A stretch of 64,000 bases of DNA from Candidatus Thorarchaeota archaeon (GCA_011364905.1 RDNZ01000002.1:102910-166909); one strand, 5' to 3'; shown: positions 1 through 64,000, counted from the first letter of the stretch. The notes: generated from the sequence alone by a model not told the origin. Translations and numbers: made by a program.

Positions 1-25
1 CACATTTGAGCTATCGCTAGTTTTC

Positions 26-1087
26 ATGCAGATGATCACTCAGTTCTTTGTATGGGTCGGAACCTTAACCTCCCAGATTCCAAACCCCCTAGTTGCTTCC
101 CTGTTGACCAACGGGATACTTGGAGGGGTGGGATTCATCCTCACTTTCGTTCCACCAATATTCTTTCTATACCTAGCAATATCGGTCCTCGAGGATACAG
201 GATATCTCTCCAGAGCAGCGTTTGTCATGGACCGATTTATGATGAAAATGGGGCTTCATGGTAGGTCCTTCATTCCATTACTCCTGGGTTTTGGCTGCAG
301 TGTGGCTGCAGTAATGGCCAGTAGGACCGTTGATGGAAAGTCAAATAGACTTGCAACGATTCTAGTTAGTCCTCTTATGTCATGTGCTGGGAGACTCCCA
401 ATCTACATTCTAATCGCCGGTGTCTTCTTTCCAGCCTATGCCGGGACTGTGGTTTTTCTCATGTACATGCTGGGGATTGTTATGGCAATCATTGTTGCCA
501 TTATCTTCAAGAAGACAATCCTGAGAGAGGAATCTTCTTCGATGCTCATGGAGCTCTCCCAGTATCAGATACCTACTGCCCATGGCTCATTTAGACACAT
601 GTGGGACAGAGGAGTCTTGTTCATACGCACAGCAGGAACCTACCTCTTAGCTGGCAGTGTAGTAATGTGGGGACTATCTGCATTTGGGCCAACTGGATTC
701 GGAGTACCAGTTGACGATTCATTTGCAGCAATGCTCGGACGCGTCGTTGCACCAGTGTTTCTGCCACTTGGATTTAGCTGGCAAATTGTGATGGGATTGA
801 TTTTCGGATTCTTGGCGAAAGAGGCAGTAATTCAAACGTTGGCTATTGTGTATTCAGTTGGAGGGATATCCCTTCAAACCGCGCTCATTTCAAGTGTTAG
901 TCCATTGACTGCTGTCGCTTTGATGGTCTTTGTCTTGCTATACATCCCTTGTCTTGCAACAGTAGGCGCAATTAGGAAAGAAACAGGCTCATGGAGATGG
1001 ACTAGCTTTTCAGTAGTCTATCAACTTATTCTTGGATACACCATTGCTCTCCTGGTTGTCATTATAGGAGGTCTGTTCTTTGTTTAG
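26..1087 (+). CDS. feoB: Ferrous iron transporter FeoB, membrane (gate/C-terminal) part; the gene probably begins before the window
   Basis: FeoB motifs LEDTGYLSRAAFVMD, GRSFIPLLLGFGCSV, PLMSCAGRLPIY, GFLAKEAVI and LYIPCLAT. No GTPase domain in the window, so it is 5'-truncated. Confidence 0.95.
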   Translation: MQMITQFFVWVGTLTSQIPNPLVASLLTNGILGGVGFILTFVPPIFFLYLAISVLEDTGYLSRAAFVMDRFMMKMGLHGRSFIPLLLGFGCSVAAVMASRTVDGKSNRLATILVSPLMSCAGRLPIYILIAGVFFPAYAGTVVFLMYMLGIVMAIIVAIIFKKTILREESSSMLMELSQYQIPTAHGSFRHMWDRGVLFIRTAGTYLLAGSVVMWGLSAFGPTGFGVPVDDSFAAMLGRVVAPVFLPLGFSWQIVMGLIFGFLAKEAVIQTLAIVYSVGGISLQTALISSVSPLTAVALMVFVLLYIPCLATVGAIRKETGSWRWTSFSVVYQLILGYTIALLVVIIGGLFFV

Positions 1088-1556
1088 ACCAGAATTAGCC
1101 GTTCCCAAAGAGAGCAGGCTGCCAGCCATCCTAACCTTACTAATTGGGCTTGCTTATCTTATCGTTGGAGGCTTCGAAGTTCTCTCGAGCCTGCATTTGA
1201 TACCTCCAATTGTAGGATTCACGGACCTCCTGGGAGGTATTCTACTCATGATAATTTCAAGTGTCTTCTTAACAGGAGTAAAACCGCTACTGAAGAACGA
1301 TCAAGAGGGGTATGCCTTCGTCGCTGTCGGATATATATTGGCTGCACTCTTGTTTGGACTACAAATACTGGTGATCTTGACGAATGCTCTCGGATGGTTC
1401 CTCCATTTCGAGAACTGGGTCTCTTGGAATATATGGACTGACTTTACGCCTTCGCTCTGGATGTTTATCATCTTGATGACAGGAACAGGGTCCGTATGGG
1501 CTATTGGAAACATGAGAGACAAGATCATGGGTGTGAAAAAGGAGGACTCTCAATGA
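1080..1556 (+). CDS. 4-TM membrane protein in the feo operon
   Basis: Overlaps the feoB stop; four hydrophobic segments. Confidence 0.75.
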   Translation: MFRPELAVPKESRLPAILTLLIGLAYLIVGGFEVLSSLHLIPPIVGFTDLLGGILLMIISSVFLTGVKPLLKNDQEGYAFVAVGYILAALLFGLQILVILTNALGWFLHFENWVSWNIWTDFTPSLWMFIILMTGTGSVWAIGNMRDKIMGVKKEDSQ

Positions 1557-1840
1557 TGATCAGGAAAATCCTGAAGATAATAATATCTAGAGGAATGCTT
1601 GACAAAAATCAAATTGCGCGCGAAGTGGGGATTCAAGTTGAAACTCTGGATGATATCATTCGACTGCTTGTGGAAAGAGGCTATCTCCGGAGGGAAATAA
1701 ATGGATGTGAAATGGCATCTTCCTGTTCTGGATGCCACAATGCTTCAGGTTGCAACATGGTGACTCAGACAGGGCAAGTACTCTATGTAACAGAGAAAGG
1801 CAAAACATACGCTTCGAAAAATGGAGGTGAAGATGAGTGA
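1553..1840 (+). CDS. feoC: FeoC-like winged-helix protein with a Cys cluster
   Basis: GGAGG RBS at 1541 and ATG at 1553. wHTH (QIAREVGI...LLVERGYL) followed by C-x5-C-x2-C-x5-C; feo context. Confidence 0.8.
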   Translation: MMIRKILKIIISRGMLDKNQIAREVGIQVETLDDIIRLLVERGYLRREINGCEMASSCSGCHNASGCNMVTQTGQVLYVTEKGKTYASKNGGEDE

Positions 1841-2235
1841 ACTCACCAGAAACTGATGAAATTGAACTCACAAAAGCTCTTGAAATGTATGTCAAGGTGG
1901 CCTATGAGCTGGAAGAAGAGTTTGGAACTGCAACGGTTTCAGACATGGCTGAACGTCTTGGGGTCAAAGCTCCAAGTGTTACAGCAGCTCTTCAGAAATT
2001 GGACACAATTGGCATGGTCAAATATCGACGCTATCAAAACGTTAAGCTCACGAAGCTGGGAAAAACTGTTGCGAAAAAACTTCTCAACCGAAATAAAACA
2101 CTGATGGACTTTCTTCTCATGATAGGGGTGGACAAAGAGATAGCAACAACTGATGCGTGTGAGATTGAGCATGTGGTGAATCCGCAAACAGTAGAGAAGC
2201 TTACTGAGTATTTAGAAAAACTTTCAAAGAATTGA
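1837..2235 (+). CDS. DtxR/MntR-family metal-dependent transcriptional regulator
   Basis: DMAERLGVKAPSVT HTH, LTKLG wing and DACEIEH metal-binding motif. Confidence 0.92.
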   Translation: MNSPETDEIELTKALEMYVKVAYELEEEFGTATVSDMAERLGVKAPSVTAALQKLDTIGMVKYRRYQNVKLTKLGKTVAKKLLNRNKTLMDFLLMIGVDKEIATTDACEIEHVVNPQTVEKLTEYLEKLSKN

Positions 2236-2337
2236 AGATTCGATGTAGTCAAATGTTAAATGGGAATAGATTGTATATCTGAAATATAGTACGCTATTGA
2301 TATCCAAGGTCCCTAGGAATCGTGGGAGGCGACGCCT

Positions 2338-2907
2338 GTGAGTTCGCGACAAGAAGTGTATAGAATTCTTATAGCTGGTGATGAGGAGCTTGGATTCAGT
2401 TTCTGTGCAAAATCACTGGATAGAGATCTCATTGACCCAAGAACTGTAGCAAGAGAGTCATTAGAATCAGAATGGCCGAAGGATGAATGGACCAAACACA
2501 TTACTGTTTCTCATTATGGGCTGATTGCTACTCTTGAACTTGACCTAGAGCTGCATGGACCCTGGGTTTGGGAACTATATGAAACATTGGAACCTCGAGA
2601 TTATTTCAGAAGATTTGCAGGACTGGTGCTGTGTGCAAATCCTATGCGCGAAACTTTACCTTCAGAGCTATCGAATCTAATGGAAATGATTAATCTTCAT
2701 GTCGGACAGCCCTTGCCCACAGCTATGGTGGTTGACCGTTCTAAGAAGCTTCTGAAGGGACAAACAGAAGCTCTTCGCAATATTGCCGAAACCCTCAATG
2801 TACCAATTTTTTTCATACATCTAAAGACGGGAGAAAACATTGACAAGGCGCTCAAGAATGTGGCGACTCGCATTTTTGTAAAGGAACACTTCGTTCAGAG
2901 TGAGTGA
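2338..2907 (+). CDS. Degenerate Ras/Rab-like small GTPase (pseudo-GTPase)
   Basis: YRILIAGDEELGFS (G1 without Lys), DYFRRFAGLVLC and G5-like HLKTGENIDKAL; G3 and G4 are lost. Confidence 0.65.
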   Translation: MSSRQEVYRILIAGDEELGFSFCAKSLDRDLIDPRTVARESLESEWPKDEWTKHITVSHYGLIATLELDLELHGPWVWELYETLEPRDYFRRFAGLVLCANPMRETLPSELSNLMEMINLHVGQPLPTAMVVDRSKKLLKGQTEALRNIAETLNVPIFFIHLKTGENIDKALKNVATRIFVKEHFVQSE

Positions 2908-2926
2908 GAAGAACTCTTCTATGAAA

Positions 2927-5900
2927 CTAACCACCCCATTCTGTTGGTAATCCATCAATGGTTCCGCGAATTCGTCTACGCAGAGCAAAGCCGATTAAAC
3001 CCAGGATTGGGACACCAGCCACGACCGGAGTTGTTCCAGCATCAAGAGGTATTTTGAGGGGAACTTGTGTTGACATGAACTGAAGCTCACTCTCAGCCAT
3101 CATCGTTATTGGAAGACCGAGAATCCTTACTCTGATGGTGTATTGTCCTTCCATCTCCAATACGGTGTGTAACATCAAATCAACATTGGCACCAATACTA
3201 CTTGTCTTGTTCAGCAGTAAACTACCCTGCGGGTCATACAAGGCAATAGTCAAAGTCCCAGTCCAATCGGTATTCACACCTTGGATTGTACTAAACAACT
3301 TCAGTGTACAGTTAGAATTCACATATGGCTCTGTTTGCAGATCAAGAGCGAAGCTTACCAAAGGTCTTACTTTCAGGTGTAAGTCTACTGCACATGGGGC
3401 TAATGATTCAGTCCCCGCATAGTAGATTCTGACTACATACTCTCCTGCGAGTAATCCATCCAGTGTAGTGGATGCTATGCCCCTACTGTTTGTGACTACT
3501 ATGCGTTCTAATACCACATCTTGTTTCAGAATGACAATTATCGAAACATCGGTCCCGCCAAGAGTCGACAAACTACTGGTAAGTGCCGCCTCAATCTGTA
3601 CTGGGACTCCATAGTCCACAGGTTCTAAGGCATCTGTTGTAAACGTTGTCGGCCGTCGAGTGAGAATGGCCAACTCCCAAACTGTAGGCAAACGCCATTC
3701 ATCCCCAATGTATCTCACAACAAGGGTGTAGTTTCCCGTCCATGATGGTGTCCATGAGATTGTGGCAAGCCCATCAACCAATCCCACCGGTGTCATGTCG
3801 CCTAGGATTCCATAAATCTCGGTCCCATCAGGACGGTACAGACTAACCCAAAGAGTCATATCAGCCATGGTGTCATTCAGAGAGTCCGCAAGCCGGAATG
3901 TGACACTATGTTTCTGATTGATGATGCCAGATAGAATAGCTGTGACAGACTCAATCTTGCTTTGCGTGGTGACTTTGAGTGGGATTATCAAGACTGATCC
4001 TGTTCGGGAAGTCGATTCTATGATTGTTATGTTCAGTGTATAGTCTCCAACCTCAAGACCATAGAGACTGAGGTTCATTTCATCTTCAACAAACCATGAT
4101 ACTATGTCTACAAGACCACTGGAATTCGTCAGTGTGATTTCCACATTCAACTTTGCAGTGTCGAGTGTTGTCCCAAGCTCATCTATTACACAGACTGTAA
4201 GATTATCCTCGCTCGCTCTATCTATCGACGCCGGTCCGTCAAGCACAATGGTGCTAGTTCCTTTCACTGATATTTCCAATGCAGCATTAGATGAGTGATA
4301 GTGGTCAGATCCAGCAAAGGAAAAGATGACAGTGTAATTTCCTCCCCGCAAGAGTAGTATTACAACTACCTCTGGCTCTACACCCGGTTGAATGAAACTG
4401 CCACTCACCACTAGTCCCTGTAGGTTGTGGTGTGCTTCCCATTGGATTGTCCTTCCTTCAAGTGGAGTACCTCCTGAGTCTACAAGCAACACTGTAACAT
4501 TCAGCGGCACTAGACCAGCGATTATGTCCGCATCATTCTGAAGTTCAAGGATGACCGATGTTCCGTAGGTGGAGTGCGCCACCATAGAGTCACTGTCTGG
4601 AAGATAGGTCGCAAGCCCAAAGAAGTCAGCTCGGACTGTCCAGTAACCTTGTTCATCTATCACGATATTCCATGATATGTATCCAGACTCATTGGTCACC
4701 TGACTGACTGATCCAAGGTTGCGAGCTCCATCCACAGACAAATTAACACTCATCCCTACCAACGGATTGCCATAGACATTGTCCAGTCGAGCTGCAACAG
4801 TCAGTGTGTCGCCCACCTCAATGTTTGCATTCTCGATGCTCAGTATGAGAGTTGTTGGGCAGTAGACTGTATGGGTGTCAGGTCCAGTCTCAGTGAAACC
4901 ATGTACAGATGTTGCTCCTGTGGAAGACACGCCTACCCGGTACGCGCCCCACTGGGTAGGAGTGAACTCTACATGTGCATAGCCATCAATTGTATCGCGG
5001 TTCAACGAGAAGAGTAGATTGAGGTAGATATCATAGACATAGATTCTCACGCGCAGTCCATCAATAGCAAGACCTAGATCATCTGTGACCGACACTGTGA
5101 CGCTAGTCTGCTGCCCGACACATGGCGGCTCGGGAGATAGATCAGTCACCACATGAGCATAAGTCATGACTGTGAGGTCAATTTGTCTGTCCCCACCTAG
5201 CATGAACTGGTCCTCTGCAGGGGCTGCAGTGACTATAAGCAGCCCATGCGCATCATCAGCAAGATAAACTACACTGGCTATCCCTGATCCATCAGTGAGA
5301 ATGTGTTCTGTCCAAATAGGTACGAGATCCATGCCTAGCACTTGGAAAACAATGTCTACTCCGGATACCACCGAAGTGGATGAGAGGGTGTAAGTCAGAG
5401 TGACAGAACCAAACAGGTCTATCTGAGAAGTATTCAGTCCCAGTATCCCATTCACGACTTCCATGACTGACATAGAGGATTCAGTGGAGTTACCCTGATA
5501 GTAGGTGTCCGCAACATGCGTCAGTGAAATCATTGCAAGTCCACGATTTACTGGGCTCCAATAAATAGCAACGAGACCGTTCACAGAACTGACTTGTGTC
5601 TGGAGAATAGTGTTTCCATCCATTTCGATGAGAAATGAAAGCAGCTTCCCTCCAATGTAATGCCCAAAATTGTCTTGGATCCCGACTAGGAATTCTGCAG
5701 AATCTCCGACATTGACGGTAGGACCATGGGTGAGTATCATTGTGGGAGTGACGACGACTCGCTGTATCACTGAGTCACTGACAGATGCGTTCAAACCAAA
5801 GCCCGTATAGAGTGCTCTCACCCAGAAATCTCCAATGAGGACGAACTGGTGAGATGTCGAACATGTGCCATCTAGACCAGTATAGACTATAGTGGAACTT

Positions 5901-8900
5901 ATCTCAGTCCCATTGTACCATGAAACATCTATCTCCACTGGCGTTCCTCTTAGTGGTGCGCCTGTCCAGTCCAACACAAGCGCATTAATGCCCAGTGTTG
6001 TTCCCTGACTCACTGGTTGTCCAGGGAGGCTGAGAAGTAGAGTGGTTCTACCTAGAGCCAACGTCTGTGACTGATTGTTGATTCCAAGTAGCCATCCCTG
6101 TGCGGGGACAGACACTATTACTATGAGGTTTCCTGGCGAGTCGATGCTCAGCACAAAGTCAACCAAACCTTCCCCTGTTGTAGTATTCATCGAATCAAGA
6201 ATTGTGATTCCATCCAGTGTAACAAGAGTGTTTATAGAAGCACCTGAGATAGCCTGGGAGTTGGAATCCTCAATTGAGACCGTTAGTGTTGTTGAGCCTG
6301 GGGCAATTGGATCTTGTCCCATCTGGATTAGGACAGTTGGTTTCTCGTATACATCCACAGTCCCATTGGAGTCACTCGCCACGAGGACTCCATTCCTCTC
6401 GAAATGAAGATTGAAGGTGTACTGACCTCTGCTGATTGGAGTCCAGCTGAAGTAACTAAGACCATCAACAGACATCATCGTATCTGTGTGAATGATGCTC
6501 ATCCCCTCATCCCAGATGGTAAGGATGACCGCCTGTCCTGCGATGGCTGATCCATTGGACTTCAAAAGAAGTGAAAAGGGAATCAAGCTCTCATTCCCGA
6601 CTCCTCCAACCAGTGTAGAAGTTGATGAGATTTGAGTATCAACTGGTTGTGCGATGGATACCGTCTGCCAGACTACGAGATTGTCGAAACCACTCTTGTG
6701 CATAGTGACGATGAGGTTGTAGGGGCCAGCACCCAAATCATCGGTTGGTAGTGAGAAGTCATAAGGGCTTTCAGCAGTGGAGGCCAAGTCATTGAACCAA
6801 GAGCCATTAGACAAACGGATGTTAATATCAGTGGCTCCTACTAATCCTCCTCCAGACAAAGTCCATGACACAGTTCCAGAGATGAGGTCGCCCCTGACAA
6901 CATTCGGAGTTTGCAGTATGAGATCACCTTCTATAGAACCGTGCACATCAATCGAACCCCCATCAAAAGCCCGTATGGCACCCAGATCCCAGACCATAAC
7001 GGAAACATCCTGAATCCCTATTGCATTCACATCTGACAGAATAACAATGGACAACATATCTGAATTTGCAATGTCTTCGAACAGGATCCATGAGTCAAAG
7101 GCTCGAACATAAACAGAGTGTGTTGTTCGTTCCGAGTTGATTGAAACAGCGATATCTAGTGAGTCCCCGAGCTGCGCAGTGGAGGGTATCGAGATGGTGA
7201 GAGAGCAACCTTCTACCGGGACCATTTGAGGCCGAAGACCAAGAACGGACACCATGTCCAGTACTCCTGCTGTGTAGACGGGTTGCCAAATGGTTGACGA
7301 GTTGAACCAACCTTCTGTAAAATGAGTTCCAAGTGCTCCAAGGACCGAGCTCCGATTAACTGCATGCAAGCCTACAGGAAATGTGGTATTCAAGAGAGCA
7401 AGTGTCTTGATATCCCAGCTAAGGGCCCAAAGATCAGTATACTGCAAACGTGAGTTGATTGCGTTGGCAATCTCATTTGCCATAACAGGCGTAACGAGAT
7501 CAAGTCTCAAAGCTGCACGGGTGCACAAGAAATCTATGGCGGATTGTACTCCTGCAAAAGGTGCAAGGTCCCAACCTGCCGCGTTCCATCTTCCTGAGGA
7601 GTAGAGAGAGAGTACCGAAGACTCCAACGCAGACCGATACCACATCGTATCAAGCTCATCTAACTGGTATAATGCTTCCACCGCTGCCACTGTGTATTGC
7701 ATGTGTTGTGTGCCCATGACAGAGGGACGATACTGACCTCCAGTGTCCTGTCTGAGTGAAAGATATAGGGTGATATATGAAACCTGACTCGGGGAGAGAA
7801 CTATCTCATTATCGCCTGCAAGACAGGATCCAAAGTACTGTGCCCACACACCAGTGAGATAATACTGTTGATTATCATACTCGGGAGCACCCAGAACTGT
7901 GAGGTTTGATTGACCGGGATATTGAGTCAATGCGGTTCCTGTGAATCTACTAAGATAGTCGTCCAGTAAATAGTAATCCGGTTTACCAGAATGAGCCAAA
8001 CGATTTACCTCGGCTAACCAATAGGACCACATGAGTGAAGGTATTTCTTCCATAGCCTCAAAACCAGCATGACTCTGGATTCCGTTAATGTAAGCGAGGA
8101 CTCCACTTGCCAATGGACTTGTTGTTTCTCCTAGCTCTTTCAGACTCGTAGCTACTTCGGTTGCAGCCCAGGTTTTACCGACAATGTCTTGTGAGGATTC
8201 ACCCATGCCGAAACCTCCAGAGGGTAGTTGATTTGCAGTGAGCCAGTTCAGCCCTCCAGTTTTGTTTGATGCTGTTAGAGTCCCTAGGATTGACATGGTC
8301 GTAAGGGCAGAGGAAGTCCCTCTAGTGACATACATGTCAGCACTGACTGTATCTCTAAAAGAACCATCGCCGTTAGATGTGTCCTGAATCCACTCGGTTA
8401 GCTTAAGTGGATCAGTGTGGGCTTTCCCCAACATCCAGAGAGATTGAACATATTGAGAAGAATAGATGTTTCGTGCCTCTCCAGTTGTAGGATTTTTGGC
8501 TACTCCCCCCCAGTTATCAGGCGTTCCTGTACTTCCATCCACGACGCAAGACCTGAGCCAAGACTCCAGGGAGACCCTATTGATTTGATTGAGGCCTCCG
8601 CTCTCATAAAGGGATTCGGTCACGTGATAGGTCACTGTCATATGATTTGAAAATCCACCTTCAGAATCTTGCTGTGAACTTAGCCAAGCAGAGAGCTTGG
8701 TAACACTGAACTGTGATTCCAGACTCATCACTGAGGTGAGCCAGAGACCCATTGCAGTGGAGTCCTCAGAAATTACTCCGTCGTAGATTGACTCGGTAAA
8801 ACCGGCCTCTGATCCTGAATCCACATAGAGGTTCTGGAGAACAGACTGAACGAGTAATTGATTGTCATACTGCCAACCGCTAAAAGTTCCAGTATCCAGC

Positions 8901-9790
8901 AAGTCGCGGACTGCGTGTACTGCCAGATATGTGCTTGATATGCTCGGAGTATGAGAATAGTGCAGCCCTCCAGCCAGCGTCAGTCCCTGCTTAGACTGTT
9001 TTGCCTGCAAGAGACTTGCAAGAGAGGTTTCTCGCAATGCGGTACAGTATGCAAGTGTGTTCACAAGGAGACCCTTCCCATCCCCTGTCCACTGAGCAGG
9101 GTCTTCTGGGCCAAATAGGAACACATCGAGAGGCCAAGAATCATAACGCAATGGAGAGAGAGCTGCGGGTGTGGTGGTTCCCGTGAGATCTATCAACCGA
9201 GACCGTTCAGCCTGCACTTCATCCACGGGCAGATTCAAGCCGCTCTCCATGGTGAGGAGCGAACCAGGGGTGAGGCTTATCGGTTGAGAGAGGAAGACTG
9301 CTTCTTCGTACTCGGGTGTAGTCTGCAGATGAGTACTAAGGCTTGCAGTCGATTCGGGTGGACTGGTCTGTCTTAGTCTATAAATGAGCCATGCGGCTCG
9401 ACCGACCAATATAGTGGGAAGGTCCAGTCGGACCAGAAGAGTGATGAACTCATCGCTCACTGCGGCTCCATCGTTGGACCCGCAACTGGCATCTACTATG
9501 AGAGCTTGTGCCTCATCGAGAAGAGAGGAGTTAGCCAGGATCTCGCTTACATTGTACTTTGCATGTGGAACATTATTATCACTGAGCAACGATGAGAGAG
9601 AAGAACCTCGTGGAACAATAGATGCTCCAGTGAGTTCAATGATGATATACAAACCCAGAGAAGTCGGAGTTCCCGCACTTGAAGAAGGCATCATTGGTTT
9701 ATTCAAAGTGACATCGTCATTCGTCACATCTGACACCCCAGAGATTGCCGGACTGCACATGACCCAGATCATGATAATGATAACAAACAA
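2927..9790 (-). CDS. 2287-aa cell-surface protein: signal peptide, prenyltransferase/squalene-cyclase-type alpha/alpha repeats, many Ig-like domains, C-terminal TM anchor
   Basis: Hydrophobic N-terminus; repeats WLSSQQDSEGGF, WIQDTSNGDGSF and WLTANQLPSGGF; beta-rich repeats ending in [YF]xG...[YL]xPS; C-terminal VVAGVPILGLIGFALRRR. Confidence 0.85.
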   Translation of the reverse strand: MFVIIIMIWVMCSPAISGVSDVTNDDVTLNKPMMPSSSAGTPTSLGLYIIIELTGASIVPRGSSLSSLLSDNNVPHAKYNVSEILANSSLLDEAQALIVDASCGSNDGAAVSDEFITLLVRLDLPTILVGRAAWLIYRLRQTSPPESTASLSTHLQTTPEYEEAVFLSQPISLTPGSLLTMESGLNLPVDEVQAERSRLIDLTGTTTPAALSPLRYDSWPLDVFLFGPEDPAQWTGDGKGLLVNTLAYCTALRETSLASLLQAKQSKQGLTLAGGLHYSHTPSISSTYLAVHAVRDLLDTGTFSGWQYDNQLLVQSVLQNLYVDSGSEAGFTESIYDGVISEDSTAMGLWLTSVMSLESQFSVTKLSAWLSSQQDSEGGFSNHMTVTYHVTESLYESGGLNQINRVSLESWLRSCVVDGSTGTPDNWGGVAKNPTTGEARNIYSSQYVQSLWMLGKAHTDPLKLTEWIQDTSNGDGSFRDTVSADMYVTRGTSSALTTMSILGTLTASNKTGGLNWLTANQLPSGGFGMGESSQDIVGKTWAATEVATSLKELGETTSPLASGVLAYINGIQSHAGFEAMEEIPSLMWSYWLAEVNRLAHSGKPDYYLLDDYLSRFTGTALTQYPGQSNLTVLGAPEYDNQQYYLTGVWAQYFGSCLAGDNEIVLSPSQVSYITLYLSLRQDTGGQYRPSVMGTQHMQYTVAAVEALYQLDELDTMWYRSALESSVLSLYSSGRWNAAGWDLAPFAGVQSAIDFLCTRAALRLDLVTPVMANEIANAINSRLQYTDLWALSWDIKTLALLNTTFPVGLHAVNRSSVLGALGTHFTEGWFNSSTIWQPVYTAGVLDMVSVLGLRPQMVPVEGCSLTISIPSTAQLGDSLDIAVSINSERTTHSVYVRAFDSWILFEDIANSDMLSIVILSDVNAIGIQDVSVMVWDLGAIRAFDGGSIDVHGSIEGDLILQTPNVVRGDLISGTVSWTLSGGGLVGATDINIRLSNGSWFNDLASTAESPYDFSLPTDDLGAGPYNLIVTMHKSGFDNLVVWQTVSIAQPVDTQISSTSTLVGGVGNESLIPFSLLLKSNGSAIAGQAVILTIWDEGMSIIHTDTMMSVDGLSYFSWTPISRGQYTFNLHFERNGVLVASDSNGTVDVYEKPTVLIQMGQDPIAPGSTTLTVSIEDSNSQAISGASINTLVTLDGITILDSMNTTTGEGLVDFVLSIDSPGNLIVIVSVPAQGWLLGINNQSQTLALGRTTLLLSLPGQPVSQGTTLGINALVLDWTGAPLRGTPVEIDVSWYNGTEISSTIVYTGLDGTCSTSHQFVLIGDFWVRALYTGFGLNASVSDSVIQRVVVTPTMILTHGPTVNVGDSAEFLVGIQDNFGHYIGGKLLSFLIEMDGNTILQTQVSSVNGLVAIYWSPVNRGLAMISLTHVADTYYQGNSTESSMSVMEVVNGILGLNTSQIDLFGSVTLTYTLSSTSVVSGVDIVFQVLGMDLVPIWTEHILTDGSGIASVVYLADDAHGLLIVTAAPAEDQFMLGGDRQIDLTVMTYAHVVTDLSPEPPCVGQQTSVTVSVTDDLGLAIDGLRVRIYVYDIYLNLLFSLNRDTIDGYAHVEFTPTQWGAYRVGVSSTGATSVHGFTETGPDTHTVYCPTTLILSIENANIEVGDTLTVAARLDNVYGNPLVGMSVNLSVDGARNLGSVSQVTNESGYISWNIVIDEQGYWTVRADFFGLATYLPDSDSMVAHSTYGTSVILELQNDADIIAGLVPLNVTVLLVDSGGTPLEGRTIQWEAHHNLQGLVVSGSFIQPGVEPEVVVILLLRGGNYTVIFSFAGSDHYHSSNAALEISVKGTSTIVLDGPASIDRASEDNLTVCVIDELGTTLDTAKLNVEITLTNSSGLVDIVSWFVEDEMNLSLYGLEVGDYTLNITIIESTSRTGSVLIIPLKVTTQSKIESVTAILSGIINQKHSVTFRLADSLNDTMADMTLWVSLYRPDGTEIYGILGDMTPVGLVDGLATISWTPSWTGNYTLVVRYIGDEWRLPTVWELAILTRRPTTFTTDALEPVDYGVPVQIEAALTSSLSTLGGTDVSIIVILKQDVVLERIVVTNSRGIASTTLDGLLAGEYVVRIYYAGTESLAPCAVDLHLKVRPLVSFALDLQTEPYVNSNCTLKLFSTIQGVNTDWTGTLTIALYDPQGSLLLNKTSSIGANVDLMLHTVLEMEGQYTIRVRILGLPITMMAESELQFMSTQVPLKIPLDAGTTPVVAGVPILGLIGFALRRRIRGTIDGLPTEWGG

Positions 9791-9801
9791 TCCTTTGGTC
9801 C

Positions 9802-10041
9802 TCAGCTCAAATCCCTCCAGTGGTTTTTACGGGATGTAAGGAGCATCTTCGATGTCACGTTCGAGTCCAATGGTTCATAGACCAATTCCTCAGCAGGGTG
9901 CTCAGGCTCGGACTTAATATGAGTAGAGAGGGATAGATGACTCTGAGAAGAGAGATTGGATTTGAGGGTGGGAGAAAGAAGAGCCACGCAATCTATCCGA
10001 GCCTGAACCTGATTCTCCTTTTCACTATTATACAAATTCAT
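9802..10041 (-). CDS. Possible small protein (79 aa)
   Basis: ATGA overlap with the upstream gene and a GGAGGTG RBS; fills the gap to the large gene. No recognisable family. Confidence 0.4.
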   Translation of the reverse strand: MNLYNSEKENQVQARIDCVALLSPTLKSNLSSQSHLSLSTHIKSEPEHPAEELVYEPLDSNVTSKMLLTSRKNHWRDLS

Positions 10042-10637
10042 GCACCTCCACCCGCATACATAGTATAGTAAATGAAACCAAGAATCATAATGAATCCAAT
10101 GAACTCAATAGCGCCGCTTCGAGGCTTATTCTTCAAGGCAGCCACTACAAGAGAGAGGTCTCCGGACCGCAAGGAGCAGTTGAAAAGAATCCCGAGAGCC
10201 ACCCACCAGAATACGAAAATCCAGAGTGGTTCCACATAGATCATTACGGGTAAGACTATCAAAGCAAATGCTGCAAAGACTGCAGCCACAACGTTCAGAA
10301 ACAGGACAATGAGTACAATGCCTACTCTAGGTGGTCTGTCGACCTTGAGGAATACATTGATCTCGCCATAGGTTGATGAACTTCCAACATCTTCGACATC
10401 AACCCTGAATCCCTTGGCAATAAGAAATCGTATCCCCATATAAGCGAGGGTTCCCGGAAGGAAGACAATAGTAAGAAACGTCATGAGCTTGTTTCTTGTC
10501 CAGTCCTCGAACTCGCGTTTCTGCCCAGACAACAACAGTAGGCCTCTCAGGATTGTGGCTCCAATGATTACATAGGGAGTCACACTGAATGAGAAGAACA
10601 GATTGGCAAGCATCAACGTTCCAATGTCAGATTGCAC
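10038..10637 (-). CDS. Membrane protein resembling M50-like zincin peptidases but lacking HExxH
   Basis: About 5 TM segments; FLPGTLAYMGIRFLIAKGFRVDV aligns to the PGxxxHExxH pattern; downstream SGD. Confidence 0.6.
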   Translation of the reverse strand: MQSDIGTLMLANLFFSFSVTPYVIIGATILRGLLLLSGQKREFEDWTRNKLMTFLTIVFLPGTLAYMGIRFLIAKGFRVDVEDVGSSSTYGEINVFLKVDRPPRVGIVLIVLFLNVVAAVFAAFALIVLPVMIYVEPLWIFVFWWVALGILFNCSLRSGDLSLVVAALKNKPRSGAIEFIGFIMILGFIYYTMYAGGGA

Positions 10638-10871
10638 TCTTCGAGATCCTTCCTCCCATTATGACTGTTGCCTATTCCATCGTGGCAGTTTGAGTCTTTC
10701 ATGGTAGGTATGTAAATGCACAGAGTATTCCTAAGCTTTCAGGACAGGCTATTTGAAGAACGATAAATAAGAAAGTAGGAAAATCTAAACAATAATATTC
10801 TCCCGTCTTTTTTAGAAGTTTTTGATTTCTATTTTTCGCGAATAAAGCACCCATATCGCTTATCTACTATA

Positions 10872-10892
10872 GGCTTGGGTCCAAAAGTGCAA
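10872..10892 (-). promoter_or_regulatory. Shared 21-bp upstream motif, copy 1 (TTGCACTTTTGGACCCAAGCC)
   Basis: 18/21 identical to copy 2; 235 bp upstream of the 10637 start. Confidence 0.6.
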
Positions 10893-10987
10893 CAAAGACG
10901 TGCTCCTTTGGCTCAATTCTTCTTTGGATATGAATACAGGTTCGCAAACCTTCGATGTGTCTATAGGTAACCAAACGTCACTCTTCA

Positions 10988-11974
10988 TTACACAAAGCTT
11001 TCCAGTGTTGTCTGTGTGTTACCAAACATTTTCCATATATGCACCAGCTCACGGGTTTTGGCTTCTGCCCTATCCTTCCCCATTGCAGGTTGGAGAAGTC
11101 TGACAAGTCTCGGAGTTATGAGCGGCTTTAAGGTTAGGTCCACGCCCTTTGCACTCATAAATGAGGCTTCGTCAAAAACCTCTCTGGCCTCGATGTAGTC
11201 CTCTCTTTCAGACAGTTTCAGACCTCTTGCTTTCAGCAAATATCTCAGACCGCCATATCGTTTCAATTCAATTGCACCTTTCCGTGGTCCGAGACCCTTG
11301 ATGCCTTTCTTATGAAAGTCACATCCGCAAACTATTGCTAGGTCTCGAAGCAGTTCAAGATCAAGGTCCAAAACTCGCTCCAGCTCACTAAGGGTTGTGT
11401 ACTCCATGGTCCCCTTGGACAACTGAAGACTCTTGATGACGTGAGGACTGCCGAATAACAGGGCATCAGCGTCATTGGAAACCACAGAACCTACTAGACC
11501 CTCTCGACACAGGACTGCACCAAACATCTCTGCCTCGGATGGCGATGTAATTGCGGGTATCCCTGCTGCACGACAAAGGTCTTTGACGTGATTGACTGCG
11601 AAGTACATCCTAACAGCAGGACTCTCTCTTAGTGACTCTACAATCTTAATGTCGTGTGTGTCCTGCTTGATGAGAAACCGTTCATATAGCATGTGAGCTG
11701 TAGTTATGAGTTCAGGATTCGGTTTACGTTTCAGGGATTCAGGCGGTCCATCGAAAAATAGCGCTGGAAGAATATGGCGTTTAAGCGCTTGACGAATCAG
11801 TCCAAAGGTTATGTGAATATGTGCCATGGGTATCTTGTTCGATGAGATCGGTCGAATGGTGGACAACCTGCGCATCAAATAGTTGGGAGCATCGACTGCA
11901 ATTTTGGGAGTGAACAGCTCTGAAACATTGGCCCACTTCCATGGCACCAGGTTCTGCCAGTTTTTCACTCCCAT
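10988..11974 (-). CDS. FEN1/XPG-family 5' nuclease (FEN1 paralog) with C-terminal PIP box
   Basis: MGV start; IAVD, FFDG, SEAE, SNDADALLFG and GCDF acidic active-site motifs; H3TH GIKGLGPRKG; C-terminal QTTLESF. Confidence 0.9.
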   Translation of the reverse strand: MGVKNWQNLVPWKWANVSELFTPKIAVDAPNYLMRRLSTIRPISSNKIPMAHIHITFGLIRQALKRHILPALFFDGPPESLKRKPNPELITTAHMLYERFLIKQDTHDIKIVESLRESPAVRMYFAVNHVKDLCRAAGIPAITSPSEAEMFGAVLCREGLVGSVVSNDADALLFGSPHVIKSLQLSKGTMEYTTLSELERVLDLDLELLRDLAIVCGCDFHKKGIKGLGPRKGAIELKRYGGLRYLLKARGLKLSEREDYIEAREVFDEASFMSAKGVDLTLKPLITPRLVRLLQPAMGKDRAEAKTRELVHIWKMFGNTQTTLESFV

Positions 11975-11979
11975 TCCAA

Positions 11980-12699
11980 TCAACCCGTTCCTTTGAGAGT
12001 CCTCGCTCCCTTGAGTCCCAGCCGCACCACCACTGGATCTGGTAGTGGATGAACAGGACTTCGTTCCACTTGTACTCTGAGACCATCAGCTGCCATATTC
12101 ATGCTTGCTATATGGACTGTTGTGTCCACGCCATGAGCAATCACATTCCCGCCAACTGGCTTCAGAGCGCCAGTGTCCCAGTCCCTGCTTGAGTGATCAG
12201 TCAAGGCAACATGAAGATCATTGTCATTCACTAGTATACGAAGAATCTCCAATGTGTGCTGAAGCGCACGCTGCCTACCCTTAGATCCGATTCTACCACT
12301 CAGGTTAAGGATGCCTGTGAGACTATCCACTGCGACTACTCGAACGTCCCTCATGCAGCCTATCCCCTGTGCTAGTTCCTGCAGGTCCGAAAGCTCAAGC
12401 ACCTGTCCCACTATCACATTTCTCAGCAGCTCAGCTTCCTTTCCAAGCAAGGCACGGGTGAGAGGTGAGCTAAAGTTATTCCCAGAATCGATGAATACAC
12501 TCCGTCCTCCATTGAGAACACCACCAACAACAATTGCATGAGCTACAGTGGTCAGAGGTTTTCTCTCTGAGCTATGTATCAGACTGATTTGGTTTGGTAG
12601 TATCACTTGTCCCAGAGTCTCATCCAATGGTCGTGGTCGTAACCGAACCAGTGATTCCTCATGAACTGGTATGTTATCAAGCGGTAGACTCTCCGGCAA
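11980..12699 (-). CDS. RadB/Rad51-paralog-like RecA-fold protein with degenerate Walker A
   Basis: LDETLG, SVFIDSGNNF, VVAVDSL and PVGGNVIAHG motifs; the P-loop is replaced by HSSERKPLT. Confidence 0.8.
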   Translation of the reverse strand: MPESLPLDNIPVHEESLVRLRPRPLDETLGQVILPNQISLIHSSERKPLTTVAHAIVVGGVLNGGRSVFIDSGNNFSSPLTRALLGKEAELLRNVIVGQVLELSDLQELAQGIGCMRDVRVVAVDSLTGILNLSGRIGSKGRQRALQHTLEILRILVNDNDLHVALTDHSSRDWDTGALKPVGGNVIAHGVDTTVHIASMNMAADGLRVQVERSPVHPLPDPVVVRLGLKGARTLKGTG

Positions 12700-13666
12700 C
12701 CTCTACACCTCCCATCGATAATTGCGCAATATCACGACCAAGTAGAACGTGAGCCTCTCGACCATGTGGTAGCTGTTCGAGGTCGAATCCCGGTGCGGTA
12801 TCACTTTTGATGACTACTCGTAACCCCGTTCTGTTTGGAAACACGGTGATACGATTAGGCCACATCTCAATAAGTTTCTTCACGGTGCTTTCCTCAACAG
12901 CCACCTTATACTCATTCAATGTCATGCCTATATCATCCTCCATTAGTGGAAGACTGAGTATCGCATTGGTCATGAAAAGTGAGAGAACCTGCAAGCTTTC
13001 AGCTCCCTTCTCAGCTAGTGCTTGCTGGACTTGTTTCAAGACCTTCTCTTCTCCTTCAGTTCGTACAATCAAGATGTCGCATTCTTCGTATCTTGTGATT
13101 GACACCGGAAGGAGTGGTCGTTCACGAAGAAGATCTAGGACTACTGCCCTCATACTATTCGGAAGGATTATTGCCTTCATGTTGAGCTTGTCAATGGACG
13201 TCCAAAATCTGCTATGTGAAACTGAACTCCGTCCTAGTATTGGAATCGAATGTCCAAAGGACGCCATTGGCTCCAGAAGGGCAGAAAATCGCTCCGTGAT
13301 GCTACCAGGCTCTTTTATTCTGCTACAACCGATAATAGTTCCACCCATTGCGAGAAAAGCAGCAATCAATCCAAATGGTAATACAACAAAGAGCATCACG
13401 ACTCCTGTATAGACGATGCAAGCCCATGAAACCACATTGAGTAAAAGGGACAGTGGTTCCTTGGTTTCCCTGCGGGCGATAAAGAGCATAATGATGGTTC
13501 CTCCCCAAACAATGACAAGAGGCTGAATATTTCCTAGCCGCCATGCTAGGACCACAGAAGCAACAGAACTCAGTAGCTGCCCACCCAGAAAAAGAGCAAC
13601 CGCTCCCGCCAGAGCATATACCATTAAGCGGAAAATTGACTTTCCGAACATTCGCTTCTCCTCCAT
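12677..13666 (-). CDS. Membrane protein (about 4 N-terminal TM segments plus a soluble domain)
   Basis: Hydrophobic N-terminal 115 aa; overlaps both neighbours. Confidence 0.75.
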   Translation of the reverse strand: MEEKRMFGKSIFRLMVYALAGAVALFLGGQLLSSVASVVLAWRLGNIQPLVIVWGGTIIMLFIARRETKEPLSLLLNVVSWACIVYTGVVMLFVVLPFGLIAAFLAMGGTIIGCSRIKEPGSITERFSALLEPMASFGHSIPILGRSSVSHSRFWTSIDKLNMKAIILPNSMRAVVLDLLRERPLLPVSITRYEECDILIVRTEGEEKVLKQVQQALAEKGAESLQVLSLFMTNAILSLPLMEDDIGMTLNEYKVAVEESTVKKLIEMWPNRITVFPNRTGLRVVIKSDTAPGFDLEQLPHGREAHVLLGRDIAQLSMGGVEVAGESTA

Positions 13667-14280
13667 TCTTGAGTTGGTACTGATAGTCGGACAACTCCTT
13701 TGATATCGATCATCATTCTTGCCAATGGGTTCCCATCAATCAACAATCTGGAGTCCCTCTCCAGGCTTCTCACTACCCGAATGTCCACTGGTTTCCAAAT
13801 CAGAATTGATTCGTGCATCACTGGTGTAACTCGTTCTTCCAGACTGCGAACTTCACTCACAAGGACAACCTTTACTCCTCGCTCCGTTAGAGCAACCAAT
13901 GATGGTAGAGCATTCTCGATCAAATCCCGACCCCACATTATCTCTTCGCGTCGAGTCATGTCAAGCACCCGTGTTATGGGGTCTACTACAATTAACGATG
14001 TGTCATCTGGAAGCATCTCACAGACTGAGAGTATGCCCTCTTGTACCTCTTTATGTCCATTGAAAATGTTCACAGTGATTTTGCTGCTGTTTTTTGTATT
14101 GGATTTCAAAGCTCTCACAAAGGAGCGTTTTCCATCAGCACAGATCCATCTCACAATACCGTCTCTTGCAGCTTCTGCAGCAAGGGAGCAGGCTAGTAGG
14201 GTCTTCCCAGATCCAGCCTCACCCCAGATATGGAAAAGGTCGCCCATCCTCAACAAAACTTTAGCCCCCAGTACTACCAC
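13624..14280 (-). CDS. RadB/Rad51-paralog-like RecA-family ATPase
   Basis: Walker A GEAGSGKT, Walker B LIVVD, VVLVSEVR; lacks the RadA N-terminal domain. Confidence 0.85.
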   Translation of the reverse strand: MVVLGAKVLLRMGDLFHIWGEAGSGKTLLACSLAAEAARDGIVRWICADGKRSFVRALKSNTKNSSKITVNIFNGHKEVQEGILSVCEMLPDDTSLIVVDPITRVLDMTRREEIMWGRDLIENALPSLVALTERGVKVVLVSEVRSLEERVTPVMHESILIWKPVDIRVVRSLERDSRLLIDGNPLARMMIDIKGVVRLSVPTQEWRRSECSESQFSA

Positions 14281-15943
14281 GCTCCTTCTTTCGGGTGGGA
14301 AAGTGAGTCCGTGATGATGAGCTTGTCACACTGTGACGCTGGAGTTTGCTTCGTTTAACAACCTGCTCACTGGTCTCATCCTCTGCAGCAAGGAGAACTT
14401 GGACCGACTCCGCTGGTTCTTCATCGACTGTCTTGGCAACGACCATAGGTGGGTCTGCAAACTCCTTTCTCGTCCGATCTGGTTCTTTTATGACCCTATC
14501 ATTTGCTCCAGGGACTTCCTCTGTGTTTCCCATCACCTGCAAAAAACTGTCGAGTTCATCTTCACTCTCTGCACTAGCCGGAGCCATTTCCTCTCTTACA
14601 GGAGGTTCCTCCGGTTCAGCAAGATCCTTGTCAATCTCCATGACAATCTTTTTACTGGCATGAAGGTTGAGGATATCATCAATCCTGTTTTTCACTTCGG
14701 GACTCAGAGCACCAACATCAAAGAGAGCGTTGTTAAGAACTCCAAGGTGTCCGATAATCTCATGTTCCTTCAAAGGTGTGCTGCTATGTCCGGTAAGGCC
14801 AACATACGCTAGACCGAGAGCTTCTTCCTCACCCTCCCCGAATTCTAACCCGATGTTCTTGAATAAGCTCAAGAATTTTTCAAGACCAGGATCACCAGAG
14901 AGATTAGGCATTTCGACAGTGCTAGTAGGAGTAAGCCTTACGCATTCATCTAATATTGTAAACAGGGAGCCCACTGATTTGTTGAAATCGCCAGTTTCTA
15001 TAGATTCGGCAGCACTATCCATCAGCGGGGTCACTATGAAGTTTAGTGTGCCAACGAGTTCAAGTCGGTTAGCATTCTCCATTATTGAAGATGTGACCCG
15101 GTTAGAATCTCCAACCTCAGACAAAGCAGAAACCTCTTCATTTAGAGCACTACGAAAGCTGCCTATTGCAGTGTTTGCTCCCTGGAGCATCCATGAACCA
15201 AGCAGAAATGATATGCAGAAAACGACAAGCGGGAAGATTAGTGTTCCATTATTCAATAACGCGCCTGCAATGCCGAACCCAGCCATCACCCCCATGACAA
15301 TACAGAGTATACCGAGCCAAGACCTCCTCAGACCTGTTTCTAAATCATCCCACTTAGTGGAGCTCACATTCTTCTGAACATCATGCAAGTGAGATCGAGA
15401 GTCACTACTTAGCAGGAGTCCAAGTTCATTATCAGGTAAGATACGGGATGAATCAGTAAGCCACGATAAGTCTCTACGAGAGCTGCCCTCCTTGTATACA
15501 GCGTAGATAGTACGAGTTTCATGAATTAGGGATGATGATTTCGAATCAATGGACCTCATAACAGAGAACTCCACTCGCCCAAATGACGATAGGAGAGACC
15601 TCGCCTCGAACGCGTCCAGTAGTCCTACATCTTTGAGGATGCTCTTCAAGGACCCATTGACACTTTCGAGTATTGCGGCTTGCATAGCCAGAGTGGAGCG
15701 ACCAAACCTGGCCTTCTTCAGGTCAAGTACATAAGCAACATCTACATAGACGCCCCTGGTTCCTGGAATGCCAACCAGTCGCACTCCCAAGACCAACCCA
15801 TTGGGATATTCTGCTGTTCTATGACCCGCTCCTTCTAGCACTCGAACAACGTCCGTGGTGGCCCGCTCCAAACTTGTGCCAATGGACGACTCACTCTCTT
15901 CTTCCTCAGTGATTTTTTCATCATCAACTGCTGTCATTAACAT
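14261..15943 (-). CDS. 560-aa protein with two central TM helices and an acidic, disordered C-tail
   Basis: TM pair at about aa 209-255; coupled within the operon. Confidence 0.75.
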   Translation of the reverse strand: MLMTAVDDEKITEEEESESSIGTSLERATTDVVRVLEGAGHRTAEYPNGLVLGVRLVGIPGTRGVYVDVAYVLDLKKARFGRSTLAMQAAILESVNGSLKSILKDVGLLDAFEARSLLSSFGRVEFSVMRSIDSKSSSLIHETRTIYAVYKEGSSRRDLSWLTDSSRILPDNELGLLLSSDSRSHLHDVQKNVSSTKWDDLETGLRRSWLGILCIVMGVMAGFGIAGALLNNGTLIFPLVVFCISFLLGSWMLQGANTAIGSFRSALNEEVSALSEVGDSNRVTSSIMENANRLELVGTLNFIVTPLMDSAAESIETGDFNKSVGSLFTILDECVRLTPTSTVEMPNLSGDPGLEKFLSLFKNIGLEFGEGEEEALGLAYVGLTGHSSTPLKEHEIIGHLGVLNNALFDVGALSPEVKNRIDDILNLHASKKIVMEIDKDLAEPEEPPVREEMAPASAESEDELDSFLQVMGNTEEVPGANDRVIKEPDRTRKEFADPPMVVAKTVDEEPAESVQVLLAAEDETSEQVVKRSKLQRHSVTSSSSRTHFPTRKKERGSTGG

Positions 15944-18104
15944 TCCTCCCTAATCGCTCTTCTATTCCCCCAAGGAGCCCACTGCTCAGTTCCACGAGTC
16001 TTGAGAGACCCCCTAATCCTGCAAGCACAACAATGCTGGCTAGCAACCATCGTGACCTCTCCAGTAGACTATATGCATCCCCCACTGGAATACCAACGTT
16101 CTCTGAAATGTCTCTTATGGACATAGAAGTGGTAGCGGCGGCACCAATCAGGTTTTCAAACGACTCATCAAGCTCGGAAACAGACTCCATCGACACAAGA
16201 TGCCTTACGAGAGAGAGAAGCGAAACAGCATCCTCTGTGAATGGCATCATGGCCATTAGCTCTCGTATCGTCCTCATGCGGAGATACAGCCTATTCACTG
16301 TCCTTCCGAGTCTTGTGATCTTGAAAGCGCCTTCCTTGCTTCCCTCAATGAGCCCCAATCGTGATAATGCACCTGTGGGACTAGACTCTTCCATGGCGAT
16401 GGGCACGATGTAGTTCGCTAGAGGTCGTATCTTTTCATTGCGTGATGCCTTGAGTCCGAGAGAAACCAGATGCATACAAAGGATACCAGTTTCATCCAAT
16501 GGATTACCACATGAACAACTTGCACCTTCTACAGTGCCACTGGTCTGGAGTCGGGTGGAGAACCGACAGGTGAAGCTCCCACCTTGAAAACCTGAAACTA
16601 TTCCTCCGAGGACATCCTCGCTGGTTTCCCTGATGCTGACGGAGCCTAGTGCGTCTTTTCTTGCAGCCTGAACTGTGTCAGGCAGGGCATGTTTCTCAAT
16701 AACCGATTCCGCTGAGATCTCTCCGAGATGTAGGGGCCTCATGGGACTTCTAACATCTCTCACCGCGCAGAACACGAGATAAGACTCGCTCATTATGTCC
16801 TCCATCTGTTTCACTGTGCTCTCATTCATGGTGTCAAGAAGGACAAGAATTTGCTCGGTAAGCGATGCCGCTGAACCGAGCCTACTCCTCACTCTTTCAT
16901 ATCGAGGAATCAGGGTTTCACCAACCTCATCAAAGTATCTGCGCTTCACAAGCTCGCACTCACCTCTACTACTAGTGAGGATGACACCAAAGCCCATAAC
17001 ATCATGTCCAGGTCTCCCCGCACGTCCAAGCATTTGATGGACTGTGTTAGCAGAGAGCATCTCTCTATGATCCTCCGGCGAACGACAACTGGTGAGCACA
17101 ACGGTACGAGCTGGGAGATCCATTCCTGCAGCTAGGGTAGATGTTGCACAGATTACACGTAACATGCCTTTTCTGAACAAGCGCTCCACCAAAGCTCTGA
17201 CACTCGAGCTGAGTCCAGCATGGTGGAATCCTACGCCATTATGCAAGACTTTCCGTAGGGGCGCCGGAACTGTCATGAAGGATGTTTCTACAGAGTTAAT
17301 TTCATCGTCCAGGGCTTTTCGCTCAATGGAACCAAGTTGCCTAATCACATTTTCAGACAATCGTTCAGCCTCAAGTTCAGCAAACCTTCGGGTTCTGTGA
17401 AAGGTGATGACTTGACCGTTTGCCTGCACTACCGTCATCACTGTTTTTTGGACTGCTCGGGCCTTATCGGGTGTGTGGACTACCTTACAGACAAGCGGAA
17501 CAGGACGCTCATCAGATGCAACAAGTCCGCAACCAAGCCATTCCGCTAGTTCATCTGGGTCCTTAACTGTGGCTGAGAGTGCTACTATCTGCAGGTCGTC
17601 AATGCTTCGTTTCAAACGAAGGATAGTGCTTTCTAGTCTTGCTCCTCGTGTCGAGTCCGAAAGGTTTTGGACCTCATCTATGACCACTGTTCCGACCTCT
17701 GGAAGCCACTCCACCTGGTGTCTCAACAGAGAGTCTGCTCGTTCATAGGTGGTCACAATGATGTCGTATTCTGCCATATCCTCTCCTGAAAGATGCAGGT
17801 CACCGGTAGTCACTCCAATTCTGATGGCATTTTCTTGGTACCGCTCTCTCAGAACTCGTGTTATCTGATATGCCAGAGCTCTTAGGGGTACCAAAAACAA
17901 GCCTCTTCGACCATTGAAAATCGATCTAAGCAGGCCCATCTCCCCCACCAATGTTTTTCCCGATCCTGTTGGAGCACTCACCAATATACTGGCCCCATCA
18001 AGAAGACCCTTGTCAATTGCCTCAGTCTGAACACCCCTTGGTGTGACACCAACTTGCTCTAGCATCCGAGTGACACTTGCAGGGATATCAGTGACAGACA
18101 TCAT
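15924..18104 (-). CDS. hel308: Hel308/Ski2-like SF2 DNA helicase with an inserted SWIM zinc finger
   Basis: APTGSGKT, PLRALA, DEVQ, LSAT, FHHAGL, TSTLAAGMDLPA and QMLGRAGR; SWIM motif CSC-x10-CMH. Confidence 0.9.
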   Translation of the reverse strand: MMSVTDIPASVTRMLEQVGVTPRGVQTEAIDKGLLDGASILVSAPTGSGKTLVGEMGLLRSIFNGRRGLFLVPLRALAYQITRVLRERYQENAIRIGVTTGDLHLSGEDMAEYDIIVTTYERADSLLRHQVEWLPEVGTVVIDEVQNLSDSTRGARLESTILRLKRSIDDLQIVALSATVKDPDELAEWLGCGLVASDERPVPLVCKVVHTPDKARAVQKTVMTVVQANGQVITFHRTRRFAELEAERLSENVIRQLGSIERKALDDEINSVETSFMTVPAPLRKVLHNGVGFHHAGLSSSVRALVERLFRKGMLRVICATSTLAAGMDLPARTVVLTSCRSPEDHREMLSANTVHQMLGRAGRPGHDVMGFGVILTSSRGECELVKRRYFDEVGETLIPRYERVRSRLGSAASLTEQILVLLDTMNESTVKQMEDIMSESYLVFCAVRDVRSPMRPLHLGEISAESVIEKHALPDTVQAARKDALGSVSIRETSEDVLGGIVSGFQGGSFTCRFSTRLQTSGTVEGASCSCGNPLDETGILCMHLVSLGLKASRNEKIRPLANYIVPIAMEESSPTGALSRLGLIEGSKEGAFKITRLGRTVNRLYLRMRTIRELMAMMPFTEDAVSLLSLVRHLVSMESVSELDESFENLIGAAATTSMSIRDISENVGIPVGDAYSLLERSRWLLASIVVLAGLGGLSRLVELSSGLLGGIEERLGRNVNDSS

Positions 18105-20452
18105 ACCTCGGACCCAACCTCCTCTGATTGACGCAGAGCCATGCTACCCTTCATGGTTATCCGATAATTCTTGTAGGAAACTCCTGCATGGGACTCGCTA
18201 CCACGAAGAATCAGACTCGCATTCTCCAACCGTGCAAGAATAGCCTCGATGTCAACCTCCGTATGGCCCTTTGCGTTGAGAAAACGTCTGACAGACTCCT
18301 CAGTGAGAGGCTCGTAGCGGGTAAGGAGCTTAAGAATCTCTTTCACAGATGCTCTGTCTCGTCCTCCAACCACAGCAAGTAGTGTTTTTGGTTTCCCTGC
18401 TTCGGGCCCGTCATCCGTTTTAGTTAGACTAGGCCTCGGAAGCATGTCAACTCCCTCATTGGATAGTGTTCTAAGCCCTGGTTCAGGTGCAATCTTGAAT
18501 GGCATACAAGTCTTTGCCTGTTCGTGCGACATGAGAGCATAGCCTCGCTCCATTACTCTCAGGAACGAACCTTCTCGCGATGATTGACGCGCCTTGCTAT
18601 GAATTCCTGTCCCAACAACATCTAATGACAAGAGGTCAGATACATAAGCAATATCAGCGGACTCCCGCAACCTTAGAGCGATACATGAACCAAAGGCGTC
18701 CGCCGCATCCCACATTAAGGCTGATGGGTTGTTTACACTGAGTATAAGAGGTCCTCTCTTGAGGAGCCTCCGAACGATTCTCTCAGCCATTACCCCCCGT
18801 TTGGTATACCTGAAAGTGCTTTTATTTGTGACAAGATGTTCAGGCATATCAATGACAGTGACCAAATCAGATTCTTTTGCAAGTCCTGACAATTTGAGGC
18901 TCATAAGATCCAGTGCAAACATATCGAGATCAAGAGCTCCAATCGCGAGGTTCACAACTACAAGCTCATGAGAGGCGATCCTACTAAGAGAAATCGTCTG
19001 AGTACCATAGAATGCTTTTGCTCCTGACCCCTGATAGAGCCTCTTGATGGCATCGAGCGCAAGTGCTGAAGACTTGGATAATCTAACATTCTGTGGAGGG
19101 ACTGCACCCTCCTGAAGGGATTCATGCTCAGGATCAATAACTACATCGGCGAGTGTTCCATTCCCGAGAGCAACCACTCTGCTCAATGCAACCTCAAAGT
19201 CAGCGGCTGGGCTGAGATTAGTCCCAGCAAGAGTTTCCAATAGCAGTAGCAACTCCGAAACATACTGTGTTCTGGGAATTCCCTCAGAGTCCACAGGATT
19301 CAGTACAAAGTCCTTCCCGAGACTAACGGCGAGACCGCTGGAGCTGACACCAGCCAGACTTTGGCAATCATCGTTTATTGTGAGCACTAGAACCTTCTTT
19401 CCCTTGGCTAAAATCTGGTCAATAAGAACACTGAGAACTTGCTTTCGATCCCGCCAATCTCCTCCGCATAATAAGAGACCACGTTCAAGGTCAGAATGCA
19501 TCAACCCCACTGAGGGACCTGTCTTTAGGGTTTCGGGATTCACAACAACGCCCAGAGGGTAGTCATCAGACCTGCTTCTTATTGGCGCAATGAACTCCCC
19601 CGGAACGTTACTTCCCACCTCAGGACCTAGTTCGCTTGGCAGTTGTACTAGCCACTCTGCCAACTCCTTTCCTGTGGCAAAGAAAGTGGGCGAACTGCTA
19701 CAGAGGTCCCACTCTTCAAGTCTTTGGCCAAGGTCTTTCTCCTTCAACCTCCTAAAGCCGCTGTCAGGAACACTCCCTTTCACTTGCCCCTCAACTAGTC
19801 GGACGTCAGATTCCGTATGAGAATGTCCAACAAAATACAGCTGTGAACGCCAGAGCCCCCCCCGTGCATGAAAGTAGGTCTTCCTCTGTGATGAGGAAAT
19901 ATGATTGAGATATCTCTCGATTATGGAAGTGACAACACCATCTCTTGCAACCTGTTTTGAGTCAGATGGAAACAGATCTGCAACCATCAAGAAACCATGT
20001 GAACTGTCTAGACCTCGAAGAAGTTTGCTTAGATTTCCTTGTAGGATTGGCCGAGCTTTCTTCATGTTGAGTGCAATGAGATGGCTTTCCTTTCCAAGAC
20101 CCCTACAATGTAGCGATTTTTTCTCTTCACTGTAACTCACATCTGGGTCGGGTACCCTATACCAACTAGTATCATCGAGCGACCGAGTTTCAAGGTAGTT
20201 TTGAATCAAGGGCAGAACAAGCATCAGCATTAGGATTATTCCAGTAATGAATATCGTGACATAAGGCAGCTGAATCACTGTAATCATAATAACCAATGAG
20301 AGTCCAAGAGCATAATCCCATGGAAGCTTGACTGACCTGTCATCCCATCGTATCTCTGTGTCTGTCGTTATGGTCATGCCAGACGCCTCAAGCTGGTCCA
20401 TAGGATCCTGCGCAGGCTCTGAGCCCATGATGTTCCCTCGTTTCTTAGTCAA
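18101..20452 (-). CDS. Membrane-anchored HerA/VirB4-like P-loop protein, catalytically degenerate, with C-terminal winged helix
   Basis: N-terminal TM pair. DLERGLLLCGGDWRDRKQ sits at the Walker A position, followed by KVLVL, FVLNP, VIDMPEH (Walker B position), GPLILSVNNPS and IALRL. C-terminal LARLENASLI...YRITMKG. Confidence 0.7.
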   Translation of the reverse strand: MTKKRGNIMGSEPAQDPMDQLEASGMTITTDTEIRWDDRSVKLPWDYALGLSLVIMITVIQLPYVTIFITGIILMLMLVLPLIQNYLETRSLDDTSWYRVPDPDVSYSEEKKSLHCRGLGKESHLIALNMKKARPILQGNLSKLLRGLDSSHGFLMVADLFPSDSKQVARDGVVTSIIERYLNHISSSQRKTYFHARGGLWRSQLYFVGHSHTESDVRLVEGQVKGSVPDSGFRRLKEKDLGQRLEEWDLCSSSPTFFATGKELAEWLVQLPSELGPEVGSNVPGEFIAPIRSRSDDYPLGVVVNPETLKTGPSVGLMHSDLERGLLLCGGDWRDRKQVLSVLIDQILAKGKKVLVLTINDDCQSLAGVSSSGLAVSLGKDFVLNPVDSEGIPRTQYVSELLLLLETLAGTNLSPAADFEVALSRVVALGNGTLADVVIDPEHESLQEGAVPPQNVRLSKSSALALDAIKRLYQGSGAKAFYGTQTISLSRIASHELVVVNLAIGALDLDMFALDLMSLKLSGLAKESDLVTVIDMPEHLVTNKSTFRYTKRGVMAERIVRRLLKRGPLILSVNNPSALMWDAADAFGSCIALRLRESADIAYVSDLLSLDVVGTGIHSKARQSSREGSFLRVMERGYALMSHEQAKTCMPFKIAPEPGLRTLSNEGVDMLPRPSLTKTDDGPEAGKPKTLLAVVGGRDRASVKEILKLLTRYEPLTEESVRRFLNAKGHTEVDIEAILARLENASLILRGSESHAGVSYKNYRITMKGSMALRQSEEVGSEV

Positions 20453-20722
20453 CTAGGTCCTTCCCCCTTGTCTTGCCAAGACTTTCAACATCATCTTAAT
20501 GCGAATCAGCATTTTCTGATCTGAAGAGTTCACCACTAGTGAATCGTTCATAATGACCAGCTCAGGATGCTCATGCTTCGAAGGATGCCCGAGTACCATT
20601 AGAACTGGCTCCTTGGATACAGTTGTCCAAGTGTATCCATGGCCCCGTTTCAGGAAGTCCATCACCGCGTCAGCCTCCACACCTGATGGAATGTTTAGTG
20701 ATACATCCTCACCCACTGACAA
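20453..20722 (-). CDS. Small hypothetical protein (89 aa)
   Basis: Translationally coupled on both sides. Confidence 0.7.
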   Translation of the reverse strand: MSVGEDVSLNIPSGVEADAVMDFLKRGHGYTWTTVSKEPVLMVLGHPSKHEHPELVIMNDSLVVNSSDQKMLIRIKMMLKVLARQGGRT

Positions 20723-21302
20723 CGCCTCCTGTGTTCACCAGTTGCATCTCGTAGAGTCCTGCACGCTCCACAGGTGTATGAGGATAGGATGAACGCATGG
20801 CACTCTCTAACGTTGTCACATCATCAAACACCTTCTCAGCCAACATCCTGATTATGCGTGCCCCATTCCAAAATCGGAGAGACCGTCTGACAACCTGCAT
20901 ACCAACCAGCGTTGAGTTGTCATCCAAAGGGCGACACACGAAGAACCGAACCTCACATTGACTCTCTTTCTTGAACTGCTCACTCATAGCTCTCAGTACC
21001 TGTTTGGCTGCGTGCGAAACATCAATCCCCAAGGGTACGCTAGCCAGTAAGCAACCTGCTTGAACCTCTACAGTCCAATTGCGACGAATGGCCATGGTGC
21101 CGGTTGCCTCATCCCAGAATACAACGACGGGTCGTTTCCATAAAACGAAGAGAGCGATTACTAGAGACGCTAAACCAATCCCAACCAAGGTCTCGAAAGC
21201 AAATCTTCCTTTGGGGTCCATGATGATTCTAGTTGACCATGCCGCCAGAACAGCAGCTGGAACAGTCCATTTCACCCACTCATAATCCTGGTAATTCCTC
21301 AT
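20709..21302 (-). CDS. Membrane protein with 2 N-terminal TM segments
   Basis: Two hydrophobic segments followed by an alpha/beta domain; GGAGG RBS. Confidence 0.75.
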   Translation of the reverse strand: MRNYQDYEWVKWTVPAAVLAAWSTRIIMDPKGRFAFETLVGIGLASLVIALFVLWKRPVVVFWDEATGTMAIRRNWTVEVQAGCLLASVPLGIDVSHAAKQVLRAMSEQFKKESQCEVRFFVCRPLDDNSTLVGMQVVRRSLRFWNGARIIRMLAEKVFDDVTTLESAMRSSYPHTPVERAGLYEMQLVNTGGVVSG

Positions 21303-21305
21303 TCA

Positions 21306-23243
21306 TCACACCCTCCTCACAAACATCCCGATGGCGTCTCGCAGCTCATCCTCTCCTCTGTATGGCCAGAGATCTGCGGCTGTGTCCTCTCCGAATACGT
21401 CAATGTGTTTCAAGAACCGCTTGTCTAATAGCACAACTATGCCTTGATCCTCCGGTGACCTCCTGAGTCTTCCTGCCATTTGTGCAACTTTTCGTATTGA
21501 TGGTACAACCACAGCATAATAGTACCCTGAGCCAGCTCCGTATCTTCGATCATAGAAGTCCTGCAACGCTTTTTGATGACTTGTCGGAGGACTGAATGGT
21601 ATCCCCACACCAATAATGAGGTCCACCATGCTAGACCCCGCCTCCACCAAGTCTACTCCTTCGCTCACCTTTCCACCATAAACACAGAACAAGGCATGGG
21701 GCTGCGAGGCGAGAGCTTCCTTCACATCATCAATTCTACTGCGTCTATCCTCAATAAGACGCTCTCGAAATCCTGCGTTTACTCCAAAACTCAAGACATC
21801 TCGCATGATTGCATAGCTCGGGAAAGCAATCATGGCGCTCTTGTTGGCGGGAACTGCCTCGAGTACGGTTTCGATCCTCTCACTCAAAGTACGCCAAAGG
21901 TCAGGTCCTCTGGACTTGTAGCTTGTTGATACTTCTCTGTCCACTAGAATGAGCCTTGTTCCTCGTGGATAGGGACTGGAAAGTTCCTCACCTTTTGCAC
22001 TACCAATTCCAAGTATTCGTTTGTAGTGAGAGAGTGGTCTCAGAGTTCCAGACATAAGGAGCGAGGAGCGTGCCATCCTGAGTATCGGAGCAATTAGTCC
22101 AGCAGCATTCAGTGGACGAATCTTCAGGATAACGCGCATGATGTCTTGGTGCTCCTCCCAGCCGGTTGACTTCTCAATGGTGACCAACCAGTCATCACTC
22201 TCGGTAGCTTTTCTTCCAGCATAGAGGAAAGACACTAGTCGATCCACTGGTGTGTCAACAGGGACAGTCTCATCCGCACCTTCAAGCAGAGTACTATACT
22301 CGATGAGCTGTTCCAAATCGCCTTGTGCAGCAAAACGCGGATAAGCGTCCCACTTGTCAAGACATCGTTCGTCCTTCAATGTGTCGAGATTCACCGAAAC
22401 GGTCTCCCAAAGAAAATCGACTGTTTCCTCCAACCAACGCACACCAGTTTCTTTGACGATGTCGCGCTTGTGCTCTCTGAGCCATAGCAAGTCAGCCCCA
22501 CGCAGCTCCGCAGCCTCAGCCTCTAGAACATGAGATGAGAGGTTATGAGCCTCATCCACAAGGATGTCAATCTCGTACAAGCCAATTCCTAGCGATGAAA
22601 GAAGGGCCATTTGGACACGGCTTCTAAACAGGTAGTCATAGGGACCAACAATGACTCTACTTTTCTTAGCGCACCATCTAAGCACCTCGTAGGGACACAT
22701 ACCATTGTCACGGCCAACATCCTCAGCTACCGACTGACTCACGACATTGTCTTTGAGGAGCTCATCTATAGTTTCTAGGAATGCCTGACGAGGTTGATGT
22801 CGTCCATCAGCATTTCTTCTGTAGCAATTCCAATAATAGGTGCAGTTGCCCGTTTTGACAAGGGCTGCGCACTCACGCATGAAACCCAACGAAGAAATAT
22901 GCCTCATCTGACCCTTCATGGGACACACGTGTTTCCTAGAAACCATGCTGGTAGCTGTAAGCAGTGTATCCTGGGTGTAGATGCGTAATTGTGTGAGTTC
23001 TTCCTCGAACACCTTTGATTGCGAGTGAGTTCGGGTAAGCACGAGTAATCGTGACTCAGGATCATTCACACGTGCAGCCAAGTAACCGGACAGAGCCGCA
23101 ATGGTCTTTCCGATTCCGCAGTCGGCAGAGAGTAGACCCACCGTTCCCTCAGAGAATACTTCCTCTGCATATCGTAATGCGCGTTCTTGGTGCGGTCGTG
23201 GCTCATAGGGGAACCAGTCCATTGGGTCAGGTAGAGTTGCCAT
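21306..23243 (-). CDS. xpd: XPD/Rad3/DinG-family Fe-S DNA helicase
   Basis: Q motif PYEPRPHQ, CGIGKT, four Fe-S Cys (VCP...EC...NC...MCPY), DEAH, SGTL, SEGVD and QMAGRLRR. Confidence 0.93.
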   Translation of the reverse strand: MATLPDPMDWFPYEPRPHQERALRYAEEVFSEGTVGLLSADCGIGKTIAALSGYLAARVNDPESRLLVLTRTHSQSKVFEEELTQLRIYTQDTLLTATSMVSRKHVCPMKGQMRHISSLGFMRECAALVKTGNCTYYWNCYRRNADGRHQPRQAFLETIDELLKDNVVSQSVAEDVGRDNGMCPYEVLRWCAKKSRVIVGPYDYLFRSRVQMALLSSLGIGLYEIDILVDEAHNLSSHVLEAEAAELRGADLLWLREHKRDIVKETGVRWLEETVDFLWETVSVNLDTLKDERCLDKWDAYPRFAAQGDLEQLIEYSTLLEGADETVPVDTPVDRLVSFLYAGRKATESDDWLVTIEKSTGWEEHQDIMRVILKIRPLNAAGLIAPILRMARSSLLMSGTLRPLSHYKRILGIGSAKGEELSSPYPRGTRLILVDREVSTSYKSRGPDLWRTLSERIETVLEAVPANKSAMIAFPSYAIMRDVLSFGVNAGFRERLIEDRRSRIDDVKEALASQPHALFCVYGGKVSEGVDLVEAGSSMVDLIIGVGIPFSPPTSHQKALQDFYDRRYGAGSGYYYAVVVPSIRKVAQMAGRLRRSPEDQGIVVLLDKRFLKHIDVFGEDTAADLWPYRGEDELRDAIGMFVRRV

Positions 23244-23245
23244 CC

Positions 23246-23833
23246 TTATTCCCCCAGGTACAGACAGTTCTCGGCATTATGTATTCTGAACTTTAGAGAA
23301 AAGTAGGAGCGAAGCAACAGATGGAATGTCTTTGCCGCTGCTGGCGAGTTGAAACCGTTCTTTTTGCCCACCATGCTTTCCAGTATCTGAGGGCTGAAAC
23401 CTCTTCTGCGAGCTTGTCTCCAGAAGGTTCTCTCCACCTCCTCTACTGTGGCTTTATAGAAGTCAAGTGTCTGCTTCACTACTCGTTGGAGATACTGCAC
23501 AGCCTCCTTGGCCCTATGAGGGATCTCTGATACCTTCGTTTCAGTGGGGAGATAGACCGCCATACCTTCCCTGCTTTCAAGGTACACCTCCGAAGGTACA
23601 CCTCTGGTACCACGTAGAACCTCAAGATGAGACAGAAGTCGCGGCAGCTGCGAGAGGGTAGGTCTTGCTCTATCTCGCCAATCCACCGTCGTGACCACAT
23701 ATAATTCTGGGTCAGGTTCGTGGTAAGCAACTGGAACGGTGGTCAGTCTGTGGGATGTATCACGCATTAAGAGGTTGGTCATGTTTATGACAGATGCATG
23801 GGATTGATACGCAGGAGGCAGAACCACTGCCAT
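23246..23833 (-). CDS. Hypothetical protein (family Y; distant paralog at 36500)
   Basis: Coupled in the operon; weak motif match to 36500..37252. Confidence 0.75.
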   Translation of the reverse strand: MAVVLPPAYQSHASVINMTNLLMRDTSHRLTTVPVAYHEPDPELYVVTTVDWRDRARPTLSQLPRLLSHLEVLRGTRGVPSEVYLESREGMAVYLPTETKVSEIPHRAKEAVQYLQRVVKQTLDFYKATVEEVERTFWRQARRRGFSPQILESMVGKKNGFNSPAAAKTFHLLLRSYFSLKFRIHNAENCLYLGE

Positions 23834-24273
23834 CAGTATTCGTCCCCCACTGCTTTCAGAATCCCATCCATGTTCACAATTAAGTCCTCGTCCTCCAGCT
23901 GGTCTAAGAACCTAACAGCCTTGTCGATTTCGATGCCTGCTTCCTCGCACTCTTGAAGGACCCTATCACGACTCACTCCTGTTCCACGATTCAAGTCACT
24001 GAGGTCAGACACTATATTCAGCACGCGCTTCTTGACACCAAGACCATGTCTCGACTTGGACCTATGCGTAGTTGGTTTCCTCCAGACAATCCTCTGTATC
24101 TCTAGAAGAGCTCCCTCAACTGAATCGACATACTTCCAATCAGGACTAGGCTCGATTCTTCTGGAACAGAGATTGCACTTTGATTCCTCATCCTCACTGT
24201 ACACAGTAGCGTATCCGGTATAGCCGCAATGAGGACACATGAAGATTCTGTACATCTGTTCCTTTGAGGTCAC
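23833..24273 (-). CDS. Zn-ribbon plus C-terminal winged-helix protein
   Basis: CPHC...CNLC; the C-terminal VSRDRVLQECEEAGIEIDKAVRFLDQLEDEDLI resembles an MCM C-terminal-type WH domain. Confidence 0.75.
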   Translation of the reverse strand: MTSKEQMYRIFMCPHCGYTGYATVYSEDEESKCNLCSRRIEPSPDWKYVDSVEGALLEIQRIVWRKPTTHRSKSRHGLGVKKRVLNIVSDLSDLNRGTGVSRDRVLQECEEAGIEIDKAVRFLDQLEDEDLIVNMDGILKAVGDEY

Positions 24274-25340
24274 TCCTCTTGCTCCTCCTCCTCAGTCTTC
24301 TTTCCCTTCTTCTGTTTCTTCTCGTCCTCGTCATCATCCGGCGAACCTAGAGACCCAAGTTTCTCAGAGATCATCTTTTCGGCGTTTTTCTTCTCTGTTG
24401 CATCGTTGTATAGACCGCCCCAGCCAATATGTACCTCAACATCAAACTCCGGAACTCCCGAGTTGTCCTTGAGTGAAATCTTCCGCTTCTTCTGCGCTCC
24501 GACCCTTGTGAAGAACCGATAGTCAGATGCGTGACTCAGAACATGACCACCAACAGGTGCAGATGGGTTTCCAGACCCATAGGTAGAGATTTGAGTCGTC
24601 ACCTGATTTGTATACACAAAGATGGCATCGGTTGCAAGACCAAGACGACGCATCCAGTTCATCAGGGAGTTGATACTATACTGACGAGATGCCAAAGTAC
24701 CGATGCCAGTGTACTCCTGCCGAAACAGACCGGTAAAGGAGTCTATCACCAGCATGCTGTACTCGCCTTCAGCCAGCATGAGTTGAATCTGCTCGGCATA
24801 CTCCTCCATCTGACTGCTGAGCGCAATAGTTGCCACACTAATGTTACCAAGCACAACCTCTGGATCCAAGCCCCACCGTATCGCATTTGCACGGATATGC
24901 TTGGTTTTGAAAGATGACTCCGTGTCCAACCACAAGATCCTTCCTTCTAAGCCGCCTTGTTCAAGGGGCAACTGGCACCTCACTGCAAGATGGTGACAGA
25001 GGAAAGTCTTCCCTCCTCGCGCATTACCGTATATCTCAACTATTGATCCTGCTTCCAAACCGCCGAAAAGCTTGCTATCCAAGCTTTCAATACCGAACTT
25101 CAGACGCGGGACCTCTGCTTGTTGCTTCTCCAGTTCAATTCCTGACTTGAACCCAAATTTCCCAGTGACATCTCGTGCGTTTCGTATGATCTTCGCAACG
25201 GTTGCTTCACCCAACTTGGTGCGAGTCTGAAGGTCAATAGGATTCTGAACACTGAGTATTTCAGCGGTCGTGACGAAAGCTTCTTTGAGCCGCTTCGCCG
25301 CTGCGGGGCCGACACCTGGAACTGCCTCCACATCGGTCAA
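24270..25340 (-). CDS. radA: Divergent full-length RadA/Rad51-type recombinase
   Basis: N-terminal HhH VPGVGPAAAKRL, GFKSG polymerisation motif, Walker A GNARGGKT, WLDTE, VIDS, FRQEY.G.GTLASRQ, TNQV and PVGGHVLSHAS. Confidence 0.9.
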   Translation of the reverse strand: MTDVEAVPGVGPAAAKRLKEAFVTTAEILSVQNPIDLQTRTKLGEATVAKIIRNARDVTGKFGFKSGIELEKQQAEVPRLKFGIESLDSKLFGGLEAGSIVEIYGNARGGKTFLCHHLAVRCQLPLEQGGLEGRILWLDTESSFKTKHIRANAIRWGLDPEVVLGNISVATIALSSQMEEYAEQIQLMLAEGEYSMLVIDSFTGLFRQEYTGIGTLASRQYSINSLMNWMRRLGLATDAIFVYTNQVTTQISTYGSGNPSAPVGGHVLSHASDYRFFTRVGAQKKRKISLKDNSGVPEFDVEVHIGWGGLYNDATEKKNAEKMISEKLGSLGSPDDDEDEKKQKKGKKTEEEEQEE

Positions 25341-25777
25341 CTGCCAATCATCTCCTCGATTGGCCCCCTCAAAGGCACGAGTTTCTTGAAGGAGTCAAGC
25401 TCCCTACGAGGAATCAAGACTTCCTTTCCATTTCGATAGAGGTCCATTCCTGGAAACAGCGAAACCACAGCTTGCTGTCGTATTGGCGGTAATGAGAAGC
25501 TAAGTCCTTGAGAAGTCATTTCTCCCACGACACTTACATAACCCCCTAAGGTCTCATACAATGACCCGTCTTTGGGAGTCGTCCCAGGTTCAGCTGGTGG
25601 GACCTCCAGCATGAATTTGAAGAGGTCCTCTAGTGACTCGAAGAAATCCCTCCAGTCGGGTCTTGCTTCTCGATGAAATACCTCGTTGATTCCCGCCTTA
25701 GCTCCAGCGATCCAAGCTGGATCAGGTAGTTCATCTATACTATTTGTACTACTTTGCAGATATTCCTGAATGTACAT
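25337..25777 (-). CDS. Hypothetical protein (family X; clear paralog at 37253)
   Basis: GAGGTGA RBS; overlaps the radA start; shares AEPGT.PK and TLGGYVSV.GE with 37253..37720. Confidence 0.85.
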   Translation of the reverse strand: MYIQEYLQSSTNSIDELPDPAWIAGAKAGINEVFHREARPDWRDFFESLEDLFKFMLEVPPAEPGTTPKDGSLYETLGGYVSVVGEMTSQGLSFSLPPIRQQAVVSLFPGMDLYRNGKEVLIPRRELDSFKKLVPLRGPIEEMIGS

Positions 25778-25781
25778 CGCA

Positions 25782-25898
25782 TCACCTCTTTTGATTGAAC
25801 TTCCTCCGTAGAGGCATTGGCATGTTTCGTGCTATTCCTAGATGCCCACTATCTCGATTGATGTCGGACTCGAATGCCTCTGTAAGTTTCAATGACAT
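25782..25898 (-). CDS. Possible 38-aa leader ORF (MSLKLTEAFESDINRDSGHLGIARNMPMPLRRKFNQKR)
   Basis: AGGTGA RBS 6 nt before the ATG; its TGA lies in the RBS of the next gene. It is too short to appear in the supplied ORF track. Confidence 0.45.
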   Translation of the reverse strand: MSLKLTEAFESDINRDSGHLGIARNMPMPLRRKFNQKR

Positions 25899-26077
25899 TC
25901 ATACTCACCTGTCAAAAGATGAGACATCAAATAATATTCAAACTTCCGAGAGTTGACAATAAATGACATAAGAGCCACCTGTCGGAAAAAAAGCTCTAAT
26001 AATATGTCCGATGCAAAAATATGAGTTATTATCATTTATATTTTGATTTTAGATGTTATAATTGCTCTATTGAGTAT

Positions 26078-26098
26078 GCCTTAGGTCCAAAAATGCAA
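26078..26098 (-). promoter_or_regulatory. Shared 21-bp upstream motif, copy 2 (TTGCATTTTTGGACCTAAGGC)
   Basis: Upstream of the recombination operon; 180 bp from the leader ORF ATG. Confidence 0.6.
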
Positions 26099-26339
26099 TA
26101 TATTCTATCTTGTAGCTGCGAATCTGAAGAGTCAGTCCCCATTGCCCCTGCACGTTTCGGCGCCTGATGGAGTAGTTCTCACATATTATTGCGATGCAGA
26201 ACTCACCCCTAAGCATGCTTTTGGCATATCCACTCAGGAGATTGTATCTTGTAGCATGAAACTGACCAGTCTTTTCAGTTGTCTATGTAGGCACGTTTGA
26301 AACGAGTGTGATCAAAATCACAATGCAGTGTTCATTGGA

Positions 26340-26360
26340 TTGCATTTTTCGACCAAAAGC
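26340..26360 (+). promoter_or_regulatory. Shared 21-bp upstream motif, copy 3 (TTGCATTTTTCGACCAAAAGC)
   Basis: 18/21 identical to copy 2, on the opposite strand; 215 bp upstream of the GH3 gene. Confidence 0.6.
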
Positions 26361-26574
26361 CATGCTGAAAAATGTGTCAAAATTCGATTTTTGGTGTTTA
26401 GAGCGTTTAAAGCAGATATTTCTCTATCGGAAGCATCGATACAGCTCATATCAAATGTAACACGGCCCATAGATGAGAGGCAAGTTCTACCGACCACTTA
26501 TGATATTCCGTTTCTACCAACTCCTGTAGTATCGGGAAGTTCTCTTCCCTAAAACCTACGGAGGCAAAGAACAG

Positions 26575-28122
26575 ATGTCAATCATAAGCAGGCTTGTTCC
26601 TTTGCTGGCTAAGAGGAAAGCAAGACTGATTCAAGAAATAATGGATAATCCCATCGAGCTGACTGAAGCTAAGCTGCATTCGATTCTCGAGCGCCACGCA
26701 CAGACAGCTTATGGGAAGGCCAACAACTTTGGAGGAATTCGAACACCAGAGCATTTTGCCGAGGGAGTTCCACTCTCTGATTATGTATCCATGAAACCTT
26801 ATTGGAATCGAATATACGAGAACCCGCAACTTCCAATCATTACAGCTGATCCAGTGATATGGTATGTGCAGAGCAGTGGCTCTACCGGGAAACCAAAGGC
26901 CCTACCCATAAGCAAGGCAGGATTGAAAGACTATACAGCTGGAAGCATGTTGTTCCTGATGTCATTCATCAATGCCAAGGAGGGTAACAACAAAGTCTTC
27001 GATGGAACCATGCTCACCTTCGCGGCACCAGCACGGATAGGTGAGATCAACGGAGTACCCCTTGGATACATGACAGGCATCTCTCGTGAGATGATTGCGA
27101 ACGCTCTGCTCAAGAGAATCGTGAAGCCTGGAGTTGAGATCTTTAACATGACAGAGATGTGTGAGAAGCTCTGGAGCTATGCCAAGTATGCGGTCACAGA
27201 GAACATAACCTCTCTCGGGGGAATTACCACACTTGTGTTTGCATTCATCAGGAGAATGCAGCATGAGTACGGACCTAGTCTCCTAGATGAGTTCCGAGGG
27301 ACCAAGTATGAGGCTCGTATCAGGGAAGCCTTAGGCGATGATGGCACTTTGGACCTGAATGTCCTTTGGCCCAATCTCATCATGGTGGGAGCCACCGGCG
27401 TTGATGCCGACCCGTACAAGCCATGGCTGAAAAGGACGCTTCCAAACGCGACGCTCTGGGACAATTTCGCAGGATCTGAGGGACTATATGGCACAACCCT
27501 GTTGAAACACACTGACAATGGCATTCAGTTATTGCCAAACATCAACTACTTCGAATTCATTCCTGAGTCGCAGATAGATAAGGAAAACCCAACTATCATT
27601 CCGCTATCGGAGGTGAAGAAGAACCATAGGTATGAGCTCATCCTCACCAATATGATGGGGTATACTAGATATAGGATTGGAGACATGGTGACCTTCATCG
27701 ACACCGATCCCTACTCAGTCCATCGCATAGGACGTAAAGGCAAGTCTGTCAACCTTACGGGCGAGAAGCTGTCCGATGCGCATGTCACGGAAGGTGTTGC
27801 TTATGCAACAAAACAAACCGGTGCTGAAATTCTGGACTACACCGTCTATGGCAGTATTGAGTCAGGGCAGGCAAACTACGTGATAGCTGCCATGTTCAAT
27901 AATGAGGTAGATTCGATTGAGTTTGCTCGAGCATTTGACGAATGTGTTGGTAGAAACAATGGAGAATTCAAGTATGTCCAGGAGTTTGGTTCACTAGGAC
28001 CCACTATTGTTAGGAGAATGGAGAAATCATATACAGAGAGTCTGATTGAACACAGTCATATCCAAGCGAAGTCGAGACCCTTAGCAACAGAGGAGGAAGG
28101 AGTTGCTAGCGGAAGTTTCTAG
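26575..28122 (+). CDS. GH3-family acyl-acid amido synthetase (adenylate-forming)
   Basis: VPLSDY, SSGSTGKPK, FAGSEG, YFEFIP, YELILT, YRIGD and GEKL motifs. Confidence 0.9.
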   Translation: MSIISRLVPLLAKRKARLIQEIMDNPIELTEAKLHSILERHAQTAYGKANNFGGIRTPEHFAEGVPLSDYVSMKPYWNRIYENPQLPIITADPVIWYVQSSGSTGKPKALPISKAGLKDYTAGSMLFLMSFINAKEGNNKVFDGTMLTFAAPARIGEINGVPLGYMTGISREMIANALLKRIVKPGVEIFNMTEMCEKLWSYAKYAVTENITSLGGITTLVFAFIRRMQHEYGPSLLDEFRGTKYEARIREALGDDGTLDLNVLWPNLIMVGATGVDADPYKPWLKRTLPNATLWDNFAGSEGLYGTTLLKHTDNGIQLLPNINYFEFIPESQIDKENPTIIPLSEVKKNHRYELILTNMMGYTRYRIGDMVTFIDTDPYSVHRIGRKGKSVNLTGEKLSDAHVTEGVAYATKQTGAEILDYTVYGSIESGQANYVIAAMFNNEVDSIEFARAFDECVGRNNGEFKYVQEFGSLGPTIVRRMEKSYTESLIEHSHIQAKSRPLATEEEGVASGSF

Positions 28123-28133
28123 GAGGTAGCAAA

Positions 28134-28538
28134 ATGGAAACGAGCTCAAAGGACAGACTACGACAAATGGCTGGAGTCCTACTCATCATTTCCGCGATCA
28201 CTCACACCCTTCAGGTCTTTGTTTATGGAGGTGTAAGTGGAAATGTAGCTGCAGCTCTTTATGGCGTGATGTATCTGGTTCTTGGAGCTAGCGTCATCAA
28301 ATATCCGGAGAGGAATCTGTTACTTCTCATGTGTATCATCATACCAGGAATAGGAGGGACCGGAGGAGTCATCAGGTTCCTGTTCATGCATACACATGAG
28401 GCGAACTACTTCATTGTTCTGCATGTGATAATAGACATGGTGGTTGTCCCAACATGTGTATACCTCTACAAAGACCGAGATGCAAGTCAACCAAATTCCA
28501 TGAAGGTGGAAGAAGAATTGGTTGCTACGGTTCAATAA
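28134..28538 (+). CDS. Small 4-TM membrane protein
   Basis: GGAGGT RBS; four hydrophobic segments; directly follows the GH3 gene. Confidence 0.8.
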   Translation: METSSKDRLRQMAGVLLIISAITHTLQVFVYGGVSGNVAAALYGVMYLVLGASVIKYPERNLLLLMCIIIPGIGGTGGVIRFLFMHTHEANYFIVLHVIIDMVVVPTCVYLYKDRDASQPNSMKVEEELVATVQ

Positions 28539-29092
28539 TTGTGCAAACGCAAAACTAGCGGGAGTCTTTATTGCCGTGGACTCCTTGCTAGGTCTGCGCC
28601 TTATATAGAATCCAAAGCGGTTACAATCTTTTTCTGATCCCCCCCAATGGCAACAGCTCGGACAATTCCCCATCACCAAGCTCAAACTACCTACTTGATT
28701 AAGGCACGAATTCTAGGTCGCTCTTTCGTTAGGCTAATTGATTCACTTTCGCACATGAACCACTGGCGAGTCCACAGCAAAAGCGGTGTGTCCAAAAATC
28801 GAGTGAACCTTCCAAAAATCCGCCGCTTTGTTGCTGCCCGACCCTTTCGCAATGCTTATATCAAAAAGTTGGTATGGCATAACCACGCGTCACAAAGATT
28901 CCCTTAGTTGAAACTAGGAATCTGACGAAGCGAAAGACTTTTAAGGCACATTTGAGTATATAAGGTTAGCGGAATCAAATCGGGGATTGAACGTATTCTG
29001 AAAGCACTTCTGCGCCACGAAGCATGAATGACTGTTAGAGTATTGTAGACCCGAGAAGGATTGCGTCCTACGAAATGGAGAGAGGTTGGACA

Positions 29093-30043
29093 ATGTCAAG
29101 GACAGACCGGAAAAATCCCGAACGATCAAAGCCAACGCAGTTCACATGTCCTGAGTGTGGAGGCACTGAAGTTGTCCAAGACTTGGAAAAAGGTGAACGC
29201 ATCTGCGCCACCTGCGGACTTGTTGTCAGCGATCATCGTATTGACACAGGTCCTGAATGGAGAGCTTTCACTAGCGATGAAAAGGATGCACGGTCCCGAG
29301 CTGGAGCACCAACCAACTATTCAATCCATGACAAAGGACTCTCAACGATGATTGACTGGAGAGACCACGACTCTCAAGGAAAACGGTTTACAGCCAAGAA
29401 GCGTTCCGAAATCTACCGTCTTAGGAAGTGGCAGATCCGCACACGAGTCCATAGCTCTGTTGACAGAAATCTTGCTCAGGCAATGTCCGAGCTTGACAGG
29501 TTGTCATCACAGTTGGGGCTCACAAAAAGCATCAAGGAACTGGCAGCTCTCTTGTATAGAAAACTAATCGTGAGAAGGCTTGCCCGAAGCAGGTCCATCG
29601 ACGCGATGGTAGGAGCGGCGATATATGCTGCTTGTAGACTGAGAAAAGCGCCACGTTCCCTAGAAGAGATAGCTCGGCACTCCAGAGTGAGTCGCAAGAA
29701 GATTGGGCAGCACTACAGACTCCTGGTGGAGAAACTGAAGTTGAGAATGCCAATCTCAGACCCGGCAAACTATGTACCGCGATTCATAACACAGCTCAAC
29801 CTGCCGGGAAAAGTCCAACAGAAAGTGCTCGAGATACTCGAGATGGCTAAACAAAATCGAACACTGGTCACCGGGCGAGATCCGCGAGGGCTCGCAGCCG
29901 CCGCCATATACATAGCATCGATCCTGATGGATCATCGAGTGACACAACGCGACATTGCCATGGCTGCTGGTGTTACAGAAGTGACAGTGAGGAACCGATA
30001 CAAAGAGCTGGTACAGAAGCTCAACATTACAATGGCACCATGA
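29093..30043 (+). CDS. tfb: Transcription initiation factor TFB (paralog 1)
   Basis: Zn ribbon CPECG...CATCG, IDTGPEWRAF, two cyclin repeats and GVTEVTVRNRYKEL. Confidence 0.97.
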   Translation: MSRTDRKNPERSKPTQFTCPECGGTEVVQDLEKGERICATCGLVVSDHRIDTGPEWRAFTSDEKDARSRAGAPTNYSIHDKGLSTMIDWRDHDSQGKRFTAKKRSEIYRLRKWQIRTRVHSSVDRNLAQAMSELDRLSSQLGLTKSIKELAALLYRKLIVRRLARSRSIDAMVGAAIYAACRLRKAPRSLEEIARHSRVSRKKIGQHYRLLVEKLKLRMPISDPANYVPRFITQLNLPGKVQQKVLEILEMAKQNRTLVTGRDPRGLAAAAIYIASILMDHRVTQRDIAMAAGVTEVTVRNRYKELVQKLNITMAP

Positions 30044-30135
30044 ATGAAATTTGAGGAAGAAAATGTATCTAAAACGCACGCGAGGGATCTGGGCCCTCAG
30101 ATACCCAGTTACTATTGGAGGGAACAAGTACACAA

Positions 30136-31104
30136 ATGGCAACATCTAAAGTAGATGAAACAAGCAGAGAAGAAACAATTGTAGAAACTCCTGTATTCAC
30201 GTGCCCCGAGTGTGGAGGCACTGAAGTTGTCAGGGATAACGAGAAGGGGGAAGTAATTTGCACTACCTGCGGTCTGGTATTGAGTGACCACCGTATCGAT
30301 ACAGGACCAGAGTGGAGAGCATTCACATCAGATGAGCGCGACGGTCGGGCACGAACTGGAGCTCCGGCTAGCTACGCACTGCATGACAAAGGTCTCTCGA
30401 CTATGATTGACTGGCGAGATCGCGATTCGAAAGGCGCTGCCTTCAGTGCTAAACAGCGAGCACAAATATATCGCCTTAGAAAATGGCAGATCAGGACAAG
30501 AGTTCACTCCTCTCTTGACCGAAATCTGGCACAAGCAATGACAGAGATCGACAGGCTATCATCTCAATTAGGACTCTCTCAAGGACTGCGAGAGCACGCT
30601 GCACGCATGTATAGAAAACTAATAGCTGGTAGGCTTTGGCGAAGTCGGTCTATCGACGCAACAGCTGCCGCAGCTGTATACGCTGCATGTAGACATAGAG
30701 GTTCGCCGAGGTCCATTGAAGAGATAGCTGAACACAGTAGAGAGTCAAAGAAGAAAATCTCCGCGCATTACCGGATGTTGGTGACCAAACTCAAGATACG
30801 GATGCCCATCTCATCACCAGAGAATTATGTACCACGATTCATCTCAGATCTGGGTCTCCCAAGCGAGGTCCAGAAGACAACCATGGAGATTCTCAAAGCA
30901 GCAAGAAAAATCAGGGGTCTTGTTACAGGCCGCGACCCACGAGGCTTGGCAGCGGCAGCGATTTACATCGCTTCAATTATCTCTGATTGCAGGGTCACGC
31001 AACGTGATATCTCACGCGTAAGCGGCGTCACCGAAGTGACCATCAGGAACCGTTACAAGGAGTTGGTGAGCAAGATTGGGCTCACAATGGCTCCTTACGC
31101 ATAA
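30136..31104 (+). CDS. tfb: Transcription initiation factor TFB (paralog 2)
   Basis: Same motifs as paralog 1; tandem duplicate. Confidence 0.97.
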   Translation: MATSKVDETSREETIVETPVFTCPECGGTEVVRDNEKGEVICTTCGLVLSDHRIDTGPEWRAFTSDERDGRARTGAPASYALHDKGLSTMIDWRDRDSKGAAFSAKQRAQIYRLRKWQIRTRVHSSLDRNLAQAMTEIDRLSSQLGLSQGLREHAARMYRKLIAGRLWRSRSIDATAAAAVYAACRHRGSPRSIEEIAEHSRESKKKISAHYRMLVTKLKIRMPISSPENYVPRFISDLGLPSEVQKTTMEILKAARKIRGLVTGRDPRGLAAAAIYIASIISDCRVTQRDISRVSGVTEVTIRNRYKELVSKIGLTMAPYA

Positions 31105-31113
31105 GTTTAACCC

Positions 31114-31147
31114 GGCTGCAGGTAACTGCAGCCACATCCTCTTTTTC
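31114..31147 (+). terminator. Hairpin plus T-tract after tfb2
   Basis: GGCTGCAG-gtaa-CTGCAGCC followed by cctctttttc. Confidence 0.5.
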
Positions 31148-31284
31148 AAAGAGTAGCACTTGTCATAGTGCGAAACAAGAAAACGACAACAGTGGTTGAA
31201 CCTGAGTAAGTTCAACCTAGATTTAGTGGCGGAAGATTAACATAGCTCGGACATGATTAGAAATTGATTTACAGAAAAAGGGGC

Positions 31285-32790
31285 ATGGTCATGAAGGAAG
31301 ATCATGAAGGAGCTATTGAGTGGCTCAACCGAGGATTAGAACTTTTACAAAAAGGGAATGAAACAGCAGCTGAAGCCGCGCTTCGAACGGCCTTGGACAT
31401 TAATCCGAAGTTACACGATGCATGGTACAATTTGGGATGCATCCTTCGCGAAGATGGTCGTTTAGTAGAGGCTGAAGAAGCATTTCGAGAGGCTATCTCT
31501 TTAGAACCAGATAGAGCTGATGCCTGGACAAGATTAGGTCGAGTCCTCCTTGACAAAGGCAATGAGGATGCAGCAATCGATATGACTCGAAGAGCAGTCA
31601 CCATAGACCCGGACTATGTTGCGGGCTGGATGCAGCTATCCAAGATCTACAAAAGCAACAACAAGACAACTCAATCAAAGAAATCGATTCAGCAGGCAAT
31701 TAAGGCACAACCAGACAGGGCAGAAAAATGGGTTGAGATAGGTAGAAGTCTGCTTGAGATGGAACACACGGAAGAGGCCGAGGAATCTTTTAAGAAAGCT
31801 CTTGAAAGAGATCAGAAATCTGCTAAAGCGTGGTCAGACTATGCTGTGTTAATGGCGAAGACCGATAGAGTTGATCAAGCTCTAAAAGCCCTGCAGCAAT
31901 CAATTGACATAGAACCAGAGAGTTCTGAAACACAATATCGACTCGGTTGTGTCCTCGTTCGGCTTGGAAGACTCAAAGAGGCCAGCGATGTCTTCAGGGA
32001 GTCTATAAAGTATAATCCACAGAGTGCCAAAGCATGGTGCAATCTTGGTGCAGTATTAATCAAGCTTGATGACTTTGAACAAGGCGAACATGCAATTCGG
32101 AGAGCAATCGAGCTTCAACCGACCTATGAGCTTGCTTGGAGTAATCTTGGGAAACTGTTAATGACGCGGGGCCCGCTTGAGGAGGCGGAGGTCGCTCTGA
32201 GAAAGAAGACAGAGGTTCTACCCAAGTCATCTCAAACCTGGGATGCTTTAGCTAGTGTGCTAGAGAAGCTGGGAAAAAAGGATGAAGCCATAGAAATCAT
32301 GCAAGAGTCAATCAAGAGGAATCCCGATGACTCGGAGGCCTTGATTCATCTCGGTTCACTTCTTATAGAATCAGGAAAGCATAAGGAGGCTCGTGAAATC
32401 TTCGCTCGAGCTACAAGTATTGATGAGAATTCCTCCAGAGCATGGATAAACCTGGCCAATACTGCTCAGGAACTTGGAGATATTGGTGATGCATATAATG
32501 CTGCAAGAAAAGCTGTGATGCTGAGTCCGAAAAATCCCAACGCGTGGAGCCAACTTGGAGATGTATTGATGGCAATGGAGTCATTGAAGGAGGCAGAAGA
32601 GGCATTCATGACAGCTGTGGCTCAGAAAGAAGATTTCTCGAAAGCCTGGAGTGGACTAGCGGACGTCTATATCCTGATGAAAAAAGATGATCAAGCAGAA
32701 GACGCACTTTTGATGGCAATAAAGCATGACCGAGAGAATGCCAAGGCTAGGGAATCTCTGAAAACAGTTCTTGAACGTCGAGGCAGATAG
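31285..32790 (+). CDS. Tetratricopeptide repeat protein (about 14 TPRs)
   Basis: 34-aa repeats of the form AWxNLG...A...F..A..L.P throughout. Confidence 0.93.
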   Translation: MVMKEDHEGAIEWLNRGLELLQKGNETAAEAALRTALDINPKLHDAWYNLGCILREDGRLVEAEEAFREAISLEPDRADAWTRLGRVLLDKGNEDAAIDMTRRAVTIDPDYVAGWMQLSKIYKSNNKTTQSKKSIQQAIKAQPDRAEKWVEIGRSLLEMEHTEEAEESFKKALERDQKSAKAWSDYAVLMAKTDRVDQALKALQQSIDIEPESSETQYRLGCVLVRLGRLKEASDVFRESIKYNPQSAKAWCNLGAVLIKLDDFEQGEHAIRRAIELQPTYELAWSNLGKLLMTRGPLEEAEVALRKKTEVLPKSSQTWDALASVLEKLGKKDEAIEIMQESIKRNPDDSEALIHLGSLLIESGKHKEAREIFARATSIDENSSRAWINLANTAQELGDIGDAYNAARKAVMLSPKNPNAWSQLGDVLMAMESLKEAEEAFMTAVAQKEDFSKAWSGLADVYILMKKDDQAEDALLMAIKHDRENAKARESLKTVLERRGR

Positions 32791-32862
32791 TTTCAATTAA
32801 CAAAGAATCAGCGAAAGACAGTTTTCTCTGCCTGACGCCCATTCACGGTACGTCCAAAGGTC

Positions 32863-33615
32863 TTAGATCTCGCGTCGTGCCTGTCCTTGTCTGCGTCCTG
32901 CAGCCGCCTGCTTTGCAAGTGCGACAGCTCGGGGTCCATCTTCTGGTCTCAGTTCGATGAACTTGGCATATGCAGCTTCAGACTCTGTTTTCTTCCCCAA
33001 AGCATACAACAAAGAGCCCAAGTTGAACCACGCCACGGAATGATTAGGGTTAATCCGAGTAACCTCCTGCCAAGCCTTAACAGCGTCATTAGGTCTTTGC
33101 AGCACAAGATAGACACTGCTCAAGTTGACCCATGTATATTCATCTCGAGAATCAATCTCAACACTTCTTTCAAGGGCTTTTGCAGCCTCATCTATTCGTT
33201 TCAAGTATAGAAGAAGTGAGCCATACTCACCCCAGATCTTTGAAGAGTTCTTATCAAGTTCGAGCGCTCGTTTGATAACAAGCTCTGCGTCCTTGTGCCA
33301 ACCCATCCGATATAGCGATGGCGCAAGAGCACTCCAGCAGCGAGCACAGCTTGGCTCGATGTTAATAGATTCCAATAGAGTTTCGAGTGCCTTTCCAAAC
33401 TGATTGTTTGCTTCGAATCCCTGAGCTTGATTATAATTATCTCTGACTCCGGTCGGGATTGGTTGTGGAATGGATGTACTCTCTGTATCAGATGATGAAA
33501 CTGGTACCTCCAAAAGCGCTCGAATCTTCTCGACAAATCCGTAACCAGGCATTTCATGTTCCTGAATATTTCGAATTACTTCTTCTCTGCTGTTATCCCT
33601 CATATGGTGACCCAC
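32863..33615 (-). CDS. TPR protein
   Basis: About 5 TPRs (e.g. AWFNLGSLLYALGK); alternative ATG start at 33603. Confidence 0.88.
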   Translation of the reverse strand: MGHHMRDNSREEVIRNIQEHEMPGYGFVEKIRALLEVPVSSSDTESTSIPQPIPTGVRDNYNQAQGFEANNQFGKALETLLESINIEPSCARCWSALAPSLYRMGWHKDAELVIKRALELDKNSSKIWGEYGSLLLYLKRIDEAAKALERSVEIDSRDEYTWVNLSSVYLVLQRPNDAVKAWQEVTRINPNHSVAWFNLGSLLYALGKKTESEAAYAKFIELRPEDGPRAVALAKQAAAGRRQGQARREI

Positions 33616-33753
33616 CTTTCTCCTATGGGAGTAACTCCAAATTTCTTAGAAAACTAGCATCCTAATATGTGTGACGAAACTCAACAAGAGAACTTATGTA
33701 GGGATAGAGTGGCTTGATTACTATCCAGCTAGTATGGGCAGGAGAAGTGGGAT

Positions 33754-33939
33754 ATGGATGTACTTCAGATTATTATTGTGGCCATCATAGTCGTCACAAT
33801 GGGCGGATGGGCCTGTGATTGGGTTTTTTCGGGGATGGTGAATCCAATCTTAGATGAGGAACCTATTGATCCGGAACAGAAGAAGATAGAGGAAGACCTT
33901 GCTCGATTCCGGGAAAGAAAGAAACAGGAGAGGAATTGA
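33754..33939 (+). CDS. Small single-pass membrane protein (61 aa)
   Basis: N-terminal TM with a charged C-tail; RBS-like GGAG upstream. Confidence 0.6.
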   Translation: MDVLQIIIVAIIVVTMGGWACDWVFSGMVNPILDEEPIDPEQKKIEEDLARFRERKKQERN

Positions 33940-34006
33940 TTTCTCTGGCCTTAAATTGCATCGGTCTGCACCTATGCCCATCTATCCTAAATAGGAGACC
34001 ATCTAT

Positions 34007-34936
34007 ATGGTGCAAACAACAGTTCAGGAGCATCCCTCATCTGTGAAAGATGAACACTCCTTTTGGTCCTCACTGAGTCTACTAACCGTTAGTGGAATCA
34101 TGCTGACAATCGGAATAGTATGGCGTGTGGTTGACCAGTTTGTCCTTGGTCTTGGTGATACTTGGATCAACATAATGCCTTCCAAGCTGTTTCCTTTCTT
34201 GATCATTATTGGATTCTTTTGGAGATATCGAAGGCCAGAAATAGAAACTGCCTTGGGTCTCTCGCGGAACCAAATGCGAGTTCAACTAGCGGTTGGACTT
34301 GTTATGGGTCTACTAATCTCTGGACTGATTGATATCGGAAGTACTGTTGTTTATGGTCTTCTTCTTGATCCATCCTACCCTCTCGAGCTTCACATTCTCA
34401 ACCCACAGCTTCTCGGGTATACGCTTCTCTTTTTCTTGACGAATGCATTCCTAGAAGAGACCCTCTTCAGAGGATTGTTACAGAATGGACTCAAGACTCG
34501 ATTCTCAGCTAATGTGGCAATTGTACTTTCTGCAATTGCATTTGGTTTCTGGCATGCGGGATGGCCACTACTAAATGGTGGTCCGAATGTTGCTAGAGAA
34601 GTTTCCATGATGGTCTTTTTCACGACTATCTTAGGTCTCCTTTTTGGTGTCTATTATGAGCGATTCAGTTCTGGTCGATCACTAACAGGGGTGATTGTAG
34701 CTCACACAATCTTCAATTTCGTCAATGAAAACTTCAAGATTGGACCGGAGCCCTCAATGCAGGGACCGGACATGGCGTTCCTTACACCAGGCTTACTCGG
34801 TGTTACTCTTGTCATGTTCTTGTTGGTGTTCTCGACACTATTTCTTGTTTTTACACGATACAAGATAGAACAGGTATCTTCCCTATGGAATCGAATTACG
34901 AAGAGGACTAGGGACTTACAAAATTGTCCTGCTTGA
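34007..34936 (+). CDS. CPBP (CAAX/Abi) intramembrane glutamic endopeptidase
   Basis: EETLFRG, FGFWH and AHTIFN motifs; multi-TM. Confidence 0.92.
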   Translation: MVQTTVQEHPSSVKDEHSFWSSLSLLTVSGIMLTIGIVWRVVDQFVLGLGDTWINIMPSKLFPFLIIIGFFWRYRRPEIETALGLSRNQMRVQLAVGLVMGLLISGLIDIGSTVVYGLLLDPSYPLELHILNPQLLGYTLLFFLTNAFLEETLFRGLLQNGLKTRFSANVAIVLSAIAFGFWHAGWPLLNGGPNVAREVSMMVFFTTILGLLFGVYYERFSSGRSLTGVIVAHTIFNFVNENFKIGPEPSMQGPDMAFLTPGLLGVTLVMFLLVFSTLFLVFTRYKIEQVSSLWNRITKRTRDLQNCPA

Positions 34937-34971
34937 ACCGAATATGCTCAGAATAACAATTGAGTTAAGGA

Positions 34972-35679
34972 ATGATAATGATGCAAACAGGTACAGAGTT
35001 AGTAATCCTCTCTAGTCTAGCGACAATTGCATTATCAGGGACAATAGGGGTATACCTGCTACGTCTTTGGTGGGGTCAACCAACTAGATTGATGACAGAC
35101 CTTCCGTTGGTATTTGCAATAACCACTATGGCGCAAGCAGTGCAAATATCCATTGGACAGGCGCCCAACTATGGGCTGATCGAACAGTCGATGGGACTTT
35201 TCAGATTGCGTGCAATCGTTATCTGTTTCTCCATTGTCCCCATATTCGGTGCGTTACTGCAAATATGGGCGCCAAGAATTCAGAAACATCACAACCGACT
35301 AGTTTTCTTGGTATTGGCCATTTGGGTGGCTACTGTTCTTCTTGGACCAACAGAGGAATTCATTATGATAATGGTCATCCCTTGGATTCTAGTGTTTGGA
35401 ATTTTAATGCTAATCACCTTTGTAATCACGTGGAAAACTAGTAGATTGAATGAAGTACGAAGTGATCTCATGATTGTTTCGATCATTTTCGGAATGGCGA
35501 GTCAAGCGCTTCGAGTGCCACTTTTGGGATCTGGTTTATTCTATGTTCCAGATGTGCTCTTCATGCTGTCCATGCTGTTCATAGCCATCGCCTTCAGTAA
35601 TCCCTGGTATAGGAGAGAGAATAGGGGAATACAAGAACCAAGCTCGCAGACTGAGATTGCAATGGCGTTGGACTATTAG
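34972..35679 (+). CDS. Stand-alone 7-TM membrane protein
   Basis: Seven hydrophobic segments and no soluble output domain. Confidence 0.75.
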   Translation: MIMMQTGTELVILSSLATIALSGTIGVYLLRLWWGQPTRLMTDLPLVFAITTMAQAVQISIGQAPNYGLIEQSMGLFRLRAIVICFSIVPIFGALLQIWAPRIQKHHNRLVFLVLAIWVATVLLGPTEEFIMIMVIPWILVFGILMLITFVITWKTSRLNEVRSDLMIVSIIFGMASQALRVPLLGSGLFYVPDVLFMLSMLFIAIAFSNPWYRRENRGIQEPSSQTEIAMALDY

Positions 35680-35789
35680 AAGAAATGAAATGGCAAAAAC
35701 CTCTAACCTAATTCTTTGAAGAAAGAACGGCGTCATCCCAAAACGGTTTTCAAATCCTTGAGAGAACAAAGTAGAGCGCGGTGCAAGTT

Positions 35790-36113
35790 TCAGTATGTCC
35801 TGATTGATGTGGTAAGAACGATACTCTCGGAGTCCTGCTTTGTACTGGCAAGATCATAGGCTACTATGACAAACTCAATGATTGAAACGATAATGACCAC
35901 TAATGACAGAATCAGCATAACCTGCATATGAGCAGTGAAGGCACCACCATAAAGGATTGGATCTAATGTATTGATAGCAACTGCTAGTGAAATGACGCAC
36001 ATGAAAAGAGCGAAGACTCTGACCCTCAGTGTGTCTTTGCCACTTTGCCAAATCAGAAGAGAGTCCACGACTCCAAGCGATAGTGGAACTAAGACTATCA
36101 TTGCTCTCTTCAC
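35790..36113 (-). CDS. Small 3-TM membrane protein
   Basis: Three hydrophobic segments; start uncertain. Confidence 0.55.
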   Translation of the reverse strand: MKRAMIVLVPLSLGVVDSLLIWQSGKDTLRVRVFALFMCVISLAVAINTLDPILYGGAFTAHMQVMLILSLVVIIVSIIEFVIVAYDLASTKQDSESIVLTTSIRTY

Positions 36114-36297
36114 TGCTGCAATAGACTATCTGAACTCCAGCCACAAGAAAGTATGACAAAGCTCGGAGAGTATTAACAGCCCTTATACCCTTGGCAGTTG
36201 CGCTTCGCTCATTCTCCCCTTCACACACGTTCGTTCATAAAAGCATGGGAGTTTCAGGATATATATCTAGAGTTTTACATGGAACGAGTCGGTTTCA

Positions 36298-36318
36298 TTG
36301 CAGGAATGGAACTAAGGC
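36298..36318 (+). promoter_or_regulatory. Shared 21-bp upstream motif, copy 4 (TTGCAGGAATGGAACTAAGGC)
   Basis: 16/21 identical to copy 2 (the match extends to AAGGCAT); 182 bp upstream of 36500. Confidence 0.5.
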
Positions 36319-36499
36319 ATTGATAAATGTATTAAAAGAGACCTTATTTCAGGAAAATAAATAATAAAAACTTGCAAAATCTCTAGGGATGGTTTTTGAA
36401 TCTTTCTTCATCTCGAAAAAGAGTTATGGACCCTCATACAATCAATGCACAAGTTTCGTATAGGTTTGTGCGTACGATATTCCTACACGGTGTAGTACT

Positions 36500-37252
36500 A
36501 TGCTTACGCAACTCGAGACTCAACTGATTGCGGCTCACAAAGAAGCAAAGGGAATGGGCATGGTAGATGTCACCCTACCGATTCAAGTGATGTTCAGTAA
36601 CACCGACAGGACCATCCTCAAGGCAAGACTAAGATACCATGGGTCAGACAGGGATGCAAGTCTGATCATGATTGTTGGACTGAGAAGTGAAATTCTTTCC
36701 CCATTTCAACGGTTTGAAACTGATAGAAAAGGGAGATACCTTCCTTGTGACATTCTGGGTATTGTTCCAGGAATGGCTTTGATGGTCACATCAATCAATA
36801 CAGGACTAGCACTTACAGCAATAGCCAAAGATGACGCCACAAGACTCGTTCTTGTTTTCGAGGGAGTTTCACAGAGAAAAGGTGGCAGCATGAAAGCTCT
36901 ATCTGCATCGATTCAAAATTTCTTCAAACGCTGGGATGAGTGGATTGATGTTCTCCTTGGAATCATTCAAAGAGACCCCTTAGTAGCAGAATGGTCAATT
37001 GATTGGAGAGAATACCTTGCCGGTGAGTCGGGTTTTACATTGATGAATTGGTTCAAGCCCATGTCATTCTCAGAACGCGAATTGGCATTGCAGAGAGTTG
37101 TAGCAGCTTCAAAGGCGTTACTAACTTCAGTACTAAATGCACAGCAGCTGAGAGACCCCATGATACTTGGTCTAAAGGAGTGGTTGGTTGACCTTCAACC
37201 TTTACCGGAGGTCCTTAGAAGTGTTCAAATCAGCGAGGAGGTGGAAATCTAG
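36500..37252 (+). CDS. Hypothetical protein (family Y-like)
   Basis: Long ORF abutting the next gene; weak similarity to 23246..23833. Confidence 0.8.
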   Translation: MLTQLETQLIAAHKEAKGMGMVDVTLPIQVMFSNTDRTILKARLRYHGSDRDASLIMIVGLRSEILSPFQRFETDRKGRYLPCDILGIVPGMALMVTSINTGLALTAIAKDDATRLVLVFEGVSQRKGGSMKALSASIQNFFKRWDEWIDVLLGIIQRDPLVAEWSIDWREYLAGESGFTLMNWFKPMSFSERELALQRVVAASKALLTSVLNAQQLRDPMILGLKEWLVDLQPLPEVLRSVQISEEVEI

Positions 37253-37720
37253 GTGCAGGTTGATGATTTTATTCGAAGTGCGCCCCGAGTACCATTAAGC
37301 ATGCCTCAGGTTGCTTGGCTTGCAGGCGCAGCTGCAGGACTGAAGATAGCACCTAACAGAAGCCCTAGCTGGTTATGGGAAGACTTCTTTGATGACATCT
37401 ATCAGATGATTCGAGTCGCGGGCGATGTTGAAGCAGCAGAACCTGGAACATCACCCAAATATGGAGATGGTCAGATTGGTTCAGCGTATGATACTCTGGG
37501 TGGGTATGTCAGTGTGACTGGCGAAGTCACTCCAGAGGGACTCTATTTTCGGGTACCGTTGTCCCGCCAAGAAGATGTCCTCAACCTCTTGAAAGGGCTC
37601 ACACTGATGCGGTCTCATGGGGAGATTGTCATCCCAATCTTCGACCTACCAGCCTTCTTGAGGATGGTCCCCCTAGAAGGACCGGTTTCCGAATGGCTAG
37701 AAGAAGAAGAAATACCATAG
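37253..37720 (+). CDS. Hypothetical protein (family X), paralog of 25337..25777
   Basis: GGAGGTGG RBS; AWLAGA, FF, AEPGTSPK, TLGGYVSVTGE and VPLEGP are shared with the paralog. Confidence 0.85.
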   Translation: MQVDDFIRSAPRVPLSMPQVAWLAGAAAGLKIAPNRSPSWLWEDFFDDIYQMIRVAGDVEAAEPGTSPKYGDGQIGSAYDTLGGYVSVTGEVTPEGLYFRVPLSRQEDVLNLLKGLTLMRSHGEIVIPIFDLPAFLRMVPLEGPVSEWLEEEEIP

Positions 37721-37775
37721 CGAAAGTGAAGGCGCTATAAGATTTGACCCCCGTTAGAACAATGAGATTGTTCAT

Positions 37776-39707
37776 TTAAGAGACCCATGGGTCAAGAAAC
37801 TCATTGTCTTTGTAGATTCTCTGGAAAGCAGTCATCATATAGCTCTTATAATATCGAAGTCGTGCCGTGAATGCTTCTGATGTAATTCTGTCTTTTTTGG
37901 AGCCTTGTGTCAGGATTGTCCTAATCTTTGCTCCAACAAGATCCGTCTTGAACTGAGGCAGCCTGATTAAAGCAACTAGGTCGGTTCCTTCATTTGTGTA
38001 GGCGCGAACATAGGGAATTCGATTTGTGGCCCAGTCCAAGAAAAAGTCCCTTAGCTGTTTGTCTCGGAATTTCGCACCTACAATCATACCCTCTGGTATT
38101 CCGCAGAACTCTAACGCAGGTGTGTAAAGTAGTCGAAGGACCTTCATTTCAAGCAAACGTCGAAGATACCGTCGTGCAGTCTGCAGTGGAAAACCTAGCT
38201 GGCTCAACATCCACATTCTTGATCCCTTTAGTCCTTGAAATGCCAATAGTGGACCTAGAAGATCCACCTCTCTATTGGTAAGATGGGTTTGTCGGCGTTT
38301 TTGCTGTGTTTCTCGCTTTAGCCATCCCTTGCTTCGACGCCTTGTTGCACTGTCCTCATCCCAATTGGGCTCAGTCCATTGTTGCGTATCTGCGTTGAAA
38401 AGATCCATTCTTAATGAGACGAGTTCAGAATTGGCAGTTAATTGAGTCGAACCCATGGGCAAATCTTCAGAAGGACCCAAGCTTTCTTGAGGCTCGATAT
38501 GGATTGTACATCCTTCAAAGTTGGATTCAGAGAGCGCGAGTCTCTTAAGAAGCGATTCAGTGACGAGCTTTTGCCTCTGCCTCTCCGTGAAAATGAATCG
38601 ATATTTCAATCCTAGCAAACTCATCGTGGGAATGTATCGCTCAGTAAGGACCAGTCCCAATCTCTGAAGAATATAGTGAGACATACGCCTTTTGGTACCA
38701 GTCACCTTCTCGACGTCAGCCGCTGTTGGCCGATTTGCCATTTCGACATTAGACAAGTATTGACACATTTTGACGAGGGGCTCAGACTCCAGGATGTTAA
38801 TATTGCCACGGAACATCTTCAGCATCTGTTCATGTGTCGTGGCTGTCGGACCATCAGGTCTCAAAGCATGCACATTCCATTGAGTCAAGCTCACGGGTTG
38901 AAGATCTGGCTTTTTTCGAACTTCAATCTCCTTCAAGACTTTTGACGCGAGTTGGTGACGTGTTTCAGAAATAACATGCCTAGTCGATTCTCGATTATCA
39001 CTTAGTTTCTTTAACCACCCTGCTATGATTTCATCTGCAAGAGGATCTTGTTGCACAATTCCCGTTCCTATCGTTTTATCCTGGATGAGCATTTCTTTGA
39101 GTGATGTCTTAATCTCCTGTATTTCATCAATGGCATGTTCAATATCACAATCTGATATCAGCAGGTTGTGAATCTTATGAAGGCAATCAACTCTCCATTC
39201 CTCAACCTTGATGGTCCACAGAGGAACTAGCCATGCAGTTTCTTCTCCAATTAACCGAGAAACATAATGCAATGTGAAAAGAGCGGCAGATAGAGAATCA
39301 AGTCCTTCAGGAACTAAAGGCCATTCAAGATCACTTGGCACATCATCAAGAACGAATCTAGCGAAAGCGTAAGAGAAGACATCTTTCTCCATACTATTCA
39401 GGTTTGAAGGAAAAAGCGAAGAAACTTGCTTGCGTAAAGTCGAGCCAAATGGTTTCATGGGTCCAAGAGTATAGGGAACACGATCATACCCGAGAGTTCT
39501 TATGAGCGAGGCTTGGCTGCTGGTGGAATCGGGAAGTTTTCGCAGATTGAAAACTTCTTCAAAACGATCTTCATCCAATATCGCGTTTTCCACATCCCAA
39601 GCAGATGAATCAGCAATGAGGTGTCGAAGGATACTGAGGTCTTCAACCATTCGTCCTTTCCGTAACCAATCTACTGTGACTCTAGCTCTGTTTGCCATCT
39701 TAACCAC
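37776..39707 (-). CDS. Large protein with C-terminal wHTH and AsnC/ferredoxin-like modules; putative regulator
   Basis: HTH-like TAADVEKVTG and MLSQLGFPLQTARRYLRRL followed by a beta-alpha-beta domain; the LFN-x5-W motif is shared with 40516..42504. Confidence 0.6.
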   Translation of the reverse strand: MVKMANRARVTVDWLRKGRMVEDLSILRHLIADSSAWDVENAILDEDRFEEVFNLRKLPDSTSSQASLIRTLGYDRVPYTLGPMKPFGSTLRKQVSSLFPSNLNSMEKDVFSYAFARFVLDDVPSDLEWPLVPEGLDSLSAALFTLHYVSRLIGEETAWLVPLWTIKVEEWRVDCLHKIHNLLISDCDIEHAIDEIQEIKTSLKEMLIQDKTIGTGIVQQDPLADEIIAGWLKKLSDNRESTRHVISETRHQLASKVLKEIEVRKKPDLQPVSLTQWNVHALRPDGPTATTHEQMLKMFRGNINILESEPLVKMCQYLSNVEMANRPTAADVEKVTGTKRRMSHYILQRLGLVLTERYIPTMSLLGLKYRFIFTERQRQKLVTESLLKRLALSESNFEGCTIHIEPQESLGPSEDLPMGSTQLTANSELVSLRMDLFNADTQQWTEPNWDEDSATRRRSKGWLKRETQQKRRQTHLTNREVDLLGPLLAFQGLKGSRMWMLSQLGFPLQTARRYLRRLLEMKVLRLLYTPALEFCGIPEGMIVGAKFRDKQLRDFFLDWATNRIPYVRAYTNEGTDLVALIRLPQFKTDLVGAKIRTILTQGSKKDRITSEAFTARLRYYKSYMMTAFQRIYKDNEFLDPWVS

Positions 39708-39783
39708 TTATGAATTTGGCTCAACTTATCAATATAGGATACAAAGCTTAGGAGCTTATTAGCATAGAGCAACACAATAGTCT

Positions 39784-40377
39784 ATGAGGCAAAATCAGTT
39801 AATCTTGGAATATTCGTCTCCAGTACCAGATTATTCTGCACCATCCCTTCAGGAAACACTAACTGAGAGCTTATGGGATACAGCAAAGGATGAGTCTCTA
39901 CACATCTTATTGCGAGAGCCAGCTCTTCTTGAGTTGGCAAGGAGGCGAGAGCCAGGAATTCTTGCCTATTGCGACAGACTTCTGTTCGCTGATGATCAGG
40001 AGCAGTGGTTCTCCGCATTGAAGGTGCTGGAAACACTGAATACATACGATGCAGCTCAAAGACTACTTGTCATATGCGGCTGCTCAGGGACTGAGGATAG
40101 AAAAATCGTTATGAATGCCATTGCGCGAGTGCTGACCACCGCTCATCAAGAGGGTTTTAGAAGAGTTCTACGATCAATGATCACGCCTGGTGTACTTGAT
40201 GTGACCGGGTGGTCACCAACAGCCCTCCGCGTGCTTAAGTCGGTATGCATCGAGCAGAGAATAGAAGTGGAAACATCTATTCACTCGCTTGCTCAATCAT
40301 TCAAGCAGGACGAATCCAAGTTGGCAGACACTACGGCCACGAATTTCAAGGTGCAAAGTAGAAAAAGAAGGCACTGA
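39784..40377 (+). CDS. HEAT/ARM-like helical protein
   Basis: Helical pairs (ALLELARRR, ALKVLETL, AIARVL). Confidence 0.6.
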   Translation: MRQNQLILEYSSPVPDYSAPSLQETLTESLWDTAKDESLHILLREPALLELARRREPGILAYCDRLLFADDQEQWFSALKVLETLNTYDAAQRLLVICGCSGTEDRKIVMNAIARVLTTAHQEGFRRVLRSMITPGVLDVTGWSPTALRVLKSVCIEQRIEVETSIHSLAQSFKQDESKLADTTATNFKVQSRKRRH

Positions 40378-40515
40378 TAATTCGCCCCCCCTCATTGCAA
40401 ATTCAATTGTCAACGCACAAAGAGCGCTAGTACTTCTGGATATTCACTGAGTGTTCAAGCGGCGATAACGCAAAATCTGTCTGTAACGCTCATTAATACC
40501 GCAATGAATTACGAA

Positions 40516-42504
40516 CTACAACTCACTCTTCGGTGGAAGACGAACTTGACTGAGAAGACCTGAAACATCATCATCCCAGGATCCATCATTCATTAAAAGG
40601 CGAGAATAGAGGTTGTTCCTATATCCAGCATATGCAGAGATTTGAAAAGCACGAAGAGAGATATCGGTTTCATCTGCAGCTTCTGTGATTGTCGAAGCAA
40701 AACTGAAGAAATCGTCATCCGGAATCCTTGAAACAATGACACTTGAATGTCCAGCATTTGTAATTCTAACTTGAGTGCTGGGAGCATGCTTAAGAAAGGC
40801 CCGAGAGATCGAATAGACATTCTGAGGCGGACCATCAACCATTAGGCACAAAGACCGTAAATTGGCCATAATAAGAAAGTATTGAAGTGAAAAAACACCA
40901 TTTGCAGCCATAGTTTCTAACTCTTGCTTTATTATTGAATTATCAATGTCGTAGTAGTTGGCATAGAGGTTGCTTTCCAAATTACTAAGATACATCCCCC
41001 ATGAGATCAAGTCTAATACTCTGGCTTGTTGCGTGGAAAGATGATAGTAATGTTCTTTTTTGCTGCAATGAAACTCGTTTTCCAATTGCTTCAGGCTCTT
41101 TCTCCCATGCACGGAATTTGCGAGAAGAGCTGTATTTAGCCTCCACCTCCGTTTTTCAATATTGAACAAATTTGCATTAAGTGTACTAAACTCCCAATCC
41201 ACTTTGTGAAAATTCGGAATCACTCGACATGTCTGTTCGTAAGCTGAAGGTGGCATCACTAGAACTTGAATATAGTATGGTTTTTCCATTGCATACCCCA
41301 AACGAGCTGACCACTCAAGGTGTTTGTGCGGCCACCTATGGGCAGCTCCGATATAAACAACAGGAATCAGACCCAAGACTGTCTTGTGAACGTGGCCTCT
41401 CATGAAAAGACCATGATTCACTAGAGCAAATCGATCACTCCATGCTATCCTGCTTTTTTTCGCATCCTCTTTCGAAATAGGAAGTTTCGTAGATATTTCC
41501 CCATTTGCTTGAAGATCCATTGCATATTTCACAACACGATAAGTCCAATCAGGAAACATTTCCGCAAGTTTGAATTCAACAAGGGACCACGGATCAGATT
41601 CAACGACTTCAGATTGCGGCCTCTTTGCAAGTTCCAATTGGCCTTTATCAGCCAGATGCATGACTCTCACATATTTTGGAGGCTCAATATCATCAAGCAA
41701 GCATTGCAGGTGCCTTCTTGCAAGCTGTTGAAACACTCCAACAGATCTATACTTCTTCGCGAAGTCAATAGGGTCTTCATCCGGAATCTTAGCTGATTCA
41801 AGCCAAGCCAAAAAAGCAAGTACTTGTTTTCTTATATCAGGTGAAAAGGAACGTGGGACTAATTGGTCCAGTGTATCGCCCATTGTCTCTCCTATAACCA
41901 GATTAGGTACTGTCACGCCAGTTAGTAGTTTGGAAAGCGTAGACCAGGAGGGAGATTTCTCCTTTAGGAGGTCGAAAACAGGTTCCTCAATAGAATCACT
42001 ATAAAGAATATTCTCAAGCACCGTCAGGTCACGATTCATCAGCAATATAGCTGACTCATAAGATTGGACAATTCCAAGAAAGTAGAGTTCATTCGATATC
42101 GTATTGGCTATGGATAGAAGTTTCCTATCTTTGTCAATGAGATTCTGAATCGTGAAAACTGATTCATAACCACTTTCTACGACATGCGGCAACCACCCGC
42201 CAGTGCTAGGGGGATACATTTCGAAACTACTTGACTCATCAGGATCATAATTCAGGACGACAGAAACTTCAGGCGTGACAACAAACAACTGCTTTGAATC
42301 CATGCAGTCATAAAAGTCCAACTGCGAACTTTCAGAAAAACTGAAAGCCATATATTCTGATTCTTGAATTTCATCGCGGTTGTCCATCTTAATGTAAGGA
42401 CCATCCTTACGGTAGTGCAATATAGCTCGTTTGACTTCACCAGACTTTCTATAAAGTTTGACAGATAGTTCATTTGGTTTTGTGTCAGCTGCTCTTGCCA
42501 TCAA
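40516..42504 (-). CDS. Large protein with C-terminal wHTH and AsnC-like module; putative regulator
   Basis: HLSTQQARVLDLI...IIKQELETMAANGV followed by a ferredoxin-like segment; the C-terminus parallels 37776..39707. Confidence 0.6.
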   Translation of the reverse strand: MMARAADTKPNELSVKLYRKSGEVKRAILHYRKDGPYIKMDNRDEIQESEYMAFSFSESSQLDFYDCMDSKQLFVVTPEVSVVLNYDPDESSSFEMYPPSTGGWLPHVVESGYESVFTIQNLIDKDRKLLSIANTISNELYFLGIVQSYESAILLMNRDLTVLENILYSDSIEEPVFDLLKEKSPSWSTLSKLLTGVTVPNLVIGETMGDTLDQLVPRSFSPDIRKQVLAFLAWLESAKIPDEDPIDFAKKYRSVGVFQQLARRHLQCLLDDIEPPKYVRVMHLADKGQLELAKRPQSEVVESDPWSLVEFKLAEMFPDWTYRVVKYAMDLQANGEISTKLPISKEDAKKSRIAWSDRFALVNHGLFMRGHVHKTVLGLIPVVYIGAAHRWPHKHLEWSARLGYAMEKPYYIQVLVMPPSAYEQTCRVIPNFHKVDWEFSTLNANLFNIEKRRWRLNTALLANSVHGRKSLKQLENEFHCSKKEHYYHLSTQQARVLDLISWGMYLSNLESNLYANYYDIDNSIIKQELETMAANGVFSLQYFLIMANLRSLCLMVDGPPQNVYSISRAFLKHAPSTQVRITNAGHSSVIVSRIPDDDFFSFASTITEAADETDISLRAFQISAYAGYRNNLYSRLLMNDGSWDDDVSGLLSQVRLPPKSEL

Positions 42505-42648
42505 TATGAAGCTGGTTAACAGTCTTATTTATCCTGCTACAAAATAGCCAATACGGATTGAATTGAAGAAAGGCACAACCAGAATCGCAGTCTAAAGCTT
42601 CATTACGATACAAGCTTAATCTTGAGTTCTAAAATGGGGATAAGAAAT

Positions 42649-42703
42649 TCAGTGACTGACAGAGCAGTCACTGATCCCTGAATAGTTAAAGGAATTTAAC
42701 TAT
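42649..42703. repeat. Two adjacent perfect inverted repeats
   Basis: TCAGTGACTG-acagag-CAGTCACTGA (42649-42674) and ATAGTTAAA-ggaa-TTTAACTAT (42682-42703). Confidence 0.7.
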
Positions 42704-43328
42704 AGTTTACCAAGGCTCGATTGGGGGCATAGCTGGCCCACAACAGTCTGTGTAGGACTCAAATTGAGATCTGGGAGATTTATGTATTTCATCGAACTGA
42801 TTGACTTTTTCATTCTTCATGGTTGTTCGGAATATAATGTCGAACAGCCGCGAGAAATCAAACGCAAAGATACAAGCTAATTGGACAACAAAAAGAGACA
42901 GTCTTCTGCATGAGGATGGCTTGAATCCCTCATCAATTCTGATGTCTTTATTAAGGAATGGCTTGAACAGGAGATAATATATCATATGCAATAATGTTTC
43001 ACATGTATCGAGCTACCTGTTCAACAGTAAGTAATATACCAATCAGGGATTGGGATCTTTTGACCTAATTAGTGGTGCTTATCAATCCCGTGATGGATTA
43101 GATTGTATCTTCAACTGACGGGGCGAGTCTTCATGAGTGAGTGTTTGTATAACATCATCGCAGCATTGAAGGAAAGTCCACTATCTACGTGTCCCATCTA
43201 ATCCTCCTAACATTTAGAAGTCATCTTCGGTTCTTGAGCCAAATGCTCAACAATGTCAACCTAGTTTGAATGACAATAATTCAAATACCGCCTTTCATAT
43301 AGCGCTTTCAATAGGGTGGCGAGAAAGC

Positions 43329-44393
43329 ATGGTCCGGATTGCGCATATATCAGACTCACATCTTGGCTGTTCGATGTTCCAACTTGTAGAAAGGAAAGAA
43401 GATGCACGGAGATGCTTTGAGAAAGCAGTTGACATGGCTGTTCGGAAGTCGCCGGACTTGATTATTCATACCGGAGACTTGTTTCACGATTCCCTACCTC
43501 AGAACGACGACCTGAATTTTGTGATCAGACTGTTCAAGAAACTGAAAGGTAAAGTCGACCTATTTGTACTACAGGGCAATCATGACCATCCATACGGATA
43601 CCGGTATAGCCTTAGTCCACTGATTGGTTTAGAAACCATGGGTCTAATCATATCCACTGGAGAAAAAGCCTATCGCGGAGTCAAGGTGACATACGATGGA
43701 AGACCAGTAGAGATCCATCTTCTATCTTGGGCTTCTGAGAGATTCCTAGAGAGTGTGTTGCATAAAGTTCAGCCAAAAGAGGACATTGCGCTCTTCTTTG
43801 CACATGACCTTCCCAATAAAGACAACCTCCCCGTATCCTTCGATTACTTTGGTTGCGGCCATAAACACACATTCAATCTTGATGAAGAGAATAATGTAGG
43901 AAGGCCCGGATCGACATGCTATGTTAGATGGGAAACTGAACATAAAGGTTCCAAGAAACTCATTGTTGTCGATGTAGACTCCTCTGGTTGCGAATATGAA
44001 ACTCAGAGTCTCAATGATGTGAGAGGTTTCAAGTTCGTTCCTCCAGTAAACATCAGCCAGATGGGTCCAGAGCAAGCAGACAGGGCAATCAAAGATAGTA
44101 TAGACAAACTTGCGCCTAAGGAGAAATCAATCATAATTCTCCAAGTTAATGGGATAGTTGACCCTGAAACCGAGAGGAAAATGGATAGGACCAAAGTTCT
44201 GCAGTACGGTGAGAAGAAGCACAATCCACTATTCTTGCATATAGCTGCGAATTGGCGTTGCAGCGTCCCTAAAGAGATTAAACTCTCACAACCCTTGGAT
44301 GTTGAAGCATCAGTAGAAGAGTATATGGACTTCACAAAGGATGAGATGGGAACCCGTGTAAAAGCAATGATGCACAAGATGTTGGGAGGGTGA
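43329..44393 (+). CDS. mre11: Mre11/SbcD-family metallophosphoesterase nuclease
   Basis: HISDSHLG, GDLFH, GNHD, GHKH and PGS motifs; C-terminal capping domain. Confidence 0.9.
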   Translation: MVRIAHISDSHLGCSMFQLVERKEDARRCFEKAVDMAVRKSPDLIIHTGDLFHDSLPQNDDLNFVIRLFKKLKGKVDLFVLQGNHDHPYGYRYSLSPLIGLETMGLIISTGEKAYRGVKVTYDGRPVEIHLLSWASERFLESVLHKVQPKEDIALFFAHDLPNKDNLPVSFDYFGCGHKHTFNLDEENNVGRPGSTCYVRWETEHKGSKKLIVVDVDSSGCEYETQSLNDVRGFKFVPPVNISQMGPEQADRAIKDSIDKLAPKEKSIIILQVNGIVDPETERKMDRTKVLQYGEKKHNPLFLHIAANWRCSVPKEIKLSQPLDVEASVEEYMDFTKDEMGTRVKAMMHKMLGG

Positions 44394-45685
44394 AAGTAGT
44401 GATTCGAAAACTCAGAATGACTGATTTCAAGGTATTCCAAGATCAAGAATTCGATTTCAGCCCGGGTACAACCGCGATAGTAGGACCAAACGGATCAGGT
44501 AAGACTACAATCCTTGAAGCTATCGAATTCGCTCTCTTCAGAAGCGTTACGAGAAAGGAAAAGTCTGTGAAACGTCTAGAGGAGCTTATCCGCCACTCAA
44601 GAAAGAAAGCCAAGATTCAGCTAGAGTTCATTGCTCCCCTTAATAGAAGAGAATACCGTGTTATTCGTACAATTCATCCTGGTGAAACGAACGCAGACTT
44701 GTTCTTAGCCAATAAGCATGAACCTGAAGTTAGCGGGCCCACGCGTGTGGACCAGGAGATTGTGAAACTACTCGGAATGACAAAGCATGCATTCTCAGCT
44801 CTCACGTATGTGAGACAAGGCGAGATTTTCAAGCTTTCGCGAGATACACCAGCAAAACGAAGATCCGGCTTATACAGCATGATGGGATTGGAGATTTACG
44901 ACAAGAAAAAGAAAACCGTCGATAAAGAACTAAAGAGCATGAAAGGCGAAATGGAGTCCATTGATTTGACTAGGACTCGATTGGAGAGCATTCGTGAGCA
45001 TCTTCCAAATCGTGAGGAACTTGATTCTGCAATCAGTGCGATAGATAAAGTAGAGAGAGAAGTAGGAAAAAGAGAGGAGTTCGAGCAGTTTAGAGGTGTA
45101 GTCGAAAAAGTAAGTAATTCCCTAAGCACAGTCAACGATGAGCTTTCCTCACCCAGACTATCACGCAGGCCAGTCGAGATTAAAGAGGAAACTGAAGTGG
45201 CTGAGCATTTGAAAGCCCTCTTGGACACTATTCCACATGTTGCGGAGAACCAATTGAGGCCATACATACGAACTGAAGCTCGTTCAATCTTCACAGAGAT
45301 CTTTGGTGATCGATATAGCGACCTATTCATTGATGATGACTTCGAGGTTTGCCTTTTTGACCTTCAGGGGAACAAGGTTTCTTTGAAGGCAGCATCTGGA
45401 GGCGAAGATGTGTGCGTCAACTTCGCACTTCGTGTGGCTGTCAACACCGCACTGCAAAAGTATTCCACTGCGTCAAACCCGCCTGGGCTAATAATACTGG
45501 ACGAACCAGGCTCCGGACTTGATCAGCAAAGACGTAGATGGTTACCAGAGGCTATCGCAGGACTAGAAGTTGTTGAGCAGGTAATAGTGGTGACTCATAT
45601 GGACGAGCTGAAAGAGTCTACAAAACAGGTCATTTCTCTGACACCACAGGGAAAGGGAAGACAACCGCTTGTTGAGGTTGATTAA
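44390..45685 (+). CDS. rad50: Compact Rad50/SbcC-family ABC ATPase (short coil, no Zn hook)
   Basis: GPNGSGKTT, YVRQGE, ASGGE signature, LDEP and VTH; only 431 aa; no CxxC. Confidence 0.85.
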   Translation: MKVVIRKLRMTDFKVFQDQEFDFSPGTTAIVGPNGSGKTTILEAIEFALFRSVTRKEKSVKRLEELIRHSRKKAKIQLEFIAPLNRREYRVIRTIHPGETNADLFLANKHEPEVSGPTRVDQEIVKLLGMTKHAFSALTYVRQGEIFKLSRDTPAKRRSGLYSMMGLEIYDKKKKTVDKELKSMKGEMESIDLTRTRLESIREHLPNREELDSAISAIDKVEREVGKREEFEQFRGVVEKVSNSLSTVNDELSSPRLSRRPVEIKEETEVAEHLKALLDTIPHVAENQLRPYIRTEARSIFTEIFGDRYSDLFIDDDFEVCLFDLQGNKVSLKAASGGEDVCVNFALRVAVNTALQKYSTASNPPGLIILDEPGSGLDQQRRRWLPEAIAGLEVVEQVIVVTHMDELKESTKQVISLTPQGKGRQPLVEVD

Positions 45686-46869
45686 GCATCATCAAAGATT
45701 GATTGGCGATCTTCGACCTTTTCACCTTTGGAAATCAGACTTCGAAGCTTTAGAGCTATCTTACGATTTCCCAGCGCAATCCCGCCGACAACGACATCAT
45801 CCTTAAAGACTGCTTTGAAGTATTTTCCGTTCTTGATATCAACTGATATTTTGGTCTCGTATTCAGGAGAGTCGGGATGAACATTCCCCATACTTGTGAG
45901 GTCGATTCCAACGACCTGCAGTTGATTTGATGGAGTGATTCCATCGAATTTGTCGCTACCAAATTCCATCATATTCCGAGCAGCTATTCGTGCAGTGGCA
46001 GTCGCCCAGGGTATAATCCCATACCATTCGTTATTCCACTCCGCACAGTCCCCAGCTGCAAATACACCCTTTGCAGAGGTTTGCATATGCTCATCGACAC
46101 TGATGCCATGATGATAATCAATCCCCGAATTCTTAGCAATGATAGTATTGGAGCGAACCCCGGTTGCAATGACAACCAAGTCTCCCTCAATCTTATCACC
46201 CTGTTTGGAGATGATTCCAGTAGCATCCCTATCACCAGTAATGGCTTTACACTCAAACCCAAAGAGAACCTGAATTCCACGCTCCTCAATCTGCTTTGTC
46301 AGAACCTTACTACCTTCAGCGTCAAGTTGGATTGGGAGAAGATGCTTAGCGAAATCGACCACAATAGGATCGCCTCCAATCTCCTTCATTGCAGCAGCCA
46401 GTTCAATTCCAAGAATCCCCCCACCTATGACAATCTCTCTACCGGCCCCTTTCACAGCCTCCCGAATATCTAGAGCGTCATCAAGTGTCCGGATAACATG
46501 AACATTGTTCTTGTCGAGACCTTCAAAGGGAGGAATGAAAGGTCTGGAGCCAACAGCAATGAGTATTGAATCGTACTTACCATAGTCGTCACCTGTCGAG
46601 ATGATTCTCAGTTTCTGGGTATCAATCTGAAAAACGGGCGTAGAGAGGTAAAGATTGACATCATTCTTCTCATACCAATCAAGATCGTATCTGATTGTTT
46701 CTTTGATTGTACGACGATTTGCGACAAGGTCAATCAGATATGGTCGGGGGTAATACGGATGTCGCTCATCAGTAAAGAGATCAATCTCAATCGACTTATC
46801 CTTGCTTCGAATCTCTCGAATGGCTGTTGTTGCTGCAACACCATTGCCGATTATAGCGAGCCTAGTCAT
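45682..46869 (-). CDS. FAD-dependent NAD(P)H oxidoreductase (rubredoxin-reductase/NirB N-terminal type)
   Basis: IIGNGVA, IAVGSRP, IGGGILGIE, ATGVRSN and FAAGD. Confidence 0.9.
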   Translation of the reverse strand: MTRLAIIGNGVAATTAIREIRSKDKSIEIDLFTDERHPYYPRPYLIDLVANRRTIKETIRYDLDWYEKNDVNLYLSTPVFQIDTQKLRIISTGDDYGKYDSILIAVGSRPFIPPFEGLDKNNVHVIRTLDDALDIREAVKGAGREIVIGGGILGIELAAAMKEIGGDPIVVDFAKHLLPIQLDAEGSKVLTKQIEERGIQVLFGFECKAITGDRDATGIISKQGDKIEGDLVVIATGVRSNTIIAKNSGIDYHHGISVDEHMQTSAKGVFAAGDCAEWNNEWYGIIPWATATARIAARNMMEFGSDKFDGITPSNQLQVVGIDLTSMGNVHPDSPEYETKISVDIKNGKYFKAVFKDDVVVGGIALGNRKIALKLRSLISKGEKVEDRQSIFDDA

Positions 46870-47004
46870 GTCTTGTTTCTCCTCTGAGTCAGGAGAGGTT
46901 CACCCCCTTATTGAGTATGTCGCAATGTCTGTAAGTTTCAAGTGAGAACTCATACGTCACACTTTTTTAATAGCAGGTCATTCGCTCCCGTTGTGAGCGA
47001 GCGA

Positions 47005-47748
47005 ATGTCGCAATTCAATCTTGTAAAGGCAATCCTATTTGATATGCACCAGACGATAACGGATATGACAGAAGGATTCCTGAGCTTGACCAGAAAGGTG
47101 GCTATAGAAGCAGGATTTGATCTTCTACGGCATTCCGACGATGACTTAATCCAGGCTTTTGCAGAATTTCAAGAATGGTTTGATCAGTATCAGATAGGCC
47201 AGGATGTCAACATTCACTTTGGCAATGAAGTAGAACATTGGACTGAGCCCAATAGAGTCATTTTCCGAGCCCTTGGATTTGAGGATATCCCCGTAGACAC
47301 ACTCATTTCTATTGAGAAAAGCTGGAGAGAGAATCTGAAGACTCAGGAAATTCTAAATGAAACTGCCAAATCAACAATGTTCGAGTTGTATAATAGAGGG
47401 TATCACATAGGCATCTGTACTCGGCGGTCATATGATCCGACTGAACGTCTAAGGAGATGGGGGCTTTTCAAAATCCTATCCTCTATACAGTGGACCTCTG
47501 TACCAGGATATGCAAAGCCTCATCCTTTTACTCTAATCCTTGCCGCTAGTGAGATTGGAGTGAATCCTCTGAAATGTGCGTATGTTGGTGATTCCTTCGA
47601 AGTAGATATTCTGGCTGCTCAACGAGCAAGTATGATACCGATACTCACAACATGGGCAAGAACTGATCAAGCGGAGAAAGCATCTGAGGATATCCACATT
47701 ATTAATGAAATTTCAGAACTGCTGGATTTGTTTCCTGATAGGAATTAG
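47005..47748 (+). CDS. HAD-superfamily hydrolase
   Basis: ILFDMHQT, GICT, KPHP and YVGDS..D..AA. Confidence 0.85.
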   Translation: MSQFNLVKAILFDMHQTITDMTEGFLSLTRKVAIEAGFDLLRHSDDDLIQAFAEFQEWFDQYQIGQDVNIHFGNEVEHWTEPNRVIFRALGFEDIPVDTLISIEKSWRENLKTQEILNETAKSTMFELYNRGYHIGICTRRSYDPTERLRRWGLFKILSSIQWTSVPGYAKPHPFTLILAASEIGVNPLKCAYVGDSFEVDILAAQRASMIPILTTWARTDQAEKASEDIHIINEISELLDLFPDRN

Positions 47749-47750
47749 TC

Positions 47751-49082
47751 CTAATTCTTCTCCGTGTTTGACTCGTCTGTTTCTGAAGGCAACTGACTTT
47801 TTGAACTGGTCTTGTCTTTTCGCCGAGTGACTCTCTGTATCATTCTATCTAGCCATATAAGCACGTTCTGCTTGAAGGATGATCCAAGACGAGCCGGAAG
47901 TATCATAGTACTAAGCAAAACTCGGATAGCCTTGTCTTTCATTGTTGCTTTTTCAGGATAACCAATGTATGCAAGAGGATGCTCACGTATTATATCCTCC
48001 AAGGCGACTACAAGAGCCTCTTTTGCTAACTGAGAAAGATCTAGCCCCTTGAAGACATCGCTACTGCTAAAGTCCTTCTTTTCAATGACACTCTTCCATT
48101 TGAGATACTTTGCTTTCTCAGTGATGTCAGTCAATGCATAGGCGAGTTCACTAATATATGGAACAAGAATCTTCTGAACCTCAGTCGGTGTAGGCTCGTG
48201 CGCTAATTCGTTATGCACCATTTCAATTGCACGAAACTGTTCAAGCGGAGGTGAGAACCAGAGTTCATGAAGCAAACCCTCTATCAAACGAAGAGTCTTC
48301 CTATCTCTCTCCTCAATATGGTCTGGGATTCTATCAAACACCTTTTCCATTGCTTTGTTAACAGATGTGCCACTCAAATCCCTCCAAATCCGATCCAACT
48401 TAACGACTGCTTTTGCATATCTATGGAACTTGAAATCTAGGGATTTCTCAATGTCTATTGACGTCAGGACATCGATAGACCGTACATTAAATGTAGTTGC
48501 GCCTCCAGCGATATCCCACAAGCGCTTAGTCAAAGAGGCAATAATGCCTAATGATTTTGGACATTCGATTCGAAGCGCATGGTCTCCGGGTGAAGCCACA
48601 AGGAAACAGGTCTTTAGTGCTTCATCCAGCGATGAAAAGGACGAGAGGTCTGTTGGAAAAAGGTCCATTGCACCATGTCCAGCAGTGGACCATGCAGAAA
48701 GATGGCCGGTTTTCGTGTCATGCTCAACGATAACTCGTTCCTTATCACCAAGATGGTCGAACTGCTGCGTAAAGCCTTTTGAGTAAGCCATCACGGCATA
48801 TAACACATAGCGTTCCTTTGTTGGTTCAAGACCAGGCATTTTCAAAACAAGGCCCACGGCATCAAGTGGTTTCCCTTCGGAAAGCCATGCACCAGTTGCC
48901 TGATCAAACTCCCAGTGGTCACCCAACTGATAGAAAACTTCACGCAGACTCCTAAGGTCCATCGCTTCTTGAGCTTTCTTGAGAGTCTCTTGCTCCCACT
49001 GCTCATAGGCACGCAACATCTTGGCCATACTCTTTCTCTCGAGTTCAAGCCATTGCGTTTCTATCTTGAGCTTGACCTTCAA
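47751..49082 (-). CDS. Hypothetical protein with a Vps62/NPP1-like N-terminal motif set
   Basis: DHLGDKERVIV...WSTAGHG...VASPGDHA. Confidence 0.55.
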   Translation of the reverse strand: MKVKLKIETQWLELERKSMAKMLRAYEQWEQETLKKAQEAMDLRSLREVFYQLGDHWEFDQATGAWLSEGKPLDAVGLVLKMPGLEPTKERYVLYAVMAYSKGFTQQFDHLGDKERVIVEHDTKTGHLSAWSTAGHGAMDLFPTDLSSFSSLDEALKTCFLVASPGDHALRIECPKSLGIIASLTKRLWDIAGGATTFNVRSIDVLTSIDIEKSLDFKFHRYAKAVVKLDRIWRDLSGTSVNKAMEKVFDRIPDHIEERDRKTLRLIEGLLHELWFSPPLEQFRAIEMVHNELAHEPTPTEVQKILVPYISELAYALTDITEKAKYLKWKSVIEKKDFSSSDVFKGLDLSQLAKEALVVALEDIIREHPLAYIGYPEKATMKDKAIRVLLSTMILPARLGSSFKQNVLIWLDRMIQRVTRRKDKTSSKSQLPSETDESNTEKN

Positions 49083-49192
49083 CTGGGATTCCTCGCAGGA
49101 AATATTCTTAGTGCTTTCTTAGCAATTGTGGTTCAAAACTGGATTACTAGTGAGACCACTTATGGATATCGAATAAGTGAAGATAAAGGGCG

Positions 49193-50215
49193 CTACATAA
49201 ACTGAGCTGCCACCTCCGAAACAACGGCAGCAGTAGTCTTCGAGGAATCAGTGATTTGTGAAGGCTCAGTTACGTAGGATGAACGATTACACACCGAAAA
49301 AGATGACAACTGATTGTATACTCCTAAAACTGATTGAGCTGGGGTATCTATCATTTCTAGGTTCCAACCATTAATGGAGAGAATATTGGAGTTGAGCAAA
49401 CGCTCTCGTAGTGATGACAGGACTTCAGTTCTTGCTGACACAGAGATCCTTTCTGATTCATTCGATGGAAATCCAAGATGATAAATTAGAGTCGTTTCCG
49501 CGTCAACATTAACCGCAACGCCAAAATCAACCAGGATAAGTTTTCCGCGTCGCTTAAGCAGTTCTGCAAAGAATTTGGGTTCAACCGAACCAAGGACAGT
49601 ATCAATCCCTTTTAATCGAGTATCAACATAGTATTCGAGATGAGACAGATCATCCTCGAAACCGAAATTGCGCTTGGTTCTATAGCCACTTAGATAACTC
49701 ATGAGAGCCGCTATGAGGAAAACGAGTGCTCCAACAATGCAAAGAGGATAAGAACTAAGTTTCAGGAAGTACATTGTTGAGGAGAGAGCGGCCCATACGA
49801 AAATCCCAAACCAAGCAAGATCACTCAAGTCATCGAGCGTCCCTTTGTCATATTTGCTAATCTGAAGGTCCATTTTTTCGAAAACAAGAGAGATATCGCC
49901 GAGATTGAGCTCCGCTTTGTGGAGAGAATGGTCGTGATTGAGTTGTGCCGGATCAATAAAGCGGAGACTCTCACGAGTAGACACTCCTAAATCATAGTAA
50001 GCGCGGGTGGCTGGAATACCGAAGGCAATTTGAGATCCGAACAACAGAAGACCAGACAAGACTCCCGGAGTTGTAGAGCAAACCAACATCAGAAATAGAC
50101 TATACACGAATCCGATAAGCAGACTGAAAGAAAGAATCAAGAGATGATTTCTTCTGACACTATAGATATCAATTAGGACCAGTTGCTTTGAAGAAATCTC
50201 TGCCAACAAACTCAA
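49193..50215 (-). CDS. Membrane protein (4 TM plus C-terminal soluble domain)
   Basis: Two TM pairs. Confidence 0.75.
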   Translation of the reverse strand: MSLLAEISSKQLVLIDIYSVRRNHLLILSFSLLIGFVYSLFLMLVCSTTPGVLSGLLLFGSQIAFGIPATRAYYDLGVSTRESLRFIDPAQLNHDHSLHKAELNLGDISLVFEKMDLQISKYDKGTLDDLSDLAWFGIFVWAALSSTMYFLKLSSYPLCIVGALVFLIAALMSYLSGYRTKRNFGFEDDLSHLEYYVDTRLKGIDTVLGSVEPKFFAELLKRRGKLILVDFGVAVNVDAETTLIYHLGFPSNESERISVSARTEVLSSLRERLLNSNILSINGWNLEMIDTPAQSVLGVYNQLSSFSVCNRSSYVTEPSQITDSSKTTAAVVSEVAAQFM

Positions 50216-50299
50216 TTTCTCTGCTCCTCGCTATTCAGAGTGATGGAGCGGTTTAAAGCCTTGATGTTTAAAGCGGCACCCTATGGTTCCTGTTTGGAT

Positions 50300-50698
50300 T
50301 CAATCAATGAAGAAGATGTCGCCTTGGTTTTCAGCCGCTTTGATACGAATGTGCATATCGTCTTCTAAGACATAAGTTGCATCAACTACTTTCACCAGTG
50401 CTATTGCACTGTGTTGAGTTGCATGAGCCGCAAACTGACTTATTGATTCGCCAAATTCCGCGACAACAGCTTTTGCGTTTTCGAACAATTCGTCTAATGC
50501 TGCAGGGTGGTCGTAGAAGTATGACTCCAAATCATGATGAAGAACAGGGATCAGGTCCGAAGTCCATTTTCTTTGAAGATCATCCGGTTTACAGATTATT
50601 ACAACCCTGCCAGAGAACTCTCCAGCTTCACTTACGGATTCGCCTCTGAGAATTGGAAAAACTGGTGCATCTTTCTCTGCATTCACAGTATAGCACAC
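50300..50698 (-). CDS. Stand-alone PEP-utilising-enzyme mobile (swivelling) domain homolog lacking the phospho-His
   Basis: LRGESVS.G..SGRVVII; VVAEFGESISQFAAHA...AT.VLED aligns to VTxxGGxTSHAAIVARE...AT..L.DG. Confidence 0.65.
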   Translation of the reverse strand: MCYTVNAEKDAPVFPILRGESVSEAGEFSGRVVIICKPDDLQRKWTSDLIPVLHHDLESYFYDHPAALDELFENAKAVVAEFGESISQFAAHATQHSAIALVKVVDATYVLEDDMHIRIKAAENQGDIFFID

Positions 50699-50831
50699 TC
50701 TTCTAGTTGAAGACCATCGTCAAACGGTTTGGAGAAGGCGAACTTTAACATTTCGGAGAGTAGTAATTTTGGAGATTTCAGCTACCTTCATCCTAATAAC
50801 CAGTAGGAATCATGTTGAGTACGGTGCTTCT

Positions 50832-51359
50832 ATGGCCGTATACGAATTCGAAAATAGGAAACCGATAATCGGTAAAACATCATATGTGAATCATTCTGCT
50901 TCAATAATCGGAAAGGTCACCATTGGTGAAGAGTGCTATATTGCTCCGGGAGCTTCAGTGAAAGGAGACTATGGCGAGATTCGGATTGGAAATGGAACAA
51001 GTATACAGGATAATGTGATTGTTCATGCTCGCCCGGGTGAATTGACCGTGATTGGTGACAATGTGACATTGGGACATGGATGCATTGTTCATAATGCTAC
51101 AGTGAAGGATGAAGCTGTTATTGGAATGGGTGCCATTGTTTCCGATTATGCAGTGGTGGGCAAATGGGCAGTAGTTGGAGAAGGCGCAGTGATTAAAGCG
51201 CGGTTCGAAGTTCCTGATGAAAAGATAGCAGTTGGTGTGCCAGCCAAAATAATCGGCGACATCCAGGATCATCATCGTGAAGAGCTTTCTCGATTCAAGT
51301 CAATCTATCGCGATCTTGCGGGTAGATATCCTGTAGGACTGAAGAAGCTCAAGGACTAA
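50832..51359 (+). CDS. Gamma carbonic anhydrase-family (YrdA/CaiE-like) hexapeptide protein
   Basis: IQDNVIVH, LGHGCIVH and hexapeptide repeats. Confidence 0.92.
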   Translation: MAVYEFENRKPIIGKTSYVNHSASIIGKVTIGEECYIAPGASVKGDYGEIRIGNGTSIQDNVIVHARPGELTVIGDNVTLGHGCIVHNATVKDEAVIGMGAIVSDYAVVGKWAVVGEGAVIKARFEVPDEKIAVGVPAKIIGDIQDHHREELSRFKSIYRDLAGRYPVGLKKLKD

Positions 51360-51378
51360 GTCCAGAAAGAAGAGAAAG

Positions 51379-51399
51379 GAGAGGGCGAAACACCCTCTC
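51379..51399 (-). terminator. Hairpin between convergent genes with a pyrimidine tract on the minus strand
   Basis: GAGAGGG-cgaaaca-CCCTCTC. Confidence 0.5.
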
Positions 51400-51404
51400 A
51401 CCAA

Positions 51405-52169
51405 TTAAACAAGTGATACCATCCGGTCTCTGTTAAATTTACTGAAAGCTAAAGCCCATGTGACTATGAATAAGACTGACGCAATTAAAATAGTGATGAT
51501 ATCGGAGAACCAAATTGCGGCAGGATCAATTGCGCCTCCAGAATCCAAAGACACTAAAGGAAGGAGCATTGGGATCATAAAGATCATCACTGATGCCCCA
51601 GAAACCTGATATGCTTCGTAAACCCGTGAAACCCTTCCACTGATTAGAATCATAACCGAATTCATTGCAAGAATCACTAGTGGCCCTGCTGTGAGAAGAA
51701 GAACCAGCCCAGTGATATCGGGAAACAACATCGGTGGATAGCCTGCAATCAAAAACATGGCTATAGTCGCAATCTCTGTAATCACAATGGAACCCAAAAG
51801 CAAGACAATACTGGGTATGAATGAACTTAGAACCTTGCCAGTGAGTAACTCACGGTCGGTCAATGGCGTACATAAAAGTGGTTCAAGTGTATTTTGTTCT
51901 CGCTCTCCAACCAGTGCATTAGCCGCGATTAGTGATGCAGGGATAATAGCAACCAATCCCAACATCGGAGACATTAATGGACTTACCATTTGCATAATGA
52001 CTAATAGATCTGTAGCGTTAGCAGCTGTAAATACCAACAGTCCAACAGTCCCAATAGCCATTATGGGTCCAATCGCCGCAGTAAAGATGAGTCCATACTT
52101 CACATAGCTCACTTTCATAGCCATGCTAAGATCTGTTCTGGCGACAATCATGGATTTATTCAGAGCCAT
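51405..52169 (-). CDS. ABC-2 type exporter permease
   Basis: GEREQNTLEPLLCTP...GK motif; 6 TM. Confidence 0.9.
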   Translation of the reverse strand: MALNKSMIVARTDLSMAMKVSYVKYGLIFTAAIGPIMAIGTVGLLVFTAANATDLLVIMQMVSPLMSPMLGLVAIIPASLIAANALVGEREQNTLEPLLCTPLTDRELLTGKVLSSFIPSIVLLLGSIVITEIATIAMFLIAGYPPMLFPDITGLVLLLTAGPLVILAMNSVMILISGRVSRVYEAYQVSGASVMIFMIPMLLPLVSLDSGGAIDPAAIWFSDIITILIASVLFIVTWALAFSKFNRDRMVSLV

Positions 52170-53110
52170 TATACATCCCCCTCTTTTACAACGTCCAGAT
52201 AGAGGTCTTCAAGTGTAGCTTCTTCTTCAGCAAACTCCACGATTTTAATACCAGCGAACAAGAGAGATTGCATCAAGGCAGAGTTATTGGTAGTAGGATC
52301 TTCAATAGTGACGATTATTGAGTCCACTTCTTCTTTAACCTCCTGTACAAAGTCCATCGATTTTGCTATGGAGCTTGCCTTCTCTATATCGCCCACGATT
52401 CGGATTCTGAACTCTTGTTTTGCCAAAAGCTTTTCGCGCAGTTCCTGAGTGTTGCCTTCTAAAAGAATCTTGCCTTCGTCAATAATCGCAATCCGATTAC
52501 AGACTCTCTGAACTTCAGGAAGGTTGTGTGAGTTGATGAAAAATGTCTGACCGTATTGTCTTGAAAGATTAAGTATCAAGTCTCTCACACGCTTTGCAGC
52601 AATTGGATCAAGAGCTGAGGTAGGTTCATCGAGTAGAAGGACCCGGGGTCTATGAAGCATTGCTCTACACAAGGCAAGTCTTTGCCGATTACCTGTACTC
52701 AACTCGCCAGCTTTGTCATCCTTTCTATCCCATAATCCCATGAAGGTAAGTAGCTCCTCAATCCTCTCAGGTAACTCTTCTTCAGGAACACTATAGAGCT
52801 TTCCAAAATACACCAGGTTTTCATATGCTGTAAGTGAAGGATAGACGGTGTGATTACCCTCCTCAGGTAGAACCCCAGTTATCTCACGAACTCTCACTGG
52901 ATCCTCAATGATGTCAAATTCACACACAACAGCTGTCCCATCTGTGGGACGTAATAATGTACTAAGTAGTCGAGTGGTCGTTGATTTGCCAGCGCCATTC
53001 GGCCCCAGAAGACCAAAGATGGTTCCCCCAGGTATATTGAGCTCCATATGATCTACAGCAACCAAATCTCCAAAATTCTTTGTGAGTCCAGAGATAACTA
53101 CTTCATCCAA
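52169..53110 (-). CDS. ABC exporter ATP-binding subunit
   Basis: GPNGAGKST, LSTG, LDEPT and SH; C-terminal TLEDLYL. Confidence 0.93.
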   Translation of the reverse strand: MDEVVISGLTKNFGDLVAVDHMELNIPGGTIFGLLGPNGAGKSTTTRLLSTLLRPTDGTAVVCEFDIIEDPVRVREITGVLPEEGNHTVYPSLTAYENLVYFGKLYSVPEEELPERIEELLTFMGLWDRKDDKAGELSTGNRQRLALCRAMLHRPRVLLLDEPTSALDPIAAKRVRDLILNLSRQYGQTFFINSHNLPEVQRVCNRIAIIDEGKILLEGNTQELREKLLAKQEFRIRIVGDIEKASSIAKSMDFVQEVKEEVDSIIVTIEDPTTNNSALMQSLLFAGIKIVEFAEEEATLEDLYLDVVKEGDV

Positions 53111-53192
53111 TTGGGCAGCACCTCGGGTTTTGGAGATACTCGCTAGGATAAAAAGGTGATTGAAAAGGAACGATTGTTTTCAATGAATTGCG

Positions 53193-53444
53193 TCATACGC
53201 GTATCATCTTCTCGACGACCGCAGTCTGAGTTTCTTTAATCCCTGGAATCTTGTGTATCTTCTGGACAGTGATTTCATAGAGTTCCTCAAGACTGTTAGT
53301 TTCCAAAAGGACAACTACATCATAATTTCCAGTGGTCACAGCAACGTTGGTGACCTCGTCAATCTTTTTGATCGATTCTACTATCTCATCAGTTTTTCCA
53401 AGTTCAACGTCCATTAGAATATACGCGTGTATCTTGTCAGTCAT
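53193..53444 (-). CDS. Stand-alone Lrp/AsnC ligand-binding (RAM) domain protein
   Basis: AYILMDVELG...TTGNYDVV...IHKIPGIKETQT. Confidence 0.9.
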   Translation of the reverse strand: MTDKIHAYILMDVELGKTDEIVESIKKIDEVTNVAVTTGNYDVVVLLETNSLEELYEITVQKIHKIPGIKETQTAVVEKMIRV

Positions 53445-53466
53445 TATCAATTACTCCATCTTTCAA

Positions 53467-54726
53467 TTAACTATACTCTTTCATCACCACGAGAGTTTCA
53501 ACGTCCTCAATCCCTTCAATCTTCTGGATTTTCTTTAGAATCAAGGAACGTGTCTTTGTCATGTTCCTACTCCTAACCTTAAGCATATAGTCGTGAGGCC
53601 CTGCAAGAGCAGCCGCTGATTCTACACCTTTTATTTCGAACAGCTTAGGAAGCAAATCACCGGTCAAGGGTTTCACATGAATGAGCACAAGCGATCGGAC
53701 ATCTGAAGCCTCCAATGCAACAACCCCTATCACAACAAGGATTATGCCAAAAATCTTCAATGACCATAAAAACACATCAGCATCAATCACACCAAATGCA
53801 CCAAGAAACAGGAAGTTACCTATCAAAGTCACAGGGATTCCAAGAACAACCGAAATCGATGATAGTGAGTTTACAACAGCCATTTTCCCTCGACCTAGGG
53901 CTCGTACATACATTACTATGGAAAGGAAAGCGGTGATGGAACCTCCCACCATATATCCCAATAATGGCATGAATTGAGTCAACATCGATTGCCAAGAAGA
54001 TTCGCTCATGAAGGGAAGAGCGAGAAAACTCATGACACTGTTTAGAATCAGCAATGTCCAGATTCTCATGTTCAATGAGTCAACATGAAGTCCCGGTGCG
54101 ATTTCATATCGTTTTGTAAGTCTCTGATAGTAAGTCACTAGCGCCGAGGATACGTTTAGAGGAACTAGCACTATCAAAAGAGTAAGGGCATCAAAGCCAC
54201 TTGGAGTTGCACCTACAAGCAAGACGCCAAACAGAATTGAGATGATTGATTGGACCTCAATAATTGTGGGTGTGTCTTTTTCTGCAAGCAGGTCGCCAAT
54301 CAATAGGTAGATAATAACCAACTGACCGTAGGGAAGAACAGTGGATGCATCAGACGAGCCTGCTAGAAGATAATAGCACAAGACTGAGATACCAGCAAAG
54401 ACGCCTGCTATTAGAATGTAAACCATGGGTTTCTTAGGAAGTAATCGGAGTCTATCAAAGTCTGGATCAAGACTATATCCCAAGGACCGTTTTTTCCCGT
54501 TTATCGTGCGTTTTATACTCAGGAATATGAGTACGAGGAGGGTCACAACGAAGCTTGTCCATTGAGCTAGGAATCCGTAGGAGAGATAGTCGATATTCAC
54601 CGTGTTTAGGGCAACAATATCGAAGGAAACAGAGAATGTTCGTAATACCCCTGAACCCAAAGCGAGTGAATAGAAAATCGTCGATGCAGAACGACGACTA
54701 ACAGGTCTCTCACTACGACTGCTCAC
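53467..54726 (-). CDS. EamA/DMT-type transporter fused to a C-terminal Lrp/AsnC RAM domain
   Basis: About 10 TM with DMT-like motifs (DASTVLP, ALGRGKMAVV), then IKGVESAAALAGPHDYML...IQKIEGIEDVETL. Confidence 0.8.
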   Translation of the reverse strand: MSSRSERPVSRRSASTIFYSLALGSGVLRTFSVSFDIVALNTVNIDYLSYGFLAQWTSFVVTLLVLIFLSIKRTINGKKRSLGYSLDPDFDRLRLLPKKPMVYILIAGVFAGISVLCYYLLAGSSDASTVLPYGQLVIIYLLIGDLLAEKDTPTIIEVQSIISILFGVLLVGATPSGFDALTLLIVLVPLNVSSALVTYYQRLTKRYEIAPGLHVDSLNMRIWTLLILNSVMSFLALPFMSESSWQSMLTQFMPLLGYMVGGSITAFLSIVMYVRALGRGKMAVVNSLSSISVVLGIPVTLIGNFLFLGAFGVIDADVFLWSLKIFGIILVVIGVVALEASDVRSLVLIHVKPLTGDLLPKLFEIKGVESAAALAGPHDYMLKVRSRNMTKTRSLILKKIQKIEGIEDVETLVVMKEYS

Positions 54727-54784
54727 TCATACTATCCCCCAACTCTAACCTAAACTGCGCTGCTATAATGGTATTCCGTGAATT

Positions 54785-55906
54785 CTATTCCTCTTCAGCT
54801 TCTTCTGCTGAATTTTCAATGATGGATTCAGGCGCTTCGGTTTTCTCTTCCTCAGCAGACTCACCGCTGGAAACTTCAGATTCTGATTCAACCTCAGTAG
54901 CGTCCTCTAGGGTTTCCTCTTCCTCTTGTTTCCGTGATCGTTTCTTTGGTCTCCTCTTCTTGTCATCGGTCACTTGTCGTTGAGCAAGAATGAATTCGTC
55001 AAAGGTGAGCCGCTTTCCTGACTGAAGTTTCTCAACTGCCTCTTCTGCGCGTTCGCGTTCTTGGGCCTTTTGATAGTCGCGCATCTCTTGCCGTTCAATA
55101 TCACGTTTTTCGACCGTGACTTTCCTTAGTTTTCCCTGAATCTCCTCTATTTGCGTACGAAATTCCTTGAGCTTGGCTTCGCCCTCTTTGACTTTCTTCA
55201 ACCATTCAACGAAGTTCTTGTGTGCTGTGTCAGCTGACTTCTTGTACTCCTCAAGCTGAGGACGTATCCGCACCACCTCTTGATGATGAATCTGTGACTG
55301 CTCAGAAAGCTCGATGACCTTCTCATGAGCTTCTGAAGCCTCTTCCTTGAGTTTTCTTGCAAGTCTTCGGAGCTCGCTAATTCGGTCCTGCTTTTCTTTC
55401 TCTTGGCCAATTTTAACAAGCTTGGTTTCAATCTTGGCGATTTCCTCGACAATAGCTAACTCTTCATCTCTTGTAAGCTGATCAGTCTGTTGTCGCCACT
55501 CCAGTTCTTCAACTCGACGCATCATTCTACGTTGGTCAGTTGAGGGACTTCCAACAAGGTTGCTACGCAATTCGCGAATTTCATCATAAACACTCTTCAA
55601 TTGAGCATGAATAGCAGTCCTTCGCTCTTTGGCTTCCGAGATATCTTTGTTTATCGCATCACGAGCTTCGCGCTCTGCCTTTACGGATTCAATGAGCCCT
55701 CGCACTTCCTTATTGTGGTCGTCTCGAATTGTTTTGTATTCCCTCATTTTATCCCGGTCGCGTCTGAGAACCTCAAGTTCGTCCCGAGCTTGTATTTTGA
55801 GTTCCCGGAGCTTTGTCCTCAGGAATTCAACATCTTCTGGTTTGGCTTCTGCAGCTTCAGTCAAAGGTAATTCTGTCCTTAGAATTTCGTTTTGCAGGTC
55901 CTGCAT
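54785..55906 (-). CDS. Archaeal long coiled-coil protein (COG1340-like)
   Basis: Heptad-rich; LEWRQQT...EE, A..AH repeats and KLQSGKRLTFDE; acidic tail. Start uncertain. Confidence 0.8.
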   Translation of the reverse strand: MQDLQNEILRTELPLTEAAEAKPEDVEFLRTKLRELKIQARDELEVLRRDRDKMREYKTIRDDHNKEVRGLIESVKAEREARDAINKDISEAKERRTAIHAQLKSVYDEIRELRSNLVGSPSTDQRRMMRRVEELEWRQQTDQLTRDEELAIVEEIAKIETKLVKIGQEKEKQDRISELRRLARKLKEEASEAHEKVIELSEQSQIHHQEVVRIRPQLEEYKKSADTAHKNFVEWLKKVKEGEAKLKEFRTQIEEIQGKLRKVTVEKRDIERQEMRDYQKAQERERAEEAVEKLQSGKRLTFDEFILAQRQVTDDKKRRPKKRSRKQEEEETLEDATEVESESEVSSGESAEEEKTEAPESIIENSAEEAEEE

Positions 55907-55991
55907 AGCAGGACGGATTTCGTTCACCCAAACGGGTGTAAGATAGACCTCAATCGAAAAGAGCCTTCTTAAAAGGTTTCGCATGGAACGC

Positions 55992-56891
55992 CTAAATTTG
56001 ACCAAACTCGTATGCAATACGCTCGGATATATCGAAATCGGTAACCTGCTGCAAGCCAGCCCAGCCTGGAGTTGCGTTGAGCTCCAAAATCCAGAGGTTT
56101 CCTTCCATATCGGGTATGATATCAACACCTACCAAGTTTCCTTTAACTGAGCTTGCAGCCTTCACTGATAGTTCACTAACATCTATGGTATTCCTTCGTG
56201 GAATGCCTCCGCAATGTATGTTGGTGGTGATCCCCTCGCCTCCCACTCTCTGCATTGTTGCAAGAACCTCATTATTAAGCACAAGTGCGCGTATATCGAA
56301 TCCCGGACTTCTTACATATTCCTGAAGAAGGTAGGCACCCTTTCCAAACATCTGACTATGGAACTTCAAATAATCATAGATGTTGTCAATATCAAATTCT
56401 CGTTCAATTAATTGCACGCCGAGGCCGCCGAATCCCGTTATAGGTTTCAGAACACAAGGGTAGTGCGTCTGAACAAACCTTGCAGCATCGTCAATTGACT
56501 CAGTGATGAGTGTCCTTGGAACGGGAAGGCCTGCGGATATTAGCCGACGCATTGTTTCTGCCTTGTTTCTCATCAGAAGAATCGAAGACACAGAGTTGAT
56601 TACTCTAACACCCATTTCAGTTAGTGCTGAGAGGAGACCGACGCGATTGAAGAAGGCGCCAATATCATTTGCGCCTAGGTCTAAAACAATGAGAAGGTCC
56701 AATGATGACAAATCAACTCCGTTCATGGAGATTTCGTGTTTGCTTGTAGCGCCTTTTCTCGATACCTTCCAAGGTATGACCTGAATGGCATCAATACCAA
56801 GCTTGCGAAAAGACTCCTCAAGACCCTGAGCCCGTCGAGAGAGAGGATCTGATGAAAACAAACCAACCTTTGACACATGTTTCGGACTCAA
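55992..56891 (-). CDS. RimK/LysX-family ATP-grasp ligase
   Basis: NK, VLKP..G.GG.GV, LLQEYV, DIR, TNIH.GG, GVDI and LELNATPG. Confidence 0.92.
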   Translation of the reverse strand: MSPKHVSKVGLFSSDPLSRRAQGLEESFRKLGIDAIQVIPWKVSRKGATSKHEISMNGVDLSSLDLLIVLDLGANDIGAFFNRVGLLSALTEMGVRVINSVSSILLMRNKAETMRRLISAGLPVPRTLITESIDDAARFVQTHYPCVLKPITGFGGLGVQLIEREFDIDNIYDYLKFHSQMFGKGAYLLQEYVRSPGFDIRALVLNNEVLATMQRVGGEGITTNIHCGGIPRRNTIDVSELSVKAASSVKGNLVGVDIIPDMEGNLWILELNATPGWAGLQQVTDFDISERIAYEFGQI

Positions 56892-56970
56892 ACTTATCGC
56901 TCCATGTAGGAATCAATCAATTCATACCCATAACGACTAGCTTTTATGTTCTCTTAATTCTGACGAGCTT

Positions 56971-57360
56971 ATGAAATTGTTTTCTGGGGAAGAGCTTGAG
57001 ATTATCAACAAAGAACTTCTGGGAAAGACTGGCCACTATTTGATTGCTTTTCGAAACAAGCACGGTCCTACTCTTCTCAAGAAACTCTGGATAGAGATGT
57101 TGGAATCAATGGGGACACCAGTGAAATGTCTGAGTTGGTGGTCGGGCACAGGTAACATAGGGCTTTTAGAGTGTGAAACAGAGAGCGGTCTATTTGTGTT
57201 TGGGCAATGGGTTCTTGATGAAAAGGAAGAACTACTCAATGTCATGAAGCTTGACGAGGATGAGGTAAGCAGCATCCGCGACGGTTTTGATGCTGGAACC
57301 GTGACCTCTTCTGCGATGAGGGCACTCCGAATTGGGGAGTCAGGTGGAGATAAGGAATAA
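56971..57360 (+). CDS. Hypothetical protein
   Basis: Fills the gap between its neighbours; protein-like composition. Confidence 0.65.
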   Translation: MKLFSGEELEIINKELLGKTGHYLIAFRNKHGPTLLKKLWIEMLESMGTPVKCLSWWSGTGNIGLLECETESGLFVFGQWVLDEKEELLNVMKLDEDEVSSIRDGFDAGTVTSSAMRALRIGESGGDKE

Positions 57361-57366
57361 ATCAAT

Positions 57367-59199
57367 CTAATCAACAGTCAGGGTCTTGGACAAATTCCTT
57401 GGTAAATCAGGATTTATACCGAGGTCGACTGAGAGATAATAGCTAAGCAACTGAAGTGGTATCACATCCAGAATTGGATTGATAAGCACATCTGATTTTG
57501 GCACCACCAAGTAATCTTGCTTGTTGACAACGTATGGCTGAAGAGATTCCTCATATTCTCCAATGATGATTGTGCGGCCATGCCTTGCCTTGACTTCATT
57601 GATATGATTAATCACCATCCAACTGTCCTCAGTTGTTGTGACAAATATGACCGGATAGTTGTCAGTGACGATACTGAGCGGGCCATGTTTGAACTCAGAT
57701 GAGTACATACCTTCACAGTGGCAGTAACAGATCTCCTTGATCTTTAATGCGCCTTCGCGGGCTACGCCATCTGTAAAACCATAACCCAGACAATATAGGT
57801 CTTTGACATCAACCAACGTTCGAGCGAGTGTTCTTGCCAGAATGCCAGTTCTATCTATTGTAGTTTGAGTCAATGAAGGCAAGTCAGTCCTAAGTCGTTT
57901 GATGAAGGACTTCGCTTCTGATGGGTCAATGTGTCCATTACGTTCTCCAAGCCTTGCCGCAAGATAGGCAAAGATTATGCTTTGTGAAAAGTAGGTCTTT
58001 GTTGCGGGAACAGAAACCTCATAGCCACAAGCCATGGGGATATATGAATCAGCTTGGAACATCAGAGTACTACCAATCACATTCAGAATGCCAAGAGATT
58101 TCCCCAGATCTTTCTTTTTTATCATGTTTAAAACATTCAGGACGTCTTTCGTTTCGCCGCTTTGCGAAACCAAGATACTAAGGCATTCGTCATTCAGCGT
58201 ATCGCCATACATGGACTGGAACTGACCGCCAATGGCATGAAGCATTGGAAGTCCGGCAAGTCGATTGAAAAAGTAAGCACCAACAATACTTGCATTATAT
58301 GATGATCCACAAGCAACAATGTAGTGCCTTGAAGCGTTTTCAAGAAGATTGAGCCACTCCTCACTCTTGGGCCTATCTAGGAGTCCGATGACATCCTGTG
58401 CGATTTTTGGCTGCTCGTTTATCTCCTTTAGCATAAAATGGGGGTAGCCGCCTTTCTCCGCTGCTCTAGCGTCCACGTTTGATATCTGAGGACTTCTCTC
58501 GAGCTGCTTGCCATCAGCAATTCGATATACTTTCACATCATTGTGGGTGAGGACAAGCATTTCTCCGTCCGCCAGATAGACCACATTATTTGTTAAGGGC
58601 AAGACTGAAGGAAGATCACTCGAAACAATAGTAGCATCTGCTGCAACGCCAGCTACTAGAGACGAGCCCATTTTTACTGCATAGATTTCCGGTTCATCAG
58701 CTCTTCCAACAGCATAGGCATATGCTCCCTTGAGGTCTTGCGCCGAAAGTCTGACAGCTTCAAACATGTCACCTGTTTCTTCATAATACTTGTCCACTGC
58801 ATGAACACAGAGCTCACCATCATTCTCGGATCTTACAACATGACCCGCTTCGATGAGTTCAGCCTTGTATTCAAAGTAGTTGTGGAGATTGCCATTATGC
58901 GCACCATAGAATACTTCTTGACAGCCAAAGTGAGGTTGTGCGTTCACCTTCGTTGGTGCGCCATAGGTTGCCCATCTCAACTGAGCGATTCCACGATCGC
59001 CTTTCATAGTAGAAAGACCAAGAAGTCTGTTTACTTCATCGATCGTACCAACATCTTTTCGAAGATCCACCTTGTTATTGCGGACAGCAGCAACTCCTAC
59101 ACTATCATACCCTCTGTATGTAAGCTTTCTACTGCATTTTACTAAAAGCTCACCTATATTGTCACTTTTTTCTGTGACTATCCCAGTGATGCCGCACAT
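57367..59199 (-). CDS. glmS: Glutamine-fructose-6-phosphate aminotransferase
   Basis: MCGI, YRGYDS, RWAT, HNG, SQSGET, ATKT, LKIKE, KHGP and PRNLSK. Confidence 0.96.
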   Translation of the reverse strand: MCGITGIVTEKSDNIGELLVKCSRKLTYRGYDSVGVAAVRNNKVDLRKDVGTIDEVNRLLGLSTMKGDRGIAQLRWATYGAPTKVNAQPHFGCQEVFYGAHNGNLHNYFEYKAELIEAGHVVRSENDGELCVHAVDKYYEETGDMFEAVRLSAQDLKGAYAYAVGRADEPEIYAVKMGSSLVAGVAADATIVSSDLPSVLPLTNNVVYLADGEMLVLTHNDVKVYRIADGKQLERSPQISNVDARAAEKGGYPHFMLKEINEQPKIAQDVIGLLDRPKSEEWLNLLENASRHYIVACGSSYNASIVGAYFFNRLAGLPMLHAIGGQFQSMYGDTLNDECLSILVSQSGETKDVLNVLNMIKKKDLGKSLGILNVIGSTLMFQADSYIPMACGYEVSVPATKTYFSQSIIFAYLAARLGERNGHIDPSEAKSFIKRLRTDLPSLTQTTIDRTGILARTLARTLVDVKDLYCLGYGFTDGVAREGALKIKEICYCHCEGMYSSEFKHGPLSIVTDNYPVIFVTTTEDSWMVINHINEVKARHGRTIIIGEYEESLQPYVVNKQDYLVVPKSDVLINPILDVIPLQLLSYYLSVDLGINPDLPRNLSKTLTVD

Positions 59200-59339
59200 C
59201 GTGGCAAAGCTGAATTGTTCTTTAATTAAGAGTTGTGTACGGGAAAAAAGTGCACGAATATTGCGATAGAAAAATCAGAGGCGAAGCAATTATATCACCG
59301 ATTACAGATGATTGAGAGAGAGAGAAGAGAGGACGCGGT

Positions 59340-60047
59340 ATGGGTCGACAGAAAAGAATGGCATTGCTCTTGCATCCGTTCCGGAGGGAACTATATCAGG
59401 TGCTCTGCGAGAATCCTGGGACATACCTCCTTGAGTTAGTCGATATTCTGTCATCCCCTCTTGGAACTCTTACTTGGCACTTGCGGATTCTTGAACGCGA
59501 AGGTCTTGTGAAATCTCTCAAGTTTGCTGGAAAGAGGTTATACTATCCAAGGATGTTAAGATCCCAGGAGGCGGAGATGGCATATCTCACCATGAGAAGC
59601 GATACTGCGCAGAAGATCTTTGCTTTCGTCGTCAATAATGAAGGATGCTATCAAGAACAGATGGCTGAGAGTCTCGGGGTTCATCACGACACTGTACGTT
59701 GGCACATTTCAAGAATGGAAGAGGTTGGCCTAATCAAGGTGGTACGTGAAGGAAGGAAAAAACGGCACTATCTAGATGAATTAGGGAACCTACTAATGCG
59801 AGGAAGTCTAAATACAATTACAGAAGCATATGTGATGTTTTTAATGGAGAAGCTTGAGGACGGTTGCCTCAATCCGGAGATTCGAGAGTCAACACCGGAT
59901 CATGTCACTATTCGTATTGATTGCCCGGAACGAGGAAAGGACTGTTTCATAACTATCAACCTGACTGACTGGGAGTTTCAGTTCATTGATGATGAAGAGT
60001 CTGAAACGTCGATCCATCAAGAAAAAGTAGAAGCACGAGAGAGTTAG
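59340..60047 (+). CDS. Double winged-helix ArsR-like regulator (COG3398-like)
   Basis: Two HTHs: NPG...GTLTWHLRILEREGL and TVRWHISRMEEVGLI. Confidence 0.85.
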   Translation: MGRQKRMALLLHPFRRELYQVLCENPGTYLLELVDILSSPLGTLTWHLRILEREGLVKSLKFAGKRLYYPRMLRSQEAEMAYLTMRSDTAQKIFAFVVNNEGCYQEQMAESLGVHHDTVRWHISRMEEVGLIKVVREGRKKRHYLDELGNLLMRGSLNTITEAYVMFLMEKLEDGCLNPEIRESTPDHVTIRIDCPERGKDCFITINLTDWEFQFIDDEESETSIHQEKVEARES

Positions 60048-60808
60048 ACAGCTCCTTCAATAATCAACCGAACTTTCTCGGAAATTTCATTCGGATTAGG
60101 ACCAGGACAAACAACGGCCAATAGACGCGTTTCATCGACCTTCATAATAACGAGTCTTAGTCCTGCAGTGTCAATTGATATCGAGTCAGTTACCTCCGAA
60201 TAAGTCAAGCCATTCGCGAAGAGAGACCCTATCATTGCAGCCACCTCCACTTCATCCTTGAAGCCGACTGAACCAAGAGGCAATCCTTCTGCAGTCAATA
60301 TTACACCTTGCGTCACTTCAGGAATCTCTTCAACGATTCTACCTAGAATTGTCTGTTTTCCAAATGCACTTGTAGAACCCATAACAAGTTCCATCCTTGT
60401 CGCAAGGGATTGAAAAGATGGAATAAAGGATTCAAGATGCAATCCCGCATCATCTGCCCTTGAAATCACGATTATCAAATGATAATGCGGCTGAACAATT
60501 GTGACAACTCTTTCGATACTTGTAGTATGGACAAGATAAGTGGGACCTGTTTTTTTCAGCAGTTGTAAGGCTGATGCGCCACCCCATACGAGCGCAGAAG
60601 AAACAGTTGCTATTACACGAGAATCAATCTCGCCACCTCTTGCTACAGCAGCAACCACAACTCCTTCCTTGGTGCATAAAATAGCACTCTTTACAGAACG
60701 ATGTACCTTAAGGGTTTCTTCAAGAAGTGTAGCTACCTCTCCGAGTGTTTCTCCTGGCATAGCGTCAACCAGCAAGTTCTTTCTTGGAGTTCTGTCAGGA
60801 TTCCGCAT
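60044..60808 (-). CDS. Tandem roadblock/LC7-domain protein
   Basis: Two repeats: SAILCTKEGVVVA and GVILTAEGLPLGS...VAAM. Confidence 0.8.
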   Translation of the reverse strand: MRNPDRTPRKNLLVDAMPGETLGEVATLLEETLKVHRSVKSAILCTKEGVVVAAVARGGEIDSRVIATVSSALVWGGASALQLLKKTGPTYLVHTTSIERVVTIVQPHYHLIIVISRADDAGLHLESFIPSFQSLATRMELVMGSTSAFGKQTILGRIVEEIPEVTQGVILTAEGLPLGSVGFKDEVEVAAMIGSLFANGLTYSEVTDSISIDTAGLRLVIMKVDETRLLAVVCPGPNPNEISEKVRLIIEGAV

Positions 60809-60920
60809 TTATAACTGATGCTCTTCAGCCTTAATACCTCAGATGCGTCTTTCGTCTCAGAGCAACAAGTTTAAATCGATGGTCCAAAGCATCGAGTTTA
60901 TCGACCATGGAGGCATAATT

Positions 60921-62048
60921 TTGAGCTCAAGGTCAGGCGTAGTTGCATCCGTAATAATCGTGATCGTAGTGTTTTCCGCTGTTGGCGGTTACGTGTTCTT
61001 GACAAATCAATATGTTCCATCTAATATTGCGGTCGTTGTGGTCAATCCCGGTTTTGGTGACAGGAGTATGGCTGACCAGGCATATGAAGGACTCCATCTA
61101 GTGGATGTTGTTGTCAGTTATGATATCAGAGTGGCAGCAGATCTTACAGACTTACAGAGCACCATGGAGAGCATCGCACAAAGAGCAAACCACGACCTCA
61201 TTCTTGTCATAGGCACGGAGGTTGGCTTAAGGGATGTAGTCATCACTGTTGCCAATGAATATCCCAATCAGAAATTTGGATTCGTTGGTGGTTTTGTCAA
61301 TCTACCAAATGTGGCTTCAGCAACTTTTGCGTATAATGAAGCTTCGTTTCTTGCAGGTGCACTTGCAGCTCATCTAGCCGTCGAAAATGTCAATCGAACT
61401 GGAGTGGTTGGTATAATTGGTTCAGTAGCCGCAGATTCCACAGTAGCGGAGATGATTAGTGGATTTCTCGATGGGATTGATTATGCAAACCAAACCCTAG
61501 GAGAGGTTAAGCTTCTTCCAACTGAATATGTAAACTCATACAACGATTCAGAAACAGCAAGGACACTTGCACAGAATATGTGGAACCCTGAGATCGGTAA
61601 TGCATCCGTCATCTTTGCTCCTGTACGCGCTAGTATCATGGGAATTCGAGCAGCGATGGAATATGCCAATCTGACATGGTTCTGTAATACAACGAATCGC
61701 GAACCTTTTGTGATTGGAGCAGAGGCAGATCAGAGATACTTAGGTAATCCAGATATTGAGGTTTTAAATGGTCCATCATGGTTGGTGACTAGTATTGTAC
61801 CTCGCTCAGATTTGGCAGTTTATCGTATGATTAACGCGACCCTCTGGGGTGACTTTTTGGGAGACAGGAATTATGCAAGTGTTCCTCTAGGTGAAAACGC
61901 CAATGAAGGTGGCAATTTAGCAAATGATGGAATAGGTCTTGCAGATCTACTGGAATTCCAGAATCCATTTTGGGTCACTAATACAATGGTCAATATGACT
62001 AGGGACTACCGTCTAATGATAATAAACGGTTCAATTACTCTGCCTTAG
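60921..62048 (+). CDS. BMP/PnrA-family substrate-binding protein, membrane anchored
   Basis: GGAGG RBS plus TTG; N-terminal TM; GFGDRSM..AYEG, EASFLAG.LAA and VIGAEADQ. Confidence 0.85.
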   Translation: MSSRSGVVASVIIVIVVFSAVGGYVFLTNQYVPSNIAVVVVNPGFGDRSMADQAYEGLHLVDVVVSYDIRVAADLTDLQSTMESIAQRANHDLILVIGTEVGLRDVVITVANEYPNQKFGFVGGFVNLPNVASATFAYNEASFLAGALAAHLAVENVNRTGVVGIIGSVAADSTVAEMISGFLDGIDYANQTLGEVKLLPTEYVNSYNDSETARTLAQNMWNPEIGNASVIFAPVRASIMGIRAAMEYANLTWFCNTTNREPFVIGAEADQRYLGNPDIEVLNGPSWLVTSIVPRSDLAVYRMINATLWGDFLGDRNYASVPLGENANEGGNLANDGIGLADLLEFQNPFWVTNTMVNMTRDYRLMIINGSITLP

Positions 62049-62062
62049 TTAAACGGTTATGT

Positions 62063-62096
62063 TGGGGGCGAAAAACCCCCATCTGTTCTCTTTTTT
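62063..62096 (+). terminator. Hairpin plus T-tract after the BMP gene
   Basis: TGGGGG-cgaaaaa-CCCCCA followed by tctgttctctttttt. Confidence 0.55.
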
Positions 62097-62124
62097 CAAA
62101 TATCAAACTCACGAGGGATCGAGT

Positions 62125-62766
62125 GTGGAAATTTCCGAAGAAATAATTGCATTGGCAAAGATAGGCGAAACTCTGAAACGAATTGTGAGAAGTGGGTGGA
62201 CGATTGCTGGTCTTCAGAATTTAAGACTAGAGTCTGTTGGAGACCACTCGTTTGGCACTATCTTAATCTCCTTGTTAATCTCCAAAACGCTCCTTGATGA
62301 AGGAGAACAGGTTGACCTTGATAGAGTTGTAGCGTTGGCTGCAGTTCATGACATTCCTGAATCGGTAACATCTGACATTCCAAGAATCGCAGGTGAATAC
62401 GGAGGTAATTTGCTTCGAGAGAGCAAGCGCAAGACTGAGAAGAAAGTGATTAAGCAGATTTCGAAGGAGTGCAAGAGCTTTGAGGAGTGGTTGAGGAGCC
62501 TATGGGAATCTTTTGAGAATGAGATGAGTCTTGAGGTGCGCATCGTATTAGGGTCAGATATTATCGATATGCTTGTTCACGCAAATGCGCTAGAAGTGTC
62601 AGGAGTCTCCCCAGCCATATTGGATCGGTTCTTTGTTAATAGTCATCTATCGGTCAGGAAACTTGAGCTGAAAATCATTGAGAAAATCTTCTGGTATCTT
62701 TATGGTGAACATACTAGAAGTGCTGAGAAACTTGGGATTGAATTAGTACCAATAGGTGAGAAATAG
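62125..62766 (+). CDS. HD-domain hydrolase (YfbR/HDDC2-like 5'-deoxynucleotidase)
   Basis: LKRIVRSGW, ESVGDHS and HDIPE...DIP. Confidence 0.88.
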   Translation: MEISEEIIALAKIGETLKRIVRSGWTIAGLQNLRLESVGDHSFGTILISLLISKTLLDEGEQVDLDRVVALAAVHDIPESVTSDIPRIAGEYGGNLLRESKRKTEKKVIKQISKECKSFEEWLRSLWESFENEMSLEVRIVLGSDIIDMLVHANALEVSGVSPAILDRFFVNSHLSVRKLELKIIEKIFWYLYGEHTRSAEKLGIELVPIGEK

Positions 62767-62767
62767 G

Positions 62768-63400
62768 TCAAGCGCGGTCTTTCACTGTCTTAATGAAGTC
62801 GCGATGCAATCCTGCAGCAATGGTTCTAGCAACTCTTACTGGTTCAGGAACTCGTCCATCAACGGTCATTTTGTTGAGCAGGTTTCTTGCCTTGGGAATA
62901 CTCATTCCCGCAACAGAGAGATACAGAGAGTAGCCAGTCTTTAACAGAATAGACTTTCTAGCACCGGTTCTCTCAAGAATAGCAAGTCGAGACTCCCAAT
63001 CCGAGGGGAAGTACTCTTTCAAGTATTTTTCAATGCCATCTGAGGGATGATAGGAGATGCAAATGACAGGAGTGTCTGTACGTTCATAGAGCGCATTAAT
63101 GTCGACTATATTAAACCAAGAGATTACTGATCCTCCAAGCATCCATGCCCGAATATCCTTTCGATTGAGATGAGTGAACATTGATACCAGCTCATCAGTT
63201 GAGTCATGACCACCGATAGAGGGAGTGCAAACGCTAAAGCCATCAATTCGCGAATCCCCTCTCATAACTACTCCAGCTAGAATGCTATATGATTGAGTCT
63301 TCTCGAAGCTTTCAGCAACTCCAAGTACGCGAACTCCTTTCTTCCAACTACTTGTTGTTTCTACTGGAATTTCCATGTCTAATTTGTATGGTGAACTCAT
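62768..63400 (-). CDS. DUF99/UPF0215-family protein (endonuclease V-like)
   Basis: VLGVAES, GVVMRGD..IDG, G.D.TD, FNIVD and PEPVRVA. Confidence 0.85.
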   Translation of the reverse strand: MSSPYKLDMEIPVETTSSWKKGVRVLGVAESFEKTQSYSILAGVVMRGDSRIDGFSVCTPSIGGHDSTDELVSMFTHLNRKDIRAWMLGGSVISWFNIVDINALYERTDTPVICISYHPSDGIEKYLKEYFPSDWESRLAILERTGARKSILLKTGYSLYLSVAGMSIPKARNLLNKMTVDGRVPEPVRVARTIAAGLHRDFIKTVKDRA

Positions 63401-63542
63401 TGTATGAACCTGCCGTCTGCTGAATTACATTTCAAAGAGTTTCCTTGATGTATTTGACTGAGCTCTTAGATTTCACTAATCATGCAAACTTTATTAATGC
63501 GCATTTCCAATTGTCATTTATCTGACTAGAGAGAGAGAAAGA

Positions 63543-63935
63543 GTGGCTGCCATGTTTGATCCAAGCTTTGAAGAGCTACAGGGAAAACTAAGGCAGATTA
63601 TGGAAGAAGCCACAACCCTCGCAGCAGGAATTAGGGCATGGATGCTTTTATCTAAGGAAGGTCTTCCCATATCATCGGCAGTTCCCCAAGGACTAGAAGA
63701 AGCTGAGATTGCAGCAATGGCAGCGTCTATTCTAGGAGTAGCGGATCTTGCCGCCGAAAGAATGGACCAAGGTACTCTTGAAGAGATACTTCTCACGAAT
63801 GAGAAGGGTCTCATGATTATGAAAAGTGCAGGAGAAAAAGCGATTCTTGTTCTGGCTGCTGGTAAGGGCATGAAGACAGGACTCTTGGTTTATGCCGCAA
63901 ATACAGCAGCTGAAAAAATTGCGCCACTTCTCTAA
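63543..63935 (+). CDS. Roadblock/LC7-domain protein
   Basis: LLSKEGLPISS...IAAMAASI...GTLEEILL..EKG...GLL. Confidence 0.92.
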   Translation: MAAMFDPSFEELQGKLRQIMEEATTLAAGIRAWMLLSKEGLPISSAVPQGLEEAEIAAMAASILGVADLAAERMDQGTLEEILLTNEKGLMIMKSAGEKAILVLAAGKGMKTGLLVYAANTAAEKIAPLL

Positions 63936-64000
63936 GATTGAAGATCATGAAGCAACCAGTTGATTATTTGAAGGGCAAGTCGCAGATCTTGTTCAGATCT

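Follow-up and report, generated by a model that had tools for sequence, protein, structure and literature searches.

Four transcription units in a 64,000-nucleotide stretch of Candidatus Thorarchaeota DNA (the window) are each preceded by one copy of a short motif, here called Box 1, which is conserved among relatives, has a fixed place within a longer module and occurs in its full pattern nowhere else in the genome. A dedicated regulator with sequence-specific DNA binding probably recognises Box 1, which forms the upstream edge of this ~92-bp module; judged from the sequence, the four gene sets most likely share one such putative regulator. Since the module heads four units here and probably a fifth, these units would be switched together: a RadA/XPD/Hel308/FEN operon, the gene pair X-Y, a GH3 gene with a membrane-protein gene, and a unit encoding a membrane protein and a giant Ig-like surface protein. 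To our knowledge, no regulon or cis-regulatory element of Asgard archaea, the prokaryotes most closely related to eukaryotes, has yet been demonstrated by experiment, and a literature search on Thorarchaeota promoters returned nothing relevant.

A preliminary description of the window had reported four 21-mers with 12 invariant positions. Both statements were confirmed (10872-10892 and 26078-26098 on the minus strand, 26340-26360 and 36298-36318 on the plus strand). The distances to the start codons hold as well when they are counted from the last base of the 21-mer: 235 nt from s1 to the GTG of the 199-aa gene (10637), 180 nt from s2 to a 17-codon leader ORF and 301 nt to the 146-aa operon head (25777), 215 nt from s3 to the ATG of GH3 (26575), and 182 nt from s4 to the ATG of X (36500). 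The sites, with the core of Box 1, and the units are as follows:

Site s1: core TTGCACTTTTGGACC, 10878 to 10892, minus strand, 255 nt 5′ of the 199-aa membrane-protein gene (p199), module to ~10798
Site s2: core TTGCATTTTTGGACC, 26084 to 26098, minus strand, 321 nt 5′ of the 146-aa head gene of the recombination operon, module to ~26004
Site s3: core TTGCATTTTTCGACC, 26340 to 26354, plus strand, 235 nt 5′ of GH3, module to ~26434
Site s4: core TTGCAGGAATGGAAC, 36298 to 36312, plus strand, 202 nt 5′ of X, module to ~36392
Unit P: 2927 to 10637, minus strand, a 199-aa protein with ~5 transmembrane segments, a 79-aa protein and a 2287-aa acidic protein
Unit O: 10988 to 25777, minus strand, a 14-gene operon with a Y-paralogue first and a FEN1/XPG-like nuclease last
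Unit H: 26575 to 28538, plus strand, a GH3-family adenylating enzyme and a 134-aa membrane protein
Unit X-Y: 36500 to 37720, plus strand, two proteins without assigned function

None of the four sites lies within a credible gene, in agreement with their description as intergenic; s3 overlaps one mechanical 74-codon ORF that has no Pfam match. A related population has lost the 173 bp between s2 and s3. The width of 21 bp was overstated, as cross-species comparison reduced the conserved core to 15 bp (TTGCA-S-WWWW-S-GACC), positions 16-21 being common to the four copies here and to some X-type sites and absent from most orthologous sites. Box 1 also marks the 5′ boundary of conservation, the DNA 5′ of it not being alignable. 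The motif had been called asymmetric, and rightly so: sGACC, its right arm, does not complement the left one, and Box 1 is thus no palindrome. By inspection, its centres read CTTTTG, CTTTTC, TTTTTG, TTTTTC, GAAAT and GGAAT. The central tract is A-rich 5′ of X and T-rich at the other units, the flanks keeping their orientation, which fits a DNA-level read-out better than an RNA-level one. A structured cis-regulatory RNA leader was rejected, as RNAalifold gave no consensus pairs in 10 X leaders and Rfam had no match in the window; a tRNA scan of the window was likewise negative. The two conserved blocks, about one helical turn apart and separated by an A/T tract on either strand, suggest a binder that would make two major-groove contacts combined with a minor-groove or shape read-out. 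Such an asymmetric binder would be a heterodimer or a two-domain protein.

The initial enrichment statistic (four found, 0.02 expected) is circular because the pattern was derived from the same four sites. A search with that pattern allowing two mismatches gave no excess over shuffled sequences (8 found, 6.7 expected). Three independent tests nevertheless support the sites. In the whole 3.08-Mb assembly, the 12-of-21 pattern has zero matches beyond the four. The second test used a 16-nt matrix built from 17 sites, all of them from other species. It ranked the four sites 3, 9, 13 and 19 among 6.16 M positions; 22 positions reached 16 bits, six of them intergenic, and s1-s4 made up four of these six. 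Other matches, which are found in coding DNA or show no conservation, were put down to chance; high-scoring ones sit within long ORFs, e.g. in a GTPase gene (C57:1731). The same was concluded for a near-perfect Box 1 at G000:C23:19938, 157 nt 5′ of a gene for a 277-aa wHTH protein, which had been a candidate for an autoregulated regulator; it was dropped because the box is absent from all 24 orthologous upstream regions. The 15-bp core alone holds ~20 bits and has equally good chance matches in coding DNA, so that the remainder of the module must supply the specificity. In the third test, a profile of the entire module (~105 nt), only s1-s4 were found in the genome at E <= 2e-7. The four sites described before are real, and the set is incomplete, since a weaker fifth copy of the module, belonging to a micro-ORF and a TPR gene, resides on contig C47 outside the 64-kb window.

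Conservation upstream of orthologs had been proposed as a check on the motif linking four transcription units. In congeners, orthologous units of all four types carry the box at the same distance and in the same orientation. Within 330 nt upstream of X, Box 1 is the top-ranked conserved 15-nt window (0.80 against a mean of 0.35, 9 species), and upstream of p199 it is, with an offset of one base, again the most conserved one (0.76 against 0.45, 15 species), while the intergenic DNA around these boxes is 35-45% alike. Boxes of the TTGCAGAAATGGACC type stand at ~-202 from X in 8 other species and weaker forms in 7 more, with the close relative G036, which has no box 5′ of X, as an exception. On the p199 side, the box lies at -262 in G037, G010 and G005, and GTGCACATTCGACC-type forms occupy the aligned position in ~12 further species. 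GH3 is preceded by TTGCACTTTTCGACC-type boxes in G038, G002, G005, G004, G010 and G013, and by short-spacer or variant forms in G016 and G039; at the operon head, G005 has TTGCAGTTTTGGACC 306 nt 5′ and G037 the box with one change. Promoters of different units resemble each other more within a genome than between genomes (0.48 versus 0.42 over 48 nt, permutation p ~5e-4), although the compared species are kin, so that these counts and the p-value overstate independence. The X and p199 modules, for instance, are identical at a level of 0.79 in G031 and 0.88 in G034. Other genera of the family have the same gene layout in a syntenic chromosomal neighbourhood, and in three of the five genomes examined the units share genus-specific words at -190 to -250, common to all three units in G074 and G103 and to X and p199 only in G150. 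In G103 a shared BRE/TATA-like block follows ~70 nt downstream of the shared word; the word of G150 resembles Box 1 on the opposite strand.

Thirteen modules from four unit types and four species could be aligned without gaps from Box 1 to CG(G/C) at +88 to +90. Their geometry is fixed: Box 1 (+1 to +15) forms the 5′ edge and is followed by an A-tract (+28 to +32), an A/T-rich TATA-like stretch (~+58 to +72) and the CG(G/C) itself, possibly the transcription start. Attempts were also made to locate the core promoter with a BRE/TATA matrix derived, together with the consensus CGnAAnnnTTTAAAA, from 23 tRNA upstream regions of this genome. Box 1 does not resemble this consensus, and in no module did the best or second-best match fall on it. 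The matches were weak (mostly 5-10 bits) and lay at three positions (+38, +69 and +88 to +99), so that every BRE/TATA-like candidate is found downstream of Box 1 at a distance of at least 20 nt. The putative regulator would accordingly sit upstream of the core promoter and, because Box 1 precedes every such candidate, we lean towards activation, which may proceed via recruitment of TBP/TFB.

Less probably, though still to be taken seriously, Box 1 works like an SOS box, as the operator of a repressor under which the regulon stays silent in the absence of a signal. The conservation data apply to a repressor just as they do to an activator, and the module has a second conserved element at fixed spacing, the CG(G/C) at +88 to +90 (TTGCATCGGAC at ~+85 in s2). 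It belongs to a tCGGrA element (+88 to +97) resembling the right half of Box 1, with which Box 1 may act as a pair of sites bracketing the core promoter, the place of which is ambiguous given BRE/TATA matches at three positions. However, the sites of archaeal repressors as a rule coincide in part with BRE/TATA or the start site, whereas Box 1 is the 5′-most conserved block and all BRE/TATA-like candidates lie at least 20 nt downstream of it.

It is improbable that Box 1 instead serves as an extended BRE within a special core promoter that TFBa or TFBb, both encoded next to the locus, would recognise directly. Such a reading would suit an asymmetric box oriented with the gene; two TFB genes adjoin the locus in all seven other-species loci where TFB genes were seen (six congeners, one other genus), and the genome holds five full TFB paralogues. 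Yet Box 1 does not match the BRE/TATA consensus of the genome, at least ~22 nt separate it from the nearest TATA-like tract, and the opposite-strand likeness of the G150 word argues against a core element of fixed polarity. Furthermore, TFBa and TFBb are 94-96% and 87-91% identical, respectively, across species whose boxes differ. A special role of the two adjacent TFB genes, the products of which the preliminary description had named for binding assays, is not supported, the genome having five paralogues, TFBa being that strongly conserved across the genus and the neighbourhood being part of a long block syntenic across genera and not specific to the regulon.

The products of the units give the proposed regulon its character. 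Between the first and the last gene of unit O lie genes for a RadA-like protein, XPD, a degenerate HerA-like membrane protein, a Hel308-like helicase and two short RadA-family paralogues. The 2287-aa protein of unit P combines Ig-like (Big_1, Big_3_5) and prenyltransferase-like domains, and in other genera the genes for p199 and the giant protein are located 3′ of the operon on the same strand. In most congeners the recombination operon opens with X and Y, which are split from it in G000, G005 and G010. The X family occurs in 21 of the 26 genomes of this family and in none of 124 elsewhere in the phylum. Genomes counted as lacking X are fragmented, and some do hold the operon. No regulator gene could be linked to the box. 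The AlphaFold model of X, which was considered as the binder, is of low confidence (pLDDT 62); Foldseek found nothing in the PDB at E <= 1e-3 and no endonuclease fold, the ESM Atlas had no matches for X or p195, and no similarity between these two proteins was found. In a mangrove metatranscriptome, contigs identical to segments of three genes (RadA-like, TFBa and CAAX) and of no others were present, which hints at expression of the RadA-like gene; no contig covers any of the four boxes or makes start sites visible.

That the boxes are no transcription signals but DNA targets of the operon's own machinery, be it start sites of recombination or gene conversion or sites bound by X, seems very improbable to us. 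They do flank rearrangement-prone junctions, as seen in the three genomes with a split X-Y and in the loss of the 173 bp between s2 and s3, and promoter copies are homogenised within genomes. On the other hand, distance and orientation to the start codon are constant at four or five non-homologous units across the genus, Box 1 is embedded in a module with TATA-like tracts, and X disclosed no endonuclease fold. A replication-origin (ORB) reading was set aside: the cumulative GC-skew minimum at ~26 kb coincides with the switch of gene strand, an Orc1/Cdc6 domain was not seen among the annotated neighbours, and two of the four boxes are solitary. Finally, the four copies could be chance matches or relics without function, left by a mobile promoter or a duplicated segment. 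This would agree with the circularity of the original statistic and with positions 16-21, shared by the four copies and absent in orthologues as in a recent copy, but the explanation is next to negligible, for conservation of the orthologous sites extends over at least 15 species with diverged flanks, a matrix built without this genome still detects the four copies, and chance matches elsewhere fall in coding DNA or show no conservation.

With Box 1 as a regulator's recognition site, a family-specific recombination operon is tied to cell-surface genes, a pattern to be expected of a DNA-exchange or damage-response programme. A bolder and rather doubtful reading is that of a mating-like DNA-exchange programme private to one Thorarchaeota family, with the Box 1 module as its master switch. 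One regulator would then turn on surface contact through the giant Ig-like protein, a small-molecule step by GH3 and the RadA/Hel308/XPD/FEN machine, which would be membrane-linked. The sequence of the switch would co-evolve rapidly with the regulator, so that each genus and in part each species would have its own version, and if so, the lineage-specific switch could possibly be a barrier between lineages. From one lineage to another, the box letters change in concert across all copies, which makes the system a natural case for the study of regulator-site co-evolution. In practical terms, Box 1 is a short and concrete DNA probe with which to fish for the regulator, and the defined gene set allows co-expression to be checked in metatranscriptomes or enrichment cultures.

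Among known systems, the boxes of archaeal Lrp/AsnC (FFRP) regulators have the form abcdeWWWe′d′c′b′a′, e.g. TTGCAA[AAT/ATT]TTGCAA for Ss-LrpB, or the upstream sites of Ptr2 (PMC2715240). Like Box 1, they measure 13-15 bp, with two arms, the first of 5-6 bp, around an A/T centre that may have either orientation; TTGCA-s-WWW, the left arm of Box 1 with its centre, even equals an Ss-LrpB half-site, and Box 1 probably lies upstream of the promoter, as they do (PMC2715240). Box 1 thus agrees with FFRP boxes in its length of 15 bp, its A/T centre and its left arm but lacks their dyad symmetry, since sGACC does not complement TTGCA (2 of 6 letters fit). The regulon includes no Lrp/AsnC gene. Two ORFs with RAM domains were observed in the window near 53.2-54.7 kb. 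The DDRE of Sulfolobales, ANTTTC within the 20-bp consensus AATAGTTTCRGWDTACTCWS, is bound by Orc1-2 and stands 5′ of ups, ced and tfb3 (PMC6061795). The DDRE is a short promoter element that joins genes for cell-surface contact and for DNA transfer or recombination in one archaeal regulon, as Box 1 would. A dedicated activator binds the DDRE, and a putative one may bind Box 1; the DDRE resides 23-55 nt 5′ of the ATG and Box 1 202-321 nt, and their sequences are unrelated (PMC6061795). None of the six centres of Box 1 contains ANTTTC, no Ups pili or Ced genes were identified in this analysis, and the two gene sets are unrelated. In the bop regulon of Halobacterium, an upstream site is bound by Bat, a known regulator encoded in the cluster itself. 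This site differs from Box 1 in sequence, lineage and function, but like Box 1 it is asymmetric, of similar length (~16 bp) and shared by a few promoters of one gene cluster, and it stands at a fixed distance upstream of TATA, as Box 1 probably does.

The four 21-mers that the preliminary description assigned to four transcription units lie exactly where it placed them, each on the strand of its downstream gene, and the distances given to the start codons proved correct when the gene coordinates were rechecked. The conserved part of each site, Box 1, precedes the following units.

Box 1 sites in the window and the units downstream
10878..10892 (-), s1: 199-aa membrane protein (p199), 79-aa protein and 2287-aa acidic protein with Ig-like domains
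26084..26098 (-), s2: 14-gene operon with a 146-aa protein first and a FEN1/XPG nuclease last
26340..26354 (+), s3: GH3 and a small membrane protein
36298..36312 (+), s4: X and Y, both without family matches

The motif statistic initially offered was circular, because the pattern had been derived from the four sites themselves. The 21-bp pattern had no further match anywhere in the assembly (3.08 Mb in 95 contigs, 44.9% G+C; window at C25:102910-166909), and a search of the window allowing two mismatches gave no excess of matches. The signal consists of four sites and not of a diffuse family. Scored with a 16-nt matrix made from 17 sites, all of which came from other species, they rank 3rd, 9th, 13th and 19th among the 6.16 million positions of the genome under study (G000), where the remaining top matches reside mostly inside long ORFs. 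The best-scoring look-alike (C23:19938-19953 (+)) is located 157 nt 5′ of a conserved 277-aa wHTH gene (locus L081). It was not kept upstream of 24 orthologues and probably arose by chance.

Homologous loci from the 27 other species of the genus were compared. On the X side, a box-like sequence was found at approximately -202 from the start of X in eight other species (TTGCAGAAATGGACC type), and weaker forms (GTGCAGAAATGTAC, CTGCAA...) occurred in seven additional species. The congener G036 is an exception, as no box was seen upstream of its X gene. On the GH3 side, eight species contain a box-like sequence on the opposite strand, approximately 230-300 nt 5′ of GH3 (TTGCACTTTTCGACC type). Upstream of p199, the three closest species have such a sequence at -262, and about 12 further species have GTGCACATTCGACC-like forms in the same column of the alignment. 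The head of the detached operon is preceded by a box in G005 and G037. Within the 330 nt upstream of X (nine species), the Box 1 window showed a pairwise identity of 0.80 versus a mean of 0.35 and ranked first. The corresponding values upstream of p199 (15 species) were 0.76 and 0.45; here, the exact Box 1 window ranked second and the window one base onward first. The sequence 5′ of the box did not align at all among the relatives. Thus, the motif is conserved upstream of orthologues of X, GH3, p199 and the operon head, and the reading of the four units as a regulon is supported.

While the motif itself was affirmed, its width of 21 bp was not. The conserved core comprises only 15 bp, TTGCA-S-WWWW-S-GAC(C). 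Positions 16-21 are common to the four copies of G000 and some X-type sites and are absent from most orthologous sites. X-type sites have an A-rich central tract and the other sites a T-rich one; the polarity of the flanks is constant. A short-spacer form (TTGCACWTTTGACC) gave 17 matches in 28 genomes versus 2 for the control, among them those of both GH3 copies of G016. On contig C1 of this congener (locus L044), two GH3 genes (12919-14430 and 17339-18856) with 47% and 81% identity to GH3 of G000 were detected, each preceded at a distance of a few hundred nt by a separate short-spacer Box 1.

Thirteen modules representing the four unit types from G000, G005, G010 and G037 were aligned on the box in a gap-free comparison. 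Common to them are an A-tract at +28 to +32 (counted from the first base of Box 1), positions rich in A from +61 to +71 and CG(G/C) at +88 to +90. The box therefore opens a module of fixed geometry, approximately 92 bp in length. A profile of the module found only the four sites in G000 (E 3e-11 to 2e-7). A relatives-only profile recovered s2 and s1 (3e-5 and 5e-5), followed by a contig C47 site (E 0.21) and s3 (E 2.2).

C47:8724-8828 (+), outside the window (locus L145:2725-2829): weakened Box 1 AATGCACTTTTGAGCC, detected by the relatives-only profile

This site is situated approximately 220 nt 5′ of an acidic ORF of about 40 codons followed by a 167-aa TPR gene, just after an aminotransferase gene. 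Nine relatives harbor TTGCAC-N-TTTGACC at the corresponding position, in most cases with a preceding A. A conserved inverted repeat (TGCAGTC-N7-GACTGCA) resides just 5′ of the start of the small ORF. The C47 site is a probable fifth member of the regulon, weakened in G000.

In the s2 operon, the 146-aa gene is followed by genes for a RadA-like recombinase, XPD, a membrane protein resembling HerA, a helicase resembling Hel308, two short paralogues of RadA and, at the end, FEN1/XPG. In the ancestral layout, about 500-700 bp of intergenic DNA separate the divergent genes GH3 and X, and behind X come Y, RadA and the remaining genes up to FEN. In G000, G005 and G010, X-Y stands apart from the other operon genes, and a paralogue of Y (in G000 approximately 40% identical to Y) heads the detached operon in G000, G005 and G037. 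The G000 operon proteins (10988-25777) share 40-60% identity with those of most congeners and 58-80% with those of G005 and G037 (loci L044-L056, L119 and L120); for X, Y, GH3 and the TFBs, identities to closer congeners amount to 65-96%. The data point to an operon version of the G000 subclade that may either have been replaced or be fast-evolving. In the operon leader (25778-26000 (-)), the sequences TCTCGGAArTTTGAAkATTATT and AGGTGArTAyGAwTGTyATyGA are kept in G005 and G037. This conservation is probably not coding, because the 17-codon leader ORF of G000 has lost its ATG in G005.

Some further observations were made around the window. DNA contigs of a marine-sediment run, pieces of which cover the box regions of both s2 and s3, join 26138 to 26312, revealing a related population without the 173 bp (26139-26311) between the two sites. 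They also join 31192 to 33665, two TPR genes (31193-33664) being absent there. Mangrove metatranscriptome contigs were letter-identical to gene parts at 24671-24872 (RadA-like), 29085-29482 (TFBa) and 34135-34397 (CAAX protease), which hints weakly at in situ activity of the organism and of these genes. At 43266-45685 (+), the genes for a phosphoesterase resembling Mre11 and a short ATPase resembling Rad50/SbcC overlap. In other genera, this pair directly adjoins the CAAX/p235/GH3 side of the locus; no Box 1 was noted 5′ of the pair.

In the phylum, the X family was detected in 21 of 26 genomes of its own family and in none of 124 genomes of other families. The gene order is retained in other genera: GH3, the divergent genes X to FEN and, after these, p199 and the gene for the giant protein. 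The upstream regions of their units have genus-specific words in common at -190 to -250.

G074: ATAGGGTACAGAyTwTmACGG, 5′ of all three units
G103 (genus g18): TAAAAAAGCTAC, 5′ of all three units
G150: GTGArATTTCAGCAAT, 5′ of X and p199; similar to Box 1 when reverse-complemented

For G139 and G083, no clear word common to the upstream regions was found. As the layout is kept across genera and the words are genus-specific, we concluded that the regulon predates the letters of its switch. Within the genus, X and p199 modules (48 nt) gave a mean identity of 0.48 in the same genome versus 0.42 in different genomes (permutation p ~5e-4, the species not being independent), a likeness driven by G031 (0.79) and G034 (0.88). 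This greater similarity within a genome indicates that the copies change together.

A BRE/TATA consensus (CGnAAnnnTTTAAAA), derived from 23 tRNA upstream regions of G000, begins approximately 42 nt upstream of the mature 5′ end. In the modules scanned with its matrix, neither the best nor the second-best match ever fell on Box 1; the matches were weak, mostly 5-10 bits, and located at +38 (CATAATCCTTATTT type), +69 and +88 to +99. In G103, a clear CGTTATTAAGATT block is common to the three units, about 70 nt 3′ of the shared upstream word. Together with the A-rich positions and CG(G/C) of the modules, this block favors positions of about +60 to +70 for the TATA box and about +90 for the transcription start, which would place the centre of Box 1 about 80 nt upstream of the predicted start. 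For the X leader, no conserved RNA fold was predicted.

The data are consistent with Box 1 being a putative binding site of a private regulator. Two short blocks one helical turn apart might be contacted, the A/T tract between them being read regardless of strand, and the asymmetry of the site points to a heterodimeric or two-domain binder. Because Box 1 lies upstream of every TATA-like candidate, we lean towards an activation site, as previously proposed, with a repressor site as a live rival. A link to the two TFBs put forward for binding tests was not borne out: G000 has five full-length paralogues (on C16, C87 and, as a tandem pair with 73% identity to each other, at 29075-31104 (+) of the window), TFBa (94-96% identity across the genus, far above the conservation of its neighbours) and TFBb are highly conserved in species with differing boxes, and both reside in a long block syntenic across genera. 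About 12 RAM-domain and 45 wHTH matches are scattered over the genome, and the structure model of X was poor and gave no fold matches. A 235-aa protein (59340-60047 (+)) contains tandem winged-helix domains (HTH_20 and MarR-like) and has a syntenic counterpart with 73% identity in another genus. Such a two-domain protein would match the asymmetry of the site, though nothing ties the 235-aa protein to Box 1.

Ss-LrpB recognizes TTGCAA[AAT/ATT]TTGCAA (PMC2715240), whose half-site equals the left arm and centre of Box 1, whereas the right arm of Box 1 breaks the dyad. Among known systems, the Orc1-2/DDRE regulon uniting ups pili, ced DNA import and tfb3 in Sulfolobales (PMC6061795) is the closest functional analogue; it differs from the Box 1 regulon in sequence, position and genes.

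Follow-up and report, generated by a model that had tools for sequence, protein, structure and literature searches.

A Thorarchaeota operon that joins dedicated recombination enzymes to membrane proteins and a VirB4/HerA-like protein lacking Walker A

In a 64,000-nucleotide stretch of a Candidatus Thorarchaeota genome (GCA_011364905.1, RDNZ01000002.1:102910-166909; hereafter the window), 14 co-directional genes on the minus strand (10988-25777) join a second, intact set of recombination enzymes to membrane proteins, in Asgard relatives of eukaryotes. The recombination set comprises a RadA/Rad51 protein, an XPD-type FeS helicase, a SWIM-Hel308 helicase, two short RadA paralogues, and a FEN1-type nuclease; the remaining genes encode a Zn-ribbon/winged-helix protein, three small soluble proteins without an assigned family, and four membrane proteins. 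We give a probability of roughly 45% to the reading that this operon encodes dedicated recombination machinery, inherited vertically and working at the cytoplasmic face of the membrane on DNA that most likely comes from another cell. The preliminary description knew of no described system with this composition, and no paper describing one was found in the literature searched.

The 14 genes are as follows.

g01, 25337..25777, minus: soluble protein of 146 aa, first gene of the operon
g02, 24270..25340, minus: full-length, divergent RadA/Rad51 recombinase with an acidic/basic tail
g03, 23833..24273, minus: Zn-ribbon (CxxC...CxxC) protein with a probable C-terminal winged helix
g04, 23246..23833, minus: soluble protein of 195 aa
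g05, 21306..23243, minus: XPD/Rad3-family 5'-3' helicase paralogue
g06, 20709..21302, minus: 197 aa, two N-terminal transmembrane (TM) helices and a conserved 140-aa soluble domain
g07, 20453..20722, minus: soluble protein of 89 aa, conserved in position
g08, 18101..20452, minus: VirB4/HerA-like protein of 783 aa, signature gene of the system
g09, 15924..18104, minus: 3'-5' helicase paralogue of the Hel308/Ski2 type, containing a SWIM zinc finger
g10, 14261..15943, minus: 560 aa, alpha/beta N-domain, 2-TM helical hairpin (207-256), helical C-domain, and disordered acidic tail
g11, 13624..14280, minus: predicted RadB-like RecA-fold ATPase of 218 aa
g12, 12677..13666, minus: 329 aa, N-terminal region of four TM helices followed by a conserved soluble C-domain
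g13, 11980..12699, minus: RadA-fold paralogue of 239 aa, P-loop absent (pseudo-ATPase), L2-like PxGGN motif kept
g14, 10988..11983, minus: 5'-flap nuclease paralogue of the FEN1/XPG family, PIP box (QxTLExW/F) at the C-terminus

Every junction overlaps or leaves at most 3 bp. Computed from the longest ORFs, the 13 junctions consist of ten overlaps (4, 4, 1, 14, 4, 20, 20, 43, 23, and 4 bp), two gaps (2 and 3 bp), and a single exact abutment. The ORF listing confirms the tight packing of 14 co-directional genes reported in the preliminary description, and its gene order and identities hold in Pfam and NCBIfam profile searches. Its upstream edge at 25898 has to be moved: the ATG there opens a frame of merely 17 codons, and the operon starts with the ATG at 25777, preceded by the ribosome-binding site GAGGTGAT. 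Judged by this arrangement, the 14 genes are one translationally coupled operon, and from its structure we infer that their products may associate physically.

Recombination enzymes and their canonical counterparts

All operon genes of known families score under their curated cut-offs. By sequence, g02 is a member of the RadA/Rad51 family, not the housekeeping orthologue. It carries Pfam Rad51 (E 3.9e-57) and HHH_5 (HhH N-domain), scores 242.8 bits against the RadA equivalog model NF003301 (cut-off, 259), and falls outside the canonical Asgard RadA clade in a tree. Its top PDB matches are RadA/RAD51 proteins at 160-196 bits (Pyrococcus RadA, 196; human RAD51, 175), and its orthologues keep the Walker A (GxxxxGKT), Walker B, and L2 motifs. 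The two short paralogues are linked to g02 by hhalign with 98.3% (g11) and 99.1% (g13) probability. g11 matches the radB model TIGR02237 (E 4.4e-8) and keeps Walker A (GxAGSGKT) and Walker B, and its relatives adjoin g08-like genes in other Asgard lineages. g13 matches Pfam Rad51 (E 9e-8), and no Walker A is found across its 31 orthologues.

The two helicases have opposite predicted polarities. Domain and motif searches find in g05 the SF2 motifs, four-Cys 4Fe-4S domain, and arch domain of the XPD/Rad3 family, with DEAD_2, HBB, and Helicase_C_2 domains, and the FeS cysteines (Cys107, 125, 134, and 183) and DEAH box (VDEAHNL) are conserved. Its top PDB matches are archaeal XPD proteins at about 130 bits, and its score of 170.8 bits against TIGR00604, below the cut-off of 246.95, marks it as a divergent XPD paralogue. 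g09 contains DEAD and Helicase_C domains, and its Hel308 match spans residues 7-445, with 344 bits against NF002654 (cut-off, 887) and archaeal Hel308/Hjm as top PDB matches at about 235 bits. A SWIM finger (CxC-x(n)-CxH) is inserted downstream of the helicase core. Both 41 g09 orthologues and the linked helicases from other Asgard lineages keep its Cys/His residues, and canonical Thorarchaeota Hel308 has no such finger.

The nuclease g14 shows both XPG domains (XPG_I, E 1.6e-17, plus XPG_N), catalytic carboxylates in the active-site motifs, and a C-terminal PIP box, as in the FEN1/XPG family. A strict regular expression finds the PIP box in 24 of 30 orthologues, and a QxxLExW/F tail is visible by eye in 29 of the 30. 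The top PDB matches are archaeal FEN1 proteins, and a score of 104.8 bits against TIGR03674 (fen_arch), whose cut-off is 352, identifies g14 as a divergent FEN1 paralogue. Across the recombination set, catalytic or P-loop motifs are intact in g02, g05, g09, g11, and g14 and lost in g13 alone.

The same genome has canonical radA (477 bits), fen1 (407 bits), and xpd (292 bits) on contigs other than this one, meaning that the operon does not hold the genome's sole copies of these genes, and canonical hel308 (817-838 bits) is present in four of five near-complete relatives. The recombination genes of the operon are thus dedicated paralogues, as the preliminary description had supposed.

The VirB4/HerA-like protein and the membrane anchors

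g08 consists of a TM hairpin (43-85), a VirB4-like N-domain, a VirB4/HerA-fold P-loop domain, and a C-terminal winged helix. Foldseek searches with its AlphaFold model (pLDDT 77) place TrwK/VirB4 and HerA on top (E ~1e-13). The model aligns with VirB4 (4ag5) at Z 28.6 and rmsd 2.6 over 323 aa and with HerA (4d2i) at Z 25.8, and full-length TrwK aligns over residues 100-669. Fold comparison thereby assigns g08 to the VirB4/CedB-like proteins of the FtsK-HerA superfamily and bears out the "HerA/VirB4-like" label first given from sequence alone. Only 185 relatives of g08 were found among 1.84 billion representatives.

Motif alignment shows that g08 lacks the active ATPase site of Ced, Ted, and type IV secretion proteins. 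Walker A is absent from all 28 orthologues, which carry CGGxxxxR in its place, and from 11 distant relatives. Walker B reads D-x-P-E in most of the 28 and is lost in the copy of the sister family G037. Going by these motifs, g08 cannot hydrolyze ATP at the canonical site, so it cannot be a motor of the CedB kind, and the operon has no evident membrane translocation motor.

g06, g08, g10, and g12 have two, two, two, and four TM helices, respectively, with hydrophobic stretches conserved in 32-42 orthologues, showing that the membrane proteins called earlier are real. All four have even TM numbers, large domains on one side, and almost no extracellular parts, a layout that suggests tethering more than an evident pore. 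The hydrophobic stretches of g06, at 10-30 and 30-56, recur across 42 sequences, and the protein has no family or PDB match. g10 is modeled with pLDDT above 90 over residues 30-450, and profile and model searches return no PDB match except a generic helical hairpin. Named members of its family come from Thorarchaeota and a few Promethearchaeota, all annotated as hypothetical; in the searches run, g10 is otherwise confined to Thorarchaeota, with a weak match in the sister family. The sole PDB match of g12, a weak one of its TM region to SLC26A9 (E 3.4e-4), was taken as compositional. Sequence profiles of the operon's TM proteins match no solved type IV secretion component. No VirB6/CedA-like channel with 6 or 7 TM helices was recognized among them (2-4 TM helices each) or in a downstream neighbor with about five, dn1, and no VirB2/CedA1-like pilin was recognized in the operon; it encodes no small 2-TM hairpin protein, g06 having two TM helices joined to its 140-aa soluble domain.

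Among the soluble proteins, g03 has four Cys invariant in nine orthologues and weak profile matches to the MCM7 C-terminal region (E 0.044) and the RpoP zinc ribbon. g01 has no match in Pfam, NCBIfam, PADLOC, or PHROG, and its orthologues occupy the same position in Thorarchaeota loci. g04, without significant family or PDB match, is kept in Thorarchaeota and the sister family, and g07 has no family match.

Conservation and genomic neighborhood

Essentially all Thorarchaeota contigs of sufficient length that were examined carry these 14 genes in unchanged order, an arrangement far beyond chance. The sister family keeps the order in reduced form, and several other Asgard lineages have a smaller core of the dead VirB4-like protein and SWIM-Hel308, usually with a divergent RadA, RadB-like, or FEN-like gene; this is how the suggested check of synteny across Asgard genomes turned out. 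In nine g08-like loci of these other lineages, six have a SWIM-Hel308 gene nearby and some have RadA-, RadB-, or FEN-like genes, and a divergent RadA lies within 25 kb of the g08-like gene on the same contig in all five genomes checked. In most of these lineages the g08-like gene is split, and its C-terminal gene, the part examined, has no TM hairpin. Given this hairpin-less gene and the restriction of g10 to Thorarchaeota and the sister family, membrane anchoring may be a lineage-specific elaboration of a cytoplasmic module. Overall, 53 of the 85 host-family genomes contain the system's family, which also has relatives across the phylum.

In Thorarchaeota the chromosomal position beside a GH3 gene is stable, and three flanking features deserve description.

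Upstream intergenic region, 25778..26574, minus: lies between the operon and the divergent GH3-family gene; presumed to contain the operon's promoter and leader
dn1, 10038..10637, minus: membrane protein of 199 aa with about five TM helices, downstream of the operon
Giant surface protein, 2927..9790, minus: 2287 aa, conserved neighbor on the operon's strand

The upstream region is AT-rich at about 25990-26070 and holds two very short frames; across 26 loci, no conserved upstream k-mer besides the ribosome-binding site was found. dn1 follows the operon in 13 loci and in six of six further Thorarchaeota genomes, and it lies directly after the g10-like gene in the sister family, making it a possible 15th component of the system. 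The giant protein has a signal peptide, a prenyltransferase-like alpha/alpha toroid, Ig-like domains, and a C-terminal TM anchor (domain matches: Big_1, Prenyltrans, and Big_3_5). Orthologues of 2590-2760 aa come after dn1 in the same six genomes, as does a 23%-identical relative in the sister family. In several relatives, an opposite-strand gene stands between the operon and the giant protein gene.

Candidate functions and related systems

DNA import or exchange is a plausible role for this gene content. In such a process, g08 and the 2-TM, 2-TM-hairpin, and 4-TM proteins would form a membrane-anchored ring or platform that holds DNA at the membrane. The XPD 5'-3' and Hel308 3'-5' helicases would unwind this DNA and the flap nuclease trim it, a division of labor resembling that of RecBCD or HerA-NurA. 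The RadA paralogue g02, aided by g11 and g13, would then pair the single strand with the chromosome, and PCNA-linked synthesis and flap removal would complete the process. The DNA would most likely come from another cell, with the giant surface protein and dn1, whose conservation beside the operon speaks for this idea, as contact makers; if they do make contact, the system would resemble Ced or Ted import, except that it would include the recombination step and have a substitute for the membrane motor. Speaking against import are the lost ATP site of g08, the lack of a recognized channel or pilin, the scarcity of extracellular segments, and the opposite-strand gene found in several relatives before the giant protein gene.

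Ced, from Sulfolobales, and Ted, from Thermoproteales, arose by domestication of type IV secretion systems and have VirB4-like proteins as their basis; genes for Rad50 and HerA occur in Ted loci (PMC9905601, PMC11868833). Like them, the Thorarchaeota system consists of chromosomal archaeal genes with a membrane-associated VirB4/HerA-fold protein and small 2-TM proteins; recombinational use of DNA, here predicted, and repair genes at the locus are further likenesses. The split of the VirB4-like protein into N- and C-parts in other Asgard lineages recalls Ced, in which CedD and CedB jointly supply a VirB4 N-domain. However, the Asgard proteins show no detectable sequence similarity to Ced or Ted, the VirB4-like protein has an altered ATP site, and neither the 6-7-TM channel nor the pilin was recognized in the operon, which in turn holds a whole recombination toolkit described for neither system.

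HerA-NurA with Mre11-Rad50 offers a second parallel, a HerA-fold ring protein encoded with a 5' nuclease and acting upstream of RadA. The Thorarchaeota ring-type protein differs in being ATP-dead, as judged by motifs, and membrane anchored; its nuclease is of the FEN1 type rather than NurA, and two opposite-polarity helicases take the place of Mre11/Rad50, which were not detected in the operon. The likeness to RecBCD/AddAB is one of logic, an analogy and not homology: motors of opposite polarity, a nuclease, and a recombinase act on linear ends, whereas the families are unrelated, the polypeptides separate, and no Chi-like control is known for the Thorarchaeota system.

The strongest competing explanation, although a rather unlikely one, is a factory, tethered to the membrane, that repairs and recombines the cell's own chromosome, in which no outside DNA takes part and the dead VirB4/HerA/FtsK-like ring would serve as a DNA clamp. 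Its tasks might include the rescue of broken or stalled replication forks, crosslink repair, or removal of DNA caught at the division site. The one-sided domains of the TM proteins, the lack of a recognized channel or pilin, the predicted PCNA binding of g14, the fold common to FtsK and HerA, and the hairpin-less C-terminal gene of other Asgard lineages all suit this explanation. So does a eukaryotic parallel, since HELQ acts together with RAD51 paralogues at eukaryotic forks (PMC13125761; PMC13623763). The operon likewise combines a Hel308-family helicase, RAD51 paralogues (one ATPase-dead), and a SWIM finger, as in HELQ-BCDX2 and Shu/SWS1, but here the finger is inside the helicase and the archaeal paralogues share an operon with membrane proteins. 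On the other hand, a complete canonical repair set is already present, a giant surface-anchored protein is kept beside the system, and fold comparison puts g08, with part of its N-domain, closest to the conjugation protein VirB4 and not to FtsK.

Taken further, the import and exchange reading would mean that Asgard archaea own an ancient, vertically inherited, contact-dependent exchange of chromosomal DNA coupled to recombination and prefiguring the eukaryotic toolkit, including the meiotic one, which we consider distinctly unlikely. If true, this would be a prokaryotic mating-and-recombination machine, its prefiguring parts being the Rad51-like recombinase, Rad51-paralogue mediators, SWIM-Hel308 (HELQ-like), XPD-family helicase, and FEN/EXO1-like nuclease.

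Defense against viruses or plasmids, by a membrane helicase-nuclease module of Hel308/HamB-, DinG/XPD-, and HerA-like proteins that destroys invading DNA, is very improbable. Many HerA-fold structural neighbors of g08 are indeed defense proteins (SIR2-HerA, DUF4297-HerA, TdpAB, and DndH), and g05 scores 255 bits against a type IV-A DinG model. g09 reaches up to 133 bits against HamB models, far below its 344 bits for Hel308, and Hachiman membership was rejected because no remaining operon protein matched the HamA partner (DUF1837) or another PADLOC defense component. The eight family-less operon proteins match no defense-system model, and the fixed position, complete class-wide gene order, and vertical evolution are unlike defense islands. 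To our knowledge, no known defense system includes a strand-exchange recombinase together with a pair of mediator-like paralogues.

That the operon is left over from, or a part of, an integrated conjugative element or provirus with its own recombination genes is hardly credible: conjugative elements do have VirB4-like proteins among their hallmarks (PMC9905601), but the operon's GC content (0.45-0.50) is near that of the rest of the window (0.41-0.49), the window contains no tRNA gene, no integrase gene was noticed in searches with other aims, the family is as widespread as described above, and the same neighbors (GH3, dn1, and the giant protein) recur in many genera.

Gene organization and recombination enzymes

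With a probability of roughly 85%, the operon described here is a dedicated and vertically inherited recombination module that is membrane anchored at least in Thorarchaeota. Its 14 ORFs are numbered g01 to g14 in the order of transcription.

Operon and leader (window coordinates)
10988-25777, minus strand: operon of 14 ORFs (ORF listing)
25778-25900, minus strand: leader with two very short frames, from ATG 25898 and ATG 25823 (13 codons)

With the longest ORFs taken, consecutive genes overlap by 1 to 43 bp, abut, or are separated by gaps of 2 to 3 bp, leaving no space for internal promoters or terminators, and a consensus scan found sigma-70-type promoter-like and intrinsic-terminator-like sequences at the level of shuffled sequence. 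As one operon, the genes probably yield a single transcript and stoichiometric products. The preliminary description had extended the operon to 25898, where an ATG opens 17 codons only; the operon instead starts with g01 at ATG 25777, preceded by the ribosome-binding site GAGGTGAT. The 13-codon leader frame terminates just ahead of this start. An exact 10-mer, GAATATTATT, occurs at 10791-10800 and 25930-25939 (minus strand), about 162 nt 5' of the start codons of g01 and of dn1, the gene of a membrane protein downstream of the operon. It was rejected as a shared promoter motif, since it is as frequent in the window as expected by chance and relatives do not share it ahead of g01; across 26 loci, no upstream k-mer is conserved except the ribosome-binding site.

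Pfam and NCBIfam assign g02 to Rad51/RadA with an HhH domain, g05 to the XPD/Rad3 helicases, g09 to the Hel308-type Ski2-like helicases, g11 and g13 to short RadB/Rad51-like proteins, and g14 to the FEN1/XPG nucleases. All four of g02, g05, g09, and g14 score under the curated cut-offs of their NCBIfam equivalog models.

Scores against NCBIfam equivalog models
g02, RadA: 242.8 bits, cut-off 259
g05, rad3: 170.8 bits, cut-off 247
g09, Hel308: 344 bits, cut-off 887
g14, fen_arch: 104.8 bits, cut-off 352

Sequence searches of the PDB gave 160 to 196 bits for g02 against RadA and RAD51, ~235 bits for g09 against archaeal Hel308/Hjm, ~130 bits for g05 against archaeal XPD, and ~87 bits for g14 against archaeal FEN1. 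Motif conservation was judged on alignments of 30 to 41 orthologues. There, g02 keeps Walker A (GxxxxGKT), Walker B, and the L2 motif PVGGH, g11 keeps GxAGSGKT, g05 retains four FeS cysteines and DEAH, g14 retains its carboxylate motifs, and g09 carries a SWIM signature (CSCG-x10-CxH) inserted behind the helicase core. The P-loop is absent from every g13 orthologue aligned. Profile comparison confirms a RadA fold for g11 and g13 (98.3% and 99.1% probability), and the relation among RadA, g11, and g13 is the only internal one in an all-against-all hhalign comparison of the 14 families. The C terminus of g14 forms a PIP box, QxTLExW/F, matched by a strict regular expression in 24 of 30 orthologues, with a QxxLExW/F tail visible by eye on 29 of the 30; this motif suggests that the nuclease probably rides on PCNA. 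A PIP-box-like QxxLxxYF also lies ~25 residues before the C terminus in 14 of 36 orthologues of g04, a small soluble protein (23246-23833, minus strand); its Q is replaced in the g04 of the window itself, and the motif could provide another contact with PCNA or simply be a conserved helix. As a separate observation, g05 (21306-23243, minus strand) matches the PADLOC model of the type IV-A CRISPR-associated DinG over its full length with 255 bits, more than the 171 bits for rad3 (TIGR00604).

The operon's recombination genes are dedicated paralogues, not housekeeping genes. The preliminary description had proposed this, with canonical copies to be sought elsewhere in the genome, and such copies of radA (477 bits), fen1 (407 bits), and xpd (292 bits) do lie on other contigs of the window's genome. 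No canonical hel308 was found in this 80.8% complete genome, yet four of five near-complete relatives encode one (817 to 838 bits) besides the operon copy (325 to 348 bits). Canonical radA is present in all five, and the SWIM finger is absent from canonical Thorarchaeota Hel308. Elsewhere in the window's genome (G000:C46:441-3769), a RadB-like gene lies less than 1 kb behind the canonical XPD gene, a second pairing of a helicase with a RadA paralogue.

The VirB4-like protein and the other membrane proteins

The HerA/VirB4-like call made earlier for g08 is borne out by its AlphaFold model (pLDDT 77), which matches both TrwK/VirB4 and HerA in Foldseek (E ~1e-13). In VIA-align the model is closest to the VirB4 C-terminal domain (4ag5; Z 28.6, rmsd 2.6, 323 residues), with HerA below it (Z 25.8), and the alignment to full-length TrwK spans residues 100 to 669, so that the VirB4 N-domain is partly covered. 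Each of the 28 aligned orthologues has CGGxxxxR in place of Walker A, while Walker B is D-x-P-E in most of them and not recognizable in the sister-family copy. On these motifs, g08 is a predicted ATP-dead protein of the VirB4/HerA fold. Its C-terminal winged helix, of the DNA-binding type, is highly conserved, and its best-conserved motif is a near-invariant basic loop at residues 618 to 632 (HSKARxSSRESSFLR), which overlaps a part of the model with low confidence (residues 612 to 623) and is a candidate DNA- or partner-binding element.

Transmembrane (TM) helices were called from hydrophobic segments conserved across orthologues.

Membrane proteins of the operon
g06: 2 TM, N-terminal
g08: 2 TM, hairpin, residues 43-85
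g10: 2 TM, hairpin, mid-protein, 207-256
g12: 4 TM, N-terminal

The even numbers in all four imply that the soluble parts of each protein lie on a single side of the membrane, presumably the cytoplasmic one, by size and charge. Eight protein families of the operon are without annotation, and Pfam, NCBIfam, PADLOC, and PHROGs gave nothing usable for these proteins. Among them is g10, confidently modeled (residues 30 to 450 above 90 confidence) and without a specific PDB match. Comparison of this model by Foldseek and VIA-wide returned only long helical hairpins of a generic kind (Z ~10 or less), among them ESCRT-III, SMC coiled coils, and ABC TM helices, and we do not take these matches for homology. 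PDB profile searches found no match for g10 or g04, ESM Atlas look-ups no usable match for g10 or g12, and family and profile searches no match of any kind for the small soluble proteins g01, g04, and g07. In g03, four invariant cysteines form a Zn ribbon, and a PDB profile search gave a weak match to the winged-helix-like C-terminal part of MCM7 (E 0.044). Other PDB profile hits were set aside: g12 to the TM region of SLC26A9 (E 3.4e-4) as weak or compositional, and g06 to an uncharacterized protein (E 0.32) as weak. A faint resemblance of g06 to the N-part of g08 was unsupported by the hhalign comparison.

Conservation in Thorarchaeota and other Asgard lineages

g08 is found in 53 of the 85 genomes of the family and also in the sister family; about one-third of the family genomes, some at least 90% complete, have no g08 match. 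The synteny that the preliminary description had proposed to test is seen on practically every Thorarchaeota contig of sufficient length that was examined, with all 14 genes in identical order at 25 to 60% amino acid identity. The sister family (G037) has a shorter version, consisting of RadA, the Zn-ribbon/winged-helix protein, g04, XPD, g08, Hel308, and g10, followed by dn1.

Conserved downstream neighbors (window coordinates)
10038-10637: dn1, ~5-TM protein
2927-9790: giant surface protein with a signal peptide, a prenyltransferase-like toroid, Ig-like domains, and a C-terminal anchor

The two genes come after the operon in six of six further Thorarchaeota genomes, sometimes behind one inserted opposite-strand gene, and relatives of both also do so in G037 (23% identity for the giant protein). 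In the loci L081 to L085 from five other Thorarchaeota genomes (e.g., L082:297-2342, locus minus strand), an opposite-strand gene of 560 to 690 aa, absent from the window, lies between the FEN1-like gene and dn1.

Among 1.84 billion representatives, a profile search found 185 relatives of g08; those with a named source come from Loki-, Hel-, Baldr-, and Promethearchaeota, and every one is annotated as hypothetical. This putatively inactivated conjugation-type protein appears so far confined to Asgard lineages. A search of the phylum found shorter forms of 480 to 570 aa in several other families, comprising the C-domain and winged helix, with a separate upstream gene of 250 to 360 aa matching the N-part of g08 where inspected, and forms of ~1260 to 1310 aa in 36 of 135 genomes of the largest family. 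Walker A is absent from all 11 distant g08-like proteins examined. A Hel308-like gene lies near the g08-like gene in six of nine loci; these linked genes score 409 to 509 bits on the g09 profile, versus 351 to 360 for canonical Thorarchaeota Hel308, and carry the SWIM signature at the matching relative place. Some of the nine loci have a RadB-like gene close to the g08-like gene, some a FEN-like gene, and some a RadA-like gene. All five genomes checked have a divergent RadA no more than 25 kb from the g08-like gene on its contig. In an unrooted maximum-likelihood tree, the RadAs that are canonical in Asgard archaea group in a single clade with short branches (support 90/80), and the g08-linked copies all fall outside it on long branches. 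This topology fits an old duplication; the tree being unrooted, a single origin is not proven.

Possible function and relation to known systems

What could such an operon do? It combines recombination enzymes whose motifs are intact, save for the P-loop-less g13, with four membrane-anchored proteins. We propose that an ATP-dead g08 ring or platform and its TM partners would hold DNA at the membrane, where XPD (5'-3') and the SWIM-Hel308 (3'-5'), by the polarities established for those families, could unwind it from an end. The FEN1-type nuclease would trim 5' strands or flaps, g02 would carry out strand invasion with g11 and g13 acting together as its mediators, and PCNA-dependent synthesis would finish the event.

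Because a giant surface protein is conserved beside the operon and g08 is of VirB4 descent, incoming DNA from another cell is the most attractive substrate, and we tentatively assign the operon to the handling of imported or exchanged DNA, at slightly below even odds. A purely internal role in repair is a serious rival, as no evident motor, channel, or pilin was recognized in the system. A defense system fits poorly, as does a mobile element, given a window without tRNA genes or a marked composition shift (GC of 0.45 to 0.50 in the operon, close to 0.41 to 0.49 in the remaining window).

Among systems already described, Ced and Ted come closest. They are type IV secretion systems that have been domesticated, and they combine a VirB4-like ATPase with a channel of the VirB6 kind and a pilin of the VirB2 kind (PMC9905601); CedB and CedD jointly mimic the VirB4 N-domain (PMC11868833). 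The operon shares with them a VirB4-fold protein, small TM partners, and a link to recombination. Unlike in Ced and Ted, its VirB4-fold protein lacks the hallmarks of an active ATPase and no channel or pilin is recognizable in it, and we therefore do not class it with them. A full-text literature search found no published description of the cluster; the system is real, conserved, and undescribed as far as our searches reach. In bringing together Rad51 paralogues, a SWIM finger, and a helicase of the Hel308 type, this archaeal operon recalls the HELQ-BCDX2 and Shu complexes of eukaryotes. No prokaryotes known are more closely related to eukaryotes than the Asgard archaea, and an operon wiring a second recombination toolkit to the membrane offers a concrete, testable object for the study of Asgard DNA exchange and recombination. 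If DNA exchange is its function, Ced and Ted would be joined by a third style of DNA import in archaea, independent of both, with a bearing on ideas of how sex originated and of gene flow in eukaryogenesis.

Genes on the upstream side (window coordinates)
26575-28122, plus strand: GH3-family (acyl-acid amido synthetase-like) gene, divergent from the operon
29075-31104, plus strand: two tandem TFB/TFIIB genes (322 and 329 aa)
31264-32790: TPR protein (508 aa), after the tandem TFB genes

The GH3-family gene is a neighbor of the operon in the sister family as well as at 16 Thorarchaeota loci. In Sulfolobus, alternative TFBs are reported to control the UV/Ced response (PMC6101591); a TFB gene is also found near the system in two loci from relatives (L083 and L019).

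Follow-up and report, generated by a model that had tools for sequence, protein, structure and literature searches.

Hel308 enzymes are archaeal relatives of HELQ and of the helicase domain of POLQ, and domain 5 of those Hel308 proteins studied acts as a brake on ATPase activity and unwinding while supporting strand annealing (PMC13623763). In the related helicases Mtr4 and Ski2 an additional module, the arch, is inserted in the winged-helix domain (PMC10946056). The SWIM domain (Pfam PF04434; CxC-xn-CxH, n usually 6-25, gathering score 19.6 bits) is in turn an organiser of protein contacts in both Shu2 and ZSWIM8 (PMC5727457, PMC13083262). The locus described here lies in a 64,000-nucleotide stretch of DNA from a Candidatus Thorarchaeota archaeon (GCA_011364905.1 RDNZ01000002.1:102910-166909), hereafter the window, and centres on a gene for a 726-aa helicase that shares motor, winged helix and ratchet with Hel308/Hjm (2p6r, 2zj2/2zj8, 2va8, 9b15), HELQ and POLQ. 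Its parts are as follows.

15924..18104, minus strand: 726-aa Hel308 paralog of the SWIM type, made up of domains 1-4 and the SWIM insert, without domain 5
16359..16757, minus strand: insert of ~130 residues (450-582) in the winged-helix domain; two helices, four-stranded sheet, zinc knuckle, helices
16470..16517, minus strand: CxC-x10-CxH zinc-ligand signature CSCGNPLDETGILCMH, residues 530-545 in the translation of the 726-aa ORF
15945..16358, minus strand: C-terminal half of the winged-helix domain, then ratchet domain 4 as the last domain of the protein; no HhH domain 5

A divergent Hel308-type helicase

NCBIfam Hel308 models match the 726-aa protein over residues 6-445 only, and it falls under both equivalog cut-offs (300 bits against 1200 for NF040935, and 344 against 887 for PRK02362). 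Via structural alignment, the AF2 model (pLDDT 87.3, pTM 0.85) gave Z scores of 34.1 to 9b15_A, 33.5 to 2zj8 and 33.2 to 2p6r_A, all Hel308/Hjm; between 563 and 587 of the 726 residues superpose on the solved structures at Z 33-34, with 29-31% identity, and in the superposed model winged-helix domain 3 and ratchet domain 4 close a ring with the motor. As modelled, the product is a Hel308-family DNA helicase that keeps the ring of RecA1, RecA2, winged helix and ratchet. Motifs I (APTGSGKT), III (SAT), IVa (FHHAGL) and VI (QMLGRAGRPG) are intact and conserved in orthologs, and motif II has DEVQ where DExH is expected (most Thorarchaeota orthologs read DE[VI]Q, and the relatives from Promethearchaeota and Hermodarchaeota that we call Loki-type read DEIH). 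Since the Hel308 ring is kept and the ATPase motifs are intact, the protein is in all likelihood an active translocase that moves 3'-5' on single-strand DNA, as its family membership would suggest.

The insert in the winged-helix domain

An earlier note on this DNA had reported a SWIM motif in the post-helicase region. The motif is indeed there: an invariant CxC-x10-CxH (C530-S-C532-x10-C543-M-H545) sits in the winged-helix insert, which every solved Hel308, Brr2 or POLQ chain compared leaves unaligned. Among 23 orthologs with 50-82% identity (alignment A1), C530, S531, C532 and C543 never vary and H545 reaches at least 90% conservation; among 17 sequences with identity reaching down to 27% (A2), all five residues are invariant, and the zinc ligands are the sole invariant polar residues, the other invariant positions being glycines and one leucine. 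Folded by itself the insert reaches a pLDDT of 87.3, and in the models its layout fits that of SWIM, with strands at 488-530, CxC at 530-532 and a helix starting at 544. A fold search against the PDB yielded a single outlier, ZSWIM8 (9rwz_M; Z 6.0, the next match being at Z 3.5 or 2.8), which aligns over 90 residues with 21% identity and an rmsd of 3.7 at chain positions 114-216, the SWIM domain of ZSWIM8 being residues 172-208 (PMC13083262).

Profile searches bear out the SWIM assignment for homologous inserts, with Pfam SWIM topping the families for 4 of the 17 (best E 4.9e-4), but not for the window's own copy, which at 8.3 bits (E 2.3) stays under the gathering score. As a Foldseek search with the insert likewise returned no significant match, the assignment rests on the homologs, on the invariance of the motif and on one fold match at Z 6.0. 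The same genome encodes, elsewhere, a catalytically dead paralog of the helicase that also bears the insert; it scores 20.9 bits on Pfam SWIM in a six-frame search, where it is the only match above cut-off in the genome, and 16.7 bits as protein. The low score of the window's own insert and the empty Foldseek search could be taken to mean that CxC..CxH is a chance motif of a lineage-specific linker, with no zinc finger. We disfavour this view and find it hardly credible, given that no polar residues other than the four ligands are invariant down to 27% identity, that the insert alone folds confidently, that the lone fold outlier is itself a SWIM protein and that the insert of the second helicase paralog passes the Pfam cut-off. 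The alignments and models support a genuine SWIM-type module, a putative zinc finger, inside a Hel308-type helicase.

Loss of domain 5

The same note had the helicase ending without the C-terminal HhH domain, and this holds: the terminus ...IEERLGRNVNDSS directly follows the last helix of domain 4, a weak Pfam alignment to Helicase_dom4_arc and Hjm covers helicase residues 664-705, and solved Hel308/Hjm structures can be aligned with the protein up to chain residues 632-660 and no further. Loki-type relatives run on for ~70 residues as an HhH domain 5 (EELFDL..VGRVRxRI..AGYHT in the C-terminal alignment), and domain 5 is likewise present in canonical Thorarchaeota Hel308. Within the window, tblastn detected neither a detached domain 5 nor a separate domain-5 ORF. 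Judged from these alignments, the Thorarchaeota branch of the SWIM-bearing clade has lost HhH domain 5. Because domain 5 brakes the enzyme and aids annealing in studied Hel308, we infer that the 726-aa helicase would be an unbraked motor without annealase function, consequences that are extrapolated from euryarchaeal and crenarchaeal enzymes.

Distribution and paralogy

The insert was found in 200 of 400 Asgard genomes, including 83 of the 85 in Thorarchaeota family f1 and 89 of the 135 in f22, and the named matches among the best 120 of 476 protein clusters are all Asgard. Its carriers include Loki-type Hel308 proteins that retain domain 5. On this distribution the insert marks an Asgard-wide helicase clade. 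Canonical Hel308 proteins (586-627 bits; DEIH/DEVH, domain 5, no CxC..CxH) are present in G362, which belongs to the same genus, and in G313, G336 and G311; as near-complete relatives thus also have an insert-free canonical Hel308, the 726-aa gene appears to be a specialised second Hel308 paralog. In four Loki-type genomes (including 100%-complete G149, G185, G207) all matches at E <= 1e-40 are SWIM-type in size and score. From these searches, the SWIM clade is the only Hel308 in the Loki-type genomes and coexists with insert-free canonical Hel308 in Thorarchaeota. No canonical Hel308 was found in the window's own assembly (80.8% complete), and two genomes of genus g15, 98-99% complete, have none above 300 bits, so the SWIM type may be the sole Hel308 in some lineages.

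A conserved repair operon

The helicase gene stands in a tight row of 14 genes, the others being:

10988..11983, minus strand: FEN1/XPG-family nuclease (XPG_I 1.6e-17, fen_arch 4.8e-30); last gene of the row; syntenic
11980..12699, minus strand: 239-aa paralog of the RadA core with a degenerate P-loop and the Walker B aspartate retained; Pfam Rad51 E 9e-8, RadB E 1.3e-10
12677..13666, minus strand: 329-aa protein; N-terminal hydrophobic region 9-117 of transmembrane length, then a soluble domain
13624..14280, minus strand: 218-aa RadB-like paralog of RadA in which both Walker A (GEAGSGKT) and Walker B (VVDP) are intact; TIGR02237 RadB E 4.4e-8
14261..15943, minus strand: 560-aa protein; central hydrophobic segment 207-256 of transmembrane length; its start and the helicase stop share 20 nt
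18101..20452, minus strand: 783-aa protein; N-terminal hydrophobic segment 47-87; stop overlaps helicase start by 4 nt
20453..25777, minus strand: upstream row of 89-aa, 197-aa (hydrophobic segment), XPD, 195-aa, 146-aa zinc-ribbon-like, RadA and 146-aa proteins
21306-23243, minus strand: XPD of the upstream row (rad3/XPD 5.3e-50)
24270-25340, minus strand: RadA of the upstream row (RadA 4.7e-72)

Downstream the order is helicase, 560-aa, 218-aa, 329-aa, 239-aa and FEN1-like gene. The earlier note had two RadB-like genes following the helicase. One with an intact P-loop and one that has lost it do occur in the same operon, but neither adjoins the helicase, as the 560-aa and 329-aa membrane-protein genes intervene. 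These two genes were absent from that note. The 560-aa protein has no Pfam or NCBIfam match and the 329-aa protein just a sub-threshold DUF2768 in Pfam, with no usable match for either in an atlas search.

The whole row is syntenic in at least 10 Thorarchaeota-family genomes, the 560-aa and 329-aa genes each being syntenic in 10, and the order of the upstream row is conserved in L037, L038, L040, L042-L045, L051 and L052. In L046, from the same order but family f2, the SWIM helicase lies in a cluster without the block of 218-aa paralog, 329-aa protein, 239-aa paralog and FEN, and is followed by a homolog of the 560-aa protein (E 7e-7). The 783-aa gene precedes the helicase in f1 as well as in f2, and its profile (A5) matches HerA-family chains weakly (E 0.016-0.26). 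The most constant neighbours of the helicase are thus the 783-aa and 560-aa membrane proteins rather than the RadA paralogs. Three Loki-type genomes have a looser recurring neighbourhood of SWIM-Hel308, a Hef-like helicase, a small P-loop RadB-like gene, RadA and FEN1. With its overlapping stops and starts, the helicase would be translationally coupled within the 14-gene repair operon, and on account of this coupling it most likely acts with the operon products in recombination or stalled-fork processing.

Both paralogs align to the RadA ATPase core alone, without the N-terminal HhH domain. GxxGSGKT is kept in 11 of 11 orthologs of the 218-aa protein (A4), and residues like GPERAPLT replace the P-loop in all 10 orthologs of the 239-aa protein (A3). 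In the PDB, profile A4 matches T. kodakarensis RadB best (2cvf; E 2.9e-6, over nearly the full length); profile A3 finds RadA/Rad51/Dmc1 at about 1e-15, RAD51D at 6e-8 and RadB at 2e-7. With the RadB model TIGR02237 the two score 33.2 and 41.5 bits, far under the cut-off of 172.4. By sequence, both genes belong to the RadA/RadB family, and orthologs of the 239-aa protein (E < 1e-60) are confined to f1. A KaiC/aRadC-type identity was considered and rejected (Pfam KaiC E 0.005 for the 218-aa protein, no match for the 239-aa protein); no KaiC chains appeared in the PDB profile searches with A3 and A4.

What might the SWIM module contact?

By analogy with Shu2, ZSWIM8 and the Mtr4/Ski2 arch, the SWIM module would form a peripheral docking surface. 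We lean towards a protein adaptor; a DNA contact is possible but less than probable, and a purely structural role unlikely. An alternative is that the module contacts nucleic acid, altering the substrate choice of the winged helix (branched DNA, duplex arm) without a dedicated protein partner. Such a role would agree with the retention of the insert wherever the clade occurs, regardless of neighbours, with the recognition of substrate by the winged-helix domain in Hel308 (PMC13623763) and with the original prediction that SWIM binds DNA as well as proteins (stated in PMC5727457). Arginines R482, R492, R514 and R518 are moreover invariant among Thorarchaeota orthologs; they vary across the wider clade, however, and we regard this alternative as doubtful. 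Docking onto the membrane is a further option: the module would tie the helicase to the membrane-anchored 783-aa protein (HerA-like, with a degenerate P-loop), the 560-aa protein or both, and the operon would be a membrane-associated machine for DNA uptake or exchange coupled to recombination. In its favour, f1 and f2 both keep one part of the row, the helicase gene with its 783-aa and 560-aa neighbours, whose stops and starts overlap; hydrophobic segments long enough to span a membrane occur in four of the row's products, and there are the HerA matches of the 783-aa profile. That signal is weak, though, Loki-type SWIM helicases lack 783-aa and 560-aa neighbours, and genes for a pilus, for secretion or for a DNA channel were not identified, which leaves the scheme improbable.

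The earlier note had the SWIM module recruiting the paralog pair: the 218-aa and 239-aa proteins would dock on it as a heterodimer, in the way that Rad51 paralogs dock on Shu2/SWS1, in a possible ancestral HELQ/Shu-type module. The operon does hold two RadA paralogs, one with an intact and the other with a dead P-loop, which 10 genomes conserve, and the SWIM motif is followed by xxS/A (CMHLVS in the window, C.HLVA in many orthologs), comparable to CxHxxA of Shu2/SWS1. A small residue at that place is common in SWIM domains generally. Three Loki-type genomes have RadA and a small RadB-like gene at a distance of 7-15 kb from SWIM-Hel308; the SWIM domain of Shu2 contacts the Rad51 paralog Shu1 (PMC5727457), and HELQ binds BCDX2 (PMC13623763). 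Against this, some lineages and loci that carry the insert lack these paralogs (the f2 cluster L046, Loki-type genomes), the dead helicase paralog elsewhere in the genome carries it too, and membrane-protein genes separate helicase and paralogs. The insert profile (A2) found no Shu2/SWS1 chain at E <= 10 in PDB sequences, none is among the fold matches listed, and the best fold match is a ubiquitin-ligase SWIM. Recruitment of the pair as the reason for the module is not supported, the insert being older and wider than the Thorarchaeota-only 239-aa paralog; a Shu-like reading of helicase and paralogs is unproven, and to us quite improbable. The account that best explains the locus as a whole, and that we hold to be probable, is a specialised second Hel308 with a SWIM insert and with domain 5 lost, acting with the repair operon.

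Comparison with known systems

The two paralogs resemble euryarchaeal RadB (TIGR02237; 2cvf) and eukaryotic RAD51 paralogs in having the RadA core without an N-terminal HhH domain, but both are far under the RadB cut-off and the 239-aa protein, unlike RadB, has no P-loop. With Shu2/SWS1 the insert has in common CxC..CxH and a small residue at +3, whereas those are small stand-alone proteins and the SWIM described here lies within a 726-aa helicase. ZSWIM8 (9rwz) has a function unrelated to that of a helicase: it is a substrate receptor of the cullin-RING type, and its SWIM domain organises a dimeric E3 superdomain. The arch/KOW of Mtr4/Ski2 is, like the SWIM insert, an accessory module that a Ski2-like helicase carries in its winged-helix domain (PMC10946056), although Mtr4/Ski2 are RNA helicases and the folds, arch and SWIM, differ. 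Compared with textbook Hel308, the 726-aa helicase adds a SWIM insert of ~130 residues, is without domain 5 and has DEVQ, not DEIH. Also close to it are the Loki-type SWIM-Hel308 proteins of ~845 aa, which have domain 5, DEIH and CxC-x20-CxH and are located outside the Thorarchaeota 14-gene row, and which align with it through the insert at 32% identity, the insert being homologous and at the same position.

A Hel308-type helicase in a long row of overlapping genes

The window is from a Thorarchaeota (Asgard) genome, Candidatus Thorarchaeota being the name borne by the named close homologues. The helicase belongs to a row of tightly packed genes, all on the minus strand, whose families were assigned with Pfam and NCBIfam; the description of several products as membrane proteins rests on a hydropathy scan.

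The gene row (window coordinates, minus strand throughout)
25777 down to 10988, minus: whole row, 14 genes
Upstream of RadA, minus: 146-aa gene, first of the row
24270-25340, minus: RadA (Pfam/NCBIfam)
Between RadA and the 195-aa gene, minus: a further 146-aa gene, whose paired cysteines point to a zinc ribbon
Between the zinc-ribbon-like gene and XPD, minus: 195-aa gene
21306-23243, minus: XPD (Pfam/NCBIfam)
Directly after XPD, minus: 197-aa membrane protein (hydropathy scan)
Between the 197-aa and 783-aa genes, minus: 89-aa gene
18101-20452, minus: 783-aa membrane protein (hydropathy scan)
15924-18104, minus: Hel308-type helicase
14261-15943, minus: 560-aa membrane protein (hydropathy scan)
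13624-14280, minus: 218-aa RadB-like gene
12677-13666, minus: 329-aa membrane protein (hydropathy scan)
11980-12699, minus: 239-aa RadA-like gene
10988-11983, minus: FEN1-like nuclease, last of the row

As nearly all stops and starts overlap, by 4 to 43 nt (for example 18101/18104, 15924/15943, 14261/14280, 13624/13666, 12677/12699 and 11980/11983), the arrangement suggests a single long operon with translational coupling. An earlier note had the coordinates and lengths right; it had also placed the two RadB-like genes directly after the helicase, where in fact two genes of no assigned family (560-aa and 329-aa), absent from that note, intervene.

Pfam and NCBIfam gave no family match for the 783-aa, 560-aa and 89-aa products, nor for a 199-aa product encoded 3' of the row, and an ESM Atlas search gave no usable match for the 560-aa and 329-aa proteins. 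In the 783-aa protein the hydropathy scan places a hydrophobic segment near the N-terminus (residues 47-87); a profile of the protein weakly matches HerA-family NTPases (E 0.016-0.26), and GGDWRDRK stands at the P-loop position. At its stop the 783-aa gene overlaps the start of the helicase by 4 nt; it precedes the helicase both in the Thor family of the window (f1) and in a sister family of the same order (f2).

The RadA of the row carries a long lysine- and glutamate-rich C-terminal tail (...DDDEDEKKQKKGKKTEEEEQEE) and scores 242.8, just below the NCBIfam RadA cut-off of 259. The 199-aa gene, for a polytopic membrane protein, lies on the 3' side of the row (window 2927-10637, minus), as does a gene for a giant protein of 2287 aa whose N-terminus is signal-like. 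Most relatives, the sister family included, keep both genes in synteny with the row.

A SWIM-type zinc finger within the winged-helix domain

An insert (residues 450-582, window 16359-16757) splits the winged-helix domain of the helicase, separating the helices from the beta wing. Conservation within the insert is highest at CSC-x10-CMH (window 16470-16517). The four zinc ligands are invariant in 17 sequences whose identity falls as low as 27%. The window's own insert scores only 8.3 bits on Pfam SWIM, which is the top family for four of the 17 homologous inserts (best E 4.9e-4). Folded alone (pLDDT 87.3), the insert is modelled as two helices and four strands, with a CxC knuckle and a CxH that starts a helix. 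In an exhaustive structural comparison ZSWIM8 (9rwz) alone stood out, at Z 6.0 with rmsd 3.7 over 90 residues (21% identity, residues 114-216 of its chain), and the matches behind it scored 3.5 or 2.8; the SWIM domain of ZSWIM8 comprises residues 172-208 (PMC13083262). No solved Hel308, Brr2 or POLQ chain aligned to the insert in the structural comparison. Foldseek against the PDB gave no match at E <= 0.001, ZSWIM8 standing at rank 19 with the highest probability listed, and a profile of the 17 inserts run against PDB sequences at E <= 10 found a chance match only (E 0.92), with no Shu2, SWS1, ZSWIM8 or MEKK1 chain. From the invariant CxC..CxH, the Pfam SWIM matches of homologous inserts and the lone fold outlier, we identify the insert as a zinc finger of SWIM type on an enlarged beta-sheet base, as the earlier note's reading of a SWIM motif in the post-helicase region had anticipated, and we infer that it binds zinc.

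Of 400 Asgard genomes, 200 match the insert profile: 83 of the 85 in the family of the window, the single sister-family genome, 89 of the 135 in the large family f22, which we read as Loki-type, and scattered others. Against a protein database the profile matches 476 clusters. Among the best 120 of these, all clusters carrying a precomputed Pfam domain are DEAD/DEAH helicases, every named one is from Thor-, Loki-/Prometh- or Hermodarchaeota, and a precomputed Pfam SWIM domain occurs in none. Many Asgard Hel308 proteins thus carry a conserved zinc-finger module that database annotation has missed. No paper in the literature collection searched describes the insert or links a SWIM domain to Hel308 or to Asgard archaea, and it goes unmentioned in two recent publications on Hel308 (PMC10946056, PMC13623763).

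A second SWIM-bearing Hel308-like paralogue, a 733-aa ORF (G000:C40:3088-5300, loci L004/L053), is encoded outside the window in the same assembly and is present in most genomes of the family. Its SWIM motif is textbook (CSCESWKYQGIRRHRLCKH), and its insert is the only above-cut-off Pfam SWIM match in this genome (20.9 bits). Because its orthologue (L039) has degenerate versions of all four ATPase motifs I, II, III and VI, the protein looks like a pseudo-helicase scaffold, judging by sequence.

Loss of domain 5

Hel308 models cover only residues 6-445 of the helicase, at 300-344 bits, far under their cut-offs. An AlphaFold2 model built from 23 orthologues (pLDDT 87.3, pTM 0.85) superposes 563-587 residues on solved Hel308/Hjm structures (Z 33-34), and the superposition stops at chain residues 632-660, ahead of domain 5. 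The chain itself ends (...IEERLGRNVNDSS) immediately after the last ratchet helix, where a C-terminal alignment has Loki-type relatives extending into a typical HhH domain 5. A tblastn search with the Loki-type domain 5 detected no detached copy within the window. The apparent lack of the C-terminal HhH domain, noticed earlier, is thereby confirmed: the helicase is a natural domain-5 deletion inside a recombination operon.

The helicase retains motifs I, III, IVa (FHHAGL) and VI. At motif II it has DEVQ (residues 143-146, window 17667-17678, minus); the motif is DE[VI]Q in most Thor orthologues, DEIH in Loki-type relatives and DEIH/DEVH in canonical Thor Hel308. The change to a DExQ box goes together with domain-5 loss.

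A probable second Hel308 paralogue

Loki-type SWIM Hel308 proteins are of about 845 aa, with CxC-x20-CxH, DEIH and a retained domain 5, and in four Loki-type genomes (100%-complete G149, G185 and G207 among them) all Hel308 matches at E <= 1e-40 are of SWIM-type size and score. Canonical Hel308 occurs at another locus in the near-complete G362 (same genus), in G313 and G336 (same family) and in G311 (same order), at 586-627 bits over model positions 3-678. The sequences from G362 and G311 have DEIH/DEVH and a GIGR-type HhH domain 5, and lack CxC..CxH.

Canonical Hel308 in relatives
G362:C6:85601-87670 (L060): same genus, 622 bits, HhH domain 5, no zinc motif
G311:C12:20958-22997 (L061): same order, 627 bits, HhH domain 5, no zinc motif

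The helicase matches the Loki SWIM type at 312 bits, aligned through the insert, versus 227 bits for Thor canonical Hel308. Since relatives carry a canonical Hel308 and the match to the Loki SWIM type is the closer, the helicase is probably a second, specialised Hel308 paralogue. The idea that it is the sole Hel308 of its genome was dropped on account of the canonical locus in near-complete relatives; that impression arose because the source assembly, in which canonical Hel308 was not found, is just 80.8% complete. Two genomes of genus g15, 98-99% complete, gave no Hel308 match above 300 bits.

Conservation of the neighbourhood

Ten genomes, from several genera, keep the full row with every gene in place, at 23-60% identity. 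The sister-family genome has RadA, XPD, the 783-aa homologue, a SWIM helicase likewise without domain 5, and the 560-aa homologue (E 7e-7), but lacks the block of 218-aa, 329-aa, 239-aa and FEN1 genes. This leaves two membrane proteins, of 783 and 560 aa, as the neighbours kept most constantly beside the helicase.

Three Loki-type genomes, from two genera, share a looser neighbourhood contained within 7-15 kb.

Looser Loki-type neighbourhood
L062:2626-16656, L063 and L064: genomes G276, G261 and G264

It comprises a SWIM-Hel308, a DUF1922 zinc ribbon, a Hef-like helicase, M50B-like and small membrane proteins, a P-loop protein and RadA, with FEN1 in two of the three. The P-loop protein (227-235 aa) matches the 218-aa paralogue in two of the three genomes (E ~1e-6). 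This recurrence suggests an old, loose link between the SWIM helicase clade and RadA-family genes, and says nothing specific about the zinc finger. In these genomes the membrane protein adjoining the RadB-like gene is M50B-like, and the RadA of L062 has its HhH domain (HHH_5) at the C-terminus (residues 328-381), not the N-terminus.

RadA-family paralogues and the case for a Shu-type module

The kinship of the 218-aa and 239-aa proteins was ranked by profile matches to PDB chains. Across 11 orthologues, the 218-aa family retains both GxxGSGKT and the Walker B aspartate; the match ranked first for its profile is T. kodakarensis RadB (E 2.9e-6), over nearly the full length. All ten orthologues of the 239-aa protein lack the P-loop (consensus GPERAPLT) and keep the Walker B aspartate; the profile of this family matches RadA/Rad51/Dmc1 at ~1e-15, RAD51D at 6e-8 and RadB at 2e-7, KaiC chains being absent from its PDB matches. 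The pairing of one intact and one missing P-loop, first read from the window, extends across orthologues. Both appear to be RadA-core-only proteins and not KaiC/aRadC types, so the grouping that the earlier note had named as fatal to its proposal was not seen. Orthologues of the 239-aa protein (E < 1e-60) occur in the window's family only; the best matches elsewhere (1e-23 to 1e-16) are mostly RadA-sized ORFs (314-440 aa), and a few of 265-281 aa may be short paralogues.

SWIM and Rad51-family paralogues together are the Shu recipe, and the earlier note had accordingly proposed a Shu-type module in which the finger docks the RadA paralogues. Known contacts are in keeping with it: the SWIM of Shu2 touches Shu1 (PMC5727457), and HELQ binds BCDX2 (PMC13623763). 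The presence of a SWIM finger and RadA paralogues in one conserved row stands. Several results speak against docking as the reason for the insert: it predates the 218-aa and 239-aa paralogues and occurs without them, it is also found in the degenerate, apparently catalytically dead helicase paralogue elsewhere in this genome, and its profile has no sequence similarity to Shu2/SWS1 among PDB sequences. We consider the Shu-like reading unlikely. A complex prediction for the insert, both paralogues and Zn scored 0.00 (mark 0.32), a value that counts neither for nor against binding.

Archaeal orthologues were reportedly described by Godin et al. 2015 in work on Shu2/SWS1 evolution. One could imagine the Asgard Hel308 SWIM module as an ancestral HELQ-type holder of RadA paralogues, later freed as Shu2/SWS1 in eukaryotes while HELQ kept the RAD51-paralogue link, with the Thor operon and its active and dead RadA paralogues a preserved proto-Shu/HELQ assembly; this we regard as very improbable.

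Proposed role and comparison with known systems

The helicase is most likely an active Hel308-type translocase dedicated to a recombination/repair operon. In studied Hel308, domain 5 acts as brake and annealing element (PMC13623763); the Thor protein would work without either. Canonical Hel308, SWIM with domain 5 and SWIM without domain 5 offer biochemistry three natural forms, comparison of which could reveal what the insert and the brake domain each contribute. In a phylogeny of Ski2-like helicases, eukaryotic HELQ and POLQ group with Asgard Hel308 (PMC10946056). If the insert docks RadA-family mediators, it bears on the origin of the HELQ-RAD51-paralogue and Shu connections; if not, it is a lineage-specific accessory domain. 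By analogy, the SWIM module would form a peripheral docking surface on the winged-helix domain, for a partner that might be DNA, a membrane protein or a member of the RadA family, much as Mtr4 and Ski2 carry an arch inserted in theirs (PMC10946056).
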